IMG/VR virus record: IMGVR_UViG_3300036944_001324
Coordinates: 1 to 64,000 of that record
Length of the DNA stretch: 64,000 bases
Direction: 5' to 3' (one strand)
How positions within the stretch are numbered: position 1 is the first letter of the stretch; every line of letters begins with the position of its first letter. Of the stretch, positions 1-64,000 are shown in pieces. The notes under the pieces were generated by a model that saw only the letters and a list, made by a program, of their open reading frames with translations, was not told where the DNA came from and did no database searches. The position numbers were made by a program, and so were the translations under genes.

Positions 1-7
1 AGCGAAC

Positions 8-1588
8 ATGCAGTCCGGTCGTGCTGGCGCCTGCACGTCTTACTACAACATCTTCGACGTCGAAGCATCGGCCATCGCCCAGCTGCAAGATCCACGGGCT
101 CCAGAAGACAAGCGCAACCGCAAGATCCACTTCGCGGTGAGCTATCATGGCCTCTTCATGAAGAAGGCCGCCTTGAACGAAAACGTCTTCACGTTCAGCT
201 GCAAGACAGCTCCGGATTTGTTCGACGCCTTCTACGGTAAGGACCGCGCTCTCTTTGAGAGCCTCTACAACCGTTACGAGCAAGATCCCACATTCAAGAA
301 GAACTACGTCAACGCCCGTGACTTGCTGGTGATGACTGAGCAGCAAGGGCCGAACATCGGCACCCACTACGACTTCTTCGCCGACAACGCGAACGCCCAC
401 ACTCCGTTCTTGGAACCTATCTACAGTTCCAACCTCTGCCTCGAGATCATGGAAGTGACACATCCTTACAAGGATAGCGATCAACTCCACAAGGCCGAGT
501 ACCACGGGATCATCAAGTTCCTGGACGGCAACGGCCAAGAACAGACGATCGCCCAGAACACGCTTTGCTGGTTCATCAAGGACGGTCAAGCAGACCTCAG
601 CACCGAGTTCCCAGCTGGTGAATTGGAAGAAGGCGCATACGTCAAGACCATCTTCGGCGAATACTTCGTCGAGAAAATCTTGGTGCGTGACCAACAGCCC
701 GAAGTAGCTCTGTGCTCCCTGGCTGGTATCGTTGAGCCGAACATCCGTGACGACGCTCACTACGAGCACGCCATGTACTACGCTCAACGCATGATCGACT
801 ACTGTATCCACAACAGCAGCTACCCGTTCGCCCACATTGCCTTCACGGCCAAGAAGCGTCTGAACGCCGGCATTGGTCTGCTGGGTGCCGCCACCACGAT
901 GGCGCGCAAGAAGCTGCACTACGATACCCAAGAAGGCCTGAACCAGATCCACCGCATGGCCGAACGACACATGTACTTTGCGATCCGTTCTTCCATCCGT
1001 CTGGGCAAGGAACGCGGCAACGCTCCATGGATTCACAAGACACTCTGGCCTAAGGGCTGGTTGCCTATCGACACGTACAAGCGTGAAGTCGACGAGATCT
1101 GTAACGAGCCCCTGCACTACGACTGGGAAGCGGAACGCCGCGCCCTGATCGAGAACAAGGGCATGCGTTTCTCCTGCTTGGTAGCCCACATGCCTACGGA
1201 GAGCTCCTCCAAGGCTGCCGGTGTTCCCAATTCGTGGTACCCAGTCCGTATGATCAGCATGGCCAAGAGCGATGCGTTCAACATCATCGACTGGACCGCT
1301 ACGGATTCGGATCTGCTCGGCTCTGACTACCAACTGGCCTTCACGATCAAACCGAAGGACATGATCAAGGTCTACGCCGTGATCCAGAAGTTCACGGACC
1401 AAGGTATCTCTGCAGATATCTACATGGACCGTTCACGCACTTTGGATATTTCAGCCACTGACTTGGTGGAACACGTTCTTCTGATGCAGCGTCTCGGCCT
1501 CAAGAGCCGTTACTACGTCAACTCCAAGACCGACGACGCAGAATCTGCAAAAGCAGAAGCTTGCGGTTCTGGAGGATGTACTCTCTAA
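8..1588 (+). CDS. nrdA: Ribonucleotide reductase class Ia alpha subunit, C-terminal part (frame open to window start)
   Basis: SNLCLEI (radical Cys and Asn/Glu), VALCSLAG, HMPTESSS, RYYVNS tyrosine pair, C-terminal CGSGGC redox pair. Confidence 0.95.
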   Translation: MQSGRAGACTSYYNIFDVEASAIAQLQDPRAPEDKRNRKIHFAVSYHGLFMKKAALNENVFTFSCKTAPDLFDAFYGKDRALFESLYNRYEQDPTFKKNYVNARDLLVMTEQQGPNIGTHYDFFADNANAHTPFLEPIYSSNLCLEIMEVTHPYKDSDQLHKAEYHGIIKFLDGNGQEQTIAQNTLCWFIKDGQADLSTEFPAGELEEGAYVKTIFGEYFVEKILVRDQQPEVALCSLAGIVEPNIRDDAHYEHAMYYAQRMIDYCIHNSSYPFAHIAFTAKKRLNAGIGLLGAATTMARKKLHYDTQEGLNQIHRMAERHMYFAIRSSIRLGKERGNAPWIHKTLWPKGWLPIDTYKREVDEICNEPLHYDWEAERRALIENKGMRFSCLVAHMPTESSSKAAGVPNSWYPVRMISMAKSDAFNIIDWTATDSDLLGSDYQLAFTIKPKDMIKVYAVIQKFTDQGISADIYMDRSRTLDISATDLVEHVLLMQRLGLKSRYYVNSKTDDAESAKAEACGSGGCTL

Positions 1589-1592
1589 CACA

Positions 1593-1630
1593 ACGTCATA
1601 AAGCTCCGGGCTCAATACCCGGAGCTCTGA
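1593..1630. terminator. Hairpin of the conserved-flank palindrome family
   Basis: ACGTCATAA-AGCTCCGGG-ctcaata-CCCGGAGCT directly after the nrdA stop. Confidence 0.65.
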
Positions 1631-1652
1631 ACAAAAAGATACCAAGTACATC

Positions 1653-2825
1653 ATGAACCAAATCATCACCCCCGTCAATGCAGCGGCCGCCATCATGGCT
1701 AACATGCAAACGCCGTACGAAACCAGCATTGACAAGAAAATCTTCAACTTCGAGAAGACGGACTACGCAGAACCTTCCTTGTTCTTCGGTCAGGCCAGCG
1801 GCCTCTTCGACACCATCAACCAACACTACCCACAGCTCAAGCGCCTGTACAGCCGCCTCAAGGTTCTGGACTGGGGTGAAACAGAATTCCCCTTCTCGCA
1901 GTGCAATCTGGAGTTCAAACGGATGAAGCCTGAAGTGGCGCGTCCGATGATCGTTCAGCTTGGCTGGCAGTGGGAGACTGACTCCATCGCGGCACGCACC
2001 ATCGCGCCGGTGATGTCCAACTTCCTGACCAACGACACAGCCTTCCGCATGTACCAACGTATTGGGGACAATGAAAGTACCCATGCGGCAACCTACGCCG
2101 AAATCGTGCGGTTCTCTTTTGATAACCCCACTGAAGTGATGGACAGCGTGCTCGGTATCAGCGAAAGCGCTCAGCGCCTGGAAACCGTCTCCAAGGTGTT
2201 TGCTGAAGCCTACAAGGCCGGTCTTGAACTCTCCTTGGGTATTCGCAAGCGTGATCAGGAGACGTTCAACATCTTCTTCATGTTCGTAGTCGCTTTGTTC
2301 ATGATGGAGCGCCTGCAATTCATGATCTCTTTTGGTATCACGTTCACCTACGCGCAGCACAGCCACTTCCTACCCATCGGCAAGGCCGTGCAAAAGATCT
2401 GCCAAGACGAGTATGAAATTCATGCTCTGGCAGGTGCTCACATGTACAACATCCTCATGGACACCGGAGAAGGCATCACTGCTAACTGGGCGTGCCGTGA
2501 TACCATTGTCAAGATGTTCAACGAAATCATGGCGGTGGAGCAAAAATGGCTCCCCTTCCTGCTCGCTGGCAACGAAGACCTCTTTGGCGTTACGCTGCGT
2601 GACTACCAGCAATGGGGTTACTTCTGCGCTGGTGATGTGGCTTCCGTCCTTGGCATCAAGACAGACTTCACAGTTCCAAAGACAGTGCCTATTGACTTCC
2701 TCAAGAACTGGATCAACATCTCGTCGATCCAAGCTTCTTTGCAGGAAGAAAAGAGCGCCGCTTACATGATCGGTGCAGTCATCCGTGACGACATCGGTAA
2801 AGTCTTCGACGTTACGGGCCTCTAA
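1653..2825 (+). CDS. nrdB: Ribonucleotide reductase class Ia beta subunit
   Basis: Di-iron/radical motifs ESTHAATY, MERLQF, DEYEIH; C-terminal Tyr in SAAYM; follows nrdA. Confidence 0.92.
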   Translation: MNQIITPVNAAAAIMANMQTPYETSIDKKIFNFEKTDYAEPSLFFGQASGLFDTINQHYPQLKRLYSRLKVLDWGETEFPFSQCNLEFKRMKPEVARPMIVQLGWQWETDSIAARTIAPVMSNFLTNDTAFRMYQRIGDNESTHAATYAEIVRFSFDNPTEVMDSVLGISESAQRLETVSKVFAEAYKAGLELSLGIRKRDQETFNIFFMFVVALFMMERLQFMISFGITFTYAQHSHFLPIGKAVQKICQDEYEIHALAGAHMYNILMDTGEGITANWACRDTIVKMFNEIMAVEQKWLPFLLAGNEDLFGVTLRDYQQWGYFCAGDVASVLGIKTDFTVPKTVPIDFLKNWINISSIQASLQEEKSAAYMIGAVIRDDIGKVFDVTGL

Positions 2826-2833
2826 GGCTTGTC

Positions 2834-3337
2834 ATGAAGATCGGACTGATCTTTGCCAAAGGCACCAACGAGGCCTTTGGCTACAAGAACGCGCTTCCTT
2901 GGGGACGTAACAAGGAAGACATGAAGCACTTCGCTGACATCACCAAAGGTCACGCAGTGCTCATGGGGCGCAACACTTGGGAGAGTCTGCCAGAGGCTTA
3001 CCGGCCTTTGCCAGACCGCACCAACATCATCATGACCCATAGTCAGATGTTACTGCCTAAGGGCAACTTTCACGTATCTTCTTTTGAAGAAGCTATGGCT
3101 GTCGCTAAGTTCAGTCATCGCGATGAGCTCTGGCTCATCGGTGGTGCCAGCCTGTTGCAGTCACTCCAACACCATGCAAGTATTGCCATTGTCACAGAAA
3201 TCGATACAGCATGTACGTTCGATGTACAGGCTCCGGTTCTGGATAAAAGCTGGCAATTAAAAGACACATGCCCAGCATCATTTGAAGGCATAGGTCAGTT
3301 CGGTACCACGTACCGTTTCCACACCTACTGTCGCTGA
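2834..3337 (+). CDS. folA: Dihydrofolate reductase
   Basis: LPWG..EDMKHF, VLMGRNTWESLP, RPLPDRTNI, IGGA. Confidence 0.95.
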   Translation: MKIGLIFAKGTNEAFGYKNALPWGRNKEDMKHFADITKGHAVLMGRNTWESLPEAYRPLPDRTNIIMTHSQMLLPKGNFHVSSFEEAMAVAKFSHRDELWLIGGASLLQSLQHHASIAIVTEIDTACTFDVQAPVLDKSWQLKDTCPASFEGIGQFGTTYRFHTYCR

Positions 3338-3370
3338 TACTCTGTCCGCTGCGCTTTGCCGCGCTTTTTA

Positions 3371-3413
3371 ACTACCTCGGTGCTTCGGCACTGGGGTAGT
3401 CTTTTTATGCTGT
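3371..3413 (+). terminator. Intrinsic terminator-like hairpin ending TTTTTATGCTGT
   Basis: ACTACCTCGGTGC-TTCG-GCACTGGGGTAGT plus conserved 3' flank. Confidence 0.75.
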
Positions 3414-3417
3414 AAAA

Positions 3418-4266
3418 ATGAACTACCAACCTTTTACACCCAAAACCCATCAAGAGCTCGCTCAATTGCTGGTGGACTCCAATAACCCCGCTGTCTGTAT
3501 CCAGCACTTTTCCAACGAGGGCTACGACCCCGATGAGATACAAAGCCAAATTACCAGCTTGATCAATCAGACGTCGTTGGTTGGTCGAACGCTGCGGGTA
3601 GGGGACGCAGCCATGCCGGTGAACAACCTGTGCCCGCAACCTACCGTGGAAAACGGTGTGTTTAAAACACCGCACGGTGCACGCATTCTTTTTGAGATGC
3701 AAGACCCCCACATCGTCCTGTACGATAACTTCATCACTCCGCTGGAATGCGATCAACTCATTGCGTTGTGCGCTGAACGCTTCAATCGTTCTTTGGTGGT
3801 CGGTGGTCCTGGTGAGACAGTGGCTGATACCCGGTCCTCACAGACAGCTCACCTTGCCATCGGGCAAGATCCGTACGTCAAGGCTTTGGAAGCCCGTATT
3901 GCCGAAACAGTTCACTGGCCTACTCTCAAAGCAGAGTCCTTGCAAATTATCAAGTATGAGCCAGGCCAGGAATACCAACCACACTACGACTTCTTCGAAT
4001 ACACCGAAGCAAGTCCTTATCTGGTCTCGCCTGGCTTTCAGCGAACAGCGACCATGATCTTGTACCTCCAGGAGCCTGAGGCAGGAGGAGCAACCAGTTT
4101 CCCTCGTCTTCGTCTGAAGGTACCTGCTCGCCGCGGACAGGCACTGTTCTTCAGTTACCCCACCCCAAATATCAACCACCAAACCCTGCACGGTGGTGAC
4201 CCAGTTATCGAAGGTGTGAAGATCATCGCAACAAAATGGTTCAAGACACTCCAGCACGGATGTTGA
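3418..4266 (+). CDS. 2OG-Fe(II) oxygenase, prolyl-4-hydroxylase-like (P4Hc)
   Basis: ECDQLI, RSS, LQIIKY.PGQEY.PHYDFF (HxD), QRTATMILYL, GGATSFP, TLHGG.PV.EG.KIIATKW. Confidence 0.9.
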   Translation: MNYQPFTPKTHQELAQLLVDSNNPAVCIQHFSNEGYDPDEIQSQITSLINQTSLVGRTLRVGDAAMPVNNLCPQPTVENGVFKTPHGARILFEMQDPHIVLYDNFITPLECDQLIALCAERFNRSLVVGGPGETVADTRSSQTAHLAIGQDPYVKALEARIAETVHWPTLKAESLQIIKYEPGQEYQPHYDFFEYTEASPYLVSPGFQRTATMILYLQEPEAGGATSFPRLRLKVPARRGQALFFSYPTPNINHQTLHGGDPVIEGVKIIATKWFKTLQHGC

Positions 4267-4328
4267 AATCTTTATGACGTCCTATATGGACAGCCTAATT
4301 TTCAACTTTCTTATGTGAGAGTCTCTCT

Positions 4329-5960
4329 ATGAAACAATCTGTGCTCTCGTCTCTGGGTCTGACTCATGTAGTCACCGAGAGCGAACAAGTCTTGGCTGCG
4401 CCCGTCAGCCAGATCCCCACTCCTATCGAAGTGACACCTGAGATCATCGAAGAAGTCGCTAAGGTGGCTCACGAAGCCAACCGCGGCATCAGTGAAGGCA
4501 CGCCTTTGTCGTGGGATGACAGTACCGACGAGATTCGCCAAAGCGCCATCGATGGCGTGCAAGCGATCGTCAACGATCCGACCATGACGCCTGAGAAGTC
4601 GCACAACAACTGGATGCGCTGGAAGGAGTCGAATGGCTGGGTCTTTGGTGAAGTCAAAGACGAAGAAGCCAAGACCCATCCCTGCATGGTTCCATACAAC
4701 GAACTGCCTGAAGACGAACGCGTCAAAGACCAAGTGTTCGTGGACACCGTCAAATCGGAGCTGATGAAGTACAAAGCTTCCGATGTCAGCGAAAACGACA
4801 TTCCTTCCCCGATCAACGAACAAGCAGTTCCATCGGAGAGCGATATCGATGAAACCACGATGGCGCTGGAAACACTCCTGGCGGCAGCTGACTTGCTGGA
4901 AAATACGCCTGACGAAGGCATGAACTCCACCAATGCCGAACTGGTGGAGACGATGCTTGCTACTGCTGTTGGTCCTCTGCAAGCCAGCTATGCGGTGCCT
5001 TCAGCCGAGTCGTACAAACACGGCAAGGTAGCGTCGCTCAAGAGCTTCGCCAAAGAAGGCATCATGGAACGCGCCACCGCCATCGTTGCCAAGCTGATGG
5101 AAATGGTCAAACGCATCGTTGCGTTCGTTACCGTCTGGGTGAAAGCTGCATTCAACGAACTCGAACGCGCCAAGGCTTATCTGCTGTACGTGCGTCGTCA
5201 GATCCAGAAATACCGCAACACCAACAAAACTGGTCCGGTTCTGACTACTGAGCGGATGCGTGGCATGACAGCTCCTTCCAACCAATCTGTCAAGGTTGGA
5301 TCTGACTTGGCGAGCAACGCCATCACGATGCTCGGTGAGATGTCCACGCGTTTCGTTACGCTGTCTCGTTTCGCTGGCTCCATGTTCAAAGAAACCGCGG
5401 ACAGCGTTACGGGTGAGTTCAAAGGTTCACACCTGATCAACAACATCTACACCGCTTTGGACAGCCTGGGAGGAACCCTTCACCAGTCCGGTACCAAGGC
5501 TTTCATTCTCTCGTCGAGTGGCTTGGGATGGCGTGAAGGAGGGTTGGTTGCGCAAGGTCAATCCGTACCAGTTGACGTTACGGATATCTACTTCCTGTCA
5601 GGTCAGATCGCGGGTTACCAAGCGCAGACCGAAATCACTGGCCTGTCGTTCTCCGACGCTGACCGTTTCCTGTCACAGTTCGGTCAGATCGTGTCCGTGA
5701 TTGAAACCCACCTGCGAACCATCTCGCAGTATGCTGCTTCTCTGTCCAAGGTCCAGACCATCTTGGAATCCGTGCAGCGCGCCGGTAGCTCGGAGCAACA
5801 TGGCGCCGCTCGCAACAAAGCCAAGTTGCGTGAAATCCGCATGACACTCAAGATGGGTCGCGCTTTGGCCAAAGCTGCGATGCACGTCAAGAGTACGACG
5901 ACTGACGCCATGATTGGCGCGGTTTCTCTGGTCAATCAGTCATCCAAGAACTGGTCGTAA
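4329..5960 (+). CDS. phiKZ-type internal head protein with N-terminal RyR-like domain
   Basis: HNNWMRWK..NGWVFGEVKD...KTHPCMVPYNELP..ERVKD; LLENT and SAE site followed by the WV..F amphipathic helix seen in the other head paralogs. Confidence 0.7.
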   Translation: MKQSVLSSLGLTHVVTESEQVLAAPVSQIPTPIEVTPEIIEEVAKVAHEANRGISEGTPLSWDDSTDEIRQSAIDGVQAIVNDPTMTPEKSHNNWMRWKESNGWVFGEVKDEEAKTHPCMVPYNELPEDERVKDQVFVDTVKSELMKYKASDVSENDIPSPINEQAVPSESDIDETTMALETLLAAADLLENTPDEGMNSTNAELVETMLATAVGPLQASYAVPSAESYKHGKVASLKSFAKEGIMERATAIVAKLMEMVKRIVAFVTVWVKAAFNELERAKAYLLYVRRQIQKYRNTNKTGPVLTTERMRGMTAPSNQSVKVGSDLASNAITMLGEMSTRFVTLSRFAGSMFKETADSVTGEFKGSHLINNIYTALDSLGGTLHQSGTKAFILSSSGLGWREGGLVAQGQSVPVDVTDIYFLSGQIAGYQAQTEITGLSFSDADRFLSQFGQIVSVIETHLRTISQYAASLSKVQTILESVQRAGSSEQHGAARNKAKLREIRMTLKMGRALAKAAMHVKSTTTDAMIGAVSLVNQSSKNWS

Positions 5961-5966
5961 TTCTCT

Positions 5967-6010
5967 GAACCAATCCCGTTCTCACGAGCGGGGTTCCTCT
6001 TTTTCTTTTT
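5967..6010 (+). terminator. Intrinsic terminator
   Basis: CCCGTTC-TCAC-GAGCGGG stem followed by a T-rich tract. Confidence 0.55.
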
Positions 6011-6024
6011 CGGATATTCTAATC

Positions 6025-7335
6025 ATGAGCATTTTTCGTAAACTGGGTCTGGAAAGCACAGTAATTCCTGAAGAAGGTTTGCCCGTTCAAACACCGACAC
6101 CTGAACAAACTCCGGAGCCAACTCAGGCACCTGCTCCCGCCCCAACAGTAACCGGCAATGTTGATGGTGGCGACAGCGGTGTCAACCTCGAGTCCGACGC
6201 TGAAAGCATGCAGCTCGAAGCTGAAGCCGAAACCATGGAAGGCGAAGGCAATGACATCGGTCTGGCAGGCGCTGACATCTCCAAAGCCCTGATCACGCTG
6301 GAGAACATCTCCACCATCTTGGCCAAAGCCCCGGATGAAGAGATCAACGAAACCACTGCAGCGATCGTTGACGCCGCCATCCAGGACATCAACAGCCGCT
6401 TCGACATCGAGAACGCCAAGGAAATCTCGATCGAGTTCTTCCAAGTGCAGGGCGCCAAACAGTACCGCCATAGCGCTAACGAGGCGATCAACGAACGCCT
6501 GGAACAACTCAAGAAAGCAGCCTACGCCGTGGTCGAGAAGATCATCGGTTGGATCAAGCAGTTCTGGAGCTGGCTGACCGCCACCCACAAGAGCACCAAG
6601 AAGAAGTTGGAAGCCGCCATCGCCGCTGCCAAGAACATCACTGTGGATGCCACCGTCACTTTGCCGAAGTACCAAGCAGACCGTCTGGCTTCTGGCGACC
6701 TGGTCGCTTCGACGGTGATCAACAACGGCCGCACGCTCGAAGCAGTGTGCCACAGCTCGACTTTGTTCATCAAGAACGCTTTCCCGAAAGTGATCGGCGC
6801 GCAAATCGCTTTTGTTCTGCGTGAAGAAGGTGTGCATCTGGCCAAGATGTGCTTTGGTAACTTCAAGTCGGCAGGTGACGCGTACGTTCTGTACAGCGGT
6901 ATCGCCGGCCGTCACGTGGAAGTGGACTTCAGTGGCGATGATCCACGCAGTGCCTTCAAGGTGAACGTCTCCAAGGTCTCTTCGGAACGCGGTAGCAACG
7001 AACTGACACTGAAGGAACATGACGTTGACGTGCTGTGTCAGCAGGCTACCCGCACGCTGCAAGCCAGCACGCTTGGCTACGACGAGTGCATGTCCATGAT
7101 TCGCAAGCTCGAAGCATGGCGTGGTTCGGTTGGCGCTGCTGTGGGTGGTCTCGTGTCTCAACGCATCGCTCTCTTGAATAACTACTCTGCAGCGGTGTCC
7201 ACCCTGAGCTCTGTAGGCTACACCGAAGCGCTGCGTTACGCCGATGCAGTGGTTGGCGTTTTGAACGCATACACGAAGGCAGCCAAGCCTGGTAACGATC
7301 TGACCCCCAACACCAACACCCCCCTTCTCAACTAA
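6025..7335 (+). CDS. phiKZ-type internal head protein paralog (start revised from 5914 to MSIFRKLGLES)
   Basis: GLE, NLE, SIE cleavage-type motifs; Pro/Thr-rich acidic N-terminus; IIGWIKQFWSW helix. Confidence 0.7.
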   Translation: MSIFRKLGLESTVIPEEGLPVQTPTPEQTPEPTQAPAPAPTVTGNVDGGDSGVNLESDAESMQLEAEAETMEGEGNDIGLAGADISKALITLENISTILAKAPDEEINETTAAIVDAAIQDINSRFDIENAKEISIEFFQVQGAKQYRHSANEAINERLEQLKKAAYAVVEKIIGWIKQFWSWLTATHKSTKKKLEAAIAAAKNITVDATVTLPKYQADRLASGDLVASTVINNGRTLEAVCHSSTLFIKNAFPKVIGAQIAFVLREEGVHLAKMCFGNFKSAGDAYVLYSGIAGRHVEVDFSGDDPRSAFKVNVSKVSSERGSNELTLKEHDVDVLCQQATRTLQASTLGYDECMSMIRKLEAWRGSVGAAVGGLVSQRIALLNNYSAAVSTLSSVGYTEALRYADAVVGVLNAYTKAAKPGNDLTPNTNTPLLN

Positions 7336-7345
7336 TCATTGAGCC

Positions 7346-7390
7346 GACGGCATAAGAAGGAAGCTTACGGGCTTCCTTCTTTTATGCTGC
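7346..7390. terminator. Conserved-flank palindrome
   Basis: GACGGCATAAGAAGGAAGC-ttacgg-GCTTCCTTCTTTTATGCTGC. Confidence 0.8.
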
Positions 7391-7466
7391 CTAGACAGTT
7401 TTTATTCATACCAAATCAATGGTGTGTTAACTATTTCTACCCATTCGAATACCGAAGGATTTTCTC

Positions 7467-8177
7467 ATGCTGATGTCTGATATCTGGATCAAGGAGCAGT
7501 GTCTCAATAAGGACCGTCCGATGATCACCCCTTTTTATCAAGAATCGATCTCTCACGTGGTCAACGATGTCACGCGCAATCCGCTCGGCGGTCTGATCGC
7601 CAACACCGTTAACACGACGAGCTACGGTCTGTCGTCCTACGGCTACGACTTGAGTCTTGGCAACAAATTCAAAATCTTGCGTTCTGTCAGTGACTTCTAT
7701 CGAGACGAAGTCACTGGTCGTCTGTACGATCGCGACCCCAACGTCATTTACAACGATGGCAAAGGCGCACAAGAAATTGAAATTGATCCCTGCAATTTCA
7801 ACCCACTTCTGTTCCGGGATGTAGAAGTCAAGGACGGCGAGAAGGTGGTCATTCCACCCCGTGGTTTTGCGCTCGGCGTGGTTGGGAACCATCTGGACCT
7901 GCCAGATGACATCATGGGTGTTTGCATGGAGAAATCTACCATTGCCCGTACCGCCATCGAAGTGACGGTCACTCCAGTGGAAGCAGGCTGGCGTGGTTAC
8001 CTCACTCTCGAGATCTGCAACAAGACCGACTACCCGGCAGTTCTGACCGCGGGCATGGGTATCACACAGCTGATGTTCTTCAAGGGTGACCAACCTTGCT
8101 CCGTTCCGTACCATGCGCGCAACGGTAAGTACCAAGATCAACCCGCAGAACCCGTGATTGCACGGATGAAGGATTGA
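7467..8177 (+). CDS. dcd: dCTP deaminase
   Basis: SYGLSSYGYDL, IPPRGFALG, KSTIARTAI.V.VTPVEAGWRGYLTLEI, GITQLMFF, KYQDQ. Confidence 0.93.
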   Translation: MLMSDIWIKEQCLNKDRPMITPFYQESISHVVNDVTRNPLGGLIANTVNTTSYGLSSYGYDLSLGNKFKILRSVSDFYRDEVTGRLYDRDPNVIYNDGKGAQEIEIDPCNFNPLLFRDVEVKDGEKVVIPPRGFALGVVGNHLDLPDDIMGVCMEKSTIARTAIEVTVTPVEAGWRGYLTLEICNKTDYPAVLTAGMGITQLMFFKGDQPCSVPYHARNGKYQDQPAEPVIARMKD

Positions 8178-8289
8178 AATGACACAAGACCTCGGGCGTG
8201 GGTGGTCGTCTGCAATCATTCCGTGTGATGAATTCGGACGCCCCTTCCCCAAACCCCACAGTCCATCTAACGATAAAGCAGGAACAACC

Positions 8290-8712
8290 ATGACCACCCC
8301 AGAAGCCAATGTGCAGCACAGTCCTTTCATCAATGGCGTACCCCCTGCCATCGTGGAAGTCGATCCCGTTCCGCCCGAGTGGTACGAAGAACAAGAACGC
8401 ATCTCGCAGCAAGAACGCGCGGCTGAACTGGCTAAAGTTCAAGCCCAGGTCACTGCGATGAATGAAGCCTGCCAAACCGCTGGCGTCAATCCGATCGCAG
8501 TAGCGTTCCGTGCCCTGGCCAACGCCATGCAGTCCGACCCAGGCTACGCCTGGTCGTGGCATTGCAACATCGCGATGCCTATCCATGACGAGGGTGTTAC
8601 CCCTCGCACTGCCAACCTGGCGGCTGCACGGATCATGCGCCATGTCTTCGAAGTGGACACCATGACACAAGTCCAATCCGATTTCGACGCCGCAAAGCCC
8701 AAAGAGGCCTAA
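8290..8712 (+). CDS. Hypothetical phage protein (alternative start 8179)
   Basis: ORF with phage-like codon usage; DPGYAWSWHCNIAM..HDEG segment. Confidence 0.6.
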   Translation: MTTPEANVQHSPFINGVPPAIVEVDPVPPEWYEEQERISQQERAAELAKVQAQVTAMNEACQTAGVNPIAVAFRALANAMQSDPGYAWSWHCNIAMPIHDEGVTPRTANLAAARIMRHVFEVDTMTQVQSDFDAAKPKEA

Positions 8713-8716
8713 CAAC

Positions 8717-8900
8717 ATGGCGCAGCAGACAGTACTCATCGGACACGAAAGCAACGTCATCTCCACACTGCTTCGGGAGATGCTTAAAGCCTGGATCGAG
8801 GAAGATACAGACATCCGCTACTGTTGTCTTGATACCAGTGCCTAACGGGTTCACTAACCTCGAAGCCCGCGCGTTTATACGTCGGATCACCAACACGTGA
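8717..8900 (+). pseudogene. Small ORF apparently split by a +1 frameshift near 8815
   Basis: Frame 1 MAQQTV...EEDTDI stops at 8845; the +1 frame ATVVLIPVPNGFTNLEARAFIRRITNT ends at TGA 8898-8900, overlapping the GTG start of the next gene. Confidence 0.35.
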
Positions 8901-9478
8901 AACTCAAACAACGCCCGATCATGCGAAGACCTTTCGCCACAGAAAAGGTCTTCGCAGGTATTGGCAACAGAGATGCACCAGAATGGGCCTTGAAGCTGTG
9001 CTCTTTGATTTCTGACATCCTTGCCAGTAGTGGTTACATCCTACGCTCCGGCGGGGCACCCGGATGTGATCAAGCTTTTCAGTCTCGGGCAAGCATTCAT
9101 TCAGAGATCTACGTACCGTGGCACGGCTTTGAAGGCTTCCCTATGAGGTGGCCAATACCAGATATCGCCTACGAAGCTGCACTCTACTACAAACCGTCTA
9201 TACGCTACGCCAGTGACGGTGTGGCGTCCATGACTGCTAGAAACATGATGCAGATACTGGGTCCCGATCTCAAGACCAAAGCAGACTTCGTGGTCTGTTA
9301 CACCAAGAACGGCAGACAAGAAAACTACGACGGCTACAAAGACGTATGTGGGACTGACTCAGCCATCACTTGTGCTAGAGACAACGGAATCCCGGTCATC
9401 AACATCTGCAATCCTGGTTGGTCTGAATACCTCTCAGCGATTACAGGTTTGGACTTCTTACACTTGGAGAACGCATGA
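8897..9478 (+). CDS. DprA/Smf-like (SLOG-fold) nucleotide-binding protein
   Basis: FAGIGNR, LRSGGAPGCDQAF, EIYVPW.GF, ARN..QILG, DFVVCYT, IPVIN. Confidence 0.7.
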   Translation: MKLKQRPIMRRPFATEKVFAGIGNRDAPEWALKLCSLISDILASSGYILRSGGAPGCDQAFQSRASIHSEIYVPWHGFEGFPMRWPIPDIAYEAALYYKPSIRYASDGVASMTARNMMQILGPDLKTKADFVVCYTKNGRQENYDGYKDVCGTDSAITCARDNGIPVINICNPGWSEYLSAITGLDFLHLENA

Positions 9479-9906
9479 CAGAAACAGCACGCTTTAACTT
9501 TCACACGGTCGATCATCAAGAGCGTTTCAAGAAACGCATGGCTGAGAAACCCGGTCGTCTCACAGGCGCCACTATTGTGGTGGACGGTCAGATCGACAAC
9601 ATGCCCAGCCTCTTTCCGAACGCCTCCAACGTTTACGCAAAGCTCCTGGCCAACCTGCGCTCAGCGCAGTACCTGCCTGACGAGATCTCGATGCTCGACG
9701 ATTTCACCGTCGTCGGCTTTCCTCGTTCTGTTTTGTCTTTTGACAAACTGCAAACGGTGGACATGATCGTCTCCGTTCCTGATGGCGTCTTTGTTTTGGA
9801 GATTTTCTTCAATTACAAAGGTGGAACGTCCATTGACTACAGCACCGGTATCCATACTGGCCTTGCAACCACCGTGCGTGCCCCTACGAGGCCTCAACCA
9901 GAGTGA
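9475..9906 (+). CDS. Hypothetical protein
   Basis: ORF with ATGA overlap to the upstream gene; ends before a palindrome. Confidence 0.6.
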   Translation: MTETARFNFHTVDHQERFKKRMAEKPGRLTGATIVVDGQIDNMPSLFPNASNVYAKLLANLRSAQYLPDEISMLDDFTVVGFPRSVLSFDKLQTVDMIVSVPDGVFVLEIFFNYKGGTSIDYSTGIHTGLATTVRAPTRPQPE

Positions 9907-9910
9907 GGCA

Positions 9911-9986
9911 ACATAACCCCCTACCCCGCAGCACCGAGGCCTTGTAGAGGCTTTAATGGTGTTGAAGGGTAGGGGGTTTATGCCGT
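9911..9986. terminator. Long bidirectional palindrome between convergent genes
   Basis: CATAACCCCCTACCC ... GGGTAGGGGGTTTATGCCGT with extra internal stems. Confidence 0.75.
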
Positions 9987-9990
9987 GAGG

Positions 9991-11202
9991 CTATCGAGGG
10001 GTAGCCAGACCGAGAGCACTGCGCAGATTCTCAAGGCCTTTGGGAGCAGTCTCGTCGAAGTACGGATCAGCAACAGTCTTGAGAACGATCACAGGAACTT
10101 CCGTCAAAGCCAGTTCTTCGTACAGCGCTGTCGCTGCTTTCAAGATCGTGATGATCTGATCGAAACGCTTTTGCAATGCCTGAGCAAGATTACTTGCATC
10201 GAGATTCTTGAACGCGTATTCACGAGCCGTGTTCAAGTTGTCGGTTGCGTCAGCCTCTGGTTTGGGAAGCTTCCCGAGGTAGGTAGCCAGTCCCAACATA
10301 GCACCAGCCAACAAACGCAAGTAGCCGATCGCGGTTTCAGACCCGATACCTGAGACAACCGTGATGAGCATGCGATCACCCGGCTTGAAAACACCGACAG
10401 AATCACGCAAGTACTCTTTCCACAACCCCGTACCTTCACCGGCTGCAACTGTGCCCAGGTCATAGATACGTTCGTCAGCAGTGAACTCGTTCGAGCAAAG
10501 AATGGCTTCGTTCAGAGATCTGCTCAGAGGCGCCAAGGCACCCACCTGACGCATCGCATCAACGAATCGCTCGATCGCATCGACAGGGTTGTGGTACCAG
10601 CTCGCGTGGTTGGACAACCAGTCATTGGCCAGCGGCGCGTTAAGCTCAGGTGTAGCGCGACGACAGAAGTCGATAGGTGTAAAGTCGTGCACCGTCACGT
10701 AAGCTGACACAGCCGACGTATAGGCTTGGTAGCACTGGTCAATCACCTGCATCGCATCGTTACCAGTCTTGTTCAGCAAAGCCACGAGACGCTCGTTCAG
10801 CGCAGATGAAGCAGTGCTGGCCTGATTCATGATGTCGGCACCGCGTGCCTTCAAACGGTCAACGGTTTCATCCACGTTGGCGCCGGTTGGTTTGTCGGTG
10901 TACAAGCCGATAGGGTTTTCAGCATCGACAATGCCGTTGACAATGTCTTCCAAAGCCATGACTTCAGAGGCACTGATTGTGCGGCGCTTCTCGATAGCCA
11001 TGATTGCGTTGGCAACCTGGTTACCTTGATCGGCTTGGTCTCTGAGTTTGGAGAAATCAACAATGATCTCCCCGATGTCGGTGACGTCACCTGTCAGGCT
11101 TTCTTCGAGATTTTGCATCTGACCTGCATTGCCGTTGAAGCTGGTGCCTGGATCGGTTGGAACAAGGTTCACAACATCCAGATCGTCAAGAGGTGGGTTC
11201 AT
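9991..11202 (-). CDS. Probable virion (head) protein
   Basis: 403 aa helical ORF co-oriented with the zincin-like virion gene; GLE site near the C-terminus. Confidence 0.55.
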   Translation of the reverse strand: MNPPLDDLDVVNLVPTDPGTSFNGNAGQMQNLEESLTGDVTDIGEIIVDFSKLRDQADQGNQVANAIMAIEKRRTISASEVMALEDIVNGIVDAENPIGLYTDKPTGANVDETVDRLKARGADIMNQASTASSALNERLVALLNKTGNDAMQVIDQCYQAYTSAVSAYVTVHDFTPIDFCRRATPELNAPLANDWLSNHASWYHNPVDAIERFVDAMRQVGALAPLSRSLNEAILCSNEFTADERIYDLGTVAAGEGTGLWKEYLRDSVGVFKPGDRMLITVVSGIGSETAIGYLRLLAGAMLGLATYLGKLPKPEADATDNLNTAREYAFKNLDASNLAQALQKRFDQIITILKAATALYEELALTEVPVIVLKTVADPYFDETAPKGLENLRSALGLATPR

Positions 11203-11216
11203 TACGACCTCTTGAT

Positions 11217-11705
11217 TTAGTAAGCAGTCGTCTGGGTGCCAGCGACCATGTTCGTGCGAACAATGGCGGACAGCAGACGGGCGAACAAAGGCTCGATAGC
11301 TGCTGCGTTGTCCGACAGATCAGCCAGCAAAGGTGCGGGCACGTTGTAGCTGATGCCGAACAGCGACAGCACACTGGCGTTCAGGCCGCTACCCGCAGTG
11401 ATCTGCGGAACCACAGCGCCGTGGGCAATCGCGTAACGTGCATTCCACAAGGCCTTGATGTTCTGCACAGTGTCGACCATGGGGACAGGACGAACTTCCG
11501 TAAACACACCACAGATGTTTTCACTGACGGTCTTGAAGTGCTCGTCAAAGTACCCCATGGGGGATTCGACAGGCATGGACGGCAAGGGCAACGCATACGC
11601 AACAGCCAGCGCTACGGCGCGATGAAAGTTGACAGCCAGCGAAGTGCTGGCGATTTGCGAGATGGTGTCTTGGTCGAGGTATTGGTGATGCATGATTGAA
11701 AACAA
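11217..11705 (-). CDS. Hypothetical, probably virion-associated protein
   Basis: 162 aa ORF tightly packed in a minus-strand operon. Confidence 0.55.
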   Translation of the reverse strand: MFSIMHHQYLDQDTISQIASTSLAVNFHRAVALAVAYALPLPSMPVESPMGYFDEHFKTVSENICGVFTEVRPVPMVDTVQNIKALWNARYAIAHGAVVPQITAGSGLNASVLSLFGISYNVPAPLLADLSDNAAAIEPLFARLLSAIVRTNMVAGTQTTAY

Positions 11706-11716
11706 GAAGAAAAGGA

Positions 11717-13021
11717 TTAGGCTTTAGCAGCCAGGCGTTGAGCGTTAACGAACAGGTCGTTATGTGCCAGTAGCTCGATGTCACGCTCCAGACGGAACGC
11801 AAAAGAAGCACGGCGGTTGGAAGTGAAGATATTGGCGATGTCTTCTGCAAGGGTAGTAAGTTCTCGACCACCCTTGAGCATTTTGTCAATGCTGTCAAGT
11901 TCTTTAAGAAGCCGTTCACGTGTGACGTGGTCCAACTCGAAGTTTTTGAGTTGAGCTACAACTGTTTCACGGATGCGCTGGAGGCGAACGTAAGGTTTGT
12001 CGTACTGGTTGGCTTGTTGGATAAAACGATCGCCACGACCACTGTAGAAGATCGTGGTTGCTGTGAGCAAAATACCAACCGCTATCCCAGCGCCAAAAGA
12101 AGCAAATCCGAGCGTAATACCCGCTAGCATAGAAACAGTCACTGGTCCCACGTAAAGCAGGAAGCTCTCAAAAGCGTTAACCCGACCCATTTCAGAATCG
12201 TACTCAGAACCAGCCCAGATACTGGCCAAGTCTTCAGCGAAGCCCCATTTGGCGGCAAAGTTATCTGCCAGAGCTTCACAGTTCACGCCAGCTACAGAGT
12301 TGTCCCCAAAGTCCGTTGCCAGTTTATGGTAGGTTCGAGCGAACACCACTGTAGAGATAGCGGTATCGTCTTTCATCGTGACACACTCGATGAACTCACG
12401 CGGATTACCGGTCAGGTCATTGGCAGCCACTTCCAGCGCATGCTCGTACGTAATACTGGTGTCGGTACCGACGCGAACTTGGTGCAGGCTTGCCAGAATT
12501 TGGGAAGCACGCACAGTGCGGTACATCAATTCAAAGGCAATAAACAAATGCCCGATCTCATGCATGAGAGCAGCCGCACACTGTCGAGGCGTGAAATTAG
12601 CTTTGCAAAACCGGAAACCCATTACTACGGGCGACACAAAAGTGGAATAAATCCCACCGATCTTGCCGTTCTTCAAATCAACAAAACCCTTTTTGGTGTT
12701 GGATTTTTTGATAGCCTCGATGAAACGGTTGGTCTCGGAGTTATAACCGTTATCAAAAATAATGGTACTCAAAACGTGCCGAGAATTTGCCATGACTGGC
12801 AGACACCCCGGCGGAATGAACGTATTGAGTTGAAGATCAATCTTGATGCCAAGACGATTGAAGACCAAGTCCACAATAGCCTTACAGGCCTTCGAGTCTT
12901 GTGCTTCGCGCATTGACCGACACTCGTACACTTGTTCGAACAACGCAGTCAGCTTGTCGCCGAAGTCATTCGTTTGTTGTGCAATCAGCTCGCAAGCAAT
13001 AGCACGTGCTTTGTGGTTCAT
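11717..13021 (-). CDS. Zincin-like (HExxH) putative virion metallopeptidase with hydrophobic segments (start revised to MNHKARA)
   Basis: AAALMHEIGH and EALADNFA..WGF; hydrophobic stretch LLYVGPVTVSMLAGITLGFASFGAGIAVGILL. Confidence 0.65.
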   Translation of the reverse strand: MNHKARAIACELIAQQTNDFGDKLTALFEQVYECRSMREAQDSKACKAIVDLVFNRLGIKIDLQLNTFIPPGCLPVMANSRHVLSTIIFDNGYNSETNRFIEAIKKSNTKKGFVDLKNGKIGGIYSTFVSPVVMGFRFCKANFTPRQCAAALMHEIGHLFIAFELMYRTVRASQILASLHQVRVGTDTSITYEHALEVAANDLTGNPREFIECVTMKDDTAISTVVFARTYHKLATDFGDNSVAGVNCEALADNFAAKWGFAEDLASIWAGSEYDSEMGRVNAFESFLLYVGPVTVSMLAGITLGFASFGAGIAVGILLTATTIFYSGRGDRFIQQANQYDKPYVRLQRIRETVVAQLKNFELDHVTRERLLKELDSIDKMLKGGRELTTLAEDIANIFTSNRRASFAFRLERDIELLAHNDLFVNAQRLAAKA

Positions 13022-13223
13022 AGTTAGTCGCAGAAAAGAAAATGGAGCCACTACCCTCCGCATGACGCAGCAAGGGTAGCAGTTTGAAATTAAGCACATG
13101 ATTTAACAACTTTTATTCCTTCCCTATGCAGGAAGTCACACAAGACGCTTTTTTAGACACCGCCCAGGTATCCTAATGTATAAAGCCAGTCGTTCACTGG
13201 CTTAAAGTCTACCCCCAAACAAC

Positions 13224-14945
13224 ATGTCCACCACATTCAAACCTGAAGACGTTGTTTCCAAAGAGTGCAGATTCGTAACGTACGTGGGTAATCCTCATCC
13301 CGACGAACCGGATCTTCACGTTGTCAAAGAAATCGTCCACCTCAAAGACGGAAGAAAGGTCCCTAACCTTAACCTCCTGTACGACGCCCCAAGGCCCTAC
13401 TGGGTTACCAAGAAGGGCTTTCGTAACCACCAACAGCACAAGGAATGGGAAAAAGAAGAACGACTCGTCAGGAACGAGTGTCCAGAGCGCTTCTTGATCA
13501 GTCGTATCGCTGCAGCCATCGGTACCCCTTGGTTCCGAGGTAATCGCCGCAAGCTCTTCGAATGCCCGTACATCTACGGTGTTGACATCGACTCCACCAG
13601 CGTTATCAAACGCGCTTACGACGTCAAGTACAAGATCGATCCTACTCCTTGGACACTCGCCGAGTTCGACATCGAAACGGACATGACGACAGATGACGAT
13701 CAAGGTAAGATCCCAACCATGGGAACCCTTACCATGAAGGAGCGCATGCTCACAGTCGTCGTCAAGGACTACTTCAAGGGCTATGCGAACGCGTGTGAGC
13801 GCGTGGAGAAGCTCACCATGAAGTACCTTGGTAAGTGGATCATAGAGCGTAACATCAAGCCACAAATCATCGTGGTTGATACACCGCTCGATATGTTCAA
13901 AGCCATCTTCGCAGCCGCACATGAGTGGCAGCCTGACTGGTTATCCATTTGGAACATGGAGTTCGAAATGGATCGCTTCATGGAGATCTGTGAGCAGTAC
14001 GGTGCAAACCCTGCTGACATCGTCTGCGATCCACGCATCCCTGTCGAGTACCGCTCTTTCGAATACATCAAGAGCGAACCACAAAAGAAGACGTCCTCTG
14101 GCAAGATCACGCCAGTGAAACCTTCTGCCCGTTGGCACACTGTCAAAGTGCCTGCGTCGTTCTACATCATCGACCAGATGTGTGTGTACAAGCAAACCCG
14201 CATGGGAGAACAAGAAGAGCCTTACTACAGCTTGAACTTCATCATGGAGAAGGAGCTTAAATTTGGTAAGCTTGAAATCGAAGAAGCCAAGCACATCGAG
14301 CATGCCACAGCCGATTGGCATTACTACATGCAAAAGAACCACCCACTGGAATACGTGGTGTACAACCGGTTCGATTGTTTGGGCCCAGAACTGCTTGACG
14401 AGAAAATAAAGGACTTGGCGCTGACACTACCTTCGATGGCCAAGACATCGAACTTCGGGAAGTTCCCAAGCCAACCTCGCAGAACCTGTGACGACCTTCA
14501 TTGGGAAATCATGGACATGGGCTTGGTGATGGGTGTTAGCTCAAGCAACGTTTCTGATGAATACGACGATGACACCTTGTCAAGACAGGACTGGATTATC
14601 GCTTTGAAGGCAGCGCTTGTTGAGGACAACGGCCTGAAGATCATTGAAGAACTTCCCAACACAAATACACGTGTTTACGCTATGGTAGCTGATTTGGACG
14701 TTAGTGCAAGTTATCCAAATGGTGAGATTGCGCTTAACACGTCGAAAGAAACTACCGTTCGAGAGATCATCAGTATCGGTGATGTACCTGAAGAAGTATT
14801 CCGCATGCAGAACATGGGGATCTCTGGAGGGCACGTTAACGCAGTCGACTATTGCACCATGATGATGAACTTCCCGACCCATTTTGAAATGCTTGAAGCG
14901 TTCCAAGAAGACACGCAAGCTGCCTTGGTAGAAGTACCAGCTTAA
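13224..14945 (+). CDS. Split family-B DNA polymerase subunit (3'-5' exonuclease plus motif A; phiKZ gp82-like)
   Basis: ExoI FDIET, ExoII WNMEFE, YSLNFI, ExoIII YNRFD, motif A DLDVSASYP; motifs B and C absent. Confidence 0.85.
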   Translation: MSTTFKPEDVVSKECRFVTYVGNPHPDEPDLHVVKEIVHLKDGRKVPNLNLLYDAPRPYWVTKKGFRNHQQHKEWEKEERLVRNECPERFLISRIAAAIGTPWFRGNRRKLFECPYIYGVDIDSTSVIKRAYDVKYKIDPTPWTLAEFDIETDMTTDDDQGKIPTMGTLTMKERMLTVVVKDYFKGYANACERVEKLTMKYLGKWIIERNIKPQIIVVDTPLDMFKAIFAAAHEWQPDWLSIWNMEFEMDRFMEICEQYGANPADIVCDPRIPVEYRSFEYIKSEPQKKTSSGKITPVKPSARWHTVKVPASFYIIDQMCVYKQTRMGEQEEPYYSLNFIMEKELKFGKLEIEEAKHIEHATADWHYYMQKNHPLEYVVYNRFDCLGPELLDEKIKDLALTLPSMAKTSNFGKFPSQPRRTCDDLHWEIMDMGLVMGVSSSNVSDEYDDDTLSRQDWIIALKAALVEDNGLKIIEELPNTNTRVYAMVADLDVSASYPNGEIALNTSKETTVREIISIGDVPEEVFRMQNMGISGGHVNAVDYCTMMMNFPTHFEMLEAFQEDTQAALVEVPA

Positions 14946-14956
14946 GGTGCGATACG

Positions 14957-15499
14957 ATGTTTGACCACTTGGTTTCACAACTCACCAAAGGCACTCCAAA
15001 AACATCCGAGGTCTGGTTGGAGTCTGCTCCTAACAAAAAATCTGCGACGGTAAGGAGCGTTGCAATCAAGATGCGTAACGTAGAGTCTGGAGAGATATTT
15101 CTTTTCCAGTCATTGGCAGCAGCCGGCCGATACTTTCGCATATCTGACCTGCGCATGATCAAGGGATTGGTTGATAACCCAGAACGGATGTGGCGCGGTC
15201 ATCAAGCTAAACCCTTGAAAGACAAGACTGATTGGGTGTCTCCTATCCAAAATAACGAATCCGTTTCCAAGGTCGTTAAAGGTGTCAATCACACTTACTA
15301 CCTCATCACTTGGAAGGATACCGGTGAGGAACAAGTTTGCATCGGATACGAGCAGGCTGCCTCCATTACTGGTGTAACCAGATCGTATCTCTCCAAGCTG
15401 GTGTGTTATGGTGACAAACCTAACAAACTCAACTTCAGTATCAGGAAAGCTTCGCAAGAAGATGTCCTCAGATACGAAAGCGGTCCAGTTACCGACTAA
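14957..15499 (+). CDS. NUMOD1/HTH-like repeat DNA-binding protein
   Basis: Two repeats of I..r...tGE...f.s...A; paralog of 15604..16176. Confidence 0.55.
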   Translation: MFDHLVSQLTKGTPKTSEVWLESAPNKKSATVRSVAIKMRNVESGEIFLFQSLAAAGRYFRISDLRMIKGLVDNPERMWRGHQAKPLKDKTDWVSPIQNNESVSKVVKGVNHTYYLITWKDTGEEQVCIGYEQAASITGVTRSYLSKLVCYGDKPNKLNFSIRKASQEDVLRYESGPVTD

Positions 15500-15501
15500 G
15501 C

Positions 15502-15540
15502 AAAAAGAGAAAGTCTCATCAGCTTTCTCTTTTATGCCGT
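15502..15540 (+). terminator. Hairpin with conserved 3' flank
   Basis: AAAAAGAGAAAG-tctcatcag-CTTTCTCTTTTATGCCGT. Confidence 0.75.
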
Positions 15541-15603
15541 GCGTGTTTTTTCATTAGTTGATTACCCATCGTTTGAAGAGACTTTCACTTACTCATTTAA
15601 CAA

Positions 15604-16176
15604 ATGTTCGACATCCTTGCTCAACAATTGGTAGCCGGCCGTCCGTTCACTTCGTACATCTACAGCGAAGACTCCGATTACAAACCTGTCGCTCCTTCCA
15701 ACATCAAAAAGAACATACCGATCCAGATCCGTGATATGGAAACAGGGGTGGTGACCAATCACGACACTATCGTTTCGGCACTGGACGTCTATCCTGATCT
15801 TTACATCAAGGCACTTCACTCATTGCTGCGAGATCGCCGCAATACCTGGAAGAACCTGCAGGCCAGACCAGCTTCAGATACCAGTCACTGGCATGACCAT
15901 AAGGAAAAATACTTAGGCAAGTCTGCTAAACGTGCAAGACCGTACGTGATTTACGCGCAGCACAAGGGGACAGGAGAAGTCAAGCTCGGTCTGCGTCCCG
16001 AGATTGCCAGGCTCATGAAACTGAGCACGACAACTATTTTCCAGTTGTGCACAGAGCGTTCCCCAGGAAAAGACACTTACGTCTGGAGTGTTCGTTACGC
16101 AACGCAAGAGGATCTTGCCAAAGACACTACCTTCCGCTACATCCCGACGTGCATGAGTTTCTACGAACCGAGTTGA
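15604..16176 (+). CDS. NUMOD1/HTH-like repeat protein paralog
   Basis: IQIRDMETGV and AQHKGTGEV repeats; C-terminal SVRYATQEDL versus SIRKASQEDV in the paralog. Confidence 0.55.
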   Translation: MFDILAQQLVAGRPFTSYIYSEDSDYKPVAPSNIKKNIPIQIRDMETGVVTNHDTIVSALDVYPDLYIKALHSLLRDRRNTWKNLQARPASDTSHWHDHKEKYLGKSAKRARPYVIYAQHKGTGEVKLGLRPEIARLMKLSTTTIFQLCTERSPGKDTYVWSVRYATQEDLAKDTTFRYIPTCMSFYEPS

Positions 16177-16230
16177 CGACATAAAAGACCTACCCGGACC
16201 ATCTAAGGCTCGGGTAGGTCTTTATGCCGT
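16175..16230. terminator. Conserved-flank palindrome between convergent genes
   Basis: GACGACATAAAAGACCTACCCG-loop-CGGGTAGGTCTTTATGCCGT. Confidence 0.8.
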
Positions 16231-16238
16231 TTAGGCGT

Positions 16239-18959
16239 TTAATTCATGTCAGGGAACGAGAGGTCAATGCCTCCAAGGTCATCCCCACTTCCACCGCCGA
16301 GATCCCCACCGCCGTCGCCGGTAGACGTGTCAGACCCATCGGAGTCAGACGAGGTTGAACTATCACTACTTCCACCCATACCGGACTCTTCTGATTTCAG
16401 AGCGTTGATTTCAGTGTCAGTAGCTGCAGCAACGGGCGTTGTCTTTTCCAAAATACCCAAGATGCTCTTGGCCACCAGCTCGGTGTGTTGCGAGATGTCT
16501 GCCTTGATGTCAAATGCTGGTCGGCCTTCTTCACCAATCGTGATCATTTCAAACAACTCAGGCGTGATGCCGTTAGCCGACAACCACCGGCGCATGTAAG
16601 ATGCCTTGGTAGCACCTTTGAGTGCGTCCAGACGCTGGGCCGCAGCTTCACCGATGATGGATGCGTCCAGGGTGTCTGTAGAGATGAAGTAGTTGATGAC
16701 CTTGTCGTACAGCTGTTCGTGGGTATCAACTGCTTCCAGTTGAACCTGCATGGATTTCACGTCAGGTTTAGCGAGGCTCGCTGTGAAGTTCGACAAGAAC
16801 TCCATGGTCAGCATGTGAATGAGCAACGGCACATTGTCCTTGAGAGTTTGAATCTCTTCGGGCAAGTTATCTTGCTCTGTAATCAACTTGATGTTTTCCT
16901 CGATCACCTTCTTGATTTCAATCACGAAGGTACCATCAGAAGAAACCAGCTGACGGCTGAATTGCGTGATGAGAGGTTCGAACTTATCCTGGATAGTCCG
17001 AATGCGCTTGGCAAGAAGCAAGTGCGAAGAAGCAGAGATGGATGCGAACTCAGGACGAGCTGCATCATCAATGAGTTCAGGAGGAACACCTACGCCACCG
17101 AGAATACGCTTGCGCAGATCTTCATCGAGTGTTTCATCGAACGGTTGGTGTGTAGTGTTGGATTCGCTGAAGTCTACCTTGGTATCTGGCAGACCTGGGT
17201 TACCACTCGTGCGAAACTCCAGACCCATGGTCTGGACCTGGTTGAGAACGTCCGAAGGGTTGAGCGAACTCGCAGGGGAGATGTGTTGTGTGGCACGAAC
17301 CACTTCCGCGATCACCTGGTCACGGGTTGCTTGTGGATCTGGATCGTCTTCATCGATAGTCACATCGACGATGCGCCGACCAATTGCGTTCTTCACGGCA
17401 CCCATCACCCGAACGAACAGAATCTGAGCACGCATGGCGCCAAGAATACGGGTATCGTCCAACAGGCTCTTACCAGTACCGTCGTCGTTGTACTGGTACG
17501 CGAAATACGTCATCATCTCACGAGGAATGAACAACACCTGCGTGTTTTGTTTTGACAATGTCCGCGCCAGCATCAGGCGGTAGATTTCCTGATTGCTAGA
17601 GATGGTCACTTCGTTACCGAATACGCCGTTGCGCAAACGAGCCAGTAGATCAGCTTCTACCAAGTCCGCGTAAATACGCGAAGCCTGAGCGAACGTCACA
17701 TCGTCGCAACTACCGCCAAAAGCCTGGCTGGCTTTTTGCAACAAGAAGCTACTCATGTCGCCATTGGTCCCGCTGCCTGCGTTTTTACCAAAGTTACGCA
17801 TGCTGTCAAAATGGCTCTTGTGGTTCTTGCGGGATAATGGATTACCCTCGCTATCCAAGACCACGTAGTAACCCACGGGGTCTTCAGGACGACCAGGCGG
17901 GAAAGCAGGAATGACGCTTTCACTGGGTAGATGCAGGATCAATGGCTCGCCCACGGTGTAGCGCTTGATCTCGTTGCCAGTCTTTACCTTGACCAGCGGT
18001 ACATGTTTGCGACGGGTGTTGCGATAGAGCAATGAAGTCAACTCGCGATCGTTCATCTTCTTATTCATCAACCCGGGCGTCTGGTTTTTGGAAGACTCGA
18101 AGTTCTCCAAACCAAACCGCTTACCGTTCAACGTGATCTGAAGTTCTTCCCGCTGACGATCGATGATCTTGGGAAGTTTCAGTGCGTCTGGATTATCGGT
18201 AACCGTAAGACCGGGTACTTCAATCCCAACTGCCTCGTTGACAAACACAACCTTGCTAGGAGTCTGAAGCTTCGCATCGAAGCGCTCAGAAGCAACGAAG
18301 TTCTCTACGGAGAAGTTAACCGACTCCCCAGGTTTTTGCAAGCCCTTACCCAGATACCCAACGGGCTTGAACCGACCGTTAGGCTCCATGTGGGCACTGA
18401 GACTTTCTCGCGAGATGGAAGTGTCCCCGTTAATCAGGTCATCCACTGAGCTTTCAGGGATAACAGCCACGGCGTAAGAGCCAGATCCAAACAAAGCCTG
18501 CTTGAATACTTCCGGCATCTTGCCAAGAAGGTTGTACTTCTCAGACAGGTACGCTTTGACCATCGGGATCAGCGTAGCTTGCAATGGCTGGACGTGCAGA
18601 CCATCGTTAATTCCGAAGGACAGCTCTTCCGTGAACATGTCGTTGGGTGACATGATGGATGCGACCATAATTTCGCATGCCAGCTTCAGCTCGGGAAAGA
18701 GCTGCATTTGTGTTTCGGCGTCTGAATCCTTTTGAGAAACACTGGCCGAAATGTTCTGCAGCTCGGCCTGCAAAGGCACCTCTGGTGTGCGACGACCTTT
18801 GCTGTCGTGCATCGGTGGTCGCACCGCAGACTGCAGCTTTGTTATCTGCGCAACCAGACCTGGATTGGTGCGTGTCAAACTGAGTATGGCAGACTGCTCA
18901 CTCGATTGACGCGCCTGCACCAGATAACTCGCTGGCGACTTGTCATTTGTTGGACTCAT
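16239..18959 (-). CDS. Probable portal protein (phiKZ gp129-like)
   Basis: 906 aa; RKRILGGVGVPPELID...LAKRIRTIQDKF resembles the T4-type portal C-terminal motif; SRE, SVE and GLE processing motifs; Ser/Gly/Asp tail. Confidence 0.65.
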   Translation of the reverse strand: MSPTNDKSPASYLVQARQSSEQSAILSLTRTNPGLVAQITKLQSAVRPPMHDSKGRRTPEVPLQAELQNISASVSQKDSDAETQMQLFPELKLACEIMVASIMSPNDMFTEELSFGINDGLHVQPLQATLIPMVKAYLSEKYNLLGKMPEVFKQALFGSGSYAVAVIPESSVDDLINGDTSISRESLSAHMEPNGRFKPVGYLGKGLQKPGESVNFSVENFVASERFDAKLQTPSKVVFVNEAVGIEVPGLTVTDNPDALKLPKIIDRQREELQITLNGKRFGLENFESSKNQTPGLMNKKMNDRELTSLLYRNTRRKHVPLVKVKTGNEIKRYTVGEPLILHLPSESVIPAFPPGRPEDPVGYYVVLDSEGNPLSRKNHKSHFDSMRNFGKNAGSGTNGDMSSFLLQKASQAFGGSCDDVTFAQASRIYADLVEADLLARLRNGVFGNEVTISSNQEIYRLMLARTLSKQNTQVLFIPREMMTYFAYQYNDDGTGKSLLDDTRILGAMRAQILFVRVMGAVKNAIGRRIVDVTIDEDDPDPQATRDQVIAEVVRATQHISPASSLNPSDVLNQVQTMGLEFRTSGNPGLPDTKVDFSESNTTHQPFDETLDEDLRKRILGGVGVPPELIDDAARPEFASISASSHLLLAKRIRTIQDKFEPLITQFSRQLVSSDGTFVIEIKKVIEENIKLITEQDNLPEEIQTLKDNVPLLIHMLTMEFLSNFTASLAKPDVKSMQVQLEAVDTHEQLYDKVINYFISTDTLDASIIGEAAAQRLDALKGATKASYMRRWLSANGITPELFEMITIGEEGRPAFDIKADISQHTELVAKSILGILEKTTPVAAATDTEINALKSEESGMGGSSDSSTSSDSDGSDTSTGDGGGDLGGGSGDDLGGIDLSFPDMN

Positions 18960-19002
18960 CAGTGAAACCTTTTAGAAAATAAACTCGACAGACCTAGCAG
19001 CG

Positions 19003-19038
19003 AACATAAAAAGTCGCTAGGGCGACCATCTATGTTGT
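19003..19038. promoter_or_regulatory. Conserved-flank palindrome between divergent genes
   Basis: AACATAAAAAGTCGC-TAGG-GCGAC-CATC-TATGTTGT. Confidence 0.5.
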
Positions 19039-19096
19039 TTTTGCAATTCAGTCACCAACACAAGGGACCGTCATTATTCCCATGGAGAATTAGCTC

Positions 19097-22000
19097 GTGA
19101 GCATCAATCACCATAAGCTCTATTTGAACAATGTCTTTGCCTTGGCAGGGACTTTGGTCGTTAAATCAAAGTATTCAGCCGAGCGCATTAATAATCGACT
19201 GATCGCTTTGTACGGAGCGTCGGCGGTTGATAGCAATCAACCGGCTACCTGGAAATACTATTTGAACATCTGCGGGAACTACCATCCCACAGACCCACAG
19301 ATCACAATTCGATCTTTGGACACTTTGCAGTACATTGCGTTCACCAAGACCAACTTGATGACCCACACTGCTACGGCCCGTGCTTATCAGTACGGAAGCC
19401 GGTACTATCGTGAGTTGCTCGCACAGTATCCTGACCACGAAAACCTCATCCTTGGGATTCTCTATCCGGCAACTATGAGTCAGGTGCTCGATGCACCTGA
19501 TTTTTCTGTAGTGGCCTATCCCAGTCATTTGGTAGAGTCCAATGAGGAAAGCCTCATTCGGAACATCAACACGTGGCTTGAAAAGTTCTACCACCGATGG
19601 AACGTCAGTGCGTTTCACCTGACTGATGAGCTCTACGGTGCCTCTCTCTTAGGCGTCATGTACAGCCAGCTGGTCCCGCTGATTCTCAGTCTGCGTCAGC
19701 GCGCTTGCAAAACGCCAGAAGTGCACAGCTACCATGTTCGGCAATACCTTGCCTCCCACGGAATGCTGGATGTCTACCTGTCGCAGATGACCCAAAAGCA
19801 AGCACTGTTCTTTTACCGGAACATCAGCTACATCGAACGCCACAGTGGCAAGGTCTCCACCTTCGAATGGCTGACTGAGAAAGTGCTTACAGACCGCGGT
19901 CTGCCGCTCGTAGAATACGAGATGCGGCATGAGACGACCGACATGCCTGAAGAGCTCACACCCAAAGTGGTGTTCTCGACCAACCCACTCAACCGTATCG
20001 GCTCTAAGAGCACGACCGGTATTTCCACGGCAGCCATCATGGCCAAGGAAATCGCAGTTGCTTCTGGGAACTTCGAACGTATCGCTATTTCCTCTGGACC
20101 GACCGAGCGTAATCTTAAATACTCTCTGCAAGGCAAGGTAAAGACCAAGGTTCTTGAATCCTCACTGGTTCAAAACGCCGACAGCAGCACACAGTCCATT
20201 CAAGAGACCGCCTTGTCTCTGTGGGGTTACATGGCAGCCACCGGCAGGTACGCCATCTACACGCGTGTGAAAAACCCGATCACGGGCGAAGAGCTCACGC
20301 TGTCGATGCTCCAGGCTTACCATTACTTCTTTTACGCGTATTGCATGGTGCATGCCCGGCCACTGCAAACAGTCCCGTTGGTTTACGCACAATTCGTTCC
20401 GCGTATTCCGCCACCCACGCTTTCCGAAGTATTGAACAACGTCGACACTGGTTACGTCTCAGAAGACAAGATCATCGAGCTGATGAGTTTGAACACGACG
20501 CTCTCGTCGTTCGTCAACACCGAGATGTTTAAAGAAGGCTGCCAACAAGTCTTCACCAGTATAAATCAGCAAGCCACGCTGGTCGCGCAAGAAGAGCACT
20601 TCTATTCTCGCGGTCTGATGCACGGCGCTTTTGCCAAGCAGTATTCCGATTACCTGCTGACAACCTCAGAAACAGGCGAGGACATTAAGGCGTACTTCTC
20701 GTCCATAGACATCCCGACAACAGGCTTCTCTGATTTGGAATGGCAGCAGATCTACTTGGATCTGTTCCAGGCATGCACAGGCTTTGATATGCAAGCCGCT
20801 ATCCAAACCTCGGACCTGCAAAAAGCGATGGTTCGCTTGATGACCCAACTGTCATCTTACTCCGTTCAGTTCGTTTCTGAGTTGTCAGGAAGTAGCATCC
20901 GAAGCTTGAACTGGGCAGCCATTCGTCTTGGCGATAACTCTGGAGCTTCTCGAAGCTACTTTGAAATCATCACCAACATGCTTGAAGTCTTCAAGCTCAC
21001 AAGTGATGTTCACATGTACGTTCCGGTGCCAGTGCTACCGACGTCCAACGGCTTTTCTTTCAAGTCACCTAACTACTACCTCGGGATGCTAGAGATCCCA
21101 GTGAATGTTAGCTCTGATTCCAACAATAACAATGCCCGCCACGAGGTCATTATCCACGTTGCTGGTGTTGATCTGGACGATCGTTTCGACGCCAACGCAT
21201 CGACAGAAATCCCAAGCTGGGAAGCTTTCCAGACCATGACGGATGCGGAGATCGCGCAGATCCCGGACATCTACACGTGGGAATGCCGTCAACCACCTAT
21301 CGTGCCGACCAAGATCAACATCAACGATGTTGTTCACAATAGCGCATTGTCCAGCTTTACGAAGCTGACCAAACCTTCAGTAATCTTGCCTTCGTGGAAA
21401 GCTTACTGGGGTCCCAAGAACATGCGTTACTTCTCAGACGAAAACTCAGTGATCGTTCTGGAAGGTATTTGGTATTACGGTGGTCAAAACCAAATCGAAT
21501 CGTTCATGCCGACCATCGGTCGCAGTCTGGTAGAAAGTTTCACGTATGCCGGTGGAACTGACATCAATGTGACGATAGGGTACTACGACTACACTGGTGG
21601 ACCACTGAGGACCATCAACTTCGCACCGGGTTCTACCCCTGGTGATATGGACATCGGTGTTATCGGGCAGCTGCCGCAGGCCATTGAACTTGAATTGACT
21701 AACGGAGTTAACATCTTCGAGTCGATTACGTTCAACAACACCAAGGTCGATTACGCAGACATTGTGATGGTACCGTTCCACAACACGTACCAGTTCCAGT
21801 TCACCTACAAGAGTGACGACCACGACGTCGGAACGCTCAGCAACTTCACCAACGTGCCGGTCCTTGCTTTCTACGAGATGGCACCTCGTCTGGTGCTCGC
21901 GCCGTTCCTGTCGCAGTACCAGTCAGTTGATTTGACGTTCTTCACCGGTGACGTTAACGTCTACCATTTGCTGCCTCTCTATCAGCACTTCATTGCGGAT

Positions 22001-22204
22001 GGCCCATCACTTCAAGGTTGGGGCGCTGTCGATTTGGACGTGACCCAAGTTGATCCAGTACCTGCTAACCAACCACCTGTTGATGAAGGTGTGGTCTTCA
22101 CTACGTCGGGACCAGCTGCTATTGATGGCTTCGTCTTTGCATCGCCTGGCCCTGCCGTGATTGATCTGGACTTTGAAGCAACGATGGCTACTTTGCCACC
22201 GTAA
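19097..22204 (+). CDS. Large virion structural protein (baseplate/tail candidate)
   Basis: 1035 aa; WKYYLNICG.YH, HSYH..QYLASHG, ALF.YRNI.YI..H.GK..TF..L-type jumbo-phage motifs; beta-rich C-terminal extension. Confidence 0.65.
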   Translation: MSINHHKLYLNNVFALAGTLVVKSKYSAERINNRLIALYGASAVDSNQPATWKYYLNICGNYHPTDPQITIRSLDTLQYIAFTKTNLMTHTATARAYQYGSRYYRELLAQYPDHENLILGILYPATMSQVLDAPDFSVVAYPSHLVESNEESLIRNINTWLEKFYHRWNVSAFHLTDELYGASLLGVMYSQLVPLILSLRQRACKTPEVHSYHVRQYLASHGMLDVYLSQMTQKQALFFYRNISYIERHSGKVSTFEWLTEKVLTDRGLPLVEYEMRHETTDMPEELTPKVVFSTNPLNRIGSKSTTGISTAAIMAKEIAVASGNFERIAISSGPTERNLKYSLQGKVKTKVLESSLVQNADSSTQSIQETALSLWGYMAATGRYAIYTRVKNPITGEELTLSMLQAYHYFFYAYCMVHARPLQTVPLVYAQFVPRIPPPTLSEVLNNVDTGYVSEDKIIELMSLNTTLSSFVNTEMFKEGCQQVFTSINQQATLVAQEEHFYSRGLMHGAFAKQYSDYLLTTSETGEDIKAYFSSIDIPTTGFSDLEWQQIYLDLFQACTGFDMQAAIQTSDLQKAMVRLMTQLSSYSVQFVSELSGSSIRSLNWAAIRLGDNSGASRSYFEIITNMLEVFKLTSDVHMYVPVPVLPTSNGFSFKSPNYYLGMLEIPVNVSSDSNNNNARHEVIIHVAGVDLDDRFDANASTEIPSWEAFQTMTDAEIAQIPDIYTWECRQPPIVPTKININDVVHNSALSSFTKLTKPSVILPSWKAYWGPKNMRYFSDENSVIVLEGIWYYGGQNQIESFMPTIGRSLVESFTYAGGTDINVTIGYYDYTGGPLRTINFAPGSTPGDMDIGVIGQLPQAIELELTNGVNIFESITFNNTKVDYADIVMVPFHNTYQFQFTYKSDDHDVGTLSNFTNVPVLAFYEMAPRLVLAPFLSQYQSVDLTFFTGDVNVYHLLPLYQHFIADGPSLQGWGAVDLDVTQVDPVPANQPPVDEGVVFTTSGPAAIDGFVFASPGPAVIDLDFEATMATLPP

Positions 22205-22364
22205 AAAACAACACTCACTATTCGAACAGGTGAAAATCCTGTAGCTAAATCGCACGCTCCTTAATCTTCGCCAGAAAGAGGGGTGTGCGTTATCGGTTTC
22301 ATCAACTCTTTTTCAAGAAAGGCGACATCCGTTAAAATACGGATGGTCCTTTACAGAAACAATC

Positions 22365-23210
22365 ATGGAAATTTTTCGTCGAACACTCTACGGTGGTGGG
22401 GCGCAAGTCGCGCAGCTTCTGCAGATCCCTCTGCCAATTTTGGTGAACTCCACACTCAACGAACGCCTGGGCATTCAGCAGGCTGCAACGTTGGGTCCTA
22501 CCGAACGTCCGGCGTTGCGTTACTTCACGCTCGGCATCGGTGGTCACGGCGCAACCACCGGTGTTGGGAATCTCCCACTCATCCAGTCGCTGCAGCACTC
22601 GTCCAGTCACTCGGGCCACTATCGCCAACTCCCGTTCGTGATGCGTACCGTTGGCAACGACATCACGGCCATCGAACGCGAGCGTTACGCCCTGCGCCGT
22701 ATCGAGACGATTGGCGGCGTTGACTACATCGTCTACTACGCTCGCCGTATCGACACCTCTGGTGCGCAGATCAAGTTCCAACGCCGCACAGTCGTGGGTT
22801 CAGTCACGACCGTTGAAGACTTCGTTCCAAGCGCTGCCGATCTGAACCCAGATCCACCAGACCTCAGCAACGGCGGTGTCAACACCACCGACGGCGTCTT
22901 CCTGATTGCCAGTTGCAAACTGGAAATCGTTCTGGACAGTTTCGACATCACTGAAATCCTGAACGCCGCCATCATCCTGTACAACTCCGAAGACTACGCC
23001 TTCGTCTCGGAAATCGGCCTGGTGACTGGCGTTGACCGTATGGTCCCGACCAATGACGGTGCAGGCGGCAGCTTCTCGTTCAACGAAGCGGTGTGCGCTC
23101 AGATCTTCACCCATGTGAACGCAATGCAGCCTCTCAAGAGTCAGCGTGACGGTCTCACCCTGACCTATGACGTAGGCACCAACGAGCCTTTGTTCGCTCT
23201 TCAGCCGTAA
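22365..23210 (+). CDS. Virion structural protein
   Basis: YF.LGIGGH, LPFV.R...DI...ER..YALR, YYARRI, EIGLV.G.D; strong codon bias. Confidence 0.65.
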   Translation: MEIFRRTLYGGGAQVAQLLQIPLPILVNSTLNERLGIQQAATLGPTERPALRYFTLGIGGHGATTGVGNLPLIQSLQHSSSHSGHYRQLPFVMRTVGNDITAIERERYALRRIETIGGVDYIVYYARRIDTSGAQIKFQRRTVVGSVTTVEDFVPSAADLNPDPPDLSNGGVNTTDGVFLIASCKLEIVLDSFDITEILNAAIILYNSEDYAFVSEIGLVTGVDRMVPTNDGAGGSFSFNEAVCAQIFTHVNAMQPLKSQRDGLTLTYDVGTNEPLFALQP

Positions 23211-23211
23211 A

Positions 23212-23361
23212 CATCGGGATTAGGTACTTTTTATAAGAGTACCCTACATCCGATGGTGACTCGCGTCAAGGGTCTCGATCCCTCGCCACCAACAGTTACC
23301 TACCGTCCTTGACATCCCACAAGTGGAATCTTGGTGCGGTAGGTGACTGCCTTTATGCCGT
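23212..23361 (+). other. Multi-hairpin intergenic structure ending in CTTTATGCCGT
   Basis: Stems 23212-23255, 23254-23288 and CAGTTACCTACCG/CGGTAGGTGACTG (23293-23349). Confidence 0.5.
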
Positions 23362-23377
23362 TTTGATTAATCCGTTT

Positions 23378-24001
23378 ATGTTACAGCTCGCCCAAGAGGG
23401 ACCCGATCATTTCTTTATTGTTGGTATCGACCCAGGCTCTACCACAATGGGGGTAGCTGCATTAGCGGTTCGTATCAGCGATCTTGAACTTCTGCGCATC
23501 GATTCATTCACGATCGATGCCAATAAACCATGTGGCGGTAAACCATACCCGTCCTCCCTGGAAGAAACCTACCCAGCCCGTTCTGTTCGCATGCTGGAAA
23601 TATCAAGGCGTCTTGCCAACACCTTTGATTACTACACACCTCTACAGATAGCGTGTGAAACCCCATTCTACAATCCTCGCAATCCCAACGCCTATGGTGT
23701 TTTGGTGGAGGTTGTTAAAACAGTAGAAAACGCAGTGCGTGATTGGAATCCATGGAGACCTCTGTACCGCATTGAATCAACTGCTGCTAAAAAGTCTGTT
23801 TCCCCAACTGACGAGGATGAACGCAAGCGCCTTCGCCTCATCAAAGACAGCAAAGAACGCATCAAAGAAACAGTTCGTATCTTTCCACCTTTGCAATTCC
23901 TTGACCTGAGCAAAATGTCAGAACACGAAATCGACGCAGTTGTTGTCGGTTACTGTCAATTGCTCAGACTGAGGAATCGTGATTTCACGGTCAGTCCATA
24001 A
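23378..24001 (+). CDS. ruvC: RuvC-like Holliday junction resolvase (start revised from 23309)
   Basis: IVGIDPGSTTMG, IACETPF, HEIDAVVVG acidic catalytic pattern. Confidence 0.8.
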   Translation: MLQLAQEGPDHFFIVGIDPGSTTMGVAALAVRISDLELLRIDSFTIDANKPCGGKPYPSSLEETYPARSVRMLEISRRLANTFDYYTPLQIACETPFYNPRNPNAYGVLVEVVKTVENAVRDWNPWRPLYRIESTAAKKSVSPTDEDERKRLRLIKDSKERIKETVRIFPPLQFLDLSKMSEHEIDAVVVGYCQLLRLRNRDFTVSP

Positions 24002-24019
24002 TTAGCATTCGAGATCAAC

Positions 24020-24598
24020 ATGTCCGATACCAACGTATTCACCTCGTATATCCTCAAACTGGCCAAAGAGAACTTGGCCAAGCTCGTGTTTTATGTCATC
24101 GCTGCCATCCTCGCCATTTCGTTTCTGAAGTGGTTGATCTTTGGTGGTTTCAGTATCTTGTTCTCTGGCTTCTTCAAGCTCATCGGCTTGGGCGGTCATG
24201 ACGACAAGGACACCATCCAAGAACAAGGTGTCGCCATTGTTCAGCTTGAACAGGCTAACAATACAAACACTACAACCATTGACACGCTTAAGCAGTCCAA
24301 CGAGATTGCTCAAGAATCCCTGCAAAATCATTACGAAAGCCAAGCCAAGACCACGGCAGCATTCAATGAAGTACGCAACAAGGGCCAGAAGGCCTTTAAT
24401 GAGGCCAACAAGGGCTCTAAAACAAAGAAGCCAGGGGGTAGTGGCACCTCTACCGATAAAACGCCTTCTGAAGCTGTAGACGAACCCAGTCCGTTGGACG
24501 ACTCACAGTCACCCGAGAGCTTGCAGCTTGCTGCGGCTCAATACACCATGCTCACTGAGGCATATTGCCTCGCATCTCCGGGCACTTGCGCTAACTGA
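24020..24598 (+). CDS. Probable inner-membrane spanin (i-spanin)
   Basis: N-terminal TM segment, coiled-coil, C-terminal Cys pair (YCLASPGTC); directly upstream of a lipoprotein. Confidence 0.6.
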   Translation: MSDTNVFTSYILKLAKENLAKLVFYVIAAILAISFLKWLIFGGFSILFSGFFKLIGLGGHDDKDTIQEQGVAIVQLEQANNTNTTTIDTLKQSNEIAQESLQNHYESQAKTTAAFNEVRNKGQKAFNEANKGSKTKKPGGSGTSTDKTPSEAVDEPSPLDDSQSPESLQLAAAQYTMLTEAYCLASPGTCAN

Positions 24599-24641
24599 CG
24601 CAGTGCATCATTTCTCCAATCCTCTTTAAGGAACATTTTTC

Positions 24642-24983
24642 ATGAAGTCTATCTACCGAACCTTCCTTCTGTTGGTGATGATGGTTGTGACTGCTGCCCT
24701 CGTCGGCTGCGGGACACGCGAGCGTATTGTCACCGCCAAAGAAACCACCACCACGGTGCTCAGTGCACCGAAGAAGTACACCACCAACACGGTGGTTCCG
24801 TCCCCACCGTTCACAAAGCTCCAGTACGACTCCGGAACGTGGCCGCAGCGAGCCCAGTACAACGCCGATCTGAACGTCTTGTTGTATGGAGCCATCGGCC
24901 AGTGCAACGCCGACAAGGCCTCCTTGCGTGACTGGGAGATCAAAGAAAAAGCCAATATCGAGAAAGCGAATAAGGCAAAGTAA
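24642..24983 (+). CDS. Probable outer-membrane lipoprotein spanin (o-spanin)
   Basis: Signal peptide with lipobox LVGC, Pro-rich segment, LLYGAIGQCNADKASLRDW. Confidence 0.72.
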   Translation: MKSIYRTFLLLVMMVVTAALVGCGTRERIVTAKETTTTVLSAPKKYTTNTVVPSPPFTKLQYDSGTWPQRAQYNADLNVLLYGAIGQCNADKASLRDWEIKEKANIEKANKAK

Positions 24984-25567
24984 TGACCAACCCGGCCCTC
25001 GAACTGGCGCGACAACGCGCTCAAGAAGACGCACAGCAAGGCGTTACGACGAACTCCATCCGCATGCCTGGCGGCGTTCGTCAATCCCCCACTGACTGGG
25101 GCGCCCTGCGTGGTCCTTCTGACCCCAACGCTGACGGAGGTATCTCCGTTGTTTCTCTCCCGTCAATCGCGGGTTACGAAATCGACGATGGTGGTCTTGG
25201 CGCTGAAGTGCATCCCGGCGACCAGCCCTACAAACAACTCCTTGCCAAACCTCGTGACGAGTTGACGCAAGAAGAACGTGACCTGGTGTATGACAAGCTC
25301 GTTGAAAAAGAACGTGCCTGGCAGGCCCAGCGCGACGCTATCGCGCTTGAGCATGACAAGTTCAACCTGCACAAAAGCAAGAGCACTTTCGATCTGGTGA
25401 AGAAGTTCGCCATTGGGTTCGGCGTTCTGGCCGCTGCTGGTTTCACTTCCCTCATCGGCCTTCTGGTTTGGGTCTCCGTCAAAAAGACGGATTTCACCGA
25501 TACCAGTGTGATCACTTCGATCCTGAACACTTTCAGCGCATTCTTCAACACCTTGGCCAGCATGTGA
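24983..25567 (+). CDS. Membrane protein, holin-like candidate
   Basis: C-terminal TM helix FAIGFGVLAAAGFTSLIGLLVWVSV plus an amphipathic tail; one-base stop/start overlap with the o-spanin. Confidence 0.45.
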   Translation: MTNPALELARQRAQEDAQQGVTTNSIRMPGGVRQSPTDWGALRGPSDPNADGGISVVSLPSIAGYEIDDGGLGAEVHPGDQPYKQLLAKPRDELTQEERDLVYDKLVEKERAWQAQRDAIALEHDKFNLHKSKSTFDLVKKFAIGFGVLAAAGFTSLIGLLVWVSVKKTDFTDTSVITSILNTFSAFFNTLASM

Positions 25568-25644
25568 CGATTAAGACACAGATCCCAATCCTGTGTCTTG
25601 AACCATTGTCGCTTGTGTTGAAATCACGTTAACGTGAACATCAC

Positions 25645-25679
25645 AGAAGCCTCTCGAAAGGGAGGCTTCTTTATGTCGT
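25645..25679 (+). terminator. Hairpin with conserved 3' flank
   Basis: AGAAGCCTCTC-GAAA-GGGAGGCTTCT-TTATGTCGT. Confidence 0.75.
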
Positions 25680-25714
25680 CTGGTTCTTTGTTTATCTTTC
25701 TCATTTCTCACCCC

Positions 25715-26380
25715 ATGAAACAACCAACCAGCGTCTCTCTGGAAGCCATCACCGGTGGCGTCGAAAAAGAAGTCGTCATGTATGCCCGCATCGGCAATCG
25801 TGAAGGCCTCAACCAAGCTGCTTCGTCGATGAAGCAAATCCAGGCTCAACTGATGGGTCCTCGTTCTCGCATTCGTATTCGGTACGAGGAGAAGAACGGT
25901 GCAGCGCCTACCTGCGTGATGACCACCAAGAAACCCGTTGATCACAATGGCACCCAGGTCATGAAGGAGACGAACGCAGACGTCTCCAAAGAAGCGCTGG
26001 ACGTCTTCATGATCTCTTGCGATCAAGTGTTCCACAAAACACGCTACGAGTTTCCCATCGAGAAAGCCACGATCTTGACCAAGGATCTGCGCGCTGAGAT
26101 CGAAGTCACCGGCCTGAAGTTCGAAGTGGACGTGTTCACTGTCGATGGCAAGGAAAGCGAATGGTGCAAGATCGACGTTGAAGTGCAGGAACTGATTCCA
26201 CAACTGGAAGCCAAGGGCCTGAAACTCTCCGACGTGGAACTGAACCTGAACGTGAAACTCTCCGGCCTGCCGTTCCAGCCGGAAGCCTTCTTTGTGGACA
26301 CGGGTGAAAAGACTGGCCCCATGCGCGAGCTGGTCACCATGATCTACGAAAAGCAGTTCATCACCAAACTGGTCGATTAA
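25715..26380 (+). CDS. CYTH/triphosphate-tunnel-like enzyme (start revised to MKQPTSVSLEA)
   Basis: EKE, RIRIR, TTKK, KETN, KTRYEF, FEVDVF, KIDVEV pattern. Confidence 0.7.
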   Translation: MKQPTSVSLEAITGGVEKEVVMYARIGNREGLNQAASSMKQIQAQLMGPRSRIRIRYEEKNGAAPTCVMTTKKPVDHNGTQVMKETNADVSKEALDVFMISCDQVFHKTRYEFPIEKATILTKDLRAEIEVTGLKFEVDVFTVDGKESEWCKIDVEVQELIPQLEAKGLKLSDVELNLNVKLSGLPFQPEAFFVDTGEKTGPMRELVTMIYEKQFITKLVD

Positions 26381-26387
26381 CCACTGA

Positions 26388-26431
26388 GACAGCATAAGAG
26401 GCTCCCTTGCGGGAGCCTCTTTTTATGCCGT
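26388..26431. terminator. Conserved-flank palindrome between convergent genes
   Basis: GACAGCATAAGAGGCTCCC-TTGC-GGGAGCCTCTTTTTATGCCGT. Confidence 0.82.
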
Positions 26432-26435
26432 TTGT

Positions 26436-27350
26436 TTAGGCGATAGCGCGTTCGATAGCGGCAATCAAAGCCACTGCGTGACGGTTCGAAGCCGCCTGGG
26501 TCATGTGGATCGCGTCGGTACCGACGTCGGTAGAGAAGAAGTCCTCGTTCCATCCAGCGTGTTGCAGACCGTAGTCAGCAGCGATCTGCAGAGTGGCTGC
26601 ATTGTTAGCTGCTCGACCAGCGACAGCATTGTTGATGTTGAAGACACCGGTGAGGACAGGGATACGGTCTTCACGCAAAACGATGTCCACCAGCTTGCGC
26701 ATGTTCGTGTCGAAATTAGGAACATTGCGGAAAGCGTCGTTGAAGCCCGTTTGCAAAACGACGACTTTGTGAGCACGCGTGATCAGCTCGAAAGCGGGCT
26801 GTGGTCCGTTGGGCCAGTACTCGGTAGGAAGACCTGCGTCAGGGATCGCGTAACCACCGAGCAAGTCACGGGTAGTCAACCCACCAGCTGCATGATCGGT
26901 CACCGTCCAAGCAGTGCGGTTTTGTTTGATGTAGTCGATCGGTGACAGGACCACCAACACACCGCGCATCACGCTGTCACCGCAAAGGTCGACAGAGATA
27001 GGCTTTGTGGCGGTGCCTGCCCGCAGAACAGTCTCGACCGTGACACCGTCAGAACCAACGTACTGACACGCCAGGTTGCTACCGGCGTACCAGGAGCGCA
27101 GCAGGTAACCTGCAGGACGCTTGTTCTTGGTGTATTCAACAATGGTCGATTGAGGAGCCGCAATCAACTCTTGGATCTTCGAGATCACTTGGGTGTTGTT
27201 GCCCGTGATTTGGTCTTTGATCCAGGCCACGACATCATGGTCGCAATACGACAAAAAGTAAGTCTTGATGGCCGCCGTCGTTGCGTCATCTTTTTCCAGT
27301 TGCGAGAGCAGCAGTGCAATCGTTCGTTTTTCAGTGACAAGCATCACCAT
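26436..27350 (-). CDS. SGNH/GDSL hydrolase-domain protein
   Basis: Blocks CGDSV, AAGG, GFND, DAIH. Confidence 0.8.
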   Translation of the reverse strand: MVMLVTEKRTIALLLSQLEKDDATTAAIKTYFLSYCDHDVVAWIKDQITGNNTQVISKIQELIAAPQSTIVEYTKNKRPAGYLLRSWYAGSNLACQYVGSDGVTVETVLRAGTATKPISVDLCGDSVMRGVLVVLSPIDYIKQNRTAWTVTDHAAGGLTTRDLLGGYAIPDAGLPTEYWPNGPQPAFELITRAHKVVVLQTGFNDAFRNVPNFDTNMRKLVDIVLREDRIPVLTGVFNINNAVAGRAANNAATLQIAADYGLQHAGWNEDFFSTDVGTDAIHMTQAASNRHAVALIAAIERAIA

Positions 27351-27419
27351 GAGAGTGGTTCCTTATGTGTTTGGCAAGAGAAGTCTATTCATAGCGTTTG
27401 CCAGAAACCACTCACTATA

Positions 27420-27462
27420 GACGGCATAAAAGCCTCCCGTTTCCAGGAGGCTTTTTTATACC
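27420..27462. terminator. Conserved-flank palindrome
   Basis: GACGGCATAAAAGCCTCC-loop-GGAGGCTTTTTTATA. Confidence 0.78.
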
Positions 27463-27472
27463 CCTACAGGGA

Positions 27473-27841
27473 TTAGACCCCGCCAGTGCACGCGACGCTG
27501 TTGGCCGTGCGTGTCATGTCCAGGAAACCACCGGAGCCGATCTTGTAGCGAACAACCAAGTCGACGCCCTTGCAGTACAGAGCCACCATCAGCGCTTTAG
27601 GACCCACCGAAGGAAGAGCAATGCCGGAGATGGACATGGGAGCGTCCAAAGCGATGGTGAGCGACTGCAGCACCGTTTCATCGACTTCGTCGTAAGCGTT
27701 TTCCAGCATTGCGCGCAACTCGGCAGCAGTGATGCCTTCTTCGAAGGCAGTGCCAACCGCAGTAGCGAACGCTGAGTCGGTTTCAAAACGCTCGATCAAA
27801 GCGTCGATGGTAGGGAAAGAGAACATCTGTTGACCTGACAT
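27473..27841 (-). CDS. Hypothetical protein (start revised to MSGQQM, GGAG RBS)
   Basis: ORF with RBS; in the operon downstream of the large structural gene. Confidence 0.6.
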   Translation of the reverse strand: MSGQQMFSFPTIDALIERFETDSAFATAVGTAFEEGITAAELRAMLENAYDEVDETVLQSLTIALDAPMSISGIALPSVGPKALMVALYCKGVDLVVRYKIGSGGFLDMTRTANSVACTGGV

Positions 27842-27916
27842 TCGGATTTTACTCCAAAAATAAATGAATAGGCAGTACGCACGTGTTGGACCGAAATCCA
27901 ACACGTGTTACCGGGT

Positions 27917-30868
27917 TCAGCTTTGAGCGTGGCGCAAGAAGTCCACAGTGATGTCCTCGCGCACGATGAGCTGACCGTTGGGCAGCGCGGCGAGTTTCTT
28001 ACGGATAGAGCAGCGTTCGCTGTCCTCCAACATGGTGATAGCTTCGAGGTTTCGAAGTCCACCAAGTCCAGACAAACTCACACTGATTACGTCACTGCCG
28101 TAGCGTTGACGCAATTCAGACGTAATGGCTGACATGGATACCGTCGAATTCTTGAAGTGTTTGTCAATCACTTCAATGGTTGTTGTAGTGAGAGCGTCAC
28201 GAAGGTCCGCGTTTTCAAACGTGGCATCTCCCACGTACAGACGCGCCGTCAATGCCTGTCCAGCCTGAACTTGGGCGATGTTACCGCCTTCGATCAGCGC
28301 ACGGATAGAACCCATGCTCACCTTCGGATGGAAATAGACCTTGGTCTGATCCAGGAGATCGCCATTCATCCGAGGAAGGTCACGTGTCACCCAACCAACC
28401 ACAGTTGCAACCATTTCGTTGCGATACAGGCTTGTCGAGTAGTCGTCTGCAAAGTAGTAAACCCCGTCGATGAAGAACATGTCAATCTGACGCGACAGGT
28501 AAGAGTGACCGATAGGTGTCGGAACGCCATTGGTCAAGATCACATCACCCCGGCGATGCAAGATGCGTGGCTGACCATTGCTGTCAAGTTTGACGTCACC
28601 TTGTTTACCGATCAGGTTGTACGAGATCGTTCCGTTGGCTTCGACCGTGAACGTAGCGCCCGTTACAGGGTCACGTTCGTACACGTCTGTTTCGTAGGTG
28701 TCGAAGATGTCCGTTGCATAGGTCTGGTGAGCTGCCGAGGACGGGATGGACCGCGACGAGGACCAAAGATTTTTCAGAGCCTTACCAAAAACGACAGAAA
28801 TGCGTTCTTGTGTCACACCAGCAATACGGTTCGGAAGCAAGAACCGTCCGAGCAAGGTATCCATGGAGTGGTTGGTCCAACCCATCGGCATCACTGAAGA
28901 GGCCGAATAGATCATGTCAAAGGACTGCGCAAGACCCACAGGGATGATACGCTCATCCAAGTTCAGAATCTTGAAACCAGTCAGTTGGAGATTGTCGTTG
29001 CTGTCAACGTCGAAACGCGTCTGAATGAAGAATTCAAAAATCATTTCGTTTTGGGCAGTCCGACCTACAAGCGTACCGTTAAGGTAACAGCGTACGCTTT
29101 CACCAACAGGTTGGTAGCTCAGTTGTAGATGGACCTGACTGTCATCGAGTTCGCGCCACGGGGCATTGCTCTGCGTCTTCACAACGATGCGGTATCCGCC
29201 GTCGATTCGTGTGATACCCATCTCAGCAGTGCTGACCTGCAGACCCGTGGTGTCGTTCTGGTCCACGAACATGGATGTCTCAGAAGTGGGACTGTCCAAG
29301 TAGTAAGGCCGCAGCGAGAACTCGTTGTTGGTAGCGTCCAGCACGTAGTGAAACGGCGTGTACAGGAAGTTGCGCGAAGAAACACTCAGCGAGCGACGCT
29401 CTGGCTCCAGCGCCATGATGTCGGCTTGCGCAGCCTCAGAGACGATCTTGACAATACCGTTAACGTTCTCGTAGAGGATCTCGGGAACGAGCGTCAAGCG
29501 ATCGCCGTTACCCAGCGTCTTGGAATGCTGCAGCGCTTCCTGGAACGAAACAATCAGCGATTCGATAGAAGCAGACCCAGCAGTCACCAACTTCTCATCG
29601 AATGGTTTCGGCATAGCCCGGGTAGCCAGGTACTCGCGTTCCGTCAAAGTATCAACGTACTTGACAACCTCGAAACCTTCACGGGTCAAAGACGCTTGGA
29701 TTTGTGGTCCGGTGATAGGGATCTGTCGCTGACCGACCGAGTTCATGATGACGCGTTCACGCAATTCTTCAAAACCCAAAGCTGCAGCACCACCGGAGAC
29801 GATCGTGTTGGTAAACACGTAGACAGACCGCATGGCTTGCCACGCGGCTACGTAGTTGGTCTTTTCCGACAGATCGATCGTGTTCCACTTCGCATCGAAA
29901 GCACTGGGCTTGAAGTTCGTGGTGTTGATACGAACCTCACCTTTGGTGGTGTAGATGTCGACCCGCAGAGAACCGGAGATGCTGCCTTGTGTCAGATACA
30001 CTTGAGGCACATGAACGCCAAGCGTTCCATCACCCACCTTCAGAACCGCGGTGCGCGTGTTCGGATCGTAGATCTGTTCCGTATGGGTTGTCTTGATTTC
30101 ACGCCACAGACCCAGCGTTGCATTGTTCTTGTAGAACACCCGAGCATAACAGAACTCGTCACTGAAGCCAAGTTGTTTGTTGTACCCGGTAGCCTGGTTG
30201 ATGTCAGAGTTGATCGAGGACACCCGCGTCTGGAGCATTTCCACGTCGATGCCAACCCAAGCACTTTTATCGCTCGACTGGACGAATGTCTTCCAGTTGG
30301 GTTCGTTGGTTCTGAAGACCTGCAAAGGGGTCACGTTGTCGAGGTCGTAAACGACGCTCAAGGCACCGTGCTGCATTTCCTTGATCTCAATCGGATACAT
30401 CAAGGTAAAGATCGTGTCAGCGACTTCAACGGTACTGTAGCGCGGAATCACCACCTTGCGAATGTTCGTGGCGGGGTCCAAGATCATCCGAGACAACAGC
30501 TCTTCTTTGTTGATCATGAACCGGAACGATGCGTTCGCAGGGATTGCGAAACGATCGATGTAGTCCTTGTCACTCATGTGCAGGTACAAGTCATCGATCG
30601 TCTGGGCTGCAGCGGGATACAGACGACGTGTCGTCGTTTCGTTGTCGATCACGAAAGCCGCGGTGTTCACAGCCGAAGCTTCCATGAGGTTAACAAACGG
30701 GTTGGTGGCATCTACCAATTCAATACCACCGCCCAGAACGTCTTGGACTTGCTCGATCATCAACCGCTGGATGGCAGTCGGGTTAAAACGCACACGGTCC
30801 ACGTTTTTCAAAAAGCGCGATACAGGTGTATCGACAGCGTCACGTGCGGTGCTGTACAGTTCAGTCAT
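27917..30868 (-). CDS. Large virion structural protein, baseplate-wedge-like (phiKZ gp87-like by synteny; start MTELYST)
   Basis: About 983 aa; NPFV.LME, LY.HMSDKDY, FEELRERVI...IPIT, YLATR. Confidence 0.65.
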   Translation of the reverse strand: MTELYSTARDAVDTPVSRFLKNVDRVRFNPTAIQRLMIEQVQDVLGGGIELVDATNPFVNLMEASAVNTAAFVIDNETTTRRLYPAAAQTIDDLYLHMSDKDYIDRFAIPANASFRFMINKEELLSRMILDPATNIRKVVIPRYSTVEVADTIFTLMYPIEIKEMQHGALSVVYDLDNVTPLQVFRTNEPNWKTFVQSSDKSAWVGIDVEMLQTRVSSINSDINQATGYNKQLGFSDEFCYARVFYKNNATLGLWREIKTTHTEQIYDPNTRTAVLKVGDGTLGVHVPQVYLTQGSISGSLRVDIYTTKGEVRINTTNFKPSAFDAKWNTIDLSEKTNYVAAWQAMRSVYVFTNTIVSGGAAALGFEELRERVIMNSVGQRQIPITGPQIQASLTREGFEVVKYVDTLTEREYLATRAMPKPFDEKLVTAGSASIESLIVSFQEALQHSKTLGNGDRLTLVPEILYENVNGIVKIVSEAAQADIMALEPERRSLSVSSRNFLYTPFHYVLDATNNEFSLRPYYLDSPTSETSMFVDQNDTTGLQVSTAEMGITRIDGGYRIVVKTQSNAPWRELDDSQVHLQLSYQPVGESVRCYLNGTLVGRTAQNEMIFEFFIQTRFDVDSNDNLQLTGFKILNLDERIIPVGLAQSFDMIYSASSVMPMGWTNHSMDTLLGRFLLPNRIAGVTQERISVVFGKALKNLWSSSRSIPSSAAHQTYATDIFDTYETDVYERDPVTGATFTVEANGTISYNLIGKQGDVKLDSNGQPRILHRRGDVILTNGVPTPIGHSYLSRQIDMFFIDGVYYFADDYSTSLYRNEMVATVVGWVTRDLPRMNGDLLDQTKVYFHPKVSMGSIRALIEGGNIAQVQAGQALTARLYVGDATFENADLRDALTTTTIEVIDKHFKNSTVSMSAITSELRQRYGSDVISVSLSGLGGLRNLEAITMLEDSERCSIRKKLAALPNGQLIVREDITVDFLRHAQS

Positions 30869-30907
30869 GTCTAAAACCAGTTGAATAAAATGAAAACCCA
30901 ATGAGTA

Positions 30908-32050
30908 TCAGGCTTCCAGGGGTGCCCCCATAGCCCAACTATCCAATACTTCTCGGGCACGATCGCTATCGTTAATGATAGACGCGTAGTACTCTTTTGT
31001 GACCCACCATTCAAGCTCGCGGGTCTGAGGGTCAATGCGTGGGTAGGCACGGCAGTTAAACACTGCCATTTCTTCACGGGATATCTTGGCCATCGATTGC
31101 TCTCGAGTCACCTCGGTACGCATAGACGGATGGAAAGCACCCACCACACGGTTAAAGGACCACACCAAAATTTCATCATCCACGATCGAGCCATTGGCTT
31201 GAAACTGGATCTGAACTTTAGCGCTAGCATCGTTGTAGGGCTTCTCGATGTTGTAGTCAAACTGCGCGCCCCGTGGCACACTCAGCGGGAAAGCAGCACC
31301 ACACGCCCAGATACCAACCACGGTCGTACGGCTCGGGTCAAGGATCAACCGATAGACCCGCGTCTGGTAATCGATCAGGTTGGCGATCATCATGTCGGTG
31401 TACGGAACAAGCAGTCCTTCGAACACATGACCCATGTAATGGACCCAGTAATCGAACAGCTTTGTGATAGGGTCCCCCCTGCTATTGCGAAAAGTGGCGG
31501 TGATATTGTATGCGGAATAATTTATCGCAGTACCATCAACCATCGTGTGTTGTTCGCGGTACTGGCCCTGCGGGGAATCATAAATCGGGATGAGCGTATC
31601 TGGAACGCCAGAGAAGCTTTCGATGTGATTGCTGAGCAGCGGTATGAACGCGTTCAAGGGATCGATCAGCGGGCAATTGAGCCCCATCGATGTACCGGTG
31701 ACATCAGTGGATTCCTGACCGAACACTTGAAGACGAGGGTCCAGCATACAGCGCACTGCGCGGTGTACACTCTTTTCTTCCGTGGTCAGCAGCGGGTAAT
31801 ACCGCCGCACGTTCTTCAGATTAGCGCTTTGCAGGTTCAGCAAAGGGCGTGTAAAAAAGACCATCCCGTAATGGTCTTTGTTCATCGGCACAGGCAGAGG
31901 AGTCTGCATGTGGTTAATACCGAAGAAGCTATTGGTAACCGGATTACCAAAGCTGCTCGGAATTTCTTCACCTCGTCCTGCATTCATGGACGGAGCGGAA
32001 GCAAACCCTAGACGACGAAGGTCTTCGATTGAAATATTATCAGAGGCCAT
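30908..32050 (-). CDS. Virion structural protein (phiKZ gp88-like by synteny)
   Basis: HYGMVFFTRP.LNL, FIPLLSN, SG.PD, IDYQTRVYRLILD. Confidence 0.65.
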   Translation of the reverse strand: MASDNISIEDLRRLGFASAPSMNAGRGEEIPSSFGNPVTNSFFGINHMQTPLPVPMNKDHYGMVFFTRPLLNLQSANLKNVRRYYPLLTTEEKSVHRAVRCMLDPRLQVFGQESTDVTGTSMGLNCPLIDPLNAFIPLLSNHIESFSGVPDTLIPIYDSPQGQYREQHTMVDGTAINYSAYNITATFRNSRGDPITKLFDYWVHYMGHVFEGLLVPYTDMMIANLIDYQTRVYRLILDPSRTTVVGIWACGAAFPLSVPRGAQFDYNIEKPYNDASAKVQIQFQANGSIVDDEILVWSFNRVVGAFHPSMRTEVTREQSMAKISREEMAVFNCRAYPRIDPQTRELEWWVTKEYYASIINDSDRAREVLDSWAMGAPLEA

Positions 32051-32146
32051 AAAACGTTTTCTTCCCAATCAAATGGAACTTTTCAGTACTGCCAAAAAGC
32101 AGCAAACTCGATTGACACCCAACCAGATTGACTTGACCCACAGATA

Positions 32147-32198
32147 GACTGCATAAGAGCAAAGCTGCGTCACAAGTACGCGCTTTGCTCTTGACAGT
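32147..32198. promoter_or_regulatory. Conserved-flank palindrome between divergent genes
   Basis: GACTGCATAAGAGCAAAGC-loop-GCTTTGCTCTT. Confidence 0.5.
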
Positions 32199-32272
32199 TT
32201 ACCTGTGAGGATAGCGTAGACTTTTTTGATTTCCCACATCCCTACTTTTTCATAGCAACGAGGATTCTTTTA

Positions 32273-33397
32273 ATGAGCTTACAAGCTGGTGCCATGGCCG
32301 CAGGAGCAGTGCTTGCTACCTTCGCCGATGTCGGCGGAGAAATTGGCAAGTACAACTCCATCATGAACAACTCTCGCTCCCTCATCGGGGTGAGTCAAGC
32401 AGCGCGCGTTGAGCCGCTCACCTTGGTGGACAACACCTTGGTCCATCTGGATTATTTGCCGGATGTACTCCAAACTCTCCAAAGCCAGTTCACAGGATTC
32501 TGGCTCCAGGCACTGGCGATGCTCACCGACCTCAACGGTGTGAATGTTGCCAAGATTCTCGACCCCATCAATCCTTCCCGTGATCCCGACTACGTCGAGT
32601 TCACCAAGAGCCTGCGTCGCCAAGCCGGCATGGAAGCCATCTCTCACATGAGCATGGAAGCCTACAAGTGGGCACTGCCTACCGCTGGTCAGCGATTCCT
32701 GGCAAAGGAAGCAGACGCTGGTAAAGGCGCGGTTGCTGATGCCATCAAGGAAGTCAAAGACTCTGCCAACCTGGCCGTCGGCAAGCTGATCAACGTCAAG
32801 GTGAAGAACCAGGGCGAAGAAGCCAACATTCCCGTGGCTATCCGTCTGATGGTTGTCGAGATGGACCCTTCGTCTCTCACCGCCCTCGTGGGTGACAAGA
32901 GCCAAAACCAAAGCTTCGGCCAACGCGTGTTCGAGTGGCGTGCCGGTCGTCTGGGCTTCATCTCCGATCTGATCTTGTGCAACGACCTGATCAAGGAAAA
33001 GAAGCGCATGCTGGCCAAAGACAAGGAAGGTGTGTACTCCGAAGTACGTCGCCGCCAGTCCCAGCACAAGAAGGCAGGCATGCTCAGCGGCCAAGCGTCC
33101 GCAGCAGAAGCTTCCAACCTGTACGTGATCTCCAAGGCATCGGCTGAAAACCTGGCCATGCAGTTCGGCTACGACATCGACAACTTCTCGCACCGTGAGA
33201 AGATCTTCGAGAACACCGCAGCCATGATCATCGCTGTGATCGATCCCAACTACGAGCGTGTGGTGTTCTACCACAACGGCCTGCGTCAATCGACCAGTCT
33301 GGGTATCCGTGACATCAAGGTTGCGAACAAAGGTTCCGGCCCGAACATCATGGACATCTTCCAAGCTTACAAAGAAGGAGCTGCACCGCGCTTCTAA
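32273..33397 (+). CDS. Inner-body/head protein (phiKZ gp89-like by synteny)
   Basis: ARVEPLTLVD, NLAVGKLINV, GME/SME/AKE processing motifs; strong codon bias. Confidence 0.65.
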   Translation: MSLQAGAMAAGAVLATFADVGGEIGKYNSIMNNSRSLIGVSQAARVEPLTLVDNTLVHLDYLPDVLQTLQSQFTGFWLQALAMLTDLNGVNVAKILDPINPSRDPDYVEFTKSLRRQAGMEAISHMSMEAYKWALPTAGQRFLAKEADAGKGAVADAIKEVKDSANLAVGKLINVKVKNQGEEANIPVAIRLMVVEMDPSSLTALVGDKSQNQSFGQRVFEWRAGRLGFISDLILCNDLIKEKKRMLAKDKEGVYSEVRRRQSQHKKAGMLSGQASAAEASNLYVISKASAENLAMQFGYDIDNFSHREKIFENTAAMIIAVIDPNYERVVFYHNGLRQSTSLGIRDIKVANKGSGPNIMDIFQAYKEGAAPRF

Positions 33398-33478
33398 GAA
33401 CAGGGAGGGTTTCAGTACCCTCCCTCTTACACGACGCCAATGCACTGATTTCCCATCTACCCTTTCTTTGAAACATCC

Positions 33479-34363
33479 ATGAATTTCTCCAACTACTTCA
33501 AGCAGCTCCTGCCGTACTTCGGTCGGGACCGTGCCGTCGAAGACGCTCGCGTGGTTCGCAATGAACTGCTCAGCGTTGCCATCCCGTCCTACGAACTGGC
33601 GATGGAAGCATTCAAGACCAACGTCACCTCCAAACGTGGCCAGGGCTTTGCCAAGCAATACCGCCTGATGGTCGGCAGCCACAAGAACTCGTTCGTCTTT
33701 GACATCCTGGAACGCCTGAAAAAGCTGCCCAAGGTTCTGGACGCCATCGACGCCGAGTTGGCCAAGACGTTCGACAACAAGGTCGTCACCATCGCTCTGG
33801 ACGTGCGCAAGGCCAACGTGCTGCGCGCTCTCGAGTGCGTCGGCTTTGTGAGCAAGTTCTCGATCAGTCTGCTCAACGTGATCTACGTTGACGAGACCTC
33901 TGACATGGGTAAGACCCAACCGCATTCGAGCGACGTCCAACAAGGCGAGTACGCCCGCATCGAACGCTTCTTCATCGACTTTTGCTCTTTGCTCAAGAGC
34001 CTGACCGATGTGAAGGACCCTGCCAAGTCGTTTGCTGACATCCCTGATGTTCAAGCTGACGGCGTGGAACAACTGCGCGACGTCTTTGACGACAGCCGCA
34101 TTGATCCCATGCAACTCTTTACCCGGACCAACTTCCGCGGTAACCCCATCTACTTCGTTCGCTCCGTGATGGTCGACTGGCAGATGGATCGCTTCAAGCA
34201 CACCCAAGAGCAAAAGAAGCTGTTGGAGCTGCGTCTGCTGCACCTGCAACGCCGCAAGCAAAACAACCCCGACGCCGGCATCGAGCGCGACATCGAAATC
34301 ACGTCTTCGCGCGTGGCTTCGCTCGCTGAGACGCTGCGCAAGTACGAGGAGAGTTTCGCATGA
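33479..34363 (+). CDS. Inner-body/head protein (phiKZ gp90-like by synteny)
   Basis: GNPIYFVR..W...R..LELRLL.L...NPD..IE..I pattern; follows the gp89-like gene. Confidence 0.6.
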   Translation: MNFSNYFKQLLPYFGRDRAVEDARVVRNELLSVAIPSYELAMEAFKTNVTSKRGQGFAKQYRLMVGSHKNSFVFDILERLKKLPKVLDAIDAELAKTFDNKVVTIALDVRKANVLRALECVGFVSKFSISLLNVIYVDETSDMGKTQPHSSDVQQGEYARIERFFIDFCSLLKSLTDVKDPAKSFADIPDVQADGVEQLRDVFDDSRIDPMQLFTRTNFRGNPIYFVRSVMVDWQMDRFKHTQEQKKLLELRLLHLQRRKQNNPDAGIERDIEITSSRVASLAETLRKYEESFA

Positions 34364-34950
34364 AAGTGGTCGTCGCTTACCCCAATGGCTTCGTGGGCTA
34401 CTCGGTAGGCTGGCCTATTCGTCAGTACTCCGCTGACATGGAAGAGAAACTCGCAGCGATGCGTTTTTCCAAAGTGACCGCTCCCAAAGAAAAGAGCGTG
34501 ATCTCCAACCCCATCGTCGAGAACCTGTTCTCGCAGTGGCGTTCCATGTCCCGGCGTGGTACGGACGTCGACTTCGTGTCGGACGTGATTGCTGCGGCAG
34601 CTCAAGCATTTGGCACCACCGATATCTACGAGTGGTGTTTCATGCAGACCAAGAGCCCGTACTTCACGGCCGACCATCGTCAGTTCTTGAACGATACGTT
34701 CGAGTTCATTGAGACGGGTCGTCGCAAGTTCAGCCACGCCACTTGGAACAAGGTGTTGCGCGTTCGCATGGTCAATCCTCAGGATGCCCTGCAGCCGTAC
34801 AACTACCAGGAATTCTTCCGCATCAGCGCTCCGCTGCAATACAAGCCATCTTCGCACATCTACACGTTGATTGAGCGCTGGCTTGCTCAACCGGGTGGGT
34901 TTGATGACATGCTCCAAACCCTGCACATCCTCTTTGGTGAGCACGAGTAA
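34360..34950 (+). CDS. Conserved jumbo-phage protein in the head operon
   Basis: ATGA overlap; FGTTDIYEW..Q..SPYFT.DH..FLND. Confidence 0.6.
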   Translation: MKVVVAYPNGFVGYSVGWPIRQYSADMEEKLAAMRFSKVTAPKEKSVISNPIVENLFSQWRSMSRRGTDVDFVSDVIAAAAQAFGTTDIYEWCFMQTKSPYFTADHRQFLNDTFEFIETGRRKFSHATWNKVLRVRMVNPQDALQPYNYQEFFRISAPLQYKPSSHIYTLIERWLAQPGGFDDMLQTLHILFGEHE

Positions 34951-34985
34951 TTCGTCACGCCTTCATTCAGAAAACGGAAATTCTC

Positions 34986-36701
34986 ATGAATCCATTGCTC
35001 AAACAAATCCTGGCTGGCGTTATGGTGCCCGCCAAGGAGAACTTGATCGATCAAGCCGCCCAAGCCAACCAGACAGCGGGCACTACCGATCCTGAACAAG
35101 TTCAAAAGAACGTCGACTTCCAAGCGGAAATCGATCGTCTCAAAGAACTCCAAGGCGACAATAGCGACGGCGGTACATCCACCGATCCTGTTGAAGGAAA
35201 CCCTGACGACGCAGCTGGCGGTGACGACGGTTCTCAACCGAGTCCTGACACTACCGGCGGCGGCGCTGGTGGTACTGACGGTGGTACCGAAGGCGGCGAA
35301 GGCGGTGACAACGGCGACCCCGACAACACCGACCCCGAACAAGATCCAGAACAAGAGCCCGAAGAAGATCCCGGCAACGGCGATGTTCCCGAAGAAGCAG
35401 AAGCTTCGGCCGACGGTGAAGAAGGCGATCAAGAGCCTGATGAAGACACCGAACCTCCAACGGAAGACGCAGAGATCGCTCAAGAAGCTCTGCGTGTGGC
35501 GGTTGAAGCACTGGAGGCTATTGGCCGTGCTCACGAGATGGGTGTTGTGAAACCCCAGCACATCGCGCTGTTCGATCTGGCGATTGAATCGCAATACCTG
35601 AACATCGGCATCACTGCCCGTCCTGGTGTCAGTCTCGAGTCCGTCTTGCCTGAAGGCAGCGCTGGCAAGGTCAAGTACGCCGCCGGCAAGGTGGCTGAAT
35701 TCCTGCGCCAGATCCTGGCCAAGATGAAAGAATACTACACCAAGGTCCTGCGTTGGATTCGTGACTTCTTCCAAGGCTATCGCGAAGCCAATGGCGTGTT
35801 CGCCAAGAACACCGAAGGCCTGCTCAAGCGTATCCAATACCTCAAGGGTAAAGAACGTGATCAAGCTGAGATCGACCAACTGGCTGAAAAGAAAGCCATC
35901 TCTGGCCGGCGCCTGTCTACCGACGGCAGTGTTCCTACGCTAGATTCCATCGCCAGTGGCATTGCAGCGATGCAGTCCATCGGCAAGGGTATCCGCTACT
36001 CGATCACGGAAGAAGAAGCCTACGGTCCTTTGGTGGACTTGGTGTCTGACTTCGACGTGGATGACATGGAAGGCAAACTCGCCAGTACGTCCAACGGCAT
36101 TCGTCCTGAAACCATGTTCCGCATCGCGGGAACAAGCTCCGTGTTTGAAAACTCGGACCTGTACCGCAGCTCTAGCATCAAGGAATCGAGCTTCACCAAC
36201 ATGGTGGATTTCAGCATTCGCAATCTGTTTGGTCTGTCCAGCTATGTGTGGACTTTGGCCGGTCGTGATGTGAGAAACATCGATTCTGTCGTTCACTTCA
36301 ACCACGGTTACAAGTTCGGCATCCATACCGAGCGTCGTGACGTGATGGTTCCTCTTCTCACCAACCTTGCAGACTGCGAGAAAGCCATGCAGATGGTGGC
36401 TCCTTTGCTCAAGGAACTGCAAGCCATGGGTGAGATGACCAAGGTGATGGAAGCTGTTGAAGCCACCATCATCAAGAACCAGTCCGTGATGAAGAACCTG
36501 GTGGACACCCTTGATATGGAAGAAACCTCTAAGATGAAAGTCTTGATGGCTTACTCGACCGGACAGTCGGCTTACACCAACTTGTTCGTCAAGAGCGTGA
36601 CGCTTCACATGCAAAACCTCGATGCGGTGGTCAAGGCGATTCACACCTGGGTTGCCCAGAGCCTGAACATCATTGCACCTGAAAAGGCCCCAGCGGCCTA
36701 A
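34986..36701 (+). CDS. Internal head protein with long acidic low-complexity propeptide
   Basis: DPEQDPEQEPEEDP repeats, VSLES site, WIRDFF helix. Confidence 0.7.
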   Translation: MNPLLKQILAGVMVPAKENLIDQAAQANQTAGTTDPEQVQKNVDFQAEIDRLKELQGDNSDGGTSTDPVEGNPDDAAGGDDGSQPSPDTTGGGAGGTDGGTEGGEGGDNGDPDNTDPEQDPEQEPEEDPGNGDVPEEAEASADGEEGDQEPDEDTEPPTEDAEIAQEALRVAVEALEAIGRAHEMGVVKPQHIALFDLAIESQYLNIGITARPGVSLESVLPEGSAGKVKYAAGKVAEFLRQILAKMKEYYTKVLRWIRDFFQGYREANGVFAKNTEGLLKRIQYLKGKERDQAEIDQLAEKKAISGRRLSTDGSVPTLDSIASGIAAMQSIGKGIRYSITEEEAYGPLVDLVSDFDVDDMEGKLASTSNGIRPETMFRIAGTSSVFENSDLYRSSSIKESSFTNMVDFSIRNLFGLSSYVWTLAGRDVRNIDSVVHFNHGYKFGIHTERRDVMVPLLTNLADCEKAMQMVAPLLKELQAMGEMTKVMEAVEATIIKNQSVMKNLVDTLDMEETSKMKVLMAYSTGQSAYTNLFVKSVTLHMQNLDAVVKAIHTWVAQSLNIIAPEKAPAA

Positions 36702-36789
36702 ACCATAGGAGGCGTAGGCGATGACCGCCTGCGCCCCCTGATCTCTTTTCACCTGTTTCTTTTCCCTTCTTTTTCTGAGAAAGAATTTC

Positions 36790-38046
36790 ATGAACGCTTC
36801 TTTTACCCGGCAACTGCGTGGTGGCCAAGGCGCATTCTCCCGCGAGAACCTGGAAAACGCCGATCTGCCACAACTGCCACCTGAACAAGTCGAACCGGCC
36901 CTGGCCGAAACCGACACCGTGGTCGCTGAAGTCGAGACCGAAGTGCCTACCGCTGTCGCGGAACTGGACGAAGGCACCGACGCCATCGCCGAAGCCGAAG
37001 GCGATGCCAACACCCTGGAAAACACCGCCCAGATCCTGGAAGACGCGATCGCTGCCGAGCCCGTGAATGACCCGGCCAATCCCGAAGCCGAACCCATTCC
37101 TGGCGAAGTGCCTACCGACGTGGAACCCGCCGGTGCTGAAATTGCCGACCTGGCTATCGAAGCCATCTCCAGCAAGTACGCCATGGCTCGCCCTGCCCGC
37201 ATCAGCGCTGAAAGCTTCGCTTCCGGCGCCGCTCGCGTGGCTACCTACCGCGCCCTGTCGACCGAAGCCTTCGAGAAGGCTGGTGAACTGCGCGCCCGTG
37301 CCGTTGAAGGCATCAAGAAGCTGATCGCCTGGTTCAAGGATTTCCTGAAGTCCGTGTTCGACAAGCGCACCAAGCTGGAAAAGCGCATCGCTGCTCTGAC
37401 CGCCTCGGCCAACTCGCTGACCGGCGAAGTCGCTGCTGACGCCAAGATCAAGGTCGGTGGCTGGGGCGCCGTCGTGGGTGAGGCCGTTGCTACCGATCCC
37501 GCTCCTGCTCTGAAGGAACTGGTGAACTTCGTCAACGAATTCGGCCAGATCGCCAAGATCGGTGGCAAGTCCATCGCCGAAACCGGCGACGTGGCTGAAG
37601 TGGACCTGAACCCCAAGAAGCTGGCCGGCCTGACCCTGAAGTTCTCCGCCACTGGTGGCAAGTACTCGGTGACCAAGGAACAATCGGGCAAGCCCGAAGC
37701 CGTGGAAATGGCACCTCTGAACGACGCCGCCATCAAGGCCGTGCTGCGCGACGCGCACAAGGCTCTGAAGTCGCTGACGCTGGCCGAAGCCAACTTCAAC
37801 GTCTTGATCAAAGACATGGAAGGCGCCTACGGCACCCTGAAGTCGGCCGTGACTGGCAAGGAAGGCGGCGAGAAGGTTGACCGCTCTGCTGTGATCGCTC
37901 GTTACCAAGCTTTCAGCAAGCTGTCGGGTTCCGTGTCAGCTGTGGCTCTGGCTGTGATCGGCAACGCTGTCTCGATGGTCGAGAAGTCGATGGCTGCCCA
38001 CAAGGCACCCGCCGCCGCTGCTGCTCCTGCACCCGCTGCCGCCTAA
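36790..38046 (+). CDS. Abundant internal head protein paralog
   Basis: SRE, SAE and STE sites; LENTAQILEDA; WFKDF; very strong GC3 codon bias. Confidence 0.75.
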   Translation: MNASFTRQLRGGQGAFSRENLENADLPQLPPEQVEPALAETDTVVAEVETEVPTAVAELDEGTDAIAEAEGDANTLENTAQILEDAIAAEPVNDPANPEAEPIPGEVPTDVEPAGAEIADLAIEAISSKYAMARPARISAESFASGAARVATYRALSTEAFEKAGELRARAVEGIKKLIAWFKDFLKSVFDKRTKLEKRIAALTASANSLTGEVAADAKIKVGGWGAVVGEAVATDPAPALKELVNFVNEFGQIAKIGGKSIAETGDVAEVDLNPKKLAGLTLKFSATGGKYSVTKEQSGKPEAVEMAPLNDAAIKAVLRDAHKALKSLTLAEANFNVLIKDMEGAYGTLKSAVTGKEGGEKVDRSAVIARYQAFSKLSGSVSAVALAVIGNAVSMVEKSMAAHKAPAAAAAPAPAAA

Positions 38047-38062
38047 CCGTTTCTACGGTTAA

Positions 38063-38099
38063 ATAAAAGCAGGCTCTTCGGGGCCTGCTTTTATGCTGT
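38063..38099 (+). terminator. Conserved-flank palindrome
   Basis: ATAAAAGCAGGCTC-TTCG-GGGCCTGCTTTTATGCTGT. Confidence 0.8.
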
Positions 38100-38217
38100 T
38101 TGTTTCTTTGTGAATTATGTGCGTAGCAGTTAACACCGCGTGAGAACCATGGTATGGATTTCCTCACCTTTAGTTATACCGACAACTTCTTTCTTTTCTT
38201 CCTAGGAAAAACCTGAC

Positions 38218-39369
38218 ATGACTTCTTACACCAAACAACTGCGTACCAGCAAGGGCGTGATTGCCGCTCTCTCGCGCGAAAACATCGATCAAGCTCCAGC
38301 ACCAGTGGCTGATGAGATGACACCCGAAGCAGCGACTGCCGTTCTGGCTGAGCCCGTTGCCCAAGAAATCGAACAAGACGTTCTCGCCCCCGCTGAACAA
38401 ATCGAGCAAGGCACTGACGCTCTGATGGAAGCAGAAGCCGACGCCGGCCTGCTGGAAAACACCGCCCAGATCCTGGAAGACGCATCCGGTGAAACTGCGG
38501 CCGACGTCGATGTGGCGACACCCGAGCTGGCCAACATTACCGTGGAGCGCATCTCTGCCAAGTACGGCATGGCCCGCACTGCCGTCCTGTCCAAGGAAAG
38601 CCTGGGCGCTGCTGCTGGTCGCGTTGAATCCACCCGCTTCATCTCCAAGGAAGCTTTCGAGAAAGCTGGTGAACTGCGCAAGCGTGTGAGCGAAGGCGTG
38701 GCCAAACTGATCGAGTGGTTCAAGAACCTGATCAAGAACATTTTCGACAAGCGCACCAAACTGGAAAATCGTCTGAACGCAGTGTTGGCCATGACAAAGA
38801 CCAAAGAGGGCGTTAAAGCCAGCGAAGACGCCACGATCAACGTCACCAGGGACATTGCCGAACTCAATGTTTCTGATGTCAGCGCTTTGATCTATAAATT
38901 CAAAAAGGTCGAAGAACTGGCCAAGGAAAACGCAGCTTCCATGCAAGGCATGGAAAACGAAACCCTTGACTTCAATCCCAAGAAACTCGGCGGTGTCACG
39001 TTGATCTGCGACATCGTTGACGGCAAAGTCTCGGTTACCAAGCAGACGGAAAAAGGACAGGAGACGTTGAAGAAAGCCGTTCCTACCCTGACTGACGTGA
39101 CCGAAGCTGCCAAGATGGGCCTGACCATCCTGAAAGATCTGAAAACAGCCGAAGCATCGTGTGAAAAGATCGTTGCCGAAATGGGTAGCGCTACACAAAA
39201 ACTCAAAGCCCTGGTCACCGGTGAAGACAATGGTGCTGGGGCAACACGTGGTAACATTCTGGCACGTTACCAAGGTGTCACCACTCTGGCAGGCGCGTTG
39301 AGCGCCGTCACACTGAAAGTGGTCGCTGACCTCAGCACTATGTGCGAGCAAAGTTTGGCTGCTTACTAA
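38218..39369 (+). CDS. Internal head protein paralog (tandem duplicate of 36790..38046)
   Basis: SRE and SKE sites; LENTAQILEDA, EAFEKAGELR, FDKRTKLE, NPKKL shared with the upstream paralog. Confidence 0.75.
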   Translation: MTSYTKQLRTSKGVIAALSRENIDQAPAPVADEMTPEAATAVLAEPVAQEIEQDVLAPAEQIEQGTDALMEAEADAGLLENTAQILEDASGETAADVDVATPELANITVERISAKYGMARTAVLSKESLGAAAGRVESTRFISKEAFEKAGELRKRVSEGVAKLIEWFKNLIKNIFDKRTKLENRLNAVLAMTKTKEGVKASEDATINVTRDIAELNVSDVSALIYKFKKVEELAKENAASMQGMENETLDFNPKKLGGVTLICDIVDGKVSVTKQTEKGQETLKKAVPTLTDVTEAAKMGLTILKDLKTAEASCEKIVAEMGSATQKLKALVTGEDNGAGATRGNILARYQGVTTLAGALSAVTLKVVADLSTMCEQSLAAY

Positions 39370-39380
39370 ACACTGCCATC

Positions 39381-39463
39381 GCATAAAGCACTGCAAGGGT
39401 GGTAACCCTTGTGAGTTCCTGCAACGGGAGGAGAGGCTGCAAGGCCTCTCCTTTTATGCCGTC
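39381..39463 (+). terminator. Composite two-hairpin conserved-flank element
   Basis: GCATAAAG...CAAGGGT-GGTA-ACCCTTG...GGAGAGGC-TGCAAG-GCCTCTCC-TTTTATGCCGTC. Confidence 0.7.
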
Positions 39464-39534
39464 AAACACTCTATCATGTGCTGGGTCCCTTTGTTGAGTG
39501 ACTTGTTCTTTTTACCTCTTAAGGAGTTTTACGC

Positions 39535-40506
39535 ATGAAAGCGTCCGCTATCGTTACGGTCGCAAGCAATGTGCTTGTACCGTATATCCTGCTTGCCTTA
39601 GGTTGGCAGGCTTTCTCTTTCCTTCAAGCAAACAACTGGTTGTATTACGCAGCGTTTGCCGTCTTGGCGTGGATCGTTCTGTGGAACGCTACCCCGCACT
39701 ACCTGGTGTGGAAACGCAAGGACATGCCCACTGCTCTCAAGCGGAAAGCTTCTTTGAGCTTCCTTGAATCAGCGCTACGGGGCGCGGTTGTCATGCCGTT
39801 CAGCATGAGCGCATTCTTCGTTGTACCCATCGTTCTTTTGTTCGTCAAGGAAAAGGACAACAAACTACCCGGTATCTTTGATCTACTCTACGGTGACGTC
39901 AACGGCATCCACGGTGACAGTGTCTTTTGGGTTTGGAATCCTGAGATCGGTGAAGAGATTCGCATCGAACTACCGCAGACCCTGGACATCGAAACGGAAC
40001 AACGCAACCGTTTCATTGAAGTGAACTACTTCTTGGAAGGTGTCTGGCAACGCACGTGGGCATCCCGTGTTGTGTGGTTGCTTCGCAATCGCTCGACCAA
40101 GCTCAGCGAGAAGATGGGCGTTCGCATTGCCAACTACCGTGAATGGAAGTACTGGGGTCCTCTCAAGCCTATCGATCGTCTGGCTACCGGTAGCTATGTG
40201 ATGCAGATGGGTAAACACTTCGAGGTGTACCAGATCGTGTCCTTGGGCAAGTGGTTTGGCAAGTTCCCCATGATCTGTCGCCAGCGTTACGGCTACAAAC
40301 TGGGCAATCAGATGGGTCCATTCATCACTACCCACGAAATGGCTCGCAAGACCAGCTCGGAAGTGATCAACATCGCTTACACCATCAAGGGTGACAAGGG
40401 ACCATCGAGCCAGGCCTTTCCGTTGAACCCTCTGGTTGAAAACGAAGACGGTAGCGTGAGCCTGGCTCTCGACTTGATCGATCAGAAGACAGGACGGCCT
40501 CTCTGA
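39535..40506 (+). CDS. Membrane protein of unknown function
   Basis: Three hydrophobic N-terminal segments; GIHGD, WLLRNR, YGYKL. Confidence 0.6.
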   Translation: MKASAIVTVASNVLVPYILLALGWQAFSFLQANNWLYYAAFAVLAWIVLWNATPHYLVWKRKDMPTALKRKASLSFLESALRGAVVMPFSMSAFFVVPIVLLFVKEKDNKLPGIFDLLYGDVNGIHGDSVFWVWNPEIGEEIRIELPQTLDIETEQRNRFIEVNYFLEGVWQRTWASRVVWLLRNRSTKLSEKMGVRIANYREWKYWGPLKPIDRLATGSYVMQMGKHFEVYQIVSLGKWFGKFPMICRQRYGYKLGNQMGPFITTHEMARKTSSEVINIAYTIKGDKGPSSQAFPLNPLVENEDGSVSLALDLIDQKTGRPL

Positions 40507-40592
40507 GGCTCTTTCAATGCAAAGGTAAGGCAACCCCTTACGTCAGTTCTTAAAATAGCTTGTAGGGGCATTTAAGCCCTTTTAAAAGCAAT

Positions 40593-40632
40593 CGTCATAG
40601 AGCCAGGGTTACAACCCTGGCTCTTATGCTGT
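40593..40632 (+). terminator. Conserved-flank palindrome
   Basis: CGTCATAGAGCCAGGGT-TACA-ACCCTGGCTCTTATGCTGT. Confidence 0.78.
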
Positions 40633-40719
40633 CTTCCTAATTACGTCGAACGATTTTGCGTTCTTGAAATCGTGTGTAACGATCGCTAAAGCTATCGACT
40701 AAGAAAGAGATTTTCCATT

Positions 40720-42312
40720 ATGCCTATTGTCAGTATCCCTCTTTTGGATGTGGATCAAACTATCACGCGTCCAGCTGTTCTTGACGTAGTTCGTCAAGTC
40801 AAAGACATCACGGGAATACCACAAGCCACTCCAGTTGTCTACATCGGTCAGGGTGAGAGCCGTCATCAGTTCGGTTCTACCGCGGGATCGCAAGAAGACA
40901 CCACCAAAATCAACTCCACCCAAATGGTCACCATTGAAGTGGACGAGCGCTACGACGAGGGGTTCTTCACTGCAAACGCGGGACACCGCCCTGAGCAGCA
41001 TCCTGATTTCATTGATCCGCACCTTGGGGTTATCGTCAAACCCATCTATGCCGTCAGTGAGTTCGATGTGAACTTCGTATATCGGACACCTTCTCGCTCG
41101 GAAGCTATTCGCTGGCGCAACGATGCCCAGTTCAAGGCTTCCCAGATGCGTGACGTGAACATGCACGAGCTCACGTACTACTACCTGATCCCCAACGCTT
41201 GCATCAACTTGCTCCAGCACATTCACGAGCTGCGTGAAAAGCAAGCACCCTACGGCGATACGTTCGAAGAATACGTGCGTGAGCGAATGACCACCCGCTC
41301 TACGGACGCCGTGGACATGACAGGTACTCACATGCGTCTTGTCATCCGTGAAACACAGATGCGGGTTCAGGGTGTGTTTGACTTCCAAGCACAACCTGAA
41401 AAGCAAGAGAAGAATGCTGACAATGGTGGTTGGGAAGTACGGTTTACGTACAAGTTCAGCTTCAGCAAGCCCGTTGCTTCTTCGGTGCAGTATCCGATCA
41501 TCGTTCACAACCAACTGATCGACGATAAGTTCATTCCCCAAACACCTGTTGACCACGAACGCATTCAAGCACGCGCAGCCCTTTCGACGAATGCACTGCA
41601 TTACTTCGAAGCCCACCGGATGCAGGCATCCATCGTTGGTGAGAAGACCCTCAAGTTTTTCCCGGCTATCGATGAGTGGCAGCCTCGACAGCTCGCGCCC
41701 GATACCCGACCCTACCTGTCTGTGTTGCTGGAAATCGATCCTGCCAACGACCGCTTCTTGGTCAACCTCGCGGACCTTGGTGATTACATCATCGATCCAG
41801 AGATCCTTGACTTCATCCGTGCGGGCGAGCATTTCTTTTTGAACAAGCTGCATTCTTCTTTGATGCAGGTGAGCCTGTACCGCAACGAGCAATTGGTCCG
41901 CCATGACCGGTTCTCTATCGGTGCCGATCTGAACGTCACACTGCTTGAACCCTCGGATCTTCGCTGCACGTACCGGTTGATTCTTTCGTTTTGCTCCGAC
42001 ATCACGAAAGTGGATTACCGTGCTGTGCGTCGGACCAAGCCGTATCCAAACGTCATGCAAAAGCTGGTCCGTATGGCTCGTGCTAACCGCGGACAAATCC
42101 GTCGTCTGCTGCCGTACTTGGACATCGAGCATTTGTTCATGGATCTTCCCAACACTGGCTTTAGCCGGCAAGAGATCATTGACTCCATTGTGTCGATGAA
42201 AACGGTCATGAACTACCACGCAGAAGCCTCACGCAAAGACGTGAGTACCACCACGGTAAGCGCAAGGTTCGAAGAACCCAAGCTGGGACCGCCGCAGATC
42301 ATCCAACCTTAA
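40720..42312 (+). CDS. Virion structural protein (neck/tail candidate)
   Basis: 530 aa; TITRPAV, F.D..LGV..KPIY, YPIIVHNQLI, TYRLILS. Confidence 0.65.
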   Translation: MPIVSIPLLDVDQTITRPAVLDVVRQVKDITGIPQATPVVYIGQGESRHQFGSTAGSQEDTTKINSTQMVTIEVDERYDEGFFTANAGHRPEQHPDFIDPHLGVIVKPIYAVSEFDVNFVYRTPSRSEAIRWRNDAQFKASQMRDVNMHELTYYYLIPNACINLLQHIHELREKQAPYGDTFEEYVRERMTTRSTDAVDMTGTHMRLVIRETQMRVQGVFDFQAQPEKQEKNADNGGWEVRFTYKFSFSKPVASSVQYPIIVHNQLIDDKFIPQTPVDHERIQARAALSTNALHYFEAHRMQASIVGEKTLKFFPAIDEWQPRQLAPDTRPYLSVLLEIDPANDRFLVNLADLGDYIIDPEILDFIRAGEHFFLNKLHSSLMQVSLYRNEQLVRHDRFSIGADLNVTLLEPSDLRCTYRLILSFCSDITKVDYRAVRRTKPYPNVMQKLVRMARANRGQIRRLLPYLDIEHLFMDLPNTGFSRQEIIDSIVSMKTVMNYHAEASRKDVSTTTVSARFEEPKLGPPQIIQP

Positions 42313-42325
42313 CTCATTCACCCCC

Positions 42326-43687
42326 ATGCCCGTTATCACGAAAAAGCCCTCTGCACCTGCCGAGGTGCGGCCATCTATACCTGCGGTGGCCAGTCCACCG
42401 GCCAAGCCGGTTATTGTGGATACCTTGCAAAAGCCTCGCAGTACGCTAGGTGCGTATGTGGAAGGTGCTGTTTACACGGTCGACTACTACAGCCAGGTCC
42501 TCACGGAAGACAGTGCTCTTTACGCACACGACCCAAGCGCCAGTGCTATCAACCAAACTTTCAAGAAGATCAGCCGTCTTGAGATCCGTTTGACAGAAGG
42601 GTTGACCAGTCAACAAGACGAGCAAGAAAAGACATTCACAGTTCGCGGGTCTGGTCATATCACACACGGCGTGATCCCTAACGCTGGTGACATGTTCGCT
42701 GCTGACGTCGGTGATGGTCGGGAAGGTATCTTCCAAGTCAACACCAGTGAAAAACGGTCTATCTTCAAAGACTCTGTTTATTACGTTCAGTTCCAATTGC
42801 TTTACTTCTCCAAGGACAACGCAGTCAAGCGTGCCGATCTGGAAAACAAAGCAGTTGCGAAGTACCACTACATCCGTGACTTTGCCCGCTGGGGTCAAAA
42901 CCCCGTGGTGTCCGACGGTCGTTACAAGAGCTTGCAAGAACTGCAGGTTCTCTACACCCAGATGGTCAACCACTACTTTGAATGGTTCTACTCGCGTGAC
43001 CGCGGAACCTTCCTTGTCCCAGGTCAATCGGGTAGCGTGTACGATCCGAACATCGTCGCGGCGATGCACGCCATCGTTCCTGTGCGGGACTTTCCCGACA
43101 TTCAAAAAGTGCGCCACTGGAGCACCCAAGACGACAACCTGCTCAAGCAGCCTAACTTGCTGACGGCTTTGCTCAAGCGTGATGACAAACTCCTCATCAT
43201 TGCCAATCGCAAGATGGGAACAGTCAACGTTGGTGCTTTCACCAACTACGCCCCTATGCGTTCTATCCGGTACTCCGGCATGGACCGGATCGTCTACCCG
43301 ATCTTGCAAAACGGCAGCATCGACCATTCTCGCAACGGGATGGATCGCGCTGCTGTTCCTGAGCCTCTTGCCGACGTCCCGTCTTTGTACGGACACCTTG
43401 AAGCGATGGGTCGCACCGAGAAGCCTGCGATGGCTGTTGATATCCCTGAGATCCATCCGGTTCTCATTGATGACAACTACATCCTGTCCGGTGCGTTCTA
43501 CACGAACTCCACAGGTGTGAGTCTGCTGGAGAAACTCACTCGTGACTACCTGGAAGGTGAGGGAATTAATCCTGAACACCTGCATTATCTGGCTAGCAAT
43601 TATTTCGCGTGGGGTGGTCTGGAGCGTTTTTACTACATTCCAATTTTGATCATTCTCACGCAGTCCCTTTTGCGTGATTCGATATGA
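42326..43687 (+). CDS. Virion structural protein
   Basis: YVEGA.YTVDYYSQ, VIPNAGDMF.ADVGDGR.GIF.V, YILSGAFY, LERFYYIPIL. Confidence 0.65.
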   Translation: MPVITKKPSAPAEVRPSIPAVASPPAKPVIVDTLQKPRSTLGAYVEGAVYTVDYYSQVLTEDSALYAHDPSASAINQTFKKISRLEIRLTEGLTSQQDEQEKTFTVRGSGHITHGVIPNAGDMFAADVGDGREGIFQVNTSEKRSIFKDSVYYVQFQLLYFSKDNAVKRADLENKAVAKYHYIRDFARWGQNPVVSDGRYKSLQELQVLYTQMVNHYFEWFYSRDRGTFLVPGQSGSVYDPNIVAAMHAIVPVRDFPDIQKVRHWSTQDDNLLKQPNLLTALLKRDDKLLIIANRKMGTVNVGAFTNYAPMRSIRYSGMDRIVYPILQNGSIDHSRNGMDRAAVPEPLADVPSLYGHLEAMGRTEKPAMAVDIPEIHPVLIDDNYILSGAFYTNSTGVSLLEKLTRDYLEGEGINPEHLHYLASNYFAWGGLERFYYIPILIILTQSLLRDSI

Positions 43688-44274
43688 CTGAAAAACTCGG
43701 AACAGATCACTATATCTTCGTTCCTCTCTTCCAAGTGACGGTTCCTCAGGAAGCTTTGCGTACCGAAGAAGAGGTTCGTATCCTGGGTACACCCACCACC
43801 ATGAACAAACGCTACGACGCTCAGTTGAGTCGTCAACGTACAACTACGTTCATGAACATCGCTAAGATGGCAACTCTCAGTCACAAAGGCTGGGGGGTTG
43901 CTATCGTTAAACACAGCGATTGCAAAACGATCTACGAATACATCCAGAACCACCTGGATGCATGGGCGAACTTGCTCGGTCACACCATCCATCGCCCCAA
44001 GGCTCCCTACGAGGACTTGTTCATTCTGGATCAGTTCGCGCAGCAGGTCTTCCAGCACGCCCGCTGGCAGTACAGCAATCCGGAAAACGTGCAAAACGCA
44101 TTCATGCGTCAGATCGACAGCCTGGGATTGCTCGGCGAGTTCAGTGTGTTCCAGCCGTCCATCATTTCTCGCACACGCCAGGAAACCGTGGAAAAGCCCG
44201 AGGAGACCGAAGGCATGAAACGCGAGCCTTTGACGGAGTTCTTCCTGCGCAGCCAGCTTGGTAAGAAGAAGTAA
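43684..44274 (+). CDS. Hypothetical protein in the virion operon
   Basis: ATGA overlap; IYEYIQNHL..W, P.EDL..LD.FA. Confidence 0.6.
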   Translation: MTEKLGTDHYIFVPLFQVTVPQEALRTEEEVRILGTPTTMNKRYDAQLSRQRTTTFMNIAKMATLSHKGWGVAIVKHSDCKTIYEYIQNHLDAWANLLGHTIHRPKAPYEDLFILDQFAQQVFQHARWQYSNPENVQNAFMRQIDSLGLLGEFSVFQPSIISRTRQETVEKPEETEGMKREPLTEFFLRSQLGKKK

Positions 44275-44276
44275 CC

Positions 44277-45692
44277 ATGACGTTCAAAGAAACGCCGTTA
44301 GCTCCTTTGGCTGAAGAGATCATCTTCAGCGGTGGGACGTCAGGAGCCTATACCTGGACTTTCGAGTTCAAGCTCCAAGAAGATGCCCCACCGGACCTCA
44401 CCGACACCGACATCGCGGTTACCGATCGAGAGCAAAACGGTTACTACCGACCTCTCAAAGTAACCAACATTGATTTCATCAAGGACTTTGAAAAAGCAGC
44501 TTCTGAACACGTTAACTGTTCGGTGCTGGTTGCTACCGGCATGTGGTTGAAAGTGATTCAGCCCAGCCGTAAACAACTCCTTGTGCATATCACTCGCCAA
44601 AAGCTCAAACGGGTAGAAGGTGAGACAGATGAGGAAGAAGAAACAAAAGTCTTCATCTACAAAGCACTGATCAAACTCGATGAGTCCCAAGACTCTGACA
44701 GTAACACGTCTTCGGAACTCACACGCAAAGAACTTGACATGCGTGGGTTCGTAACACTCGATCTCGATCTTATCGATCGGGCTGTTGAACAAGCCCGCAA
44801 CATCGCTATCGGCGGTGTCTGGAGAAAGACAACCTCGCAGAAAGTCATCCAGTCCATCTTGATGAAAGAATGCGAAAACATCGAAGTCGATGGCGAGAAA
44901 GCCGTCCTCGGTGTGGAGTTTGCCAAAGGCTACTCCGAGGAAGTCAAAGAGCATGTGATCATCGAGCAAGGCCTTCCCTTGCTTAACGTAGCGCACCACA
45001 TCCATGCCAACGTATCAGGTGTGTGGCCTACCGGCATCAACTGCTACTTCCACGAAGGTTACTGGTACGTCTTTCCACTCTACGACACCAGTCGTTTTGA
45101 TGACGAGACCAAAACACTGACCATCGTGAGGATACCGGACAAGGTCTACCAAAGCCCTGAGAACACATTCATCAATGACGCTGGAAGAGTAAAGCTGGTT
45201 GCTACCTCCAACAGCAGTGTTTTGGATGCAACCCATTTGCGTTACATGACACAAGGCGATGGTGTTCGCTTCGCAGATGCCGAAGCCATGATGAGTGATT
45301 GGGTTGAGACATCAGACAACAAAGCCAAAGCAGTGCGTTCCAAGACGAACTCTGAGCTGCGCATTGATGATAAGTCCACACCCGATCATCACACCAAGCT
45401 TAGCAAAGACCGTATTTCCTCCAACCCTCTGCTGGAGTACAGTCGTCTTGCAGGGCGTAAAGGCAAGATCCTTGCGTTTGCTTGGGAGAATGCCGACCAC
45501 ACCTTGCTTCATCCCGGGATGATGTGCAAGATCCTCTACAACGCCAAAGATGACGTTGCTGAGCTCGAAGGAGTTTTGCTCAACGCTCAGGCCTCCATCC
45601 AGTTGTTTGGACAAGGCCTTACCGCTGACTCCTACAGAACAACTTGCATGTTGTTTATTTTCTGTAACGTTGGTGAGGAGACTGAACAATGA
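44277..45692 (+). CDS. Virion structural protein (baseplate-hub-like candidate)
   Basis: 471 aa; GVWPTGI..YF..G.WYVFPLYD..RF, DHTLLHPGM. Confidence 0.62.
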   Translation: MTFKETPLAPLAEEIIFSGGTSGAYTWTFEFKLQEDAPPDLTDTDIAVTDREQNGYYRPLKVTNIDFIKDFEKAASEHVNCSVLVATGMWLKVIQPSRKQLLVHITRQKLKRVEGETDEEEETKVFIYKALIKLDESQDSDSNTSSELTRKELDMRGFVTLDLDLIDRAVEQARNIAIGGVWRKTTSQKVIQSILMKECENIEVDGEKAVLGVEFAKGYSEEVKEHVIIEQGLPLLNVAHHIHANVSGVWPTGINCYFHEGYWYVFPLYDTSRFDDETKTLTIVRIPDKVYQSPENTFINDAGRVKLVATSNSSVLDATHLRYMTQGDGVRFADAEAMMSDWVETSDNKAKAVRSKTNSELRIDDKSTPDHHTKLSKDRISSNPLLEYSRLAGRKGKILAFAWENADHTLLHPGMMCKILYNAKDDVAELEGVLLNAQASIQLFGQGLTADSYRTTCMLFIFCNVGEETEQ

Positions 45693-45943
45693 CCGTACAA
45701 GACAAACCAACTACCTTTCTGTCGTGCACGGGTGTAGATGGTCAGCGCGTGGAAGAAACAACGACTCAAAGATTCGAAGTCCTGCCTGCGGGTGTATACC
45801 GTAAAGCAGGCTACGACGAGTTGGTAAGGCTTTCTTACCAAACCAAGAGTCGTGTCTACTTTTATCGTGAGGGTGCTGTTGAAGTCGACTCACTAGCCAC
45901 GCAAATCTTCATGAAAATCTATAAGCCTTGGACCCCCGATTAA
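45689..45943 (+). CDS. Small hypothetical protein
   Basis: ATGA overlap with the upstream gene. Confidence 0.5.
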   Translation: MTVQDKPTTFLSCTGVDGQRVEETTTQRFEVLPAGVYRKAGYDELVRLSYQTKSRVYFYREGAVEVDSLATQIFMKIYKPWTPD

Positions 45944-45967
45944 CGCTCAGAAAGCGAAAACCTCAGA

Positions 45968-47692
45968 ATGACGATCCTTAACCTCACCGTTCTCGACATT
46001 AGCAAACCCGCTAAAGAAGTCCTGATCGATAAGCTCAACGCAGCCAACAGCCTGAACCTGCAGCCCAATGACTTCGTGATGGGTGCCCCTGAAGTTCAGG
46101 TCAACCCCAACTACGACACCAAGATCGTTTTGGCGCCAACGACATCGAGTCAGTGGTATGAATCCTTGAGCATTTTCTACAAACGCATCAAGCTCCAAGA
46201 AGTCTTCGAAGTGAACCTCAAGGCGTTCACGACGGGGGTGGAAACCACGCTGGAGGAAATCCTTCCACTCATCAACGCAACGTACGGCATCTACCTCACA
46301 CCGGATGATGTTGAACCTGCAACGATCGTGTTTTCCAATCCAGCAGTGCTCACCAGCGGTGGCACTGTCTCCGTTGTGGCAAAGACAACGTCTCCTCTCT
46401 TCCAGGGCAACAAGACCATCCAAATCAACGTGACAAACGTTGAAGGTCCTGCGATCTACGAAGACAACCAAACCTACTTCGCCGTGGTGAGTGACACAGG
46501 TGTCGACTCCGTCAAGGCTTTCAACAGCTTGGGTCTGCAACTCGACACGTTCAACTACCTGGACAACAGTGTTCTGCATTCTTCTTTGATCAAGAAGATG
46601 GTCCACTGGCCTAACAACGACATCATGGTCATCGGTGATTTCGATTACTCGCACACCGACTCCTTCAACGTCACAACCCGCTACCAGCACAAGCTGGTTC
46701 GCATGAACAGTCGCGGCCGTTTGAATGGTGTCTCTGCGGCCAGTCGCTTCGGTGTTGAATTCAACCTTCGTTACTATCCGGATGCCAAGAACGGTTTCGT
46801 GTATGTCCTGGACGCCACCAACCAGATCGGCGGCAATCTCCACGGCTTGCACCGCTATCTGGAAGACGGCACGTACGACAACGCATTTGCGGCTGCAGCC
46901 GTTACAGCGGCACCTTCGATCATCCTTGACATGACGACCGATGAAGACGGCAACATCTTCATTGCCTACGGTGACGCTGGCAACATCAAAGTCAAGAAAC
47001 TGCTTCCCACCGGAGCCGATGACGTCACTCCAGAAGTCACCATCGACCTGGCCATGGAAAGCGCCGATGTTGCGGACATGGCCGCTTCCGTGGACGGTAT
47101 CTTCGTTCGGTTGAAGATGCCTGCCAATCGCACCAAGCAAAACGTGATCACACTCAACGGTGTTGAGCTGTGGGACCCGGATGTTGTTTCGTCGGAAGGC
47201 CGCTGGATCGAGATCTTGAAGATCAATCTGGACATGACGCCTGACATGGACTTCAATCCATACCACAATGACCGCGGAGCCAACGCTCTGGGTATCGCCG
47301 ATCAATCGGGCTACAACGTCGCCAACAGCCTGTGCCCTATCTCAGGCTTCATCTCTTACGTTGCACTGACTGTGTCGCCTCTGACGGGCTTTGAACGCCC
47401 TTGCACGGTATCCTTGGCGGCTGCTGATGCCCGCCACCAAGGTATCACCGGTCATTACTACGATGACCTGCATTGGGACCGCATCGAAGGTACAGCACCC
47501 AACGCAACCAATGAAGCGATGGTGTGGGGAACTTACCGACCCTTGAGCCAGTCCGGCTTCAGCGCAGCTGAGTCCATCATCGCTCTGTACTCTCGCGGTG
47601 GTGACATGCCTCAGGTCGTTGTTGAACTCAACGGCTCTACCATCAAGGATGTGATCGCAGTATCCGAGGACAATCCGAATGTCACCCCGTGA
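45968..47692 (+). CDS. Tail/tail-fibre-associated protein (shared N-terminal module plus beta-propeller-like region)
   Basis: N-terminal module shared with the next two ORFs; repeated DG..D..F and IMVIGDF-type strands. Confidence 0.6.
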   Translation: MTILNLTVLDISKPAKEVLIDKLNAANSLNLQPNDFVMGAPEVQVNPNYDTKIVLAPTTSSQWYESLSIFYKRIKLQEVFEVNLKAFTTGVETTLEEILPLINATYGIYLTPDDVEPATIVFSNPAVLTSGGTVSVVAKTTSPLFQGNKTIQINVTNVEGPAIYEDNQTYFAVVSDTGVDSVKAFNSLGLQLDTFNYLDNSVLHSSLIKKMVHWPNNDIMVIGDFDYSHTDSFNVTTRYQHKLVRMNSRGRLNGVSAASRFGVEFNLRYYPDAKNGFVYVLDATNQIGGNLHGLHRYLEDGTYDNAFAAAAVTAAPSIILDMTTDEDGNIFIAYGDAGNIKVKKLLPTGADDVTPEVTIDLAMESADVADMAASVDGIFVRLKMPANRTKQNVITLNGVELWDPDVVSSEGRWIEILKINLDMTPDMDFNPYHNDRGANALGIADQSGYNVANSLCPISGFISYVALTVSPLTGFERPCTVSLAAADARHQGITGHYYDDLHWDRIEGTAPNATNEAMVWGTYRPLSQSGFSAAESIIALYSRGGDMPQVVVELNGSTIKDVIAVSEDNPNVTP

Positions 47693-48143
47693 CAAGTTCT
47701 TGGAGATGCTTAGCTCGCTCTCCAATACCCCCATCAACGAAGATCTTTTTATCGTCTCACCACCTATCACGGTAGACGGTATCAAGACTACCGTCTCCGT
47801 AACACCGGTTAGCAAGTCTAACCTGTACGGAGCACGGGTTGTTGATTACACCCGCTTTGATCTTTCTTCTTTGGGGGGAGTCTCCCTCAAAAGCAATGAT
47901 GAAGACTACTCCCACGAGTTGGTAGAACGACTGGTACGGTACAACTTGTTTAAGTACCGTATCAAAGATAACCGACAACCCAACGCAACCAAGACGCGTT
48001 TTCTGACGCTCAGCAAAAACGACGTTGAATCTGCCGTGCTCCCTCGTGTGTTCAGCACACCTGTAACTGTCGCATTACGCGCAGCAGCCGCCAGTGACTT
48101 CTTTGTAGGTTCGTTGTCCGTAACCCTGCTGCCCAGCATTTAA
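47679..48143 (+). CDS. Small tail-associated paralog
   Basis: FIVSPP...TTVSV.P...YG...DYTRFDL module. Confidence 0.55.
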   Translation: MSPRDKFLEMLSSLSNTPINEDLFIVSPPITVDGIKTTVSVTPVSKSNLYGARVVDYTRFDLSSLGGVSLKSNDEDYSHELVERLVRYNLFKYRIKDNRQPNATKTRFLTLSKNDVESAVLPRVFSTPVTVALRAAAASDFFVGSLSVTLLPSI

Positions 48144-48205
48144 TCGAGTCTCGCCAATCGTTTGGCGAGCTCTGCAATCAACTCTTTTAACCCCAGTCAA
48201 CTGAC

Positions 48206-48631
48206 ATGCCCGTACCAGATATCAAAACCAAGTTCTTCGCTGTCGTCAACAAGCACCTGTCTGACAACAGCAAGCCCACCATCGATCCCGACGATTTCGT
48301 CGTGAACGTTCCGCAGGTCTACACCGGCTCTGCCTACAACCGCAACACCCGCCTGGTTCTGGATGCTCCTTTGGACTCCACCAGCGTCGGCCGCACCACG
48401 ATCTACTACGATCGCATCAACTTGGCAACCATCACCGGTCTGCAAGTTGAAAAGGGTGCGTTCACAACGCTGCATGCGCTCCTGCCTTCCATCAATGAAC
48501 TGATGGGTGTGGAGTTCTTGCCGGCCGACGTCGTTGACATCACACTGCCCGCCAGCGGCACGTTCGAGATGGCTGCAACGTCGTCCAACCTGATCTACTC
48601 GGGCGCCATGACGCTCACGCTGATCATCTAA
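48206..48631 (+). CDS. Small tail-associated paralog
   Basis: DFVV..P...NTRLVL......GRTTIYYDRINL; LL..IN...G..F...DV. Confidence 0.6.
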   Translation: MPVPDIKTKFFAVVNKHLSDNSKPTIDPDDFVVNVPQVYTGSAYNRNTRLVLDAPLDSTSVGRTTIYYDRINLATITGLQVEKGAFTTLHALLPSINELMGVEFLPADVVDITLPASGTFEMAATSSNLIYSGAMTLTLII

Positions 48632-48637
48632 CGCATC

Positions 48638-48682
48638 GACGGCATAAAGCGAGCCTCCCGGGAAGGGAGGCTCGTATGTCGT
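48638..48682 (+). terminator. Conserved-flank palindrome
   Basis: GACGGCATAAAGCGAGCCTCCC-GGGAA-GGGAGGCTCGTATGTCGT. Confidence 0.8.
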
Positions 48683-48698
48683 TTCAGTAACCGCGTTT

Positions 48699-48956
48699 GT
48701 GAGTTTATCCATGTCTCTTTCTGAAATTGAAATTCTTTTGCTAGCCGCCATTGGTGTCTTCATCTTGTATCTTGCTTACGAGCGGTACCGACTACGTCAC
48801 TACTACATCAAAACTGGAGATCTGCCGGACGGCATGGTTGTTAGCTCCTTTTGTAAGGGCGGCCAACTCTACCACATCGTCTCTGATGGCGAAGGTTATT
48901 CTCGCCCAATGAAGTCTATGATCGCTGGTGCGTGTTTCGACGGAGAACTGAAATGA
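48699..48956 (+). CDS. Small membrane-anchored protein
   Basis: TM helix, then FCKGG.L...DG.G; paralog of 49296..49871. Confidence 0.55.
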   Translation: MSLSMSLSEIEILLLAAIGVFILYLAYERYRLRHYYIKTGDLPDGMVVSSFCKGGQLYHIVSDGEGYSRPMKSMIAGACFDGELK

Positions 48957-49294
48957 AAAAATTCATCATTTTCCTCGGCCTGTTTCTGCTCACCAGTCTG
49001 GTTAATGCTCAGTGGTCGGCGATCAAGGTTATTAATCACAAACCGGTGATAATTATCGAGAAAACGTCAGAATGTTTGTCGACTGACCAAGCTTCTGATG
49101 GACCTATGGCGCACCTGGTCAAGATACGTTCAAACACCACACAACCTTGTACGTCTAACGTTTACAGGTATATCGTCAAAGACGGAGCCGGCACGATGTA
49201 CATTGTGACACAGCATGAGGGTGTCATCACAGGGTACTTGCGGTACACGCTTTTGTTCCTGGAAGACAACACAGTTCGTTTGATAAAAGGTTGA
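48953..49294 (+). CDS. Secreted/periplasmic protein (signal peptide)
   Basis: MKKFIIFLGLFLLTSLVNA signal peptide; ATGA overlap. Confidence 0.65.
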   Translation: MKKFIIFLGLFLLTSLVNAQWSAIKVINHKPVIIIEKTSECLSTDQASDGPMAHLVKIRSNTTQPCTSNVYRYIVKDGAGTMYIVTQHEGVITGYLRYTLLFLEDNTVRLIKG

Positions 49295-49295
49295 C

Positions 49296-49871
49296 ATGGG
49301 TTCATTGTTGGATATCTTGCAGTTCTTTCACTTGTTGGGTACCGAACCCAACATACCTGTCTCGGTATTTATACCGATGATCGCAGTGATAGGCTGCTTG
49401 GCTGGGTTGTGCTTTTACTTCTTCGTGAGGTACCACAACGCCAAAGTAGAGAATAACTACGTTCGTCATACCAAACACCAACATACGGAAGCAGGGTCTT
49501 TGCTCAAGACCTATTGCTTGAATGGCGACCTGTTTGGGATGTATGCTGATGGCAAAGGCGATTCGTACGAACTGATCATTCAGAACCAATGCGCCGGTTG
49601 TGCTTTTCCATCCCAGACAGACAGCTCGCTTTATATGGCGAGAGATGTTTCAACAAAACAGCCTTCCGCTACCACACACCCACTAAGACGTGCTAAGGAC
49701 GCACCAGCTCGCAGAAGTGCAACTAGTGATGAGGATAACTCGTTACAAATGCAAAGCAGTTTGACACTCCATCAATCCATGGCGTTAGCTTCCCAGGTCT
49801 CGCAAGACACATGCACATCCTCAACCGACAGTTCAGGCTCAGATGCGTCCTGTAGTTGTGCCGGTGACTAA
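49296..49871 (+). CDS. Membrane-anchored Cys-containing protein with Ser-rich tail
   Basis: TM helix, YCLNG.L...DG.G, CAGC, C-terminal DTCTSSTDSSGSDASCSC. Confidence 0.55.
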   Translation: MGSLLDILQFFHLLGTEPNIPVSVFIPMIAVIGCLAGLCFYFFVRYHNAKVENNYVRHTKHQHTEAGSLLKTYCLNGDLFGMYADGKGDSYELIIQNQCAGCAFPSQTDSSLYMARDVSTKQPSATTHPLRRAKDAPARRSATSDEDNSLQMQSSLTLHQSMALASQVSQDTCTSSTDSSGSDASCSCAGD

Positions 49872-49880
49872 ATCGATACC

Positions 49881-49900
49881 AAAAAATCTCAGCGATATAT
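49881..49900 (+). promoter_or_regulatory. Putative early promoter (copy 1)
   Basis: AAAAAATCTCAGCGATATAT, identical to 53219..53238 and followed by a stem-loop. Confidence 0.65.
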
Positions 49901-49971
49901 GCTAGAGTTGAGGTACAAGAGTTATCTAGCCTTGTAACCTCTTCACTAACTATCTAACGGAGAATCCGACA

Positions 49972-50271
49972 ATGAGCGAAATCAAAACATACAACGACAT
50001 TGCCTTTGACATTTTGCGCCTGCGCAAGCAGATGCAAGATGAGTTGCAAAGTCGTTGCCGTGTGGTGATGAACAAGCTAGATATGGCCGTGGATGCCGGT
50101 CAGGTGAAACCTTCTCGTGAGGTGGCGCTGTGTAAGAGCATTTGGGATGAGTTCAACGCCATCCCTGTCACGATTCGCAATACCTGCGATCCTGACATTT
50201 CTTCTGAGTTGACCACGCTGATCGAAACAGCTGGTTATATCCCTAACTTCAAGGTTTGGGAAATGCGTTAA
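49972..50271 (+). CDS. Small early hypothetical protein
   Basis: GGAGAATCC leader; followed by a palindrome. Confidence 0.65.
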   Translation: MSEIKTYNDIAFDILRLRKQMQDELQSRCRVVMNKLDMAVDAGQVKPSREVALCKSIWDEFNAIPVTIRNTCDPDISSELTTLIETAGYIPNFKVWEMR

Positions 50272-50317
50272 CGGCATACAAGCAAGGAAGGTGAAAACCT
50301 TCCTTGCTTTATGTCCT
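50271..50317 (+). terminator. Conserved-flank palindrome
   Basis: ACGGCATACAAGCAAGGAAGGT-GAAA-ACCTTCCTTGCTTTATGTCC. Confidence 0.8.
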
Positions 50318-50352
50318 CTTTATTTTTGCTTTGCTTTTTAAGGAGCATTCCT

Positions 50353-51015
50353 TTGAAACTGAAAACAGACGAATTTTTGCGTGAAGGCGGCAACCGCAAA
50401 ATGGAACGCGCGGTTTCTGCCCTGGTCGAGAAGTACCCTGAAGCACTCGACATCCTCGTTAAACATGTCCGTGAGAACTATGTTCCCGATCACGCCTTCG
50501 TGAGTAACCAAGTGGTGGAGATGTGGCACAAAGACGTCGGCATTCATGCCTTGGTCGCTGAACTCACAGGCAAGTACTCTGATGCTGAGAACGAGATCCA
50601 GTTCTTGACCCACTTCTTCAGTTACGCTCCATTGGTGTTGACAGCGTCCATCGCACTGCGTTTTGACAAGATTCATCCCAAAGACTTTTTCTTGGTGTGC
50701 GACCGTACTCGCAACATGGGTGGCCCTGAAGCAACCTCACTGGCTATTGCCCGAATGATGGTTGAACGGTTAATCGGTCAACGAGGTGTCTACAACACTT
50801 CACTAGAACCTATCATGCATCACACCTCGATGGGTTTTCGACGGCAAGCGTTCACGTCAGATGACGGTCCTCCCACGTACGATCATCATGATCTCGTCGC
50901 GGCTTATAACCACTTCTATCTTTTTACTTCCCACACTTCCCATGAAGAACTTCCAACAAACCCCCAAAGCCAAGCGTTTGTCAATGGCAAGTCAGAAAGC
51001 AGCTCTGGCTCATAG
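50353..51015 (+). CDS. Hypothetical protein (TTG start after AGGAG)
   Basis: RBS spacing supports a start at 50353. Confidence 0.6.
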   Translation: MKLKTDEFLREGGNRKMERAVSALVEKYPEALDILVKHVRENYVPDHAFVSNQVVEMWHKDVGIHALVAELTGKYSDAENEIQFLTHFFSYAPLVLTASIALRFDKIHPKDFFLVCDRTRNMGGPEATSLAIARMMVERLIGQRGVYNTSLEPIMHHTSMGFRRQAFTSDDGPPTYDHHDLVAAYNHFYLFTSHTSHEELPTNPQSQAFVNGKSESSSGS

Positions 51016-51022
51016 CGTCTCT

Positions 51023-51187
51023 ATGGTGTTTCAACCACGGGAGGCGTGGTCCACCAAACAAAAGCTCGGTGGTGTGGCGCTATCCGTGCTTGATGACAAG
51101 CAACTGCATCCGAGTCGGCGTCGCAGTTACGCTTTCGATTACGGCATGTGCTTTGCTTTGCCGCGCGAAGCCCGTCGCCCTTACTAA
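51023..51187 (+). CDS. Small hypothetical protein (3' part of ORF 50861..51187)
   Basis: Fills the gap between neighbouring genes; start uncertain. Confidence 0.35.
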   Translation: MVFQPREAWSTKQKLGGVALSVLDDKQLHPSRRRSYAFDYGMCFALPREARRPY

Positions 51188-51213
51188 CACTAACACACAG
51201 AAATAAAAGACTT

Positions 51214-51624
51214 ATGTCTACCCCAGCCTACCTTCGTAATCCCATTTACCTCTCGCTCCGTCCTGACCACGCCAGAACCCTTGCCACCGTTATTTCTGAC
51301 AACGGCAAGGTGGCCATGACTGGTGATTTTCGGTTCATGGAAAAACCATTGCTGCGTAAGGTGGTGAAGCTTCAGCGCGCAGGCACTAACGAACACGTGT
51401 TCTTTTACCACATTATCGTGGAAGAGCCGGGCACTCGTTACAAGGCAAGCTACGAGATGATCTCCACGGAGAAGCTCGGCTCCTTCCTGCGCTACCGCGG
51501 TATGCGTCCCCGGCTGTTTACGCACTTCGGCTTGGTACCCCCAGAAGAAGTGAAGAACAGTTGCCGTGACGTGTCTAACTTCCTTCAACTGCTCGAAGAA
51601 ATTAACAGCGGTTACCCGCTCTGA
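51214..51624 (+). CDS. Hypothetical protein (start revised to MSTPAY)
   Basis: ORF with phage-like codon usage. Confidence 0.6.
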   Translation: MSTPAYLRNPIYLSLRPDHARTLATVISDNGKVAMTGDFRFMEKPLLRKVVKLQRAGTNEHVFFYHIIVEEPGTRYKASYEMISTEKLGSFLRYRGMRPRLFTHFGLVPPEEVKNSCRDVSNFLQLLEEINSGYPL

Positions 51625-51633
51625 AAGAAAATC

Positions 51634-52488
51634 ATGAAGAAATCACGTTACAACGAGATCATTGCTCGCAAGCAAACCAAACTCCAGCAACGTCGCAACA
51701 AGCGTTACGCTGGAAACCATGCTCTTTCTTCCGACGTATTTTTGCAAGCGAAAGCGTCACTGGAAAACATGGTGAACGCACATAACTGCTTCCTGAGCAC
51801 GGACGGTCTCTCTGTGTTCGGGGATGCGTACCCCGCTGAAAACTTCAAAACGCAAGGCATGAAGAAAACCGCCGAACTACTCGATGCTCCTTACAAGAGC
51901 AGAAAGTATGTTCGCGGTGCACGGCTCACTCGCGCTGAGCGCAAACAGGCAGTACACGCGGTCATGCACGAGACACGGATCTACAACATCGTCATCACGC
52001 GCAAACAGGTTGGCGAGATCATTAAAGCCTTTTGCCCCTGCAAGCCACGACGTACAAAACTGCAAGAGCCAATCTTCCCTAGTCTGTGCCGTAAACCTCG
52101 TTGGGTAAACGACATGGCCGAGTTGGTCCTTACGTACGTCCAGTTTGGTTCTGGTTACCCTACATGGTCGTACTACACAAGTGGCCGCATTTTTAAGTAT
52201 GAAGGAATGCCTTCATTTATCGAAAAAAGGCTGAAGGCCTTTGTGAACACGTTCTCTAAGTCGCTCGATTGGGACGAAGGTGAATTCGATAAAGATCCAA
52301 GTGCTTCGCGTGCAGAGATTTTGAAACATGCTGAAGCTGCTGTACCGACTCTCCAGCGCATGCTGCGTTATGATGATTTGGAACAAGGACCGTATTTGAG
52401 AGCGCCGGTCGGAGCGTTGGATGTTGAATCTGCCGCTCGTTTTTCTGCACCTGTTAGCGAGGGATTCCTGCCAGACAGACTCGACTGA
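51634..52488 (+). CDS. Basic (Arg/Lys-rich) hypothetical protein
   Basis: G.RLTRAERK...ITR motif shared with the next ORF. Confidence 0.6.
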   Translation: MKKSRYNEIIARKQTKLQQRRNKRYAGNHALSSDVFLQAKASLENMVNAHNCFLSTDGLSVFGDAYPAENFKTQGMKKTAELLDAPYKSRKYVRGARLTRAERKQAVHAVMHETRIYNIVITRKQVGEIIKAFCPCKPRRTKLQEPIFPSLCRKPRWVNDMAELVLTYVQFGSGYPTWSYYTSGRIFKYEGMPSFIEKRLKAFVNTFSKSLDWDEGEFDKDPSASRAEILKHAEAAVPTLQRMLRYDDLEQGPYLRAPVGALDVESAARFSAPVSEGFLPDRLD

Positions 52489-52521
52489 CTCACTCAAGCA
52501 TCTCAATCACAGGGCTAAATC

Positions 52522-53214
52522 ATGAAAAACCAAGCGTTCTACGCACGGCTGCGAAATGCACGCAGCTTCCTTCGTTTCTGTCAAGATACCCACAGTGAAC
52601 TGAGCGTCCTCAAAAAAGATGGTACAGTCACGCCTTTCAACGCAGGTGCTGTGGCTTCTTGGAACAAGTGGGCTCAGACAGGTACTTTCAAAACCACCGG
52701 CAAAGCGCTCACAAGGCGCGAACGCAAGCGTTTGGCAAGGCGTCTGTACAGCACCAGGTCGTACCTATACCCCGACATCACTCGTTCCAATGCATTCGCA
52801 CTCACAAAGAGCGCGTACCCAAGGAAGGCTGTGACTATCCACCATAGCGCGCTTTGCAAGTCATTGCGTAACTGTCTGCCGTACTGGTTGACGACAGGCG
52901 TGATAGTGAGCAACCTGGTGATGAACAATGACCGGATCAAGAGAAAGACCATCTCGAATAAAGGGTGGGTCCCTTTCCCTGGTTGGTGGTGTGGTGATAG
53001 GACTCTCGCGTCTGAACTCAGAGCTTCTGAATACGCGCCGGATAACGGTAGCAAGGTCTACCTATCGGGCGTCACAGCTGACCAGACAGCTGAAGTGCCA
53101 ACCTATCATCCAGTGGCTGGTCCTGAGACGACGAAACTCAAAGTCAATCTCGAGGACCCGGACTCAGTTGCTGAAGGCGTTCGTATTGCGAAGCGTTCTC
53201 TTCGTCGCCTTTGA
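52522..53214 (+). CDS. Basic hypothetical protein, paralog of the upstream ORF
   Basis: GKALTRRERK...DITR. Confidence 0.6.
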   Translation: MKNQAFYARLRNARSFLRFCQDTHSELSVLKKDGTVTPFNAGAVASWNKWAQTGTFKTTGKALTRRERKRLARRLYSTRSYLYPDITRSNAFALTKSAYPRKAVTIHHSALCKSLRNCLPYWLTTGVIVSNLVMNNDRIKRKTISNKGWVPFPGWWCGDRTLASELRASEYAPDNGSKVYLSGVTADQTAEVPTYHPVAGPETTKLKVNLEDPDSVAEGVRIAKRSLRRL

Positions 53215-53218
53215 TCCT

Positions 53219-53238
53219 AAAAAATCTCAGCGATATAT
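53219..53238 (+). promoter_or_regulatory. Putative early promoter (copy 2)
   Basis: AAAAAATCTCAGCGATATAT plus stem-loop GAAGGAAG/CTTCCTTC. Confidence 0.65.
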
Positions 53239-53313
53239 ACCAGTTGTGAGATTGAAGGAAGTATCATCTTCCTTCTCTCACTTTAACCAACCCATCTACG
53301 GAGTATCCGAACC

Positions 53314-53652
53314 ATGAACGCAACTCAAATCCCTTTCTCGATTCCTAACGTTACTGCTCGCAAGCTGATCGAAAGCTTTCAGCGTTTACAGTTGACTCGT
53401 GCCCCGGCTACTGGATCTGCACGCATTCTCTCGTTTGAAGTTAACTGTAAACAAAAAGACGGCCGTGAAGCCGTGGCCGTAACCATCAAGCTCAGCTACC
53501 TTGGTGACGATCCAATCAACTACATCTACGAAGGCCACTTCGTAAACGACGATGCGGTTGTTCAGTACGGCTCTTATGTCGGTGATGAGCGTAACTTCCG
53601 CTGCGGTGACATCGGTTTGTTCACCGAAGCCGTGATTACCGGAACCGTTTAA
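53314..53652 (+). CDS. Small early hypothetical protein
   Basis: GGAGTATCC leader. Confidence 0.65.
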   Translation: MNATQIPFSIPNVTARKLIESFQRLQLTRAPATGSARILSFEVNCKQKDGREAVAVTIKLSYLGDDPINYIYEGHFVNDDAVVQYGSYVGDERNFRCGDIGLFTEAVITGTV

Positions 53653-53679
53653 CCACTTCCACTTTTAAGGAGTATCCTC

Positions 53680-54033
53680 ATGAAGTTCTTTTTTATCCCC
53701 ACTGCCGTCGTCGAAACACACAGCCATTTCATCGATGAATTTACAAACGGCAATGATCCACTGTCCTTCGAATGTGCAAGTCGCGCAATCGGTAAAAAGA
53801 ACGGTGTCACGGCAGAAATGCTGATGTTCGTAGTGAATGATGACACCACTTTCGTTGGTGTCATCTATCGCCTGCAAAGCGATACCGATGTTTCCATCAT
53901 CGCTTTCAGCGACGACGCCGATGAGAAGCAAATTTTCGCCGGCATGCGTAACGACCCCATTGTTACCGAAGCTACCGAAGAGCAGTTCAACGCAATGAAG
54001 AACAAGGCTCTGGCCACCATCATGGATCTTTGA
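53680..54033 (+). CDS. Small acidic early hypothetical protein
   Basis: TTTAAGGAGTATCCTC leader. Confidence 0.65.
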   Translation: MKFFFIPTAVVETHSHFIDEFTNGNDPLSFECASRAIGKKNGVTAEMLMFVVNDDTTFVGVIYRLQSDTDVSIIAFSDDADEKQIFAGMRNDPIVTEATEEQFNAMKNKALATIMDL

Positions 54034-54082
54034 TCCAGTCCCATCAATTCACTCTGTTTCCAAACCTAAGGAGTTTCCTACC

Positions 54083-54298
54083 ATGAAAAACATTCGCTTC
54101 AATCGCAAATCACGCAAGACAGCCGCTAACGCTAATGCCAGTTATAAAGCCGGTTACAAAGCCGGCTGGGAAGCTTGTCACGATGCTTTCACAGCGTCCA
54201 TGCGGAAGACCATGGATAGTACAAATCAGCGCGTCGAAGAAAATAGTATCTTCTACGATCGCTTGGTTGAGCATCGTCAAAACGCTAAGGGTGGCTAA
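54083..54298 (+). CDS. Small hypothetical protein
   Basis: AAGGAGTTTCC leader; GYKAGW motif. Confidence 0.6.
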   Translation: MKNIRFNRKSRKTAANANASYKAGYKAGWEACHDAFTASMRKTMDSTNQRVEENSIFYDRLVEHRQNAKGG

Positions 54299-54350
54299 CA
54301 GTAGTCACTTCTCGTAACACCCATTTTTCAATTTAAGGAGTATCCTCATC

Positions 54351-54539
54351 ATGTCCAAGACCCAAGTTTACAACTACCTGCAAATCGCCGCCATCCTGAT
54401 GGTGGCTCTTATGGCGTACATGTTCAATGCTGACAACAAAGTGAACCTGCAGACCTCCATCGTCCTGGAAGCAATCATCCTCACCATCACCTTGGTGTGG
54501 CGCATTGCTTTCAGTGAAGAAATCAAAGAAGGCGCTTAA
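54351..54539 (+). CDS. Small two-TM membrane protein
   Basis: TTTAAGGAGTATCCTC leader; two hydrophobic helices. Confidence 0.65.
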   Translation: MSKTQVYNYLQIAAILMVALMAYMFNADNKVNLQTSIVLEAIILTITLVWRIAFSEEIKEGA

Positions 54540-54547
54540 AACCGCCT

Positions 54548-54610
54548 GACAGCATATACCTCCAAGCGTGCAAGCTGCCTTCGGGTGGCTTGCACGCTTT
54601 GTATGTTGCT
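54548..54610 (+). terminator. Conserved-flank palindrome
   Basis: GACAGCATA...AAGCGTGCAAGCTGCC-TTCG-GGTGGCTTGCACGCTT-TGTATGTTGCT. Confidence 0.78.
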
Positions 54611-54749
54611 GGTTTCTTTTTTCTGTCTTATTGAACCCATGTGTGTAGGTGCGAACTAAAATCGCATTCCAAAAATCTTGACTCATACATCATCGTAGCG
54701 GAGCTACTGAGCGTGAGTTTCGTTTATTCTTTTTTTTTGGTGTTTTCTC

Positions 54750-55553
54750 ATGACTCAGTACATCATTGTCGAGGGCCCTGACTGCGTAGGCAAAGGTTAT
54801 TTCATCGATCAGTTCAAACAGTTCATGAAACGGCCTTTGAATACCCCGTTCGATGAAACAGATCTGGAAACACGTGATCCTGATTTGTTCGAAACCCTCA
54901 AAGAAGCCCGTTGGGTCGCTGAATCCGGCCAGACGACCGGTGTCTTTCAGACGATGGAAGAAGCAACGCGCTTCATCAAGGATACGACTACGTTTATCCC
55001 CGTAACACAACCACTCAGCATGGCTGTGGCGGAGATCCCCAACGCCACCCCTGAGAACAAAGAGTTCTCACGCAAGATCCACGCAGGCGAGATGACCCAG
55101 GACCAGATCGCAGAAGAATACCTGCAGGTGATCTACGATCATTTCAACTATGCCAAGTTGTTGGGCCAAACGCACGACATCGTTCTGATGGATCGCTCAC
55201 TGCCGTCCTACTACGCCTACCAGATCGCAACTATGGGTTACGCCGACAAGCTTCCTTACTGGGAACAGCTGCATGAAATGATGACCGGTGAAGTTAACTT
55301 CATCGTCATCCATCTGGACGCTCCGGTGGAAGTCCTTGCTGAGCGCAAAGCCAAAAAGAAAGGCGTCTCTGTTCTGGACGAGATCTTCTTTGAACGCATC
55401 GACAAGATCCGCGCCGGCTATGCTGAGTGCTACGCCCGCAAGTACTTCCCGCACCAAATCAAAGTGGACGCCACTGTCACAGGCGAGCATCCCTACGATC
55501 CCCTCTTTCGCAGTCTCATGCTCAATCTCATCAACGCAACCGCACCCAAGTAA
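54750..55553 (+). CDS. tmk: Thymidylate (dTMP) kinase-like
   Basis: IIVEGPDCVGKG P-loop, VLMDRS..SYYAYQ, IHLDAP, KVDA. Confidence 0.85.
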   Translation: MTQYIIVEGPDCVGKGYFIDQFKQFMKRPLNTPFDETDLETRDPDLFETLKEARWVAESGQTTGVFQTMEEATRFIKDTTTFIPVTQPLSMAVAEIPNATPENKEFSRKIHAGEMTQDQIAEEYLQVIYDHFNYAKLLGQTHDIVLMDRSLPSYYAYQIATMGYADKLPYWEQLHEMMTGEVNFIVIHLDAPVEVLAERKAKKKGVSVLDEIFFERIDKIRAGYAECYARKYFPHQIKVDATVTGEHPYDPLFRSLMLNLINATAPK

Positions 55554-55564
55554 GAAAGAAAACC

Positions 55565-56722
55565 ATGACAGCCGTTATCACCCAGTACGAACAAGAATAC
55601 CTGCGAATTGGTCACAACCTCCTGAACAACGGCCGCTGGAAGAACTCCCGCCCTGGCCTGCGTACCTTGTCTTCTGACGAAGAACAAATGGTGGTTGACC
55701 TGCGCGGCAACAAACTGGCTTTGTTGTCGACCAAGCAAGTTATCTTCGAGACGTTCTTTCACGAAAACGTTTGGTTCCTCTCAGGCTCCCCCAATGTGGC
55801 CTATCTGAAACAAAACGGCATCTCCATCTGGGATGACTGGGTGATCCCCAATACCGCAGTTTTCGAGCACTGTGACAACCCTACCGGGCAAGACATGCTC
55901 ACGTATCTGCGCTGCAAGTCACCCGAGCGTTACAAGCTGTGGAAGGGCTACAAGGCCGATCACAATATCGGTCGCCCCACGCGTGACGTCGTGAAAGCTT
56001 TCATCGCCGCCACGACCACCGCAGGTCTTCCCATGTATCCTTTGTTCCGTTTGGTATCCGGCAACATCGGTAACGGTGCATATGGCCCCATGTGGCGTCA
56101 CTGGCCTGAACTGCGGGCCGTCACACCTGTGGAAGCGCGTGACAAACGTGGCTACCTCAACGAGATCGGGCATGTCGGTCTCTACCACGACAAGGTACCC
56201 AATCGCCTTGTTGGTCGTCACATCGATCAGTTCGCAGACGCCATCAAAGCACTGCGCGAGACTCCCGACTCACGTCGGATCATCGTCAGTGCCTGGAACC
56301 CAGCGTTGTTGGAAGAAACGGTTCTTCCTCCTTGCCATTCCTTCTTCCAGTTCCTGAGTTACGACAACGGCCCTGGCAAGAAGCGTTCCTTGACGCTGAA
56401 GCTGACTCAGCGCAGTGCAGACTACGCAGTTGGGACGCCCTTTAACGCGGGTCAGTACTCGTTGCTGGCTCACATGGTCGCTCACATCACGAACCACGTG
56501 GCTGAGAAGCTGGTGATCTCCTTCAACGACTGCCACCTCTACGAAGACCAGATCGAAAAGTTCAAGGAGCAGTTGACGCGCGAACCCATCTACATCAACC
56601 CCACGATTTCTTTCGTGGGTGATGTTCGGGAACTCGACGACTTCAAGTTCGATAACTTGGTTGTCAAGGGCTACGACGAAGGTTCCTACCATCCGAACAT
56701 CAGCTACCCTGTAGCGGTGTAA
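55565..56722 (+). CDS. thyA: Thymidylate synthase (start revised to MTAVITQ)
   Basis: LLSTK, E..WFLSG, IWDDW, YG..WR.W, SRRIIVSAWNP, LPPCH, QRSAD..VG.PFN, DCHLY, YP.AV. Confidence 0.95.
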   Translation: MTAVITQYEQEYLRIGHNLLNNGRWKNSRPGLRTLSSDEEQMVVDLRGNKLALLSTKQVIFETFFHENVWFLSGSPNVAYLKQNGISIWDDWVIPNTAVFEHCDNPTGQDMLTYLRCKSPERYKLWKGYKADHNIGRPTRDVVKAFIAATTTAGLPMYPLFRLVSGNIGNGAYGPMWRHWPELRAVTPVEARDKRGYLNEIGHVGLYHDKVPNRLVGRHIDQFADAIKALRETPDSRRIIVSAWNPALLEETVLPPCHSFFQFLSYDNGPGKKRSLTLKLTQRSADYAVGTPFNAGQYSLLAHMVAHITNHVAEKLVISFNDCHLYEDQIEKFKEQLTREPIYINPTISFVGDVRELDDFKFDNLVVKGYDEGSYHPNISYPVAV

Positions 56723-56734
56723 ATACCGTCCACT

Positions 56735-56765
56735 AAAAGCCAGGGCTTGACGGTCCTGGCTTTTT
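56735..56765 (+). terminator. Intrinsic terminator (no conserved flank)
   Basis: AAAAGCCAGGGC-TTGACG-GTCCTGGCTTTTT. Confidence 0.75.
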
Positions 56766-56779
56766 AACTGTCTGTTCAA

Positions 56780-57148
56780 ATGACTTACACCAGAACCCTA
56801 TCTGTACAACGCTCCGCAGCCATCGCTGCCTTGGCTAGTGCATCATTGATTGCGTCACCTTCCTCCGGTATTAAGATGCCGGAAGTTTGGAAGCCAACGA
56901 CTGATCGTGATTTCTTTCCCGACTTTCAGGTCAAAGATCTGCGGGCTTCCTTGGACGACATCACCGTTCGCATGAAGAACGTACGTGCCAAGAAGAACTG
57001 GCAACGTCAAGAACTGGAGCTTCTTAAGCAACATCGGCGTATTCTCTCAGGTCACCTGAACGCTATCGAGAACGCTGCCGTAATTACCCCGGAGCTCTTG
57101 AACAATGCAGACAACGCAGTCGAAGACTACCGTAGTGCCGTAAGCTAG
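56780..57148 (+). CDS. Hypothetical coiled-coil protein
   Basis: ORF between a terminator and a promoter. Confidence 0.5.
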   Translation: MTYTRTLSVQRSAAIAALASASLIASPSSGIKMPEVWKPTTDRDFFPDFQVKDLRASLDDITVRMKNVRAKKNWQRQELELLKQHRRILSGHLNAIENAAVITPELLNNADNAVEDYRSAVS

Positions 57149-57168
57149 AAAAAGTTGGCGATATATAG
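57149..57168 (+). promoter_or_regulatory. Putative early promoter (variant)
   Basis: AAAAAGTTGGCGATATATAG, then GGAGAT and TTTAACCAAT leader. Confidence 0.55.
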
Positions 57169-57218
57169 TGGATAGGAGATAGAAACCCCCGTATGTTCTC
57201 TTTAACCAATCCACCACC

Positions 57219-57503
57219 ATGAACGCAACTGTCGCCAAAGTCAGTCATGAACTGATGGTTCAGTTTGCTTTGAGCGATTGTGAAAATGCGCTCGAGCGAA
57301 TTGACGCAGCTCTAACCCAGCTGAAAAACAACAAGCTCACAGACAAAGACCCTGAGATCATCTGCTTGAACAACCTCAAGACGGATATTTCAGGCCTTGC
57401 TGTGCCACTGCAAGAAACACCCAGTCTGGTAACACCCGACCACCTGACTGCCGTTGAACGCCGATCGAACATTGCGCTGCAATATATCGGCTTTCTTATC
57501 TAA
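57219..57503 (+). CDS. Small early hypothetical protein
   Basis: Downstream of the promoter motif; begins MNAT like the 53314 ORF. Confidence 0.6.
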   Translation: MNATVAKVSHELMVQFALSDCENALERIDAALTQLKNNKLTDKDPEIICLNNLKTDISGLAVPLQETPSLVTPDHLTAVERRSNIALQYIGFLI

Positions 57504-57538
57504 CAACCCTTTCAACCAACAAAAGGAGTATCCTCATT

Positions 57539-58282
57539 ATGAACACTCAACCTATCCCCATCGTGCAAAACAAAAGCGCCACTTACTACTCAGAAGACGA
57601 CCTGCGCAGTATTCGGAGCCATCCCGTGCGCGTCATCGTCTCTTTCGTTCTGGATCTGCTCGCAGACAACGGTATCAACTACCGTGCCAAGATCCGCAAT
57701 CCCAAGCGGGTCCAAGTGATCAAGATCCGCAGCATCGACACCAGCAGCGAAATCGCTATCATCGTCCCAAGCGATGATCCGAAGAAGTTCTCCGTGCGGT
57801 TCCACGAACATACCGATCGCTACTGCACCACTACACCGTCACGCATCGTGATTCGCAAGGTGGACTTTGACTGTGACTCAGTCGATGCCAAGAGCCTGGA
57901 GAACTTCATGACGACCCACGTCCTGAAGTGGTTGACACCCCGCGCTGACAACCTCAAACCAGCGCCGGTTCACATGCTGGTGTTGGAAGACACGCCAGTT
58001 TGCCCGAGTCCTCTCGTGGCTATCGGATTCGTGGTGGAGCACGCAAGCATCACCACCGAAAACGGCAATCTGGTGGCGACCATCTCTAACAAGGGTCGTC
58101 ACATCACACGCGTCAATCGGCGCGTTCCCGACATCGTTGCAGACAACACACGTGAGACCTTGATCGGTCGCATTTACGTGGAGTTCTTCAACGGTGAGTA
58201 TCTCTTCATGTCTGAGCGAATCTTTGAACAGCAGTTCAGTTTCTTTCGTGAAGGTATGATCGATACCTCTGTGAAACACTGA
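57539..58282 (+). CDS. Hypothetical protein
   Basis: AAGGAGTATCCTCAT leader. Confidence 0.65.
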   Translation: MNTQPIPIVQNKSATYYSEDDLRSIRSHPVRVIVSFVLDLLADNGINYRAKIRNPKRVQVIKIRSIDTSSEIAIIVPSDDPKKFSVRFHEHTDRYCTTTPSRIVIRKVDFDCDSVDAKSLENFMTTHVLKWLTPRADNLKPAPVHMLVLEDTPVCPSPLVAIGFVVEHASITTENGNLVATISNKGRHITRVNRRVPDIVADNTRETLIGRIYVEFFNGEYLFMSERIFEQQFSFFREGMIDTSVKH

Positions 58283-58318
58283 GCTTTTTTCATCTAAAGA
58301 AAGGTGGTTACCGTGACC

Positions 58319-58582
58319 ATGAAAAAGTTCTATCTCTTCCTGTGGAAAGCCTTTATGATCATCGTTGCTATTGCTGCGGTGATTGGATTGTTCATCGGTG
58401 GCACTATGGCTGCCTTTGGACTGGCTATGCGATTCGCACCAGTGGTGGTCGTGGTCGCTGGTTTGGTTTGGGCGTTGATGCGTGCTGCAAAGTACGCAGA
58501 AGACGAAGAGAACCAGGCCATGAACTTGGCCAAAGCTATCCGCGAACAAAAGGAAGCCGAAGCCAACAAAGCACCTAGTTGA
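58319..58582 (+). CDS. Small two-TM membrane protein
   Basis: Two hydrophobic helices and a charged C-terminus. Confidence 0.6.
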   Translation: MKKFYLFLWKAFMIIVAIAAVIGLFIGGTMAAFGLAMRFAPVVVVVAGLVWALMRAAKYAEDEENQAMNLAKAIREQKEAEANKAPS

Positions 58583-58598
58583 TGCGTTGGTATTGCTT

Positions 58599-58653
58599 GA
58601 CAGCATAAAGCCCTCTGTAGCCCCGATAAAGGGCTACAGAGGGTATTTTATGG
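58599..58653 (+). terminator. Conserved-flank palindrome
   Basis: GACAGCATAAAGCCCTCTGTAGCCC-loop-GGGCTACAGAGGG-TATTTTATGG. Confidence 0.8.
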
Positions 58654-58739
58654 GCATTTCTTTTTCGGGTAGTCTCTGAACACGAATGACCACGCTCTCA
58701 AGCTGTCTCTTTCTTTCTTTTTCACTTTAGGAATTCATC

Positions 58740-58919
58740 ATGGCAACCACCAAGCCTACCAGCAAACCAGCTCCCAAAGTCAGTCAAGCTGACAAAGCCA
58801 AAGCAGCCAAAGTACGCGCTACTTTGCCTATGAAAAAAGCCACTGACGACGACGTGATGTCGATGGCTAAATCGCTGTCGGTCTTCAACAGCGAAATCAG
58901 CAAAGCTCGCAGCTTCTGA
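58740..58919 (+). CDS. 59-aa Lys/Ala-rich protein (missed by the ORF track)
   Basis: TAGGA RBS; MATTKPTSKPAPKVSQADKAKAAKVRATLPMKKATDDDVMSMAKSLSVFNSEISKARSF. Confidence 0.65.
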   Translation: MATTKPTSKPAPKVSQADKAKAAKVRATLPMKKATDDDVMSMAKSLSVFNSEISKARSF

Positions 58920-58978
58920 ACGCACTTGTGCAAAGGAAAGTAAAGAGTACCATTCTTACCTTTTAACCAACTTGTTGC

Positions 58979-59356
58979 ATGAGTGTTACCGAGACTACCC
59001 ATTACCTTAACGATGTCGAGCTGAGTAAATTCGAACAGTTTGTTTATTCGTTAAGCCAGTTCACCGCCCACCTGCACGAGTATGCATGGATTGGCGTTTT
59101 CATCTCTGGTGTTTTCATCGTATCTGCATGGGCGATCTTTCGTTACCATGAGAGCAAGATCGAAGACTACGAGTTCTTCAAACAAAACATACACGTCGTT
59201 GGGCGCTTCACCAGTAAGACATTTGAAATGTTTCGCTGGTGGTCCAAGACCTTCCCACCGCTGTCTGTAGCCATTGTGTTGTTCAGCATCTGGACACGCT
59301 TTGATACGATAGCTTTTATACGTGTCTTCGGCATCAAGCACGTAAGAGATAACTGA
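58979..59356 (+). CDS. Two-TM membrane protein
   Basis: TTTAACCAAC leader; two hydrophobic segments. Confidence 0.6.
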   Translation: MSVTETTHYLNDVELSKFEQFVYSLSQFTAHLHEYAWIGVFISGVFIVSAWAIFRYHESKIEDYEFFKQNIHVVGRFTSKTFEMFRWWSKTFPPLSVAIVLFSIWTRFDTIAFIRVFGIKHVRDN

Positions 59357-59388
59357 TTTATTTAGCTCTTCTTTAAGGTGTCAACCCC

Positions 59389-60039
59389 ATGCAGTTTGCT
59401 TTGGCTTTCCAACGTCGTGATTTGTTTATCCCGAGTTTCTTCTCGGGTATTTTCAGTGAGATGGATTACGAGAACGCGCAGCGCGTAGCAACCTCTCGAC
59501 AGACACCTGTAAGTATTTTTACCCACACTCCGTATTTGGTCGAAGCGGTCTTTGATCCCTACTTCCTTCACTTGATCCCTTACACGATCGTTGCTGCTCG
59601 CAAGGATGGGGAGTTGCACGTCTTTACGTATCAGCGCAAAGACGACCATCCAATACCAGAGCTGCGCGGTAAATGGAGCATCGGTATCGACAGTCAACCC
59701 AGTAGCCTTCCAGACGTCAATATGGGGATGCTGGACATCCTCACACATCATGCATCGCGTTCCGTGTTCGATGAGATGGGTTTGGACTTGGACAAAGAAT
59801 CTCTGCACCGCTGTATGAGTTATGCGTCGTTCCTCATGGATAAGAGCAGTGAGTTTACCCGCTCTTGTCTCGGCGTCGCACATCGCGTCAACCTACCATC
59901 TGTTCCACGCCTTACTCCGAGTGAAAACTCTGGAGTCTTGAATGGCCAATGGCTCGATGGTGAGACGATCCAGCAAATGCGTGAGGATGGCCTGATGGAC
60001 ACATGGAGCGAAATGCTTCTTGAAGAAGAGTTTGTTTAA
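59389..60039 (+). CDS. Degenerate Nudix-fold (COG4112-like) protein
   Basis: DP.F.HLIPY.IV, YQR, EL.GKWSIG, RS..DEMG, LMD.S.E....LG. Confidence 0.55.
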   Translation: MQFALAFQRRDLFIPSFFSGIFSEMDYENAQRVATSRQTPVSIFTHTPYLVEAVFDPYFLHLIPYTIVAARKDGELHVFTYQRKDDHPIPELRGKWSIGIDSQPSSLPDVNMGMLDILTHHASRSVFDEMGLDLDKESLHRCMSYASFLMDKSSEFTRSCLGVAHRVNLPSVPRLTPSENSGVLNGQWLDGETIQQMREDGLMDTWSEMLLEEEFV

Positions 60040-60045
60040 CCCAAA

Positions 60046-60090
60046 CCGGCATATTGCCTGGGCTTTTATAGCCCAGGCCTTTATGCCGTC
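60046..60090 (+). terminator. Conserved-flank palindrome
   Basis: CCGGCATATTGCCTGGGC-ttttata-GCCCAGGCCTTTATGCCGTC. Confidence 0.78.
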
Positions 60091-60110
60091 TAAATCGCTG
60101 TATCCTAGAT

Positions 60111-60140
60111 TTTTTTGGTCATATATAGTAGTTGGGAGAT
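60111..60140 (+). promoter_or_regulatory. Putative early promoter (variant)
   Basis: TTTTTTGGTCATATATAGTAGTTGGGAGAT, then stem-loop AGAAGA/TCTTCT. Confidence 0.5.
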
Positions 60141-60197
60141 AAAGAGAAGAATGCTCTTCTAAACTCTCAATTCAACCAACCTTTAAGGAGTATCCAC

Positions 60198-60545
60198 ATG
60201 TTCGCATCTTTCAACTTTTCTGAATTCGCCGCCATCTTCGCTGTCTACGCAGTGGCGGTTGTGATCTCGCAAATCTTCCTGCCACAACTCGTCGTCTTGA
60301 TGTCCAAGGCCAGCGTTCGCAACCTCAACTTCGGTGCCGTTCTTTCGCTCACCAGCCTTGGTGCCTGGATCGCCAGCATCGTGATCTTTGGTTGGGAAGC
60401 CGTTGCTGTCTTCATCATCGGCTCCATTACCGAAGTTATCATTGGTTACGTTCGCCGCAAGACCATCGTCGCTGCCGCGATTAAGGGTTTCGCAGACGCG
60501 ACAGCGCCCCTGAACTTCAACGATATCGACAGCAAAGCGCTGTAA
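60198..60545 (+). CDS. Multi-TM membrane protein (start revised to MFASFN)
   Basis: TTTAAGGAGTATCCAC leader; about three hydrophobic helices. Confidence 0.65.
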   Translation: MFASFNFSEFAAIFAVYAVAVVISQIFLPQLVVLMSKASVRNLNFGAVLSLTSLGAWIASIVIFGWEAVAVFIIGSITEVIIGYVRRKTIVAAAIKGFADATAPLNFNDIDSKAL

Positions 60546-60554
60546 GGGACTGAC

Positions 60555-60806
60555 ATGCCTTCTTCCACCGCAGCTGATCTCGAAGCAATTCGGGACGTAA
60601 CGGTAAGTTACATGAACAAGGTAATCAGTGACATCACTGATTACCGTGCAGGTGCTGAAGGCAACAAAGCCCTCAGCCCTGCACTCAAGAACGAGGTCAC
60701 GAGCCTCTGCGCTCAGCGCGTAGAAGCCAACTTGACCAACATCAACAAGAACATCGAGCGCTTCAAGTCGGGTGCGCTCGGAGTTTTTGATCAGCCCTCT
60801 AGCTAA
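60555..60806 (+). CDS. Small helical hypothetical protein
   Basis: AAGGGA RBS; phage-like codon usage. Confidence 0.6.
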   Translation: MPSSTAADLEAIRDVTVSYMNKVISDITDYRAGAEGNKALSPALKNEVTSLCAQRVEANLTNINKNIERFKSGALGVFDQPSS

Positions 60807-60922
60807 TGGAGGCTGATATGGCAGTTACCCGACGTCCCCGCAGCGTGGGCAGCCTGCAAGATCTGCAGCAACTGTTCTCGCCCCTTGATCCCCAAGAAAC
60901 CAAACTGAAAGAAACTGAAATC

Positions 60923-61342
60923 ATGAACACCGCACAAAACGCTTCCTCCACCAACAACGTGAACGCTTCTCCTGCTGACATGGCCGAAGCCCTGCAAATG
61001 ATCCAAGCCACGCGCCAAGCGCTGAACGAGCAAGTGGCCCGCGCCGCTGCCACGGCACAAGCCAGCGAAGAACAAGCTGCCGACGCCGTCAAGCGTGTCT
61101 CCGAAATGCGCACCGACTTCGAAAGCGCCACCAGCGACCTCAAGGCCCGCATCAACGTCCTCGAAGCTGCTGCCAAGGCTGCCAATGGCGGCACTGCTCC
61201 TGTCAAGAAGCCCGTGTACAAGCGTGCTCTCGACATCGCTCAGCAAGTCGGCGGCGTTGGCGCCCTGATCGGTGGCGTGGTCTACGGCGGCAAGCTCGCC
61301 TACGACCGCTTCACTGGTGACGGCGACACTGCTCAGGTCTAA
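60923..61342 (+). CDS. Coiled-coil protein with C-terminal Gly-rich hydrophobic helix (start revised to MNTAQN)
   Basis: Ala-rich heptads; VGGVGALIGGVVYGGK; strong codon bias. Confidence 0.6.
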   Translation: MNTAQNASSTNNVNASPADMAEALQMIQATRQALNEQVARAAATAQASEEQAADAVKRVSEMRTDFESATSDLKARINVLEAAAKAANGGTAPVKKPVYKRALDIAQQVGGVGALIGGVVYGGKLAYDRFTGDGDTAQV

Positions 61343-61347
61343 ACACT

Positions 61348-61390
61348 GACGGCATAGCTAGCAGACCCTCACGGGTCTGCTAGCTTGTCC
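61348..61390. terminator. Conserved-flank palindrome between convergent genes
   Basis: GACGGCATAGCTAGCAGACCC-TCAC-GGGTCTGCTAGCT. Confidence 0.78.
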
Positions 61391-61405
61391 TGATGTTCTT
61401 TTTTT

Positions 61406-62941
61406 TTAGATTCCGAAGTCAGCGAAGCTGGTATCGTTGACCACACTGATCATCTCGCCACCGACCTTCAGTCGCGTGGTATCGGGTTTATCAATATCGT
61501 CAGGGATGATACCACCAGCTACGAACTTCAAAACGAAGTAAAGATGCTCAAGTGGTGTTTGTTGGATCTTGCGGTGTTTACCACGCTGGATAGCGAGGTA
61601 AGCATTACCCTTGCTGTCCTTCTCGATGTTGATGAAAAGCTCCCCATCGATAACCTGACCCAGTTGTTTCGTACCGGAGTAGTAACCACCACCCACCAAG
61701 TCTTTAACGAGGTTGGCAGAACCTTCACGTACCTTGGATTTGATGTCAGGAGACAGCTGGTGCGGTGTGATCATAGTGATGCCGCGTGACGCCATGAACG
61801 CCTTGATGCGTTCGTACATGTTGCGAATATCAACACCGGCCGGACCCTGATCGCAACCAGTGGTAGGAATCTTGAGCAAGTAATCCAAAGCACAAAGACG
61901 AACTTCGTAACCTTGGGCTTCGAGCTTGATGATCTCGTTGCAGATGTCCTTGTAAGTCCACATCGATGGATTGACTTCGTACAAGAAGATGTTCCAGCCT
62001 CGAGCTGTAAGCTTCTCGTAAACGTACTTGGCCACTTCATCGGCCGTAGCTTCGATGTTGGTGAGCAATTCACCAGTTTCGTTCTCATACAAAGACTTGT
62101 ACAGGAACTGCATGTTGGAAGTTAGTGCGTCTTCAAACGAGAACCGAACCAACGCCGGCTTCTTGTCCTTGTTACGCAGGCAGACAGCATCGTTCCAGAT
62201 GGCAACCTGCTTGAAGATGCTCAAAGAGAACCCAGTTTTCCAATTGTGTTCCTGCGCACCAATCACCCATTGTTCACCAGGGCGAAACCCCATGTCCAGT
62301 GCACGGTTCAAACCCTGCCAACCAGTCATCAGGATGGCCGTACCGTTTTCTTGTTCTTGGATCTGGCGGATGATCTCAGCTGAAGCATGCAAGTCAGCCA
62401 GATTGAGCATAGCGTTAATGGCCGGGTCCTTAGACTCAACGTTAACTTGGTAAGGCTCGAGTTTACTCACCAACTCACTGATCCATTGGCGAGTGTTAGT
62501 AATGCTGTCGCGTTCTTGACGGAACGAGAAAGCAGCCTTGTTCAGCAGAGCATCAACTTCCTGATTGCGAAAGTGAGCACTGATGTTCTTTTGCAGATTG
62601 ATTACAGCCAGTTCGATGGCCGGTTGATCAAGGTCTTTATTCAGTACCTGCTCTGCACCAGAGTACAAACCATCGTCACCATGGCAAGCGTGACGCATAG
62701 ACAGCAACAAACTGTCCTTGTCGTATTGGTGAGTAACTGGGTTCTCAGCCATCTCCATGGCGATCTTCTTGAGAGCCGAGAGAACTTCACGTTCTTGACT
62801 CACCCCGATGATAATCTCGGGAACCACTACCGCCTTGATCAACTTGCGGACCAGCTCCGCAGAGTTCTCTGATTTTTCTTTCAGTTGGCTTTCACGAAAA
62901 AGCAAGGCGATAGCCTTGATGAGAAGCAGCTTATAGTCCAT
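61406..62941 (-). CDS. dnaB: DnaB-like replicative helicase (phiKZ gp118-like; start revised to MDYKLLL)
   Basis: TGWQGLNRAL..GFRPGE, variant Walker A GAQEHNWKT, FSFED, Walker B LDYL, ITPHQLS, QRGKHR. Confidence 0.85.
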   Translation of the reverse strand: MDYKLLLIKAIALLFRESQLKEKSENSAELVRKLIKAVVVPEIIIGVSQEREVLSALKKIAMEMAENPVTHQYDKDSLLLSMRHACHGDDGLYSGAEQVLNKDLDQPAIELAVINLQKNISAHFRNQEVDALLNKAAFSFRQERDSITNTRQWISELVSKLEPYQVNVESKDPAINAMLNLADLHASAEIIRQIQEQENGTAILMTGWQGLNRALDMGFRPGEQWVIGAQEHNWKTGFSLSIFKQVAIWNDAVCLRNKDKKPALVRFSFEDALTSNMQFLYKSLYENETGELLTNIEATADEVAKYVYEKLTARGWNIFLYEVNPSMWTYKDICNEIIKLEAQGYEVRLCALDYLLKIPTTGCDQGPAGVDIRNMYERIKAFMASRGITMITPHQLSPDIKSKVREGSANLVKDLVGGGYYSGTKQLGQVIDGELFINIEKDSKGNAYLAIQRGKHRKIQQTPLEHLYFVLKFVAGGIIPDDIDKPDTTRLKVGGEMISVVNDTSFADFGI

Positions 62942-63183
62942 GGGTATTGTTAAAGTCGTTTCGTCAGAGGGAAATGAAGCAAGAACTTTTCGATTGTAAC
63001 CACAACCCAAGTCCTGCTCTACACAGAGATAAACGACGCTGTGCAAAAGACTACCGGACCAATTAATATGTACTGAGATTGCTGCTTTTTGGCTAACCTC
63101 TTTTTGATGTGACGGTGGATTCCGGGCACAAAAGGACGTAACTATGCGCTTAATCTCTATGACTGCACAAGCAGACCACTATT

Positions 63184-63792
63184 TTGTATTCAAGACGTTT
63201 TGAAAAGGACGCATCTGTGATTCCTCAACACGCCATTATCCTGACCCAGTCAGTGGTACGCGTACTCAAAAACAAACGACTCTCCTTGGAGGTCGTTACT
63301 GACTACAGTCAGATGCGAGCCTTGTTCTCGCAGAACGATTTGGCTGCGATCCTTGCGCTGCAGACCAGCGCGCTCACGCAGTCGATTCACGACAGCTTTT
63401 ATTATGCGTTGGTAGATAAGTGGAGAAGCTCTGCTAAAGAGCACGTACAGGAGCTGGACTCCGTATTGCTTCCCTTGTCCCAAAGCGAACTTGTGGCCAA
63501 CTACCTTCGGGAACAGTTGTCTTTGCCAGAAGGCAAGGATCTGGACCCAGCTGCTTCGCCAGTTCAAGTGGTTGACCTCAACGGCAGTGGCATCGCTGTG
63601 GTGCTTGACGTAGGCGCGATTCAATATCTCGCCGACGGAGCAAACAAATACACAGTCGTGCGCGCTGTCATGCAAGTGTTCCTCAAGTACATGCCTTTGG
63701 ATAAGCTGGCGAGCCAGGAATGGTTCCGTCGCTTGGTTCATCTGTCGGCCGTGTACTCGACTTTGCGTCCTCCGCAGCCAGTGATTAGCTGA
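63184..63792 (+). CDS. Conserved jumbo-phage protein divergent from the helicase (start possibly GTG 63217)
   Basis: ORF position opposite dnaB resembles phiKZ-like synteny. Confidence 0.5.
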   Translation: MYSRRFEKDASVIPQHAIILTQSVVRVLKNKRLSLEVVTDYSQMRALFSQNDLAAILALQTSALTQSIHDSFYYALVDKWRSSAKEHVQELDSVLLPLSQSELVANYLREQLSLPEGKDLDPAASPVQVVDLNGSGIAVVLDVGAIQYLADGANKYTVVRAVMQVFLKYMPLDKLASQEWFRRLVHLSAVYSTLRPPQPVIS

Positions 63793-63994
63793 GGACAACC
63801 TTTGTTTTTGACTTGAAAAAGACTGACAACGCTTTTACAACCGTATTTGTATTGTTGGTTATATCAGTCAAATACTCCACAATTGTCTGAGGAGTGCGTG
63901 ATTCTGGAAGTTTCATGCCCCTGGACGGTTCTTTTTCTTTTCTCTCATCTTTTTTCCTTGCAAGGATTTTCCCGATGACCAAACTCTCCGCCAT
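63785..63994 (-). CDS. Small basic ORF, possibly the C-terminus of a gene extending beyond the window
   Basis: Frame open to the window end; converges on the 63184 ORF. Confidence 0.35.
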   Translation of the reverse strand: MAESLVIGKILARKKDERKEKEPSRGMKLPESRTPQTIVEYLTDITNNTNTVVKALSVFFKSKTKVVLS

Positions 63995-64000
63995 CGCGTC

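What the first reader, a model, noticed from the sequence alone, without database searches (positions are those of the whole stretch)
1593..61390. About 20 intergenic palindromes with unrelated stems but a conserved self-complementary base (GACGGCATAAA ... TTTATGCCGT)
Seen in sequence: copies at 1593, 3371, 7346, 9911, 15502, 16175, 19003, 23293, 25645, 26388, 27420, 32147, 38063, 39381, 40593, 48638, 50271, 54548, 58599, 60046 and 61348. The GC-rich stems share no sequence with each other, yet the flanks converge on 5'-GAC(G/A)GCATA(A) and/or TTTATG(C/T)(C/T)GT-3', which are reverse complements of each other. The U-tract expected of an intrinsic terminator is consistently followed by AUG(C/U)(C/U)GU. 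Other terminators here (5967, 56735) lack the flank, so it is not needed for simple termination. Established: phiKZ late promoters carry a short TATG at the start site, and the phage non-virion RNAP recognises it poorly in fully duplex DNA. Inference: each element could be a combined terminator and promoter, where a hairpin or cruciform presents outward-facing TATG on one or both strands. Alternatively the base could be a recognition site for a phage RNA-processing, RNA-export or DNA-organising protein. I cannot check whether this has been described in relatives.
Basis: partly seen in the sequence, partly recalled or inferred. Interest (0 to 1): 0.82.

Follow-up and report, generated by a model that had tools for sequence, protein, structure and literature searches.

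The report
Conserved phiKZ-type transcription terminators
The roughly 20 intergenic hairpins with a shared GACGGCATAAA / TTTATGCCGT base are real, but they are the conserved, often two-directional transcription terminators already mapped in phiKZ and 201phi2-1, here in a new uncultivated relative, and published start-site maps do not support them being promoters as well.

Summary
All 21 listed sites exist. TATGYYGT occurs 23 times against 4.9±2.2 expected, and 22 of those lie in or at the edge of intergenic DNA, which is 6.7% of the window. All 22 sit beside very stable hairpins.

The window is the first 64 kb of IMG/VR contig IMGVR_UViG_3300036944_001324, a new phiKZ-like (Chimalliviridae) jumbo phage. 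It shares at most about 40% amino-acid identity with isolates.

The flank matches the terminator motif published for phiKZ (hairpin + TTATKYYGT, 61 terminators, Putzeys 2024). A similar motif was reported for 201phi2-1. I also find it in FLC9, LucasX, RP12 and Ea35-70, in degenerate form in EL, OBP, CF8, Aphrodite1 and KpLz-2_45, and not in SPN3US, Goslar, AR9 or RSL1.

Published phiKZ RNA 3' ends fall inside the flank (TAT|G, TATGY|, TATGYY|). None of the 119 published phiKZ start sites I checked uses a terminator's own TATG.

The "self-complementary base" is two independent copies of one strand-specific signal. Their register varies and they show no covariation. The elements sit at a fixed distance from the upstream stop codon, not from the next start codon.

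Verdict: a new member of a known kind. Why the flank is conserved is still unknown.

The parts
1593..1628 (-). Hairpin with the flank on the - strand only (TATGACGT, 7/8), between two + strand genes
   Evidence: (dG -22.8 on - strand)
3371..3413 (+). Terminator after gene 2834-3337; flank TATGCTGT at 3406-3413; next start codon at 3418
7346..7391 (.). Two-armed element between tandem + genes (- arm TATGCCGT 7347-7354; + arm TATGCTGC 7383-7390)
9908..9986 (.). Two-armed long hairpin between convergent genes (- arm TATGTTGC; + arm TATGCCGT 9979-9986)
   Evidence: (dG -44.6)
15503..15540 (+). Terminator after gene 14957-15499; flank TATGCCGT at 15533-15540
16175..16230 (.). Two-armed element between convergent genes (TATGTCGT on -, TATGCCGT on +)
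   Evidence: (dG -32/-37)
19003..19038 (.). Small hairpin in a divergent intergenic region; + arm TATGTTGT faces gene 19097-22204. This is the only promoter-only orientation
23296..23361 (+). Terminator after gene 22365-23210; flank TATGCCGT at 23354-23361
25645..25679 (+). Terminator after gene 24983-25567; flank TATGTCGT at 25672-25679
26388..26431 (.). Two-armed element between convergent genes (both arms 8/8)
27420..27457 (-). Terminator between tandem - strand genes; flank TATGCCGT on the - strand. The flank is conserved in relative L014 while the other side diverged
32147..32191 (-). Hairpin in a divergent region; - strand flank TATGCAGT (7/8), conserved in L013 and L014
38063..38099 (+). 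Terminator after internal-head-protein gene 36790-38046. In L014 the stem is replaced but the flank is kept
39381..39462 (+). Double hairpin after gene 38218-39369; flank TATGCCGT at 39455-39462
40593..40632 (.). Element after gene 39535-40506; + arm TATGCTGT, - arm TATGACGA (6/8). Compensatory stem changes in L014
48638..48682 (.). Two-armed element between tandem + genes (both arms 8/8)
50271..50317 (.). Two-armed element in the early-gene region (- arm 8/8, + arm TATGTCCT)
54548..54609 (.). Two-armed element in the early-gene region (- arm 8/8, + arm TATGTTGC)
58599..58655 (.). Hairpin with the - arm at 8/8 and a weak + arm (TTTTATGGGC)
60046..60089 (.). Two-armed element, followed about 30 nt later by an early-promoter-like AT-rich box
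61348..61385 (-). Terminator of the - strand DnaB-like gene 61406-63046; flank TATGCCGT on the - strand. The + strand side has a plain T-run instead

Best explanation
These are the phage's factor-independent transcription terminators, of the type experimentally mapped in phiKZ and 201phi2-1. The unit is strand-specific: a stable GC-rich hairpin, then 1-4 T, then ATG-Y-Y-G-T(C). This flank takes the place of the usual U-tract, and the RNA is released inside it. When the unit is present on both strands of one hairpin, the element is a bidirectional terminator and its flanks look like a palindromic base. Shown: the anatomy, enrichment, orientation and conservation of the elements. Shown only in relatives: the RNA 3' ends, and termination activity in reporter constructs. 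Inferred: the conserved A, G and G-T tune pausing or release for the phage's own multisubunit RNA polymerases, and the antisense arms in tandem-gene regions stop antisense transcription.
For: The window is phiKZ-like: phiKZ_IP, divergent DnaB and split DNA polymerase families, with 290 Chimalliviridae-type hits at 40% identity or less. PMC10914365 section 18 reports that 61 intrinsic phiKZ terminators share BCCYCCCCHWWDGGGRRGGBYTTATKYYGT. PMC11512511 reports a 201phi2-1 motif A (n=59) that resembles it; A/B combinations lengthen the stem, and eight terminators tested between two fluorescent reporters in uninfected P. chlororaphis were active. For 24 phiKZ hairpin-TATG terminators with published 3' ends, the ends lie at TAT|G (8), TATGY| (6) and TATGYY| (6). 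The last nucleotide is always a pyrimidine and the next is G in 13 of 24. The hairpin + TATGYY flank is enriched 10- to 50-fold in the window, phiKZ, 201phi2-1, FLC9, LucasX, RP12 and Ea35-70, and absent in the AR9 and RSL1 controls. Window logo from 26 units: TTTATG, then C/T, C/T, G 88%, T 69%. Orientation and the fixed distance to the upstream stop codon fit terminators. In orthologous sites of a 62%-identity relative the flank is kept while stems are replaced or change by compensation.
Against: There are no RNA data for this phage, so termination here is by analogy. Two elements (19003, 32147) lie between divergent genes, where no mRNA needs terminating. Eight arms in tandem-gene regions point antisense, and their role is inferred only. 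The simple hairpin-plus-T-run scan found only a few of these elements, because the T-run is interrupted. The reason for conserving ATGYYGT is not established. The 201phi2-1 terminators worked with host polymerase alone, so a phage-polymerase-specific need is unproven.
Confidence: 0.8

Rival explanations
1. Combined terminator and late promoter: the TATG next to the hairpin is an initiation site for the non-virion RNA polymerase on one or both strands, helped by hairpin or cruciform opening.
For: TATG is the phiKZ late-promoter core with the start at G (PMC4666361). It is bound as single-stranded non-template DNA (PMC12809450). The window phage's GP123 homologue keeps 10 of 14 pocket residues. 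Elements 19003 and 32147 sit in divergent regions with arms facing genes. In phiKZ, P049 and P075 start 8-10 nt after terminator hairpins.
Against: 0 of 119 published phiKZ start sites lie at a terminator's own TATG. In the automated count there are 0 promoter-only units, 3 terminator-only and 8 antisense. In the manual count the split is 1 promoter-only against 6 terminator-only. Distances to the next start codon run from -2 to 145 nt and leave no room for a ribosome site at 3406, 48678 and 50313. phiKZ late promoters do not have YYGT after TATG. Separate conserved promoter-like blocks lie downstream.
Confidence: 0.08
2. The flank is an RNA tag. The mature 3' end (hairpin-UUUAUGY) or the extended stem is bound by a phage protein for 3'-end protection, processing or export from the phage nucleus.
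For: The flank is conserved across phages of unrelated hosts and G+C contents of 37-57% while stems drift. Terminated phiKZ RNAs retain UUAU(GYY). In two-armed elements the arms can pair in predicted folds.
Against: No covariation and a variable register between arms. The best-conserved G (88%) and T (69%) at motif positions 7-8 lie at or beyond most mapped 3' ends, so they would be absent from the RNA. No binding protein is known, and literature searches found none.
Confidence: 0.09
3. A DNA-level element: a palindromic binding site for a dimeric DNA-organising protein, a cruciform, or a dispersed mobile repeat.
For: The flanks are reverse complements and the elements are dispersed. phiKZ-like phages encode SbcCD-like palindrome nucleases (annotation seen).
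Against: 13 of 21 elements have only one good arm. Half-site spacing varies with stem length and the register is off by -4 to +6 nt. The stems are unrelated, so these are not copies of one repeat. The elements are tied to stop codons.
Confidence: 0.03

Closest known systems
phiKZ conserved intrinsic terminator motif, 5'-BCCYCCCCHWWDGGGRRGGBYTTATKYYGT-3' (Putzeys et al. 2024, PMC10914365)
   Same: GC-rich hairpin followed by TTAT-K-YY-GT, located after genes. Many carry the reverse-complement arm (ACRRCATAA) upstream and terminate on both strands (T051/T052, T059/T060, T070/T071).
   Different: In phiKZ the stem itself is conserved (CCYCCCC/GGGRRGG). Here the stems are unrelated, and the flank is sharper and longer (TTTATGCCGTC). 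No RNA data exist for this phage.
201phi2-1 terminator motifs A and B (PMC11512511)
   Same: Motif A is said to resemble the phiKZ motif, and A/B co-occurrence gives an elongated stem, which matches the two-armed elements here. I see the same flanks in 201phi2-1 DNA.
   Different: Their logos are only in figures I could not read, so the equation of motif B with the upstream arm is my inference.
Canonical bacterial intrinsic and bidirectional terminators (hairpin + U-tract, A-tract upstream)
   Same: Stable hairpin. RNA 3' ends 6-9 nt after the stem in phiKZ. An A-rich upstream and T-rich downstream side gives two-way function.
   Different: The U-tract is short and interrupted by conserved A, G and G. 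Conservation extends beyond the A/T tracts (GAC-R-GC / GY-Y-GTC), which ordinary terminators do not show.
phiKZ late promoter TATG (Yakunina 2015, PMC4666361; structure PMC12809450)
   Same: The identical four bases. The window phage keeps most residues of the TATG-binding pocket.
   Different: Late promoters have no upstream hairpin and no YYGT after the G. Mapped start sites avoid the terminator TATGs.

Membership tests
phiKZ-type conserved terminator (hairpin + TTATKYYGT) | Stable GC-rich stem-loop | tested here: met
   dG -18 to -37 kcal/mol, z -3.9 to -8.6; hairpin lists
phiKZ-type conserved terminator (hairpin + TTATKYYGT) | 3' flank TTAT-K-YY-GT directly after the stem | tested here: met
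   26 hairpin+TATG units; logo TTTATG-Y-Y-G(88%)-T(69%); 23 exact TATGYYGT against 4.9 expected
phiKZ-type conserved terminator (hairpin + TTATKYYGT) | Placed just downstream of a co-directional gene | tested here: met
   15 of 23 units, and the remaining 8 are second arms of such hairpins; the motif G is 37-53 nt after the stop codon in 10 of 14
phiKZ-type conserved terminator (hairpin + TTATKYYGT) | RNA 3' ends map inside the flank | not testable with these tools
   No transcriptome for this phage. In phiKZ, 20 of 24 published ends lie at -1 to +2 relative to the G
phiKZ-type conserved terminator (hairpin + TTATKYYGT) | Conserved stem sequence CCYCCCC...GGGRRGG | tested here: not met
   Stems are unrelated. 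This appears specific to phiKZ, since the other relatives also vary
phiKZ late promoter | TATG with transcription starting at the G | not testable with these tools
   TATG is present, but the start site cannot be tested here. In phiKZ, 0 of 119 published start sites are at terminator TATGs
phiKZ late promoter | Upstream of a co-directional gene with room for a leader | tested here: inconclusive
   12 of 23 units are compatible, none is promoter-only, and distances run from -2 to 145 nt
Canonical intrinsic terminator | At least 5 T in the 8 nt after the stem | tested here: inconclusive
Total calls were not above shuffles (23 against 19.9±5.3), because the T-run is interrupted by ATG
Structured RNA family or dispersed repeat (Rfam, REP/MITE-like) | Shared sequence or structure model | tested here: not met
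   No Rfam family at gathering score; stems share no sequence
Conserved base-paired stem extension | Covariation and a fixed register between the two arms | tested here: not met
   Register -4 to +6, 11 of 47 symmetric; 89 Watson-Crick pairs against 95.7±5.5 permuted

The most novel reading that the evidence does not exclude
The terminator flank and the late promoter share TATG because one protein site reads both. [quoted passage not shown] During elongation it could capture the same bases in the same register just after a hairpin, pausing the enzyme before the G and so promoting release. The published phiKZ 3' ends at TAT|G (8 of 24) and the pyrimidine|G steps fit this register. The window phage keeps 10 of 14 pocket residues at 27% overall identity. 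The YYGT that follows would then mark 'stop here' rather than 'start here'.
Probability: 0.12. Interest if true: 0.7.

Novelty: new member of a known kind. Interest (0 to 1): 0.3.

Why it matters
As a finding it is mostly ordinary. It gives a clean terminator map for an uncultivated jumbo phage. It also shows that the phiKZ terminator flank is kept across distant genera (hosts Pseudomonas, Burkholderia, Ralstonia, Xanthomonas, Erwinia; 37-57% G+C) while the stems are free to change. The flank is absent from the regions sampled in SPN3US and Goslar.

That pattern points to the flank, not the stem, as the conserved and unexplained part. Why a multisubunit phage polymerase should prefer UUAUGYYGU to a plain U-tract is open. 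So is whether this is linked to the TATG start signal. Both can be tested with enzymes and structures that already exist.

Practically, the motif is a good annotation aid for gene ends and strand switches in Chimalliviridae contigs. It also warns against calling every TATG a late promoter.

Tried and rejected
- **DNA similarity:** megablast of a 3.1 kb gene against phage records found nothing. The phage is too distant for DNA-level comparison with isolates.
- **Close relatives:** The search for related loci with one protein returned only the source contig itself. Closer relatives came from the protein search and contig look-up instead.
- **RNA families:** Rfam at gathering score and tRNA scans found nothing.
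- **Supplementary tables:** none were held for the journal versions of the two transcriptome papers. I used the bioRxiv supplement and re-derived positions on the phiKZ sequence. I read only P008-P126 of the start sites. For 3' ends I read T001-T076 but analysed only those in the first 150 kb (up to T065).
- **Base-paired conserved stem:** tested and rejected.
- **Motif ATG as a start codon:** rejected in general, because most copies open reading frames of only 3-14 codons (read). The one possible exception is 25673.
- **GP123 pocket conservation against flank presence, 13 phages:** inconclusive. SPN3US is divergent and lacks the flank, but Goslar has an ordinary pocket and also lacks it. Goslar's sample held only 11 hairpins.
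- **Automated hairpin and arm table:** it extended stems into the arms and misplaced some arms, so the parts list rests.


Full report
**What the window is.** It has 51.9% G+C and encodes phiKZ-type internal head proteins, a divergent DnaB-like helicase, a split DNA polymerase and ribonucleotide reductase.
- A 994-aa virion protein hits 290 phage records, all below 60% identity. The best is Burkholderia phage FLC9 at 40%. Megablast finds nothing.
- The window is the first 64 kb of IMG/VR contig IMGVR_UViG_3300036944_001324, which is 271,654 bp.
- My own codon-usage gene map gives 67 genes, mostly on the + strand, with four - strand blocks. Intergenic DNA is 6.7% of the window.

**The observation.** All 21 sites carry a stable stem-loop and at least one flank matching TATGYYGT or its complement.
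- Exact TATGYYGT occurs 23 times against 4.9±2.2 in shuffles. Twenty-two are intergenic or at gene edges, all beside hairpins.
- Folding energies are -18 to -37 kcal/mol, with z-scores of -3.9 to -8.6.
- A logo from 26 hairpin+TATG units reads TTTATG, then C/T, C/T, G (88%), T (69%), C/T.
- The enrichment is far beyond chance and the stems share no sequence.

**It is already described in relatives.**
- Putzeys et al. 2024 (PMC10914365, section 18) mapped phiKZ RNA ends by ONT-cappable-seq. They report that 61 predicted intrinsic terminators share 5'-BCCYCCCCHWWDGGGRRGGBYTTATKYYGT-3'.
- The 201phi2-1 study (PMC11512511) reports a similar motif A (n=59). It also reports A/B combinations that lengthen the stem, and eight terminators that work between reporter genes in uninfected P. 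chlororaphis.
- The published phiKZ terminator sequences show the same upstream arm (ACRRCATAA) and paired 3' ends on both strands at single hairpins, for example T051/T052 and T059/T060.
- Two literature searches found no other treatment of the motif.

**Distribution.** I sampled 43-150 kb per phage.
- Hairpins flanked by TATGYY are 10- to 50-fold over background in the window, phiKZ, 201phi2-1, FLC9, LucasX, RP12 and Ea35-70.
- They are absent in SPN3US, AR9 and RSL1.
- EL, OBP, Aeromonas CF8, Aphrodite1 and KpLz-2_45 show a degenerate hairpin-TTAT(G/A)T with CATAA upstream. Goslar shows only TTATA.

**Where RNA ends and starts in phiKZ.** I placed published coordinates on the phiKZ sequence.
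- For 24 hairpin-TATG terminators, the 3' ends lie at TAT|G (8), TATGY| (6) and TATGYY| (6). The last base is always a pyrimidine and the next base is G in 13. The flank is therefore the release zone, and the final G-T mostly lies just downstream of the RNA end.
- Of 119 published start sites (P008-P126), none is at a terminator's own TATG. P049 and P075 start at a second TATG 8-10 nt further on. Early promoters typically follow terminators by about 35 nt.
- Late promoters there do not carry YYGT after TATG.

**Orientation in the window.**
- Manual count, 22 intergenic exact motifs: 16 follow a co-directional gene and 11 precede one. Six can only be terminators because they face the end of a convergent gene, and one can only be a promoter (19031). 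Five are antisense second arms.
- Automated count, 23 hairpin+TATG units: 15 terminator-compatible, 12 promoter-compatible, 3 terminator-only, 0 promoter-only and 8 neither. All 8 are second arms of a terminator-compatible hairpin.
- The motif G lies 37-53 nt after the upstream stop codon in 10 of 14 cases, but -2 to 145 nt from the next start codon.
- All four convergent junctions carry an element with the correct arms.

**The 'self-complementary base'.** I examined 47 two-armed elements from seven phages.
- The arms are offset by -4 to +6 nt, and only 11 are symmetric.
- The five outer positions form 89 Watson-Crick pairs against 95.7±5.5 when arms are shuffled within each phage.
- The arms are therefore independent copies of one strand-specific signal, each positioned relative to the hairpin.

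**Evolution.** Two relatives were recovered: L013 (91% identity in the neighbouring protein) and L014 (62%, NCBI JANPYG010105989.1).
- At the site orthologous to 38063 the stem is entirely different, but CTTTTATGCYGT is kept.
- At 40593 the stem shows compensatory changes.
- At 27420 only the co-directional flank is kept.
- Separate fully conserved blocks lie 20-40 nt downstream: 38113-38126, 39469-39487, 40666-40685 and 32203-32218. These are better promoter candidates.

**Mechanism.**
- Best supported: these are intrinsic terminators, often bidirectional, in which UUAUGYYGU replaces the U-tract.
- Inferred: the conserved A, G and G-T tune pausing or release for the phage polymerases, and antisense arms stop antisense transcripts.
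- A speculative link: the non-template TATG pocket of GP123 (PMC12809450) would see the same bases in the same register when the RNA ends at TAT|G.
- The window phage's homologue (L023:6559-8223) keeps 10 of 14 pocket residues at 27% overall identity. Across 13 phages, however, pocket conservation does not cleanly track the flank.

**Verdict.** The feature is real and strongly non-random, but it is a new member of a published kind. The promoter reading is not supported. The open question is why this flank is conserved.

Noticed in passing
window 49881-49900, 53219-53239, 57149-57168, 60117-60128: AT-rich boxes (AAAAAATCTCAGCGATATAT..., AAAAAGTTGGCGATATATAG, TTTTTTTGGTCATATATAG) upstream of small genes. 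They resemble the phiKZ early (virion polymerase) promoter AAAAAATTTGAGATCTATATTAC, so 49-61 kb looks like an early-gene region.
   Followed up: partly
window 38113-38126, 39469-39487, 40666-40685, 32203-32218: Short blocks 100% conserved with the 62%-identity relative L014, lying 20-40 nt downstream of terminators and sharing a TGTG core (AATTATGTGCGTAG and others). They are candidate middle or late promoters or leader elements.
   Followed up: partly
window 5972-5995, 33399-33428, 36711-36735, 56735-56764: Strong intergenic hairpins without the ATGYYGT flank. Some have plain T-runs and some have none, so the phage uses at least two terminator or hairpin styles.
   Followed up: no
window 25673-25675: The ATG inside the flank TATGTCGT is in frame with ORF 25634-26380 and lies 7 nt after GGGAGG in the hairpin's 3' arm. 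It may be that gene's real start codon.
   Followed up: no
window 4272-4280: TTATGACGT right after the stop of gene 3418-4266, with no hairpin upstream. This is the one intergenic near-motif without a stem.
   Followed up: no
window 4329-5960: A 543-aa protein that combines a RyR domain (PF02026) with a phiKZ internal-head-protein domain (PF12699).
   Followed up: no
L023:6559-8223 (source contig about 67.8-69.4 kb, outside the window): Homologue of the phiKZ non-virion polymerase subunit GP123. It keeps 10 of 14 residues that contact the TATG promoter bases, more than any other non-Pseudomonas relative sampled.
   Followed up: partly
L008 (SPN3US 50-100 kb), L017 (Goslar): These two Chimalliviridae lack the G-YYGT flank. 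SPN3US terminators have ordinary long T-runs, and its GP123 homologue differs at 9 of 14 pocket positions.
   Followed up: partly
window 49296-49871 and 54750-55553: Two likely genes that my codon-usage gene map missed. The map is heuristic, and several start codons next to hairpins (23309, 25634) are probably mis-set.
   Followed up: no

What the first reader, a model, noticed from the sequence alone, without database searches (positions are those of the whole stretch)
3418..4266. Host-type prolyl-4-hydroxylase placed next to Pro-rich virion proteins
The full P4Hc signature (HxD...H...K) is present with an N-terminal helical extension, resembling the betaproteobacterial version. It sits between DHFR and two head proteins with Pro-rich N-termini (PTPIEVTP; PTPEQTPEPTQAPAPAP). 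Established: the PBCV-1 virus P4H hydroxylates Pro-rich repeats, and a Pseudomonas PPHD hydroxylates EF-Tu. Inference: this phage may hydroxylate its own virion propeptides or a host translation factor. Its position in the nucleotide-metabolism run leaves a nucleotide substrate as an alternative.
Basis: partly seen in the sequence, partly recalled or inferred. Interest (0 to 1): 0.62.

Follow-up and report, generated by a model that had tools for sequence, protein, structure and literature searches.

The report
Jumbo-phage prolyl 4-hydroxylase, target unknown
An uncultured giant phage carries an intact collagen-type prolyl 4-hydroxylase, related to an enzyme of Comamonadaceae bacteria, that is probably transcribed with an internal head protein gene; what it hydroxylates is still open, as for the many similar genes in phage metagenomes.

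Summary
The ORF at 3418-4266 (+) is real and encodes a 282-residue Fe(II)/2-oxoglutarate peptidyl-prolyl 4-hydroxylase of the collagen type. Its closest solved relatives are the Bacillus anthracis, Chlamydomonas, human C-P4H and PBCV-1 enzymes, not the PHD/PPHD type. The metal, 2OG and peptide-clamping residues are all present and invariant in the family.

A 50-residue N-terminal three-helix domain is shared only with chromosomal enzymes of Comamonadaceae/Burkholderiales, where the gene lies in a yaaA-p4h-(hydrolase)-queF cluster. The phage clade sits on a long branch and is not a recent capture.

The order DHFR-P4H-internal head proteins holds across the whole active phage clade. A terminator-like hairpin separates P4H from DHFR, and none separates it from the first head protein gene.

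The link to proline-rich tracts is weak. Only IP2 has a real tract. It is huge in one relative, absent in two others that keep P4H, and length-polymorphic between strains. A distant jumbo phage has a catalytically dead copy beside dCTP deaminase with no head protein genes.

Two unrelated phage lineages (an inovirus and a podovirus type) also place a P4H beside Pro-rich virion-module proteins.

The enzyme identity is solid. The substrate is unresolved between the phage's own head proteins and a host protein such as EF-Tu. A nucleotide substrate is unlikely.

The parts
2834..3337 (+). Dihydrofolate reductase. It is the last gene of the upstream RNR-alpha / RNR-beta / DHFR run.
   Evidence: PF00186 at 8.3e-32 and phrog_316 at 1.6e-39.
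3371..3400 (+). Terminator-like hairpin (13-bp stem, 4-nt loop) followed by CTTTTTATGC. It separates DHFR from P4H.
   Evidence: Found by the terminator scan. The intergenic fold is -28.8 kcal/mol with z -3.97. It is conserved in L002, L004 and L005.
3404..3412 (+). TTTATGCTG motif, 14 nt before the P4H ATG. It is one of 44 genome-wide copies of hairpin + TTTATGC[CT]G and is a candidate unit boundary or promoter element.
   Evidence: Pattern count and positions. The next copy on this strand is at 7381, after IP2.
3418..4266 (+). Prolyl 4-hydroxylase, 282 aa.
3439..3588 (+). N-terminal three-helix domain (residues 8-57), shared with the Comamonadaceae enzymes. Its function is unknown.
   Evidence: AF2 places helices at 8-21, 24-33/34 and 38-57/58, with pLDDT about 90. 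It aligns with the bacterial N-termini, with G35 invariant. Only weak CW_7/UBA-like sequence hits were found, and no fold match below E 0.6.
3646..4263 (+). Double-stranded beta-helix catalytic domain (residues 77-282). Iron ligands: H189, D191, H258. 2OG contacts: K268, Y180, T212. Peptide contacts: Y186, E173, R209, W274, R139, S141, Q176.
   Evidence: Foldseek gives 3gze at 1.7e-18 with TM 0.81 by target. Residue mapping comes from the HMMER alignment to 3gze/2jig. Residue roles are from PMC9676403 and PMC5684110.
4267..4328 (+). P4H-IP1 spacer with no terminator-like structure. It begins with AATCTTTATGACGTC, which is conserved in all four phages.
   Evidence: Fold z is only -1.6. A contig from an RNA library spans 4162-4420 (weak evidence).
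4329..5960 (+). IP1: a RyR domain fused to a phiKZ-like internal head protein, 543 aa.
   Evidence: PF02026 at 2e-11 and PF12699 at 7.6e-9. Orthologues are found in L002, L004 and L005.
5972..5995 (+). Terminator-like hairpin followed by a T-run, between IP1 and IP2.
   Evidence: z -3.23.
6025..7335 (+). IP2: a phiKZ-like internal head protein, 436 aa counted from MSIFRKLGLES.
   Evidence: PF12699 at 3.2e-10, plus phrog_6807 and phrog_2497 'internal head protein'. Alignment A1 has an invariant T-L-E motif at residues 91-93.
6082..6144 (+). Pro-rich TP/EP/AP tract of IP2 (residues 20-40).
   Evidence: It is expanded to about 85 residues in L004 and absent in L002 and L005. A 30-nt deletion at 6090 occurs in run X2.
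7348..7389 (+). Long palindromic hairpin containing TTTATGCTG. It lies between IP2 and dCTP deaminase.
   Evidence: z -3.52.
7467..8177 (+). dCTP deaminase.
   Evidence: PF22769 at 3e-23 and phrog_1663 at 6.9e-52.

Best explanation
The gene encodes an active Fe(II)/2-oxoglutarate peptidyl-prolyl 4-hydroxylase of the collagen-type branch (BaP4H, Cr-P4H, C-P4H, PBCV-1 vCPH).

Mechanism, inferred from homology:
- H189, D191 and H258 hold the iron.
- K268, Y180 and T212 hold 2-oxoglutarate.
- The E173-R209 pair, Y186, W274 and R139/S141 clamp an extended X-Pro-X peptide.
- The target proline is then hydroxylated at C4.

The gene is an old, vertically kept accessory gene of an uncultured phiKZ-like jumbo phage lineage. 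Its two-domain architecture matches a chromosomal enzyme of Comamonadaceae.

My leading guess for the substrate is prolines in the disordered N-terminal, propeptide-like segments of the internal head proteins that follow it. These are IP1, with which it seems to be co-transcribed, and IP2, with its TP/AP tract.

Shown: the enzyme family, the intact active site and the gene order. Inferred: activity, co-transcription and the substrate.
For: Enzyme identity: with residue roles.

Gene order:
- DHFR-P4H-IP is kept in every contig of the active clade: L002, L003, L004, L005, the P0007 contig and L169. P4H identity in these falls as low as 42%.
- A strong terminator-like hairpin lies between DHFR and P4H, and none lies between P4H and IP1.
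- An RNA-library contig crosses the P4H/IP1 junction.

Substrate type: the IP2 tract is a repeated X-Pro sequence of the kind bound by the best fold match, 3gze with (Ser-Pro)5.

Substrate-binding loop: the betaII-betaIII loop is fixed differently in the phage clade (YL[AV][ST]P[GN]FQR) than in bacteria (ILRRGGQR). This fits a changed substrate.

Independent parallels:
- Inovirus contigs L041, L055, L057 and L075 carry a short P4H about 1 kb upstream of a pIII-like protein with a (TP)n linker of up to about 100 residues.
- Podovirus-like contigs carry a P4H between the portal gene and Pro-rich proteins.
Against: - The Pro-rich tract is absent from the IP2 orthologues in L002, L005 and P0095, although L002 and L005 keep P4H. 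It also varies in length between strains.
- IP1 has no real Pro-rich tract.
- The distant jumbo contig L178 has a P4H-like gene directly upstream of dCTP deaminase and DprA, with no IP genes.
- In these genomes virion and replication genes are interleaved, so neighbourhood is weak evidence.
- The tract lies upstream of an invariant T-L-E motif that may be a prohead-protease site. If so, the tract may be removed from mature virions.
- The P4H-like genes of Erwinia phage Y3 and Salmonella phage Sen-NF are not near head genes.
- No control set was available for the frequency of Pro-rich ORFs near phage P4H genes.
Confidence: 0.35

Rival explanations
1. The enzyme acts on a host protein. The phage copy keeps the cellular substrate of the Comamonadaceae enzyme, for example EF-Tu or another translation or stress protein. 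It uses this to retune host physiology during infection.
For: - The phage enzyme keeps the whole two-domain architecture of the bacterial enzyme, including the N-terminal domain.
- The bacterial gene sits in a conserved cluster. YaaA lies upstream on the same strand in about 62 of 80 loci, often with a 4-nt overlap. QueF lies downstream in about 63 of 80. It therefore has a cellular role.
- The closest solved relative, BaP4H, is deposited as 'interacts with and modifies elongation factor Tu' (5v7y), and PPHD binds EF-Tu (4iw3).
- P4HA-type genes are among the commonest phage auxiliary genes in water viromes, and their use is 'cryptic' (PMC9301287).
- L178 keeps the gene without IP neighbours.
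Against: - A long branch (2.26 changes per column) separates the phage clade from the bacterial enzymes.
- The substrate-binding loop differs by clade.
- The gene appears to share a transcription unit with a head protein gene rather than with early genes.
- The host and its EF-Tu are unknown, and no binding test was run.
Confidence: 0.3
2. The substrate is a nucleotide, nucleobase or DNA. This is suggested by the DHFR and dCTP deaminase neighbours in the phage and by QueF in bacteria.
For: - The gene lies between DHFR and dCTP deaminase.
- In L178 it lies directly before dCTP deaminase.
- QueF is downstream in most bacterial loci.
- Weak PHROG hits carry the label 'DNA endonuclease'.
Against: - All residues that position the peptide and the proline ring in Cr-P4H (E127, R161, Y140, W243, R93, S95) are invariant here.
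- The best sequence and fold matches are all protein prolyl hydroxylases. Nucleic-acid oxygenases rank far lower (a host-guest DNA lesion entry, 3h8r, at E 3.5e-7).
- There is no Pfam match to any nucleic-acid oxygenase family.
- The bacterial synteny is largely inherited within one family, so the counts are not independent.
Confidence: 0.06
3. The enzyme is a free-proline or small-molecule hydroxylase, or mainly a sink or sensor for 2OG and O2. The neighbouring genes are irrelevant.
For: Phage 2OG oxygenases are often discussed as metabolic auxiliary genes. No substrate is known for any phage P4H.
Against: The peptide-clamping residues and the two substrate loops are conserved within the clade. 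Sequence similarity is to peptidyl hydroxylases.
Confidence: 0.07
4. The gene is a decaying or non-catalytic remnant.
For: In L178 the homologue has Tyr in place of the distal His and Glu in place of the 2OG lysine.
Against: In the window and in all six other members of its clade, every catalytic residue is kept despite identity as low as 42%.
Confidence: 0.03

Closest known systems
Bacillus anthracis prolyl 4-hydroxylase (PDB 3itq, 5hv0, 5v7y)
   Same: It is the best sequence match among solved structures, at E 1.6e-31 and 33-36% identity over residues 81-276. It has the same HxD...H...K residues and the same fold.
   Different: BaP4H has no N-terminal three-helix domain. Its betaII-betaIII loop is shorter and unrelated in sequence.
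Chlamydomonas reinhardtii P4H-1 (PDB 2jig, 3gze with a (Ser-Pro)5 peptide)
   Same: It is the best fold match, at E 1.7e-18 and TM 0.81 by target. All peptide-contact residues are conserved: E127, Q130, Y140, R161, W243, R93 and S95 correspond to E173, Q176, Y186, R209, W274, R139 and S141.
   Different: Cr-P4H lacks the N-terminal domain. It has a longer insertion before betaVI, and His245 is replaced by Lys276 in the phage enzyme.
PBCV-1 viral collagen prolyl hydroxylase (PDB 5c5t)
   Same: It is a virus-encoded P4H of the same branch, at E 1.2e-19. It is reported to hydroxylate proline-rich repeats encoded by the virus itself (Eriksson et al. 1999, as cited in PMC9301287).
   Different: It comes from a eukaryotic algal virus and has a different N-terminus. 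No common origin with the phage gene is shown.
Comamonadaceae/Burkholderiales yaaA-linked 2OG-Fe(II) oxygenase (for example in Acidovorax, Xenophilus, Roseateles, Polaromonas)
   Same: It has the same length and the same two-domain architecture. Single alignments span residues 4-276 at 33-38% identity.
   Different: The phage lacks yaaA and queF. The phage clade is on a long branch and has a different substrate loop. As far as I could find, the bacterial enzyme is itself uncharacterised.
Pseudomonas PPHD / human PHD2 (PDB 4iw3, 4j25)
   Same: [quoted passage not shown] PPHD acts on EF-Tu.
   Different: They are only a distant fold match (E 5e-9, 19% identity) and gave no phmmer hit at E <= 0.01. 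The window protein belongs to the collagen-type branch, not the PHD branch.
Short P4HA-type genes of aquatic phages (KEGG K00472, phrog_61)
   Same: The catalytic domain is the same, at 36-44% identity in 137 viral contigs. They are annotated as auxiliary metabolic genes of unknown use.
   Different: Most are about 200 aa and lack the N-terminal domain, or about 380 aa with a different extension. They form a separate group in the tree.

Membership tests
Collagen-type prolyl 4-hydroxylases (P4Hc: C-P4H, Cr-P4H, BaP4H, vCPH) | Significant sequence similarity to characterised members | tested here: met
   phmmer E values are 1.6e-31 (BaP4H), 3.7e-23 (Cr-P4H), 5e-20 (C-P4H alpha-2) and 1.2e-19 (vCPH). 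PF13640 scores 52.6 bits against a cut-off of 27.
Collagen-type prolyl 4-hydroxylases (P4Hc: C-P4H, Cr-P4H, BaP4H, vCPH) | Double-stranded beta-helix fold | tested here: met
   The AF2 model has mean pLDDT 86.9. The top 32 Foldseek matches are all P4Hs of this branch, with TM by target of 0.73-0.82 for the leading rows.
Collagen-type prolyl 4-hydroxylases (P4Hc: C-P4H, Cr-P4H, BaP4H, vCPH) | His-x-Asp...His iron triad | tested here: met
   H189, D191 and H258 align to Cr-P4H H143, D145 and H227 and are invariant in 57 sequences.
Collagen-type prolyl 4-hydroxylases (P4Hc: C-P4H, Cr-P4H, BaP4H, vCPH) | Lys on strand betaVIII (with Tyr and Thr) binding the 2OG C5 carboxylate | tested here: met
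   K268, Y180 and T212 are aligned and conserved. Their roles are taken from PMC9676403.
Collagen-type prolyl 4-hydroxylases (P4Hc: C-P4H, Cr-P4H, BaP4H, vCPH) | Residues that position the peptide (Cr-P4H Y140, E127-R161, W243) | tested here: met
   Y186, E173, R209 and W274 are invariant. Their roles are taken from PMC9676403 and PMC5684110.
Collagen-type prolyl 4-hydroxylases (P4Hc: C-P4H, Cr-P4H, BaP4H, vCPH) | Formation of trans-4-hydroxyproline in a peptide | not testable with these tools
   This needs an enzyme assay or mass spectrometry.
PHD/EGLN-type prolyl hydroxylases (PPHD, PHD2) | Closer to PHD-type than to collagen-type enzymes | tested here: not met
   No PHD or PPHD chain was found by phmmer at E <= 0.01. 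Foldseek gives 4iw3 at 5e-9 and 19% identity, against 1.7e-18 for 3gze.
PHD/EGLN-type prolyl hydroxylases (PPHD, PHD2) | Binding and hydroxylation of EF-Tu switch I | not tested
   The host and its EF-Tu are unknown.
Burkholderiales yaaA-linked two-domain P4H | N-terminal three-helix domain joined to the P4H domain by a disordered linker | tested here: met
Burkholderiales yaaA-linked two-domain P4H | Placement inside the bacterial clade in a tree | tested here: inconclusive
   The phage clade of 7 rows is separated by a branch of 2.26. The tree is unrooted and carries a long-branch warning.
Burkholderiales yaaA-linked two-domain P4H | yaaA upstream and queF downstream | tested here: not met
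   Both are common in the bacterial loci and absent from the phage genome.
phiKZ-like internal head proteins (the two neighbours) | Match to PF12699 above the gathering score | tested here: met
   Scores are 35.7 and 40.2 bits against a cut-off of 27. PHROGs label IP2 'internal head protein'. Presence in virions was not testable.
Nucleic-acid 2OG oxygenases (AlkB, TET/JBP) | Sequence or fold closer to these than to protein hydroxylases | tested here: not met
   There is no Pfam hit to these families. The only nucleic-acid-related fold match, 3h8r, ranks 45th at E 3.5e-7.
CW_7 / UBA-like three-helix modules (N-terminal domain) | Match above the family threshold | tested here: not met
   CW_7 scores 11.8 bits against a cut-off of 25. 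UBA and RuvA_C are hit by single members only. Against 5i8l, each repeat matches at E 0.15-0.48. No fold match falls below E 0.6.

The most novel reading that the evidence does not exclude
Phage-encoded collagen-type P4Hs hydroxylate prolines in disordered TP/AP/EP-rich segments of the phage's own virion or morphogenesis proteins. Here the targets would be the internal head proteins of a jumbo phage. In other lineages they would be the pIII-like adsorption protein of an inovirus and head-module proteins of podoviruses. Hydroxyproline would then be a previously unrecognised post-translational modification of bacteriophage particles, and the abundant 'cryptic' P4HA genes of viromes would have an explanation.
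Probability: 0.3. Interest if true: 0.72.

Novelty: new member of a known kind. Interest (0 to 1): 0.45.

Why it matters
P4HA-type genes are among the most frequent auxiliary genes in aquatic phage metagenomes, and nobody knows what they do (PMC9301287). This locus gives a concrete, cheap test.

- The enzyme is intact.
- Two candidate substrates are encoded immediately downstream, probably on the same transcript.
- A bacterial sister enzyme offers a comparison.

A positive result would establish hydroxyproline in phage particles. A negative result with host EF-Tu hydroxylation would show a new route of host takeover. The conserved yaaA-p4h cluster in Comamonadaceae is also an uncharacterised bacterial system that the same assays would open up.

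Tried and rejected
- **Megablast.** A search of 2800-7400 against isolated phages found nothing. The lineage has no cultured close relative.
- **NCBIfam.** No match for P4H, IP1 or IP2.
- **Collagen-like repeats.** A genome-wide search for G-x-y runs found no true repeats, only two short Gly-rich runs. A collagen substrate is therefore rejected.
- **Complex prediction.** P4H + IP2 residues 1-90 + Fe gave no answer (score 0.00, controls not run). This is not evidence either way.
- **N-terminal domain.**
  - The profile search hit the CW_7 repeats of the Cpl-7 lysozyme only weakly.
  - A separate model gave only generic three-helix matches.
  - Its identity is left open. My idea that it might resemble the EF-Ts N-terminal UBA-like domain found no support.
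- **IP2 relatives.**
  - None were found in viral contigs.
  - The word search found only two. A correlation test between tract and enzyme across many genomes was therefore impossible.
- **Burkholderia phage FLC9.** It is the nearest isolate by a virion protein. It has no RNR-beta match, so its equivalent region could not be compared.
- **Control set for Pro-rich ORFs.** A dCTP deaminase scan of viral contigs, meant to supply controls, returned one locus (L178). That locus was informative in another way.
- **tRNAs, YaaA and QueF.** None are present in the phage.
- **RNA-library contigs.** They cover parts of P4H, IP1, IP2 and DCD. They are contigs of low depth and may be DNA carry-over, so they do not establish transcription or operon structure.
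- **Limits observed.**
  - The large exhaustive protein search was not used, because the family assignment was already clear.
  - No alternative genetic code was used.
  - Read laying was given 5,601 letters.
Full report
**What is there.**
The window is the first 64 kb of a 271,654-bp, about 99% complete viral record. The ORF at 3418-4266 (+) runs from ATG to a stop and encodes 282 residues.
- It passes Pfam PF13640 at 52.6 bits against a cut-off of 27.
- By phmmer it matches solved prolyl 4-hydroxylases of the collagen type: B. anthracis P4H at E 1.6e-31, Chlamydomonas P4H-1 at 3.7e-23, human C-P4H alpha-2 at 5e-20 and the PBCV-1 enzyme at 1.2e-19.
- No PHD or PPHD chain appears at E <= 0.01.

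**Structure.**
An AlphaFold2 model built on 57 homologues has mean pLDDT 86.9. It shows:
- a three-helix N-terminal domain (residues 8-57);
- a disordered linker (about 58-76);
- a double-stranded beta-helix domain (77-282).

Foldseek ranks the algal enzyme with its (Ser-Pro)5 substrate first (3gze, E 1.7e-18, TM 0.81 by target). The B. anthracis, human and PBCV-1 enzymes follow. Pseudomonas PPHD with EF-Tu (4iw3) comes only at E 5e-9 and 19% identity.

**Active site.**
The HMMER alignment to 3gze/2jig gives the following correspondences.

| Window residue | Cr-P4H residue | Role |
|---|---|---|
| H189, D191, H258 | H143, D145, H227 | iron |
| K268 | K237 | 2OG |
| Y180, T212 | the Tyr and Thr that contact 2OG | 2OG |
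| Y186 | Y140 | contacts the target proline |
| E173 / R209 | E127 / R161 | position the peptide |
| W274 | W243 | peptide contact |
| R139 / S141 | R-x-S motif of the hairpin loop | peptide contact |

Residue roles are taken from PMC9676403 and PMC5684110. All of these residues are invariant or nearly so in the 57-sequence family alignment. The enzyme keeps the catalytic residues and also the machinery that holds an extended X-Pro-X peptide. This is the main argument against a nucleotide substrate.

**Relatives.**
A word search found phage relatives at 57-70% identity on contigs of 256-258 kb and on shorter ones. Two fragments match at 49% and 42%. Beyond these come about 285-residue bacterial proteins at 33-45% identity.

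A scan of one genome per species returned 588 relatives. The best 80 are almost all Comamonadaceae/Burkholderiales (Acidovorax, Polaromonas, Rhodoferax, Ottowia, Comamonas, Curvibacter, Ramlibacter, Variovorax, Xenophilus, Roseateles, Delftia), plus a few Lysobacteraceae. Many match residues 4-276 in one piece. The N-terminal domain is thus shared with the bacterial enzymes.

The about 137 other viral contigs with a relative match only the catalytic domain.

In a maximum-likelihood tree the seven jumbo-phage rows form a starred clade. It lies on a branch of 2.26 changes per column, apart from the bacterial and short viral sequences. The tree is unrooted and carries a long-branch warning. 'Host-type' is therefore right for the architecture, but the gene is not a recent capture from an identifiable genus.

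**Host clues.**
The nearest isolated phages, judged by a conserved 994-residue virion protein, are phiKZ-like jumbo phages. They are Burkholderia phage FLC9 (40%), Xanthomonas phages and Ralstonia phages RP12/RP31. None of them has this P4H.

The phage or close kin occurs in shale-gas, wastewater, groundwater, aquifer, biofilm, river and soil metagenomes from at least 13 studies.

**Bacterial context.**
In the 80 bacterial loci, a YaaA (peroxide-stress, DUF328) gene lies upstream on the same strand in about 62, often overlapping the P4H start by 4 nt. QueF lies downstream in about 63, sometimes after an alpha/beta hydrolase.

These counts are not independent, because most loci belong to one family. 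Even so, the bacterial enzyme clearly has a cellular role. The phage has neither yaaA nor queF.

**Phage context.**
The order RNR-alpha, RNR-beta, DHFR, P4H, RyR+phiKZ_IP protein (IP1), phiKZ_IP protein(s) (IP2, and IP3 in some), dCTP deaminase is kept in L002, L004 and L005. The partial contigs agree:
- the P0007 contig has RNR-beta-DHFR-P4H;
- L169, the deepest member at 42% identity, has a DHFR fragment, P4H, a 656-residue protein and then an IP2-like N-terminus.

In L002 and L005 the gene caller truncated the start. The reading frame begins with the same MNY(R/Q)PFT as in the window.

**Intergenic signals.**

| Position | Between | Feature |
|---|---|---|
| 3371-3400 | DHFR and P4H | 13-bp GC-rich hairpin with T-run; intergenic fold z -3.97 |
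| 4267-4328 | P4H and IP1 | no significant structure (z -1.6) |
| 5972-5995 | IP1 and IP2 | hairpin with T-run |
| 7348-7389 | IP2 and dCTP deaminase | long palindromic hairpin |

The motif TTTATGC[CT]G that follows the first and last hairpins occurs 44 times in the genome, nearly always intergenic and after a hairpin. The sequence therefore suggests that P4H is insulated from the nucleotide-metabolism genes upstream and is read together with IP1. This is an inference from sequence.

The only expression data are short, low-depth contigs in wastewater RNA libraries. They cover P4H, the P4H/IP1 junction (4162-4420), IP1, IP2 and the deaminase, and DNA carry-over cannot be excluded.

**The proline-rich link.**
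Genome-wide, only six of 287 ORFs have a window of 20 residues with at least 7 prolines. There are no collagen-like repeats. IP2 residues 20-41 form one of the six tracts. Another lies in a 1,327-residue tail-fibre-like virion protein. The PTPIEVTP of IP1 does not qualify.

Across orthologues the IP2 tract is unstable:
- about 85 residues in L004;
- 22 in the window;
- absent in L002 and L005, which keep an intact P4H;
- absent in P0095;
- moderately Pro-containing and acidic in L169.

A near-identical strain in a wastewater run lacks 30 nt inside the tract. What is conserved is a short [IL]PEEG[LI]xP motif after the N-terminal G-L-E-S, and an invariant T-L-E further on. From what is known of phiKZ and T4 head maturation, I take these as possible prohead-protease sites (my own knowledge, not tested). 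If so, the tract lies in a segment that may be removed from the mature head.

The enzyme therefore cannot depend on the tract. It could still act on individual prolines in these disordered segments.

**Evidence from other phages.**
Against the link:
- The distant 205-kb viral contig L178 has a two-domain P4H-like gene directly before dCTP deaminase and a DprA-like gene, with no IP genes.
- That copy scores closer to the bacterial enzymes than to the window's.
- It has Tyr for the distal His and Glu for the 2OG lysine, so it is probably inactive.
- In Erwinia phage Y3 and Salmonella phage Sen-NF, a short P4H-like gene lies beside an asparagine synthase among replication genes.

For the link:
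- 24 of 63 distinct viral P4H loci have a Pro-rich ORF within 6 kb, though I had no control set.
- Contigs L041, L055, L057 and L075 are inoviruses, with a rolling-circle Rep, an Ace-like minor coat protein and a Zot-like assembly protein. There a 210-residue P4H lies about 1 kb upstream of a pIII-position protein. That protein has a signal peptide, a (TP)n linker of up to about 100 residues and a C-terminal anchor.
- In podovirus-like contigs such as L015, the P4H lies between the portal gene and two Pro-rich proteins.
- These are at most two or three independent events.

**Other tests.**
The substrate-binding betaII-betaIII loop is fixed differently in the phage clade and in the bacterial enzymes. 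This is compatible with a change of substrate.

A complex prediction of P4H with IP2 residues 1-90 gave no answer. The N-terminal domain could not be assigned. It gave weak CW_7/UBA-like sequence hits below threshold and only generic three-helix fold matches.

**Verdict.**
The protein is a new member of the collagen-type P4H family with a Burkholderiales-type N-terminal domain. It has been kept for a long time at the head of the internal-head-protein genes of an uncultured phiKZ-like lineage.

Probabilities I assign:

| Claim | Probability |
|---|---|
| It is an active peptidyl-prolyl hydroxylase | about 0.85 |
| The target is the phage's own head proteins | about 0.35 |
| The target is a host protein such as EF-Tu | about 0.3 |
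| The substrate is a nucleotide | about 0.06 |

The decisive work is biochemical and is listed under next steps.

Noticed in passing
whole genome G000; in the window for example 3371-3412, 7348-7389, 15496-15540, 26387-26431, 39418-39462: There are 44 copies of a GC-rich hairpin followed by TTTATGC[CT]G. Nearly all are intergenic. Many are extended into a palindrome (ACGGCATAA...TTATGCCGT). They may be bidirectional terminators, promoters with a TATG core as in phiKZ late promoters, or a protein-binding site.
   Followed up: partly
window 4329-5960: IP1 fuses a RyR domain (PF02026, residues 88-135) to a phiKZ-like internal head protein. The RyR part alone matches small proteins in many unrelated phages of Escherichia, Salmonella, Aeromonas and Arthrobacter.
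   Followed up: partly
window 6090-6119: A near-identical strain in wastewater run X2 lacks 30 nt in frame inside the Pro-rich tract of IP2.
   Followed up: no
L004 4334-5338: The P4H of this relative is called with a roughly 50-residue N-terminal extension. The extension contains MSKLFG, a T-L-E motif and a Pro-rich stretch (EPATEPEQTVGETPAP), which recalls the N-termini of the internal head proteins. The same phage has the longest IP2 Pro tract. It could be a capsid-targeting propeptide or a miscalled start.
   Followed up: partly
L178 5055-5960 (205-kb viral contig): This is a two-domain P4H-like gene directly upstream of dCTP deaminase and DprA. It has Tyr in place of the distal iron His and Glu in place of the 2OG lysine, so it is probably a pseudo-enzyme. 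It scores closer to the bacterial enzymes than to the window's.
   Followed up: partly
L089-L168 (bacterial loci), for example L006 5138-8719: Comamonadaceae have a conserved yaaA - P4H - (alpha/beta hydrolase) - queF cluster. The yaaA stop and the P4H start often overlap by 4 nt. This is an uncharacterised bacterial system linking a peroxide-stress protein with a prolyl hydroxylase.
   Followed up: partly
L055 3243-6032; also L041, L057, L075: These filamentous-phage (inovirus) contigs carry a 210-residue P4H between the replication and coat modules. About 1 kb downstream is a pIII-like protein with a (TP)n linker of up to about 100 residues.
   Followed up: partly
L015 4881-7461 and about 12 other viral loci: These podovirus-like contigs have the order portal - P4H - small ORF - 322-residue Pro-rich protein - 150-174-residue protein. 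The last protein carries the conserved motif RPKxWxPPxLLPDPxPEPGYxFRW (phrog_36003, unknown function).
   Followed up: partly
L016, L022-L031 and others (viral loci): Many viral P4H ORFs are about 375-405 residues long, with an N-terminal extension of about 180 residues that is unrelated to the three-helix domain. These lengths come from longest-ORF calls and the starts were not checked.
   Followed up: no
L170 (Erwinia phage Y3 13437-15232) and Salmonella phage Sen-NF 12859-13506: In both phages the short P4H-like oxygenase lies beside an asparagine synthase gene.
   Followed up: no
window 11717-13099 (-): This 460-residue protein belongs to phrog_2767 (unknown function) and has an HEIGH motif. 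It may be a zinc metallopeptidase. It has no Pfam match.
   Followed up: no
window 8897-9478: A DprA-like DNA recombination-mediator protein (phrog_768, 1.3e-37) lies downstream of dCTP deaminase. The same pairing is kept in L178.
   Followed up: no

What the first reader, a model, noticed from the sequence alone, without database searches (positions are those of the whole stretch)
4443..4772. RyR-type domain grafted into the propeptide of an internal head protein
Seen: residues about 39-148 read VAKVAHEANR...W......RQSAIDGV....DP..TPEKSHNNWMRWKESNGWVFGEVKDEEAKTHPCMVPYNELPEDERVKD. This matches the RyR repeat domain (ryanodine-receptor repeat), also known from stand-alone phage and bacterial proteins. 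It lies upstream of the S-A-E site at 5001-5009. None of the four paralogous head proteins in this window has it. Established: phiKZ-like prohead protease cuts after S/A/G-x-E, and internal head proteins are ejected into the host. Inference: the domain is either released as a free module during maturation or carried into the cell. RyR repeats have been linked to nucleotide binding and occur in prokaryotic conflict systems, so a packaged nucleotide-sensing or sponge function is plausible.
Basis: partly seen in the sequence, partly recalled or inferred. Interest (0 to 1): 0.72.

Follow-up and report, generated by a model that had tools for sequence, protein, structure and literature searches.

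The report
Anti-Thoeris RyR module fused to head protein
An uncultivated giant phage carries a nucleotide-binding RyR domain, of the kind phages use to block the bacterial Thoeris alarm signal, built into the cleavable front part of one of its internal head proteins, so the counter-defence may travel inside the virus particle.

Summary
ORF 4329-5960 (+, 543 aa) scores above Pfam's curated cut-offs for both RyR (PF02026, residues 88-135) and phiKZ_IP (PF12699, residues 174-355). A confident model of residues 30-153 matches RyR Repeat12 structures at Z 10. It is the only RyR hit in the 271.6-kb phage genome. The four other IP paralogues carry low-complexity acidic sequence in that position.

The fusion is rare but not unique. 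Five clusters at 50% identity, out of 1.84 billion representatives, carry it, all in the same gene order. Across these proteins (25-30% overall identity) the RyR core and the S225-x-E227 motif are invariant, while the IP body has almost fully diverged.

A 2026 preprint shows that phage RyR-domain proteins (RyDEP) cleave or sequester the Thoeris signals 2'/3'cADPR. Its four ligand and catalytic residues align with H92, W95, H117 and D134 here.

The genome encodes a phiKZ gp175-type prohead protease. Motifs at about E17 and at E181/E227 would excise an 18-23 kDa acidic RyR fragment. In phiKZ the equivalent N-terminal fragments stay in the capsid, and the Tad1 sponge is packaged, cleaved and injected.

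Most likely this is a virion-loaded anti-Thoeris module. Binding, cleavage and ejection are all untested. I rate it a new variant of known kinds.

The parts
4329..5960 (+). RyR-IP gene: 543-aa precursor internal head protein carrying a RyR domain (P0002)
   Evidence: ORF list and translation. Pfam RyR and phiKZ_IP both above their curated cut-offs.
4329..4379 (+). N-terminal leader, residues 1-17 (M..LGL..VTE), ending in a protease-type motif. It reads V-T-E here and A-T-E, A-L-E or A-R-E in the other fusion proteins.
   Evidence: Alignments A3 and A6. All five paralogues have a leader followed by [S/A/G]-x-E at about residues 17-22. phiKZ gp162 is cut at E17|R18 and gp93 at E13|S14 (PMC11297242). 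Cleavage here is inferred.
4416..4787 (+). RyR (Repeat12-type, RyDEP-like) domain, residues 30-153.
   Evidence: Pfam, PDB sequence hits, model pLDDT above 93, Z 10.0 to 9l91_A and 6uhi. 70-73% identical between orthologues whose IP body is 49-50% identical.
4602..4613 (+). H92 and W95, equivalents of RyDEP H75 (catalytic base / ribose contact) and W78 (adenine stacking)
   Evidence: Alignment A2 with the RyDEP orthologue Aegeus gp81. Invariant in 8 fusion proteins and in 70 RyR homologues. Residue roles are from PMC13232231.
4677..4679 (+). H117, equivalent of RyDEP H100 (phosphate contact)
   Evidence: PMC13232231.
4728..4730 (+). D134, equivalent of RyDEP D117 (catalytic acid)
   Evidence: invariant in the fusion proteins; at least 90% conserved among 70 homologues.
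4773..5000 (+). Acidic linker and helical region, residues 149-224. It holds the A179-L-E181 motif (4863-4871), conserved as [A/S]-x-E-T-L in 7 of 8 fusion proteins.
   Evidence: Residues 149-164 are predicted disordered. 16 acidic against 1 basic residue over 149-227.
5001..5009 (+). S225-A226-E227, predicted maturation cleavage site (cut after E227)
   Evidence: S225 and E227 are invariant in all 8 fusion proteins. The motif aligns with S-x-E in all four window paralogues and with S242-M-E244 of phiKZ gp162. Cleavage itself is inferred.
5049..5057 (+). A241-K242-E243, a second conserved protease-type motif 16 residues downstream
   Evidence: [S/A]-x-E at this column in 7 of 8 fusion proteins.
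5010..5957 (+). Basic, helix-rich IP body, residues 228-543 (34.4 kDa, pI 10.0)
   Evidence: PF12699 hit, low-confidence helix-rich model, charge and pI.
5972..6005 (+). Terminator-like hairpin (10 pairs) plus T-rich tail between the RyR-IP gene and the next IP gene
   Evidence: The number of such sites in the region is not above chance; only its intergenic position is suggestive.
6025..7335 (+). Adjacent IP paralogue (IP2) without RyR. The likely true start is ATG 6025 (MSIFRKLGLEST...), not the TTG at 5914.
   Evidence: PF12699. Leader motif shared with the RyR-IP protein.
34986..39369 (+). Three further IP paralogues (34986-36701, 36790-38046, 38218-39369), all without RyR. Their N-terminal regions are acidic and low-complexity.

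Best explanation
The gene encodes a precursor internal head protein of an uncultivated phiKZ-like jumbo phage that probably forms a phage nucleus. The predicted layout is as follows.
- Residues 1-17: targeting leader.
- Residues 30-153: RyR domain of the RyDEP type.
- Residues 149-224: acidic linker.
- S225-A-E227: conserved S-x-E maturation site.
- Residues 228-543: basic helix-rich body.

SHOWN:
- Both domains are present.
- The fusion is conserved in one syntenic lineage.
- The RyR core and the S-x-E motif are the most conserved parts.
- The four RyDEP ligand and catalytic residues are present.
- The genome has a gp175-type prohead protease.

INFERRED:
(1) The IP leader and body carry the protein into the prohead.
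(2) The protease cuts after about E17 and after E181 and/or E227. This frees an 18-23 kDa acidic RyR fragment from the 34-kDa basic body.
(3) The RyR fragment stays inside the filled capsid and leaves with the DNA and the other ejected proteins.
(4) In the new host it binds the Thoeris second messengers 2'/3'cADPR. It acts more probably as a sponge than as a glycosidase. This blunts ThsA-type effectors before any phage gene is expressed.

The unprocessed precursor in the producing cell's cytoplasm could do the same late in infection.
For: - Domain calls: 5, 21, 68, 76.
- There is a single RyR in the genome and there are five IP paralogues.
- The same fusion sits in the same gene order (RNR large, RNR small, DHFR, optional 2OG oxygenase, RyR-IP, IP, optional IP, dCTP deaminase) in relatives down to about 25-32% identity.
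- In alignment A3 the invariant columns are the RyR core, including H92, W95, H117 and D134, plus S225/E227. The IP body has almost no invariant column.
- Between orthologues the RyR part is 70-73% identical and the body 49-50%.
- The RyDEP residues H75, W78, H100 and D117 align to H92, W95, H117 and D134 (roles from PMC13232231).
- The domain is 46% identical to Pectobacterium phage CB3 gp073. That sequence is identical to homologue H7 of the preprint, a nanomolar cADPR sponge that defeats Thoeris in vivo.
- A separate phage protein fuses an Acb2/Tad1 hairpin domain to a RyR domain. This links RyR to signal sponges independently.
- The genome has a gp175 protease homologue at 126345-127067 (40% identity, E 2e-44).
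- S-x-E aligns across all paralogues and phiKZ gp162.
- Precedents: phiKZ gp162 fragment 18-137 and gp93 14-84 are retained in mature capsids (PMC11297242). phiKZ Tad1/gp184 is processed by the head protease and injected (PMC12676376, PMC13282480).
- No Tad1/gp184 homologue was found in this genome, so the RyR-IP protein could fill that role.
Against: - There is no virion proteome, no cleavage data and no ligand assay for this protein or any relative. All members are metagenomic.
- In SPN3US most propeptides are cut at several sites and are no longer detectable in mature heads (PMC10052503).
- In phiKZ the retained N-terminal fragments of gp93 and gp162 are bound to the capsid wall, which would not deliver them to the host (PMC11297242).
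- The P3 residue of the leader motif is V in this genome's clade, not S, A or G.
- RyR-core protease motifs are not depleted relative to shuffles (15 observed, 18.2 expected), so there is no signature of protection from the protease.
- Two of the eight RyDEP homologues tested in the preprint did not bind cADPR, and the conserved residues do not separate binders, non-binders and enzymes.
- The gene sits among nucleotide-metabolism genes, not in a head-gene block, so its expression timing is unknown.
- The RyDEP work is a preprint.
Confidence: 0.42

Rival explanations
1. The RyR domain works only in the producing cell. The abundant IP precursor acts as a cytoplasmic cADPR sponge or enzyme late in infection. 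The RyR-bearing propeptide is then cut off in the prohead, fragmented and lost, so nothing functional is delivered to the next host.
For: The general rule, and the SPN3US data, are that propeptides are cleaved at several sites and are mostly undetectable in mature heads (PMC10052503). Chimallivirus capsids assemble in the cytoplasm, where Thoeris signals are. Several protease-type motifs flank the domain.
Against: A stand-alone gene would do this job, as in Serratia phage PCH45 (118 aa) and Klebsiella phage Miami (139 aa). Yet the fusion has been kept down to about 25-32% identity. A folded 18-23 kDa domain, possibly dimeric, is not the kind of small peptide that escapes a capsid. phiKZ retains equivalent N-terminal fragments (PMC11297242).
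Confidence: 0.25
2. The RyR fragment is a structural part of the capsid interior. Like the N-terminal regions of phiKZ gp93 and gp162, it stays attached to the inner capsid wall. There the dimer-forming RyR fold serves as a cross-link or assembly device with no anti-defence role.
For: Its position between a leader site and a maturation site matches the capsid-bound fragments gp162 18-137 and gp93 14-84 (PMC11297242). RyR single repeats form homodimers in solved structures (3nrt, and RyDEP in PMC13232231).
Against: The capsid-bound phiKZ fragments are extended, fibre-like peptides, not globular domains. The four paralogues have low-complexity sequence there. The ligand-contact residues H92, W95, H117 and D134 are invariant while the rest of the protein drifts, although these residues are conserved family-wide and could be partly structural. 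The homodimer prediction gave no answer.
Confidence: 0.13
3. The domain binds a different adenine nucleotide (ATP, ADP or another ADPR derivative) and serves a role unrelated to Thoeris, for example regulating ejection or inner-body disassembly, or countering another NAD-derived signalling defence.
For: Animal Repeat12 domains bind ATP, ADP and AMP-PCP (entries 6uhh, 9l90, 9l9b). Two of eight phage homologues did not bind cADPR (PMC13232231).
Against: The closest characterised relatives are the phage proteins: 46% identity to the H7 sponge, against 16-17% to RyR3 in the structural alignment. A RyR-Tad1 hairpin fusion exists.
Confidence: 0.12

Closest known systems
RyDEP family: phage RyR-domain defence-evasion proteins (Mycobacterium phage DyoEdafos gp78 glycosidase; sponge-type homologues H4 Ruegeria and H7 Pectobacterium). 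PMC13232231, preprint May 2026.
   Same: Same Pfam family and fold. H75, W78, H100 and D117 are conserved at identical spacing (H92, W95, H117, D134). 46% identity to H7 (Pectobacterium phage CB3 gp073) and 32% to the RyDEP orthologue Aegeus gp81.
   Different: Known members are stand-alone proteins or carry unrelated, non-virion extensions. None is described as fused to a head protein: the preprint's text has no occurrence of head, virion or jumbo. No NARP1 genes lie beside it or elsewhere in this genome. Activity is untested.
phiKZ internal head / inner body proteins (PF12699: gp93, gp162 and others)
   Same: Pfam hit above the cut-off, helix-rich basic C-terminal body, acidic N-terminal region, short leader followed by an S/A/G-x-E motif, and a downstream S-x-E that aligns with phiKZ gp162 S242-M-E244. 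A gp175 protease homologue is in the genome.
   Different: A folded RyR domain occupies the N-terminal region, which in phiKZ is an extended capsid-binding peptide and in this phage's own paralogues is low-complexity sequence. There was no tblastn match to any IP of a cultivated phage at E 1e-5.
phiKZ Tad1 (gp184): virion-borne anti-Thoeris/anti-CBASS sponge
   Same: The proposed logic is the same: a signal sponge built into a capsid-associated protein, separated by the head protease and delivered with the DNA (PMC12676376, PMC13282480).
   Different: The fold is unrelated (Tad1 against RyR) and the carrier is unrelated (not PF12699). The order is opposite: in gp184 the capsid anchor is N-terminal and the sponge C-terminal. 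No gp184 or Tad1 homologue was found in this genome.
T4 internal protein IPI* (from my own knowledge, not tested here)
   Same: A small anti-defence protein targeted to the prohead by a short N-terminal leader. The prohead protease removes the leader, and the protein is injected to block a host defence (GmrSD).
   Different: A single small protein, not a module inside a larger IP. It inhibits a nuclease directly and does not target a nucleotide signal.
Stand-alone RyR proteins of other jumbo phages (Serratia phage PCH45, 118 aa; Klebsiella phage Miami, 139 aa)
   Same: Same domain, in jumbo phages (30-33% identity). PCH45 is, from my own knowledge, a nucleus-forming phage.
   Different: They are separate small genes with no IP part.

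Membership tests
Pfam RyR (PF02026) | HMM score above the curated gathering cut-off | tested here: met
   44.4 bits against 27.4; 46.9 bits in the six-frame genome search.
Pfam RyR (PF02026) | Repeat12-type helical fold | tested here: met
   Model pLDDT above 93 over about 40-150. Z 10.0, 121-124 aligned residues, to 9l91_A and 6uhi; all top hits are RyR domains.
RyDEP (anti-Thoeris RyR-domain proteins) | Ligand and catalytic residues H75, W78, H100 and D117 of DyoEdafos gp78 | tested here: met
   They align to H92, W95, H117 and D134 via the orthologue Aegeus gp81. All four are invariant in the 8 fusion proteins.
RyDEP (anti-Thoeris RyR-domain proteins) | Q54 equivalent (a mutated residue in the preprint) | tested here: inconclusive
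   A one-residue indel between W62 and H92 makes Q54 align with either S72 (MAFFT) or Q71 (ungapped spacing).
RyDEP (anti-Thoeris RyR-domain proteins) | Homodimer | tested here: inconclusive
   Complex prediction with two copies of residues 28-160 returned 'no answer'.
RyDEP (anti-Thoeris RyR-domain proteins) | Binds or hydrolyses 2'cADPR/3'cADPR and rescues phage from Thoeris | not testable with these tools
   Needs EMSA/ITC, TLC/LC-MS and plaque assays as in PMC13232231.
phiKZ_IP (PF12699) internal head proteins | HMM score above the curated cut-off | tested here: met
   35.7 bits against 27, residues 174-355. The precomputed Pfam calls for all orthologues agree.
phiKZ_IP (PF12699) internal head proteins | Processing by a gp175-type prohead protease at S/A/G-x-E | tested here: inconclusive
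   The protease gene is present. Motifs are conserved at about 15-17, 179-181, 225-227 and 241-243. Actual cleavage cannot be tested here.
phiKZ_IP (PF12699) internal head proteins | Presence in the virion and ejection into the host | not testable with these tools
   There is no isolate; all members are metagenomic contigs.
Chimalliviridae (nucleus-forming jumbo phages) | Chimallin (phiKZ gp54) homologue | tested here: inconclusive
   Two collinear weak matches (E 1e-6 and 1.5e-6, 22-27% identity) cover both halves of one 689-aa ORF at about 165.2-167.1 kb. This suggests membership but does not establish it.

The most novel reading that the evidence does not exclude
A lineage of probably nucleus-forming jumbo phages pre-loads its capsid with an anti-Thoeris RyR module. 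The module is embedded between two prohead-protease sites of an internal head protein. The cADPR sponge or glycosidase would then arrive with the DNA, before any phage transcription. More generally, the N-terminal region of phiKZ-type IPs, usually called a propeptide, would be a cargo slot through which jumbo phages package counter-defence domains.
Probability: 0.3. Interest if true: 0.75.

Novelty: new variant of a known kind. Interest (0 to 1): 0.6.

Why it matters
Signalling defences such as Thoeris act within minutes of infection. A counter-measure that is already in the particle avoids the race between host signal production and phage gene expression. Only phiKZ Tad1 is described as such a packaged signal sponge, and a 2026 review calls it the only anti-defence protein described in jumbo phages (PMC13282480).

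A second, unrelated sponge fold riding on a different carrier would show that packaging of signal sponges evolved convergently. It would give a sequence rule for finding more packaged effectors: a leader, a cargo domain, an S-x-E site and an IP body. It would also extend the newly described RyDEP family into virion proteins. The claim can be tested with a synthetic gene, the phage's own protease and published assays.

Tried and rejected
- Depletion of protease motifs inside the RyR core, as a sign that the domain is protected from the protease. Result: 15 observed against 18.2 expected from shuffles, P about 0.22, and the sequences are related. No signal. The recurrent A-H-E at 47-49 is a family-wide RyR helix motif, not evidence of a site.
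- Homodimer prediction for residues 28-160 returned no answer. It counts neither for nor against.
- Word-index protein searches with the RyR region alone, and with the profile of alignment A3, returned only the six close clusters. They did not even recover P0023-P0026, so they say nothing about how rare the fusion is. The exhaustive representative search is the basis for that claim, and only its best 150 of 4842 hits could be inspected.
- The IMG/VR pattern scan gave 22 RyR-only loci and no further fusion. The patterns came from the RyR core only.
- Megablast against cultivated phages found no match, and tblastn hits covered only the RyR part.
- Searches of the phage genome for Tad1/gp184 and for the NARP1 enzymes (Adps, Namat) found nothing. 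These are weak negatives from single queries.
- Thomas et al. 2012 (PMC3323674) and Li et al. 2024 (PMC12159963) are not held. The phiKZ cleavage sites and Tad1 injection are therefore cited from secondary sources. I could not confirm that gp162 E244 is a verified cut site.
Those four rows were left out and not sent elsewhere.
- The full-length model is of low confidence (pLDDT 61). It was used only for disorder and helix content.
Full report
**1. What is in the sequence**

It belongs to ORF 4329-5960 on the + strand, 543 aa, P0002.

- Pfam places two families above their curated cut-offs. RyR (PF02026) scores 44.4 bits against 27.4, at residues 88-135. phiKZ_IP (PF12699) scores 35.7 bits against 27, at residues 174-355.
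- PHROGs match only the RyR part, to families of unknown function.
- A sequence search of the PDB finds ryanodine-receptor Repeat12 domains down to E 7.6e-24, the Bacteroides single-repeat protein (3nrt), and a 139-aa 'Ryr domain-containing protein', 35tm_A, at E 2.9e-14.
- An AlphaFold model of residues 1-240, built on 70 sequences, has pLDDT above 93 across about 40-150.
- Every top structural match is a RyR domain. The best are Z 10.0 over model residues 30-153, against human RyR3 Repeat12 with nucleotide and drug bound (9l91_A) and the Bacteroides/human chimera 6uhi.
- S-A-E is residues 225-227, window 5001-5009.

**2. The genome**

- The window is the first 64 kb of a 271,654-bp IMG/VR virus record rated 99% complete.
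- It contains exactly one RyR match and five PF12699 proteins: 4329-5960, 5914/6025-7335, 34986-36701, 36790-38046 and 38218-39369.
- The genome encodes a homologue of the phiKZ head maturation protease gp175, at 126345-127067 (40% identity, E 2e-44).
- It also encodes a 689-aa ORF whose two halves match the two halves of the phiKZ nuclear shell protein weakly but collinearly. The phage is therefore phiKZ-like and probably forms a phage nucleus.
- No cultivated phage matches the gene at DNA level.
- Near-identical sequence occurs in shale-gas, biofilm, river, groundwater and wastewater metagenomes.

**3. How common the fusion is**

- RyR domains are widespread in phages. 298 records match by tblastn, always on the RyR part alone.
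- In Serratia phage PCH45, which I know to be nucleus-forming, and in Klebsiella phage Miami, the RyR protein is a separate small gene of 118 and 139 aa.
- An exhaustive HMMER search of 1.84 billion representatives gave 4842 hits. Among the best 150, only five clusters are long proteins that also align beyond the RyR domain: the protein's own cluster plus P0023-P0026. Pfam confirms RyR plus phiKZ_IP in each.
- Where enough flanking DNA is held (L008, L015, L018, L019), the fusion gene lies in the same neighbourhood: RNR large subunit, RNR small subunit, DHFR, optional 2OG oxygenase, RyR-IP, IP, optional IP, dCTP deaminase. The short P0026 contig (L016) shows only RyR-IP followed by two IP genes.
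- An IMG/VR scan found only RyR-only loci.

The fusion is therefore rare. It marks one uncultivated lineage and has been inherited through divergence down to about 25-32% identity. It is not a general feature of phiKZ-like head proteins.

**4. What is conserved**

- In the alignment of eight fusion proteins (A3) the invariant columns are almost all in the RyR core: H92, W95, G103, W104, G107, K110-E112, K115, H117, P118, V121-Y123, L126, P127, E130, K133, D134 and F137.
- S225 and E227 are also invariant. The C-terminal body has essentially no invariant column.
- Between this protein and its 54%-identical orthologues the RyR part is 70-73% identical and the body 49-50%.
- The N-terminal 227 residues are strongly acidic (fragment 18-227: 23.0 kDa, pI 4.1). 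The body is basic (228-543: 34.4 kDa, pI 10.0).

**5. Cleavage anatomy**

- All five paralogues begin with a short leader followed by an [S/A/G]-x-E motif at about residues 17-22. The RyR-IP protein has V-T-E here, and A-T-E, A-L-E or A-R-E in the other clades.
- S225-x-E227 aligns with S-I-E, S-L-E, S-A-E and S-K-E in the four paralogues, and with S242-M-E244 of phiKZ gp162.
- Two further motifs are conserved in 7 of 8 fusion proteins: [A/S]-x-E-T-L at 179-183 and [A/S]-x-E at 241-243.
- In phiKZ, gp162 is cut at E17|R18 and E137|D138, and gp93 at E13|S14. In the gp162 sequence those positions carry the motifs S-L-E (15-17) and S-N-E (135-137).
- The fragments gp162 18-137 and gp93 14-84 remain in the mature capsid, bound to its inner surface. 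The helix-rich C-terminal domains are thought to form the inner body (PMC11297242).
- In SPN3US, by contrast, most propeptides are cut at several A-x-E sites and are no longer detectable, although some are partly retained (PMC10052503).
- The full-length model is of low confidence. It predicts disorder at 1-33 and 149-164 and a helix-rich C-terminal part.

The most probable products are the leader (1-17), an RyR fragment (18-181 or 18-227; 18.3 or 23.0 kDa) and the IP body. All cleavages are inferred.

**6. What the RyR domain does**

A May 2026 preprint (PMC13232231) makes three relevant points.
- Mycobacteriophage DyoEdafos gp78 (RyDEP) is a RyR-fold glycosidase. [quoted passage not shown]
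- Six of eight other phage RyR homologues bind these signals without cleaving them.
- Two of them (H4 from a Ruegeria phage, H7 from a Pectobacterium phage) act as nanomolar sponges that defeat Thoeris in vivo.

The contacts in RyDEP are H75, W78, H100 and D117. I fetched the RyDEP orthologue Aegeus gp81, which lies in the same NARP1 operon and has the same numbering. I also fetched Pectobacterium phage CB3 gp073, whose sequence is identical to H7 in the preprint's supplement.

In alignment A2 the four residues fall on H92, W95, H117 and D134. The equivalent of Q54 is ambiguous by one residue. The domain is 46% identical to the H7 sponge and 32% to the glycosidase orthologue.

The same residues are conserved in the sponges, so sequence cannot tell sponge from enzyme. 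Three things favour a sponge, but only weakly:
- hydrolysis was seen in only one of nine proteins tested;
- this domain is closer to H7 than to the glycosidase;
- no NARP1 genes were found in this genome.

As independent support, one representative hit (P0088, in a phage-like contig) fuses an Acb2/Tad1 hairpin domain to a RyR domain.

**7. Why fuse it to a head protein**

phiKZ offers a direct precedent for the logic. Its Tad1 sponge (gp184) is a capsid-associated protein. Its functional part is freed by the head protease and injected in the next infection (PMC12676376; PMC13282480).

This genome has no detectable gp184 or Tad1 homologue. The RyR-IP protein may be this lineage's analogue, built from an unrelated sponge fold and an unrelated carrier, with the sponge placed N-terminal to the carrier's body.

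If copy numbers resemble the phiKZ inner-body proteins (100-200 per virion, PMC13282480), the delivered capacity would be of the order of a few hundred nanomolar in a 1-fL cell. That figure is my own arithmetic. It is finite, but it would act before any transcription.

**8. Rivals**

(a) The domain acts only on the precursor in the producing cell and is then discarded.
(b) The fragment stays on the capsid wall as a structural element.
(c) The ligand is another adenine nucleotide.

The long conservation of the fusion, when a stand-alone gene would serve for (a), and the invariance of the ligand-contact residues, against (b), make these less likely. Neither is excluded. The phiKZ gp93 and gp162 data specifically warn that retained N-terminal fragments can be immobilised on the shell.

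**9. Verdict**

The fusion is rare, conserved and specific to one lineage. The packaging and ejection step is plausible by precedent but unproven. I rate it a new variant of known kinds (RyDEP domain, phiKZ-type IP, packaged sponge as in Tad1), with interest 0.6.

Noticed in passing
P0088 (loci L046:498-1460, L047:418-1380): A 320-aa protein in a phage-like contig (RusA and a DNA methyltransferase nearby) fuses an Acb2/Tad1 hairpin domain (PF24729, E 1.3e-16) to a C-terminal RyR domain. That is two signal-sponge folds in one protein.
   Followed up: partly
window 5914-6040: The ORF list starts the second IP gene at TTG 5914, overlapping the RyR-IP gene. The conserved leader (MSIFRKLGLEST) and the alignment with the paralogues point to ATG 6025 as the real start.
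   Followed up: partly
window 5972-6005: A 10-pair GC-rich hairpin followed by a T-rich run lies in the 64-nt gap between the RyR-IP gene and the next IP gene. It may end or attenuate transcription between the two paralogues. The count of such sites in the region is not above chance.
   Followed up: no
window 8-4266 and 7467-8177: The RyR-IP and IP2 genes sit inside a nucleotide-metabolism block (RNR large and small subunits, DHFR, a 2OG-Fe(II) oxygenase, dCTP deaminase), away from the other three IP genes at 35-39 kb. This placement is conserved in all relatives and leaves expression timing open.
   Followed up: partly
L008:1-3237: In the 54%-identical relative (NCBI metagenome contig, 256 kb) the RNR large-subunit gene carries a LAGLIDADG_3 domain between two Ribonuc_red_lgC hits, which suggests an intein or homing-endonuclease insertion.
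   Followed up: no
window 34986-36701 (IP3), residues about 55-165: IP3 has an unusually long, extremely acidic, Gly/Asp/Glu/Pro-rich low-complexity stretch in the position where the RyR-IP protein has its RyR domain. The N-terminal slot of these paralogues is highly variable in length and content.
   Followed up: no
genome G000:C1:165237-167105 (outside the window): A 689-aa ORF gives two weak, collinear matches to the phiKZ nuclear shell protein gp54 (22-27% identity). It is a probable, very divergent chimallin.
   Followed up: partly
H99-H101 (Pseudomonas phages vB_PaeP-D14S, BR197a, BR150a): RyR-domain ORFs in these GenBank records are annotated 'Anti-CRISPR protein' or 'alanyl-tRNA synthetase', and one Salmonella phage record calls its RyR ORF a 'minor head protein' (H29). 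These are probably annotation errors and were not checked.
   Followed up: no
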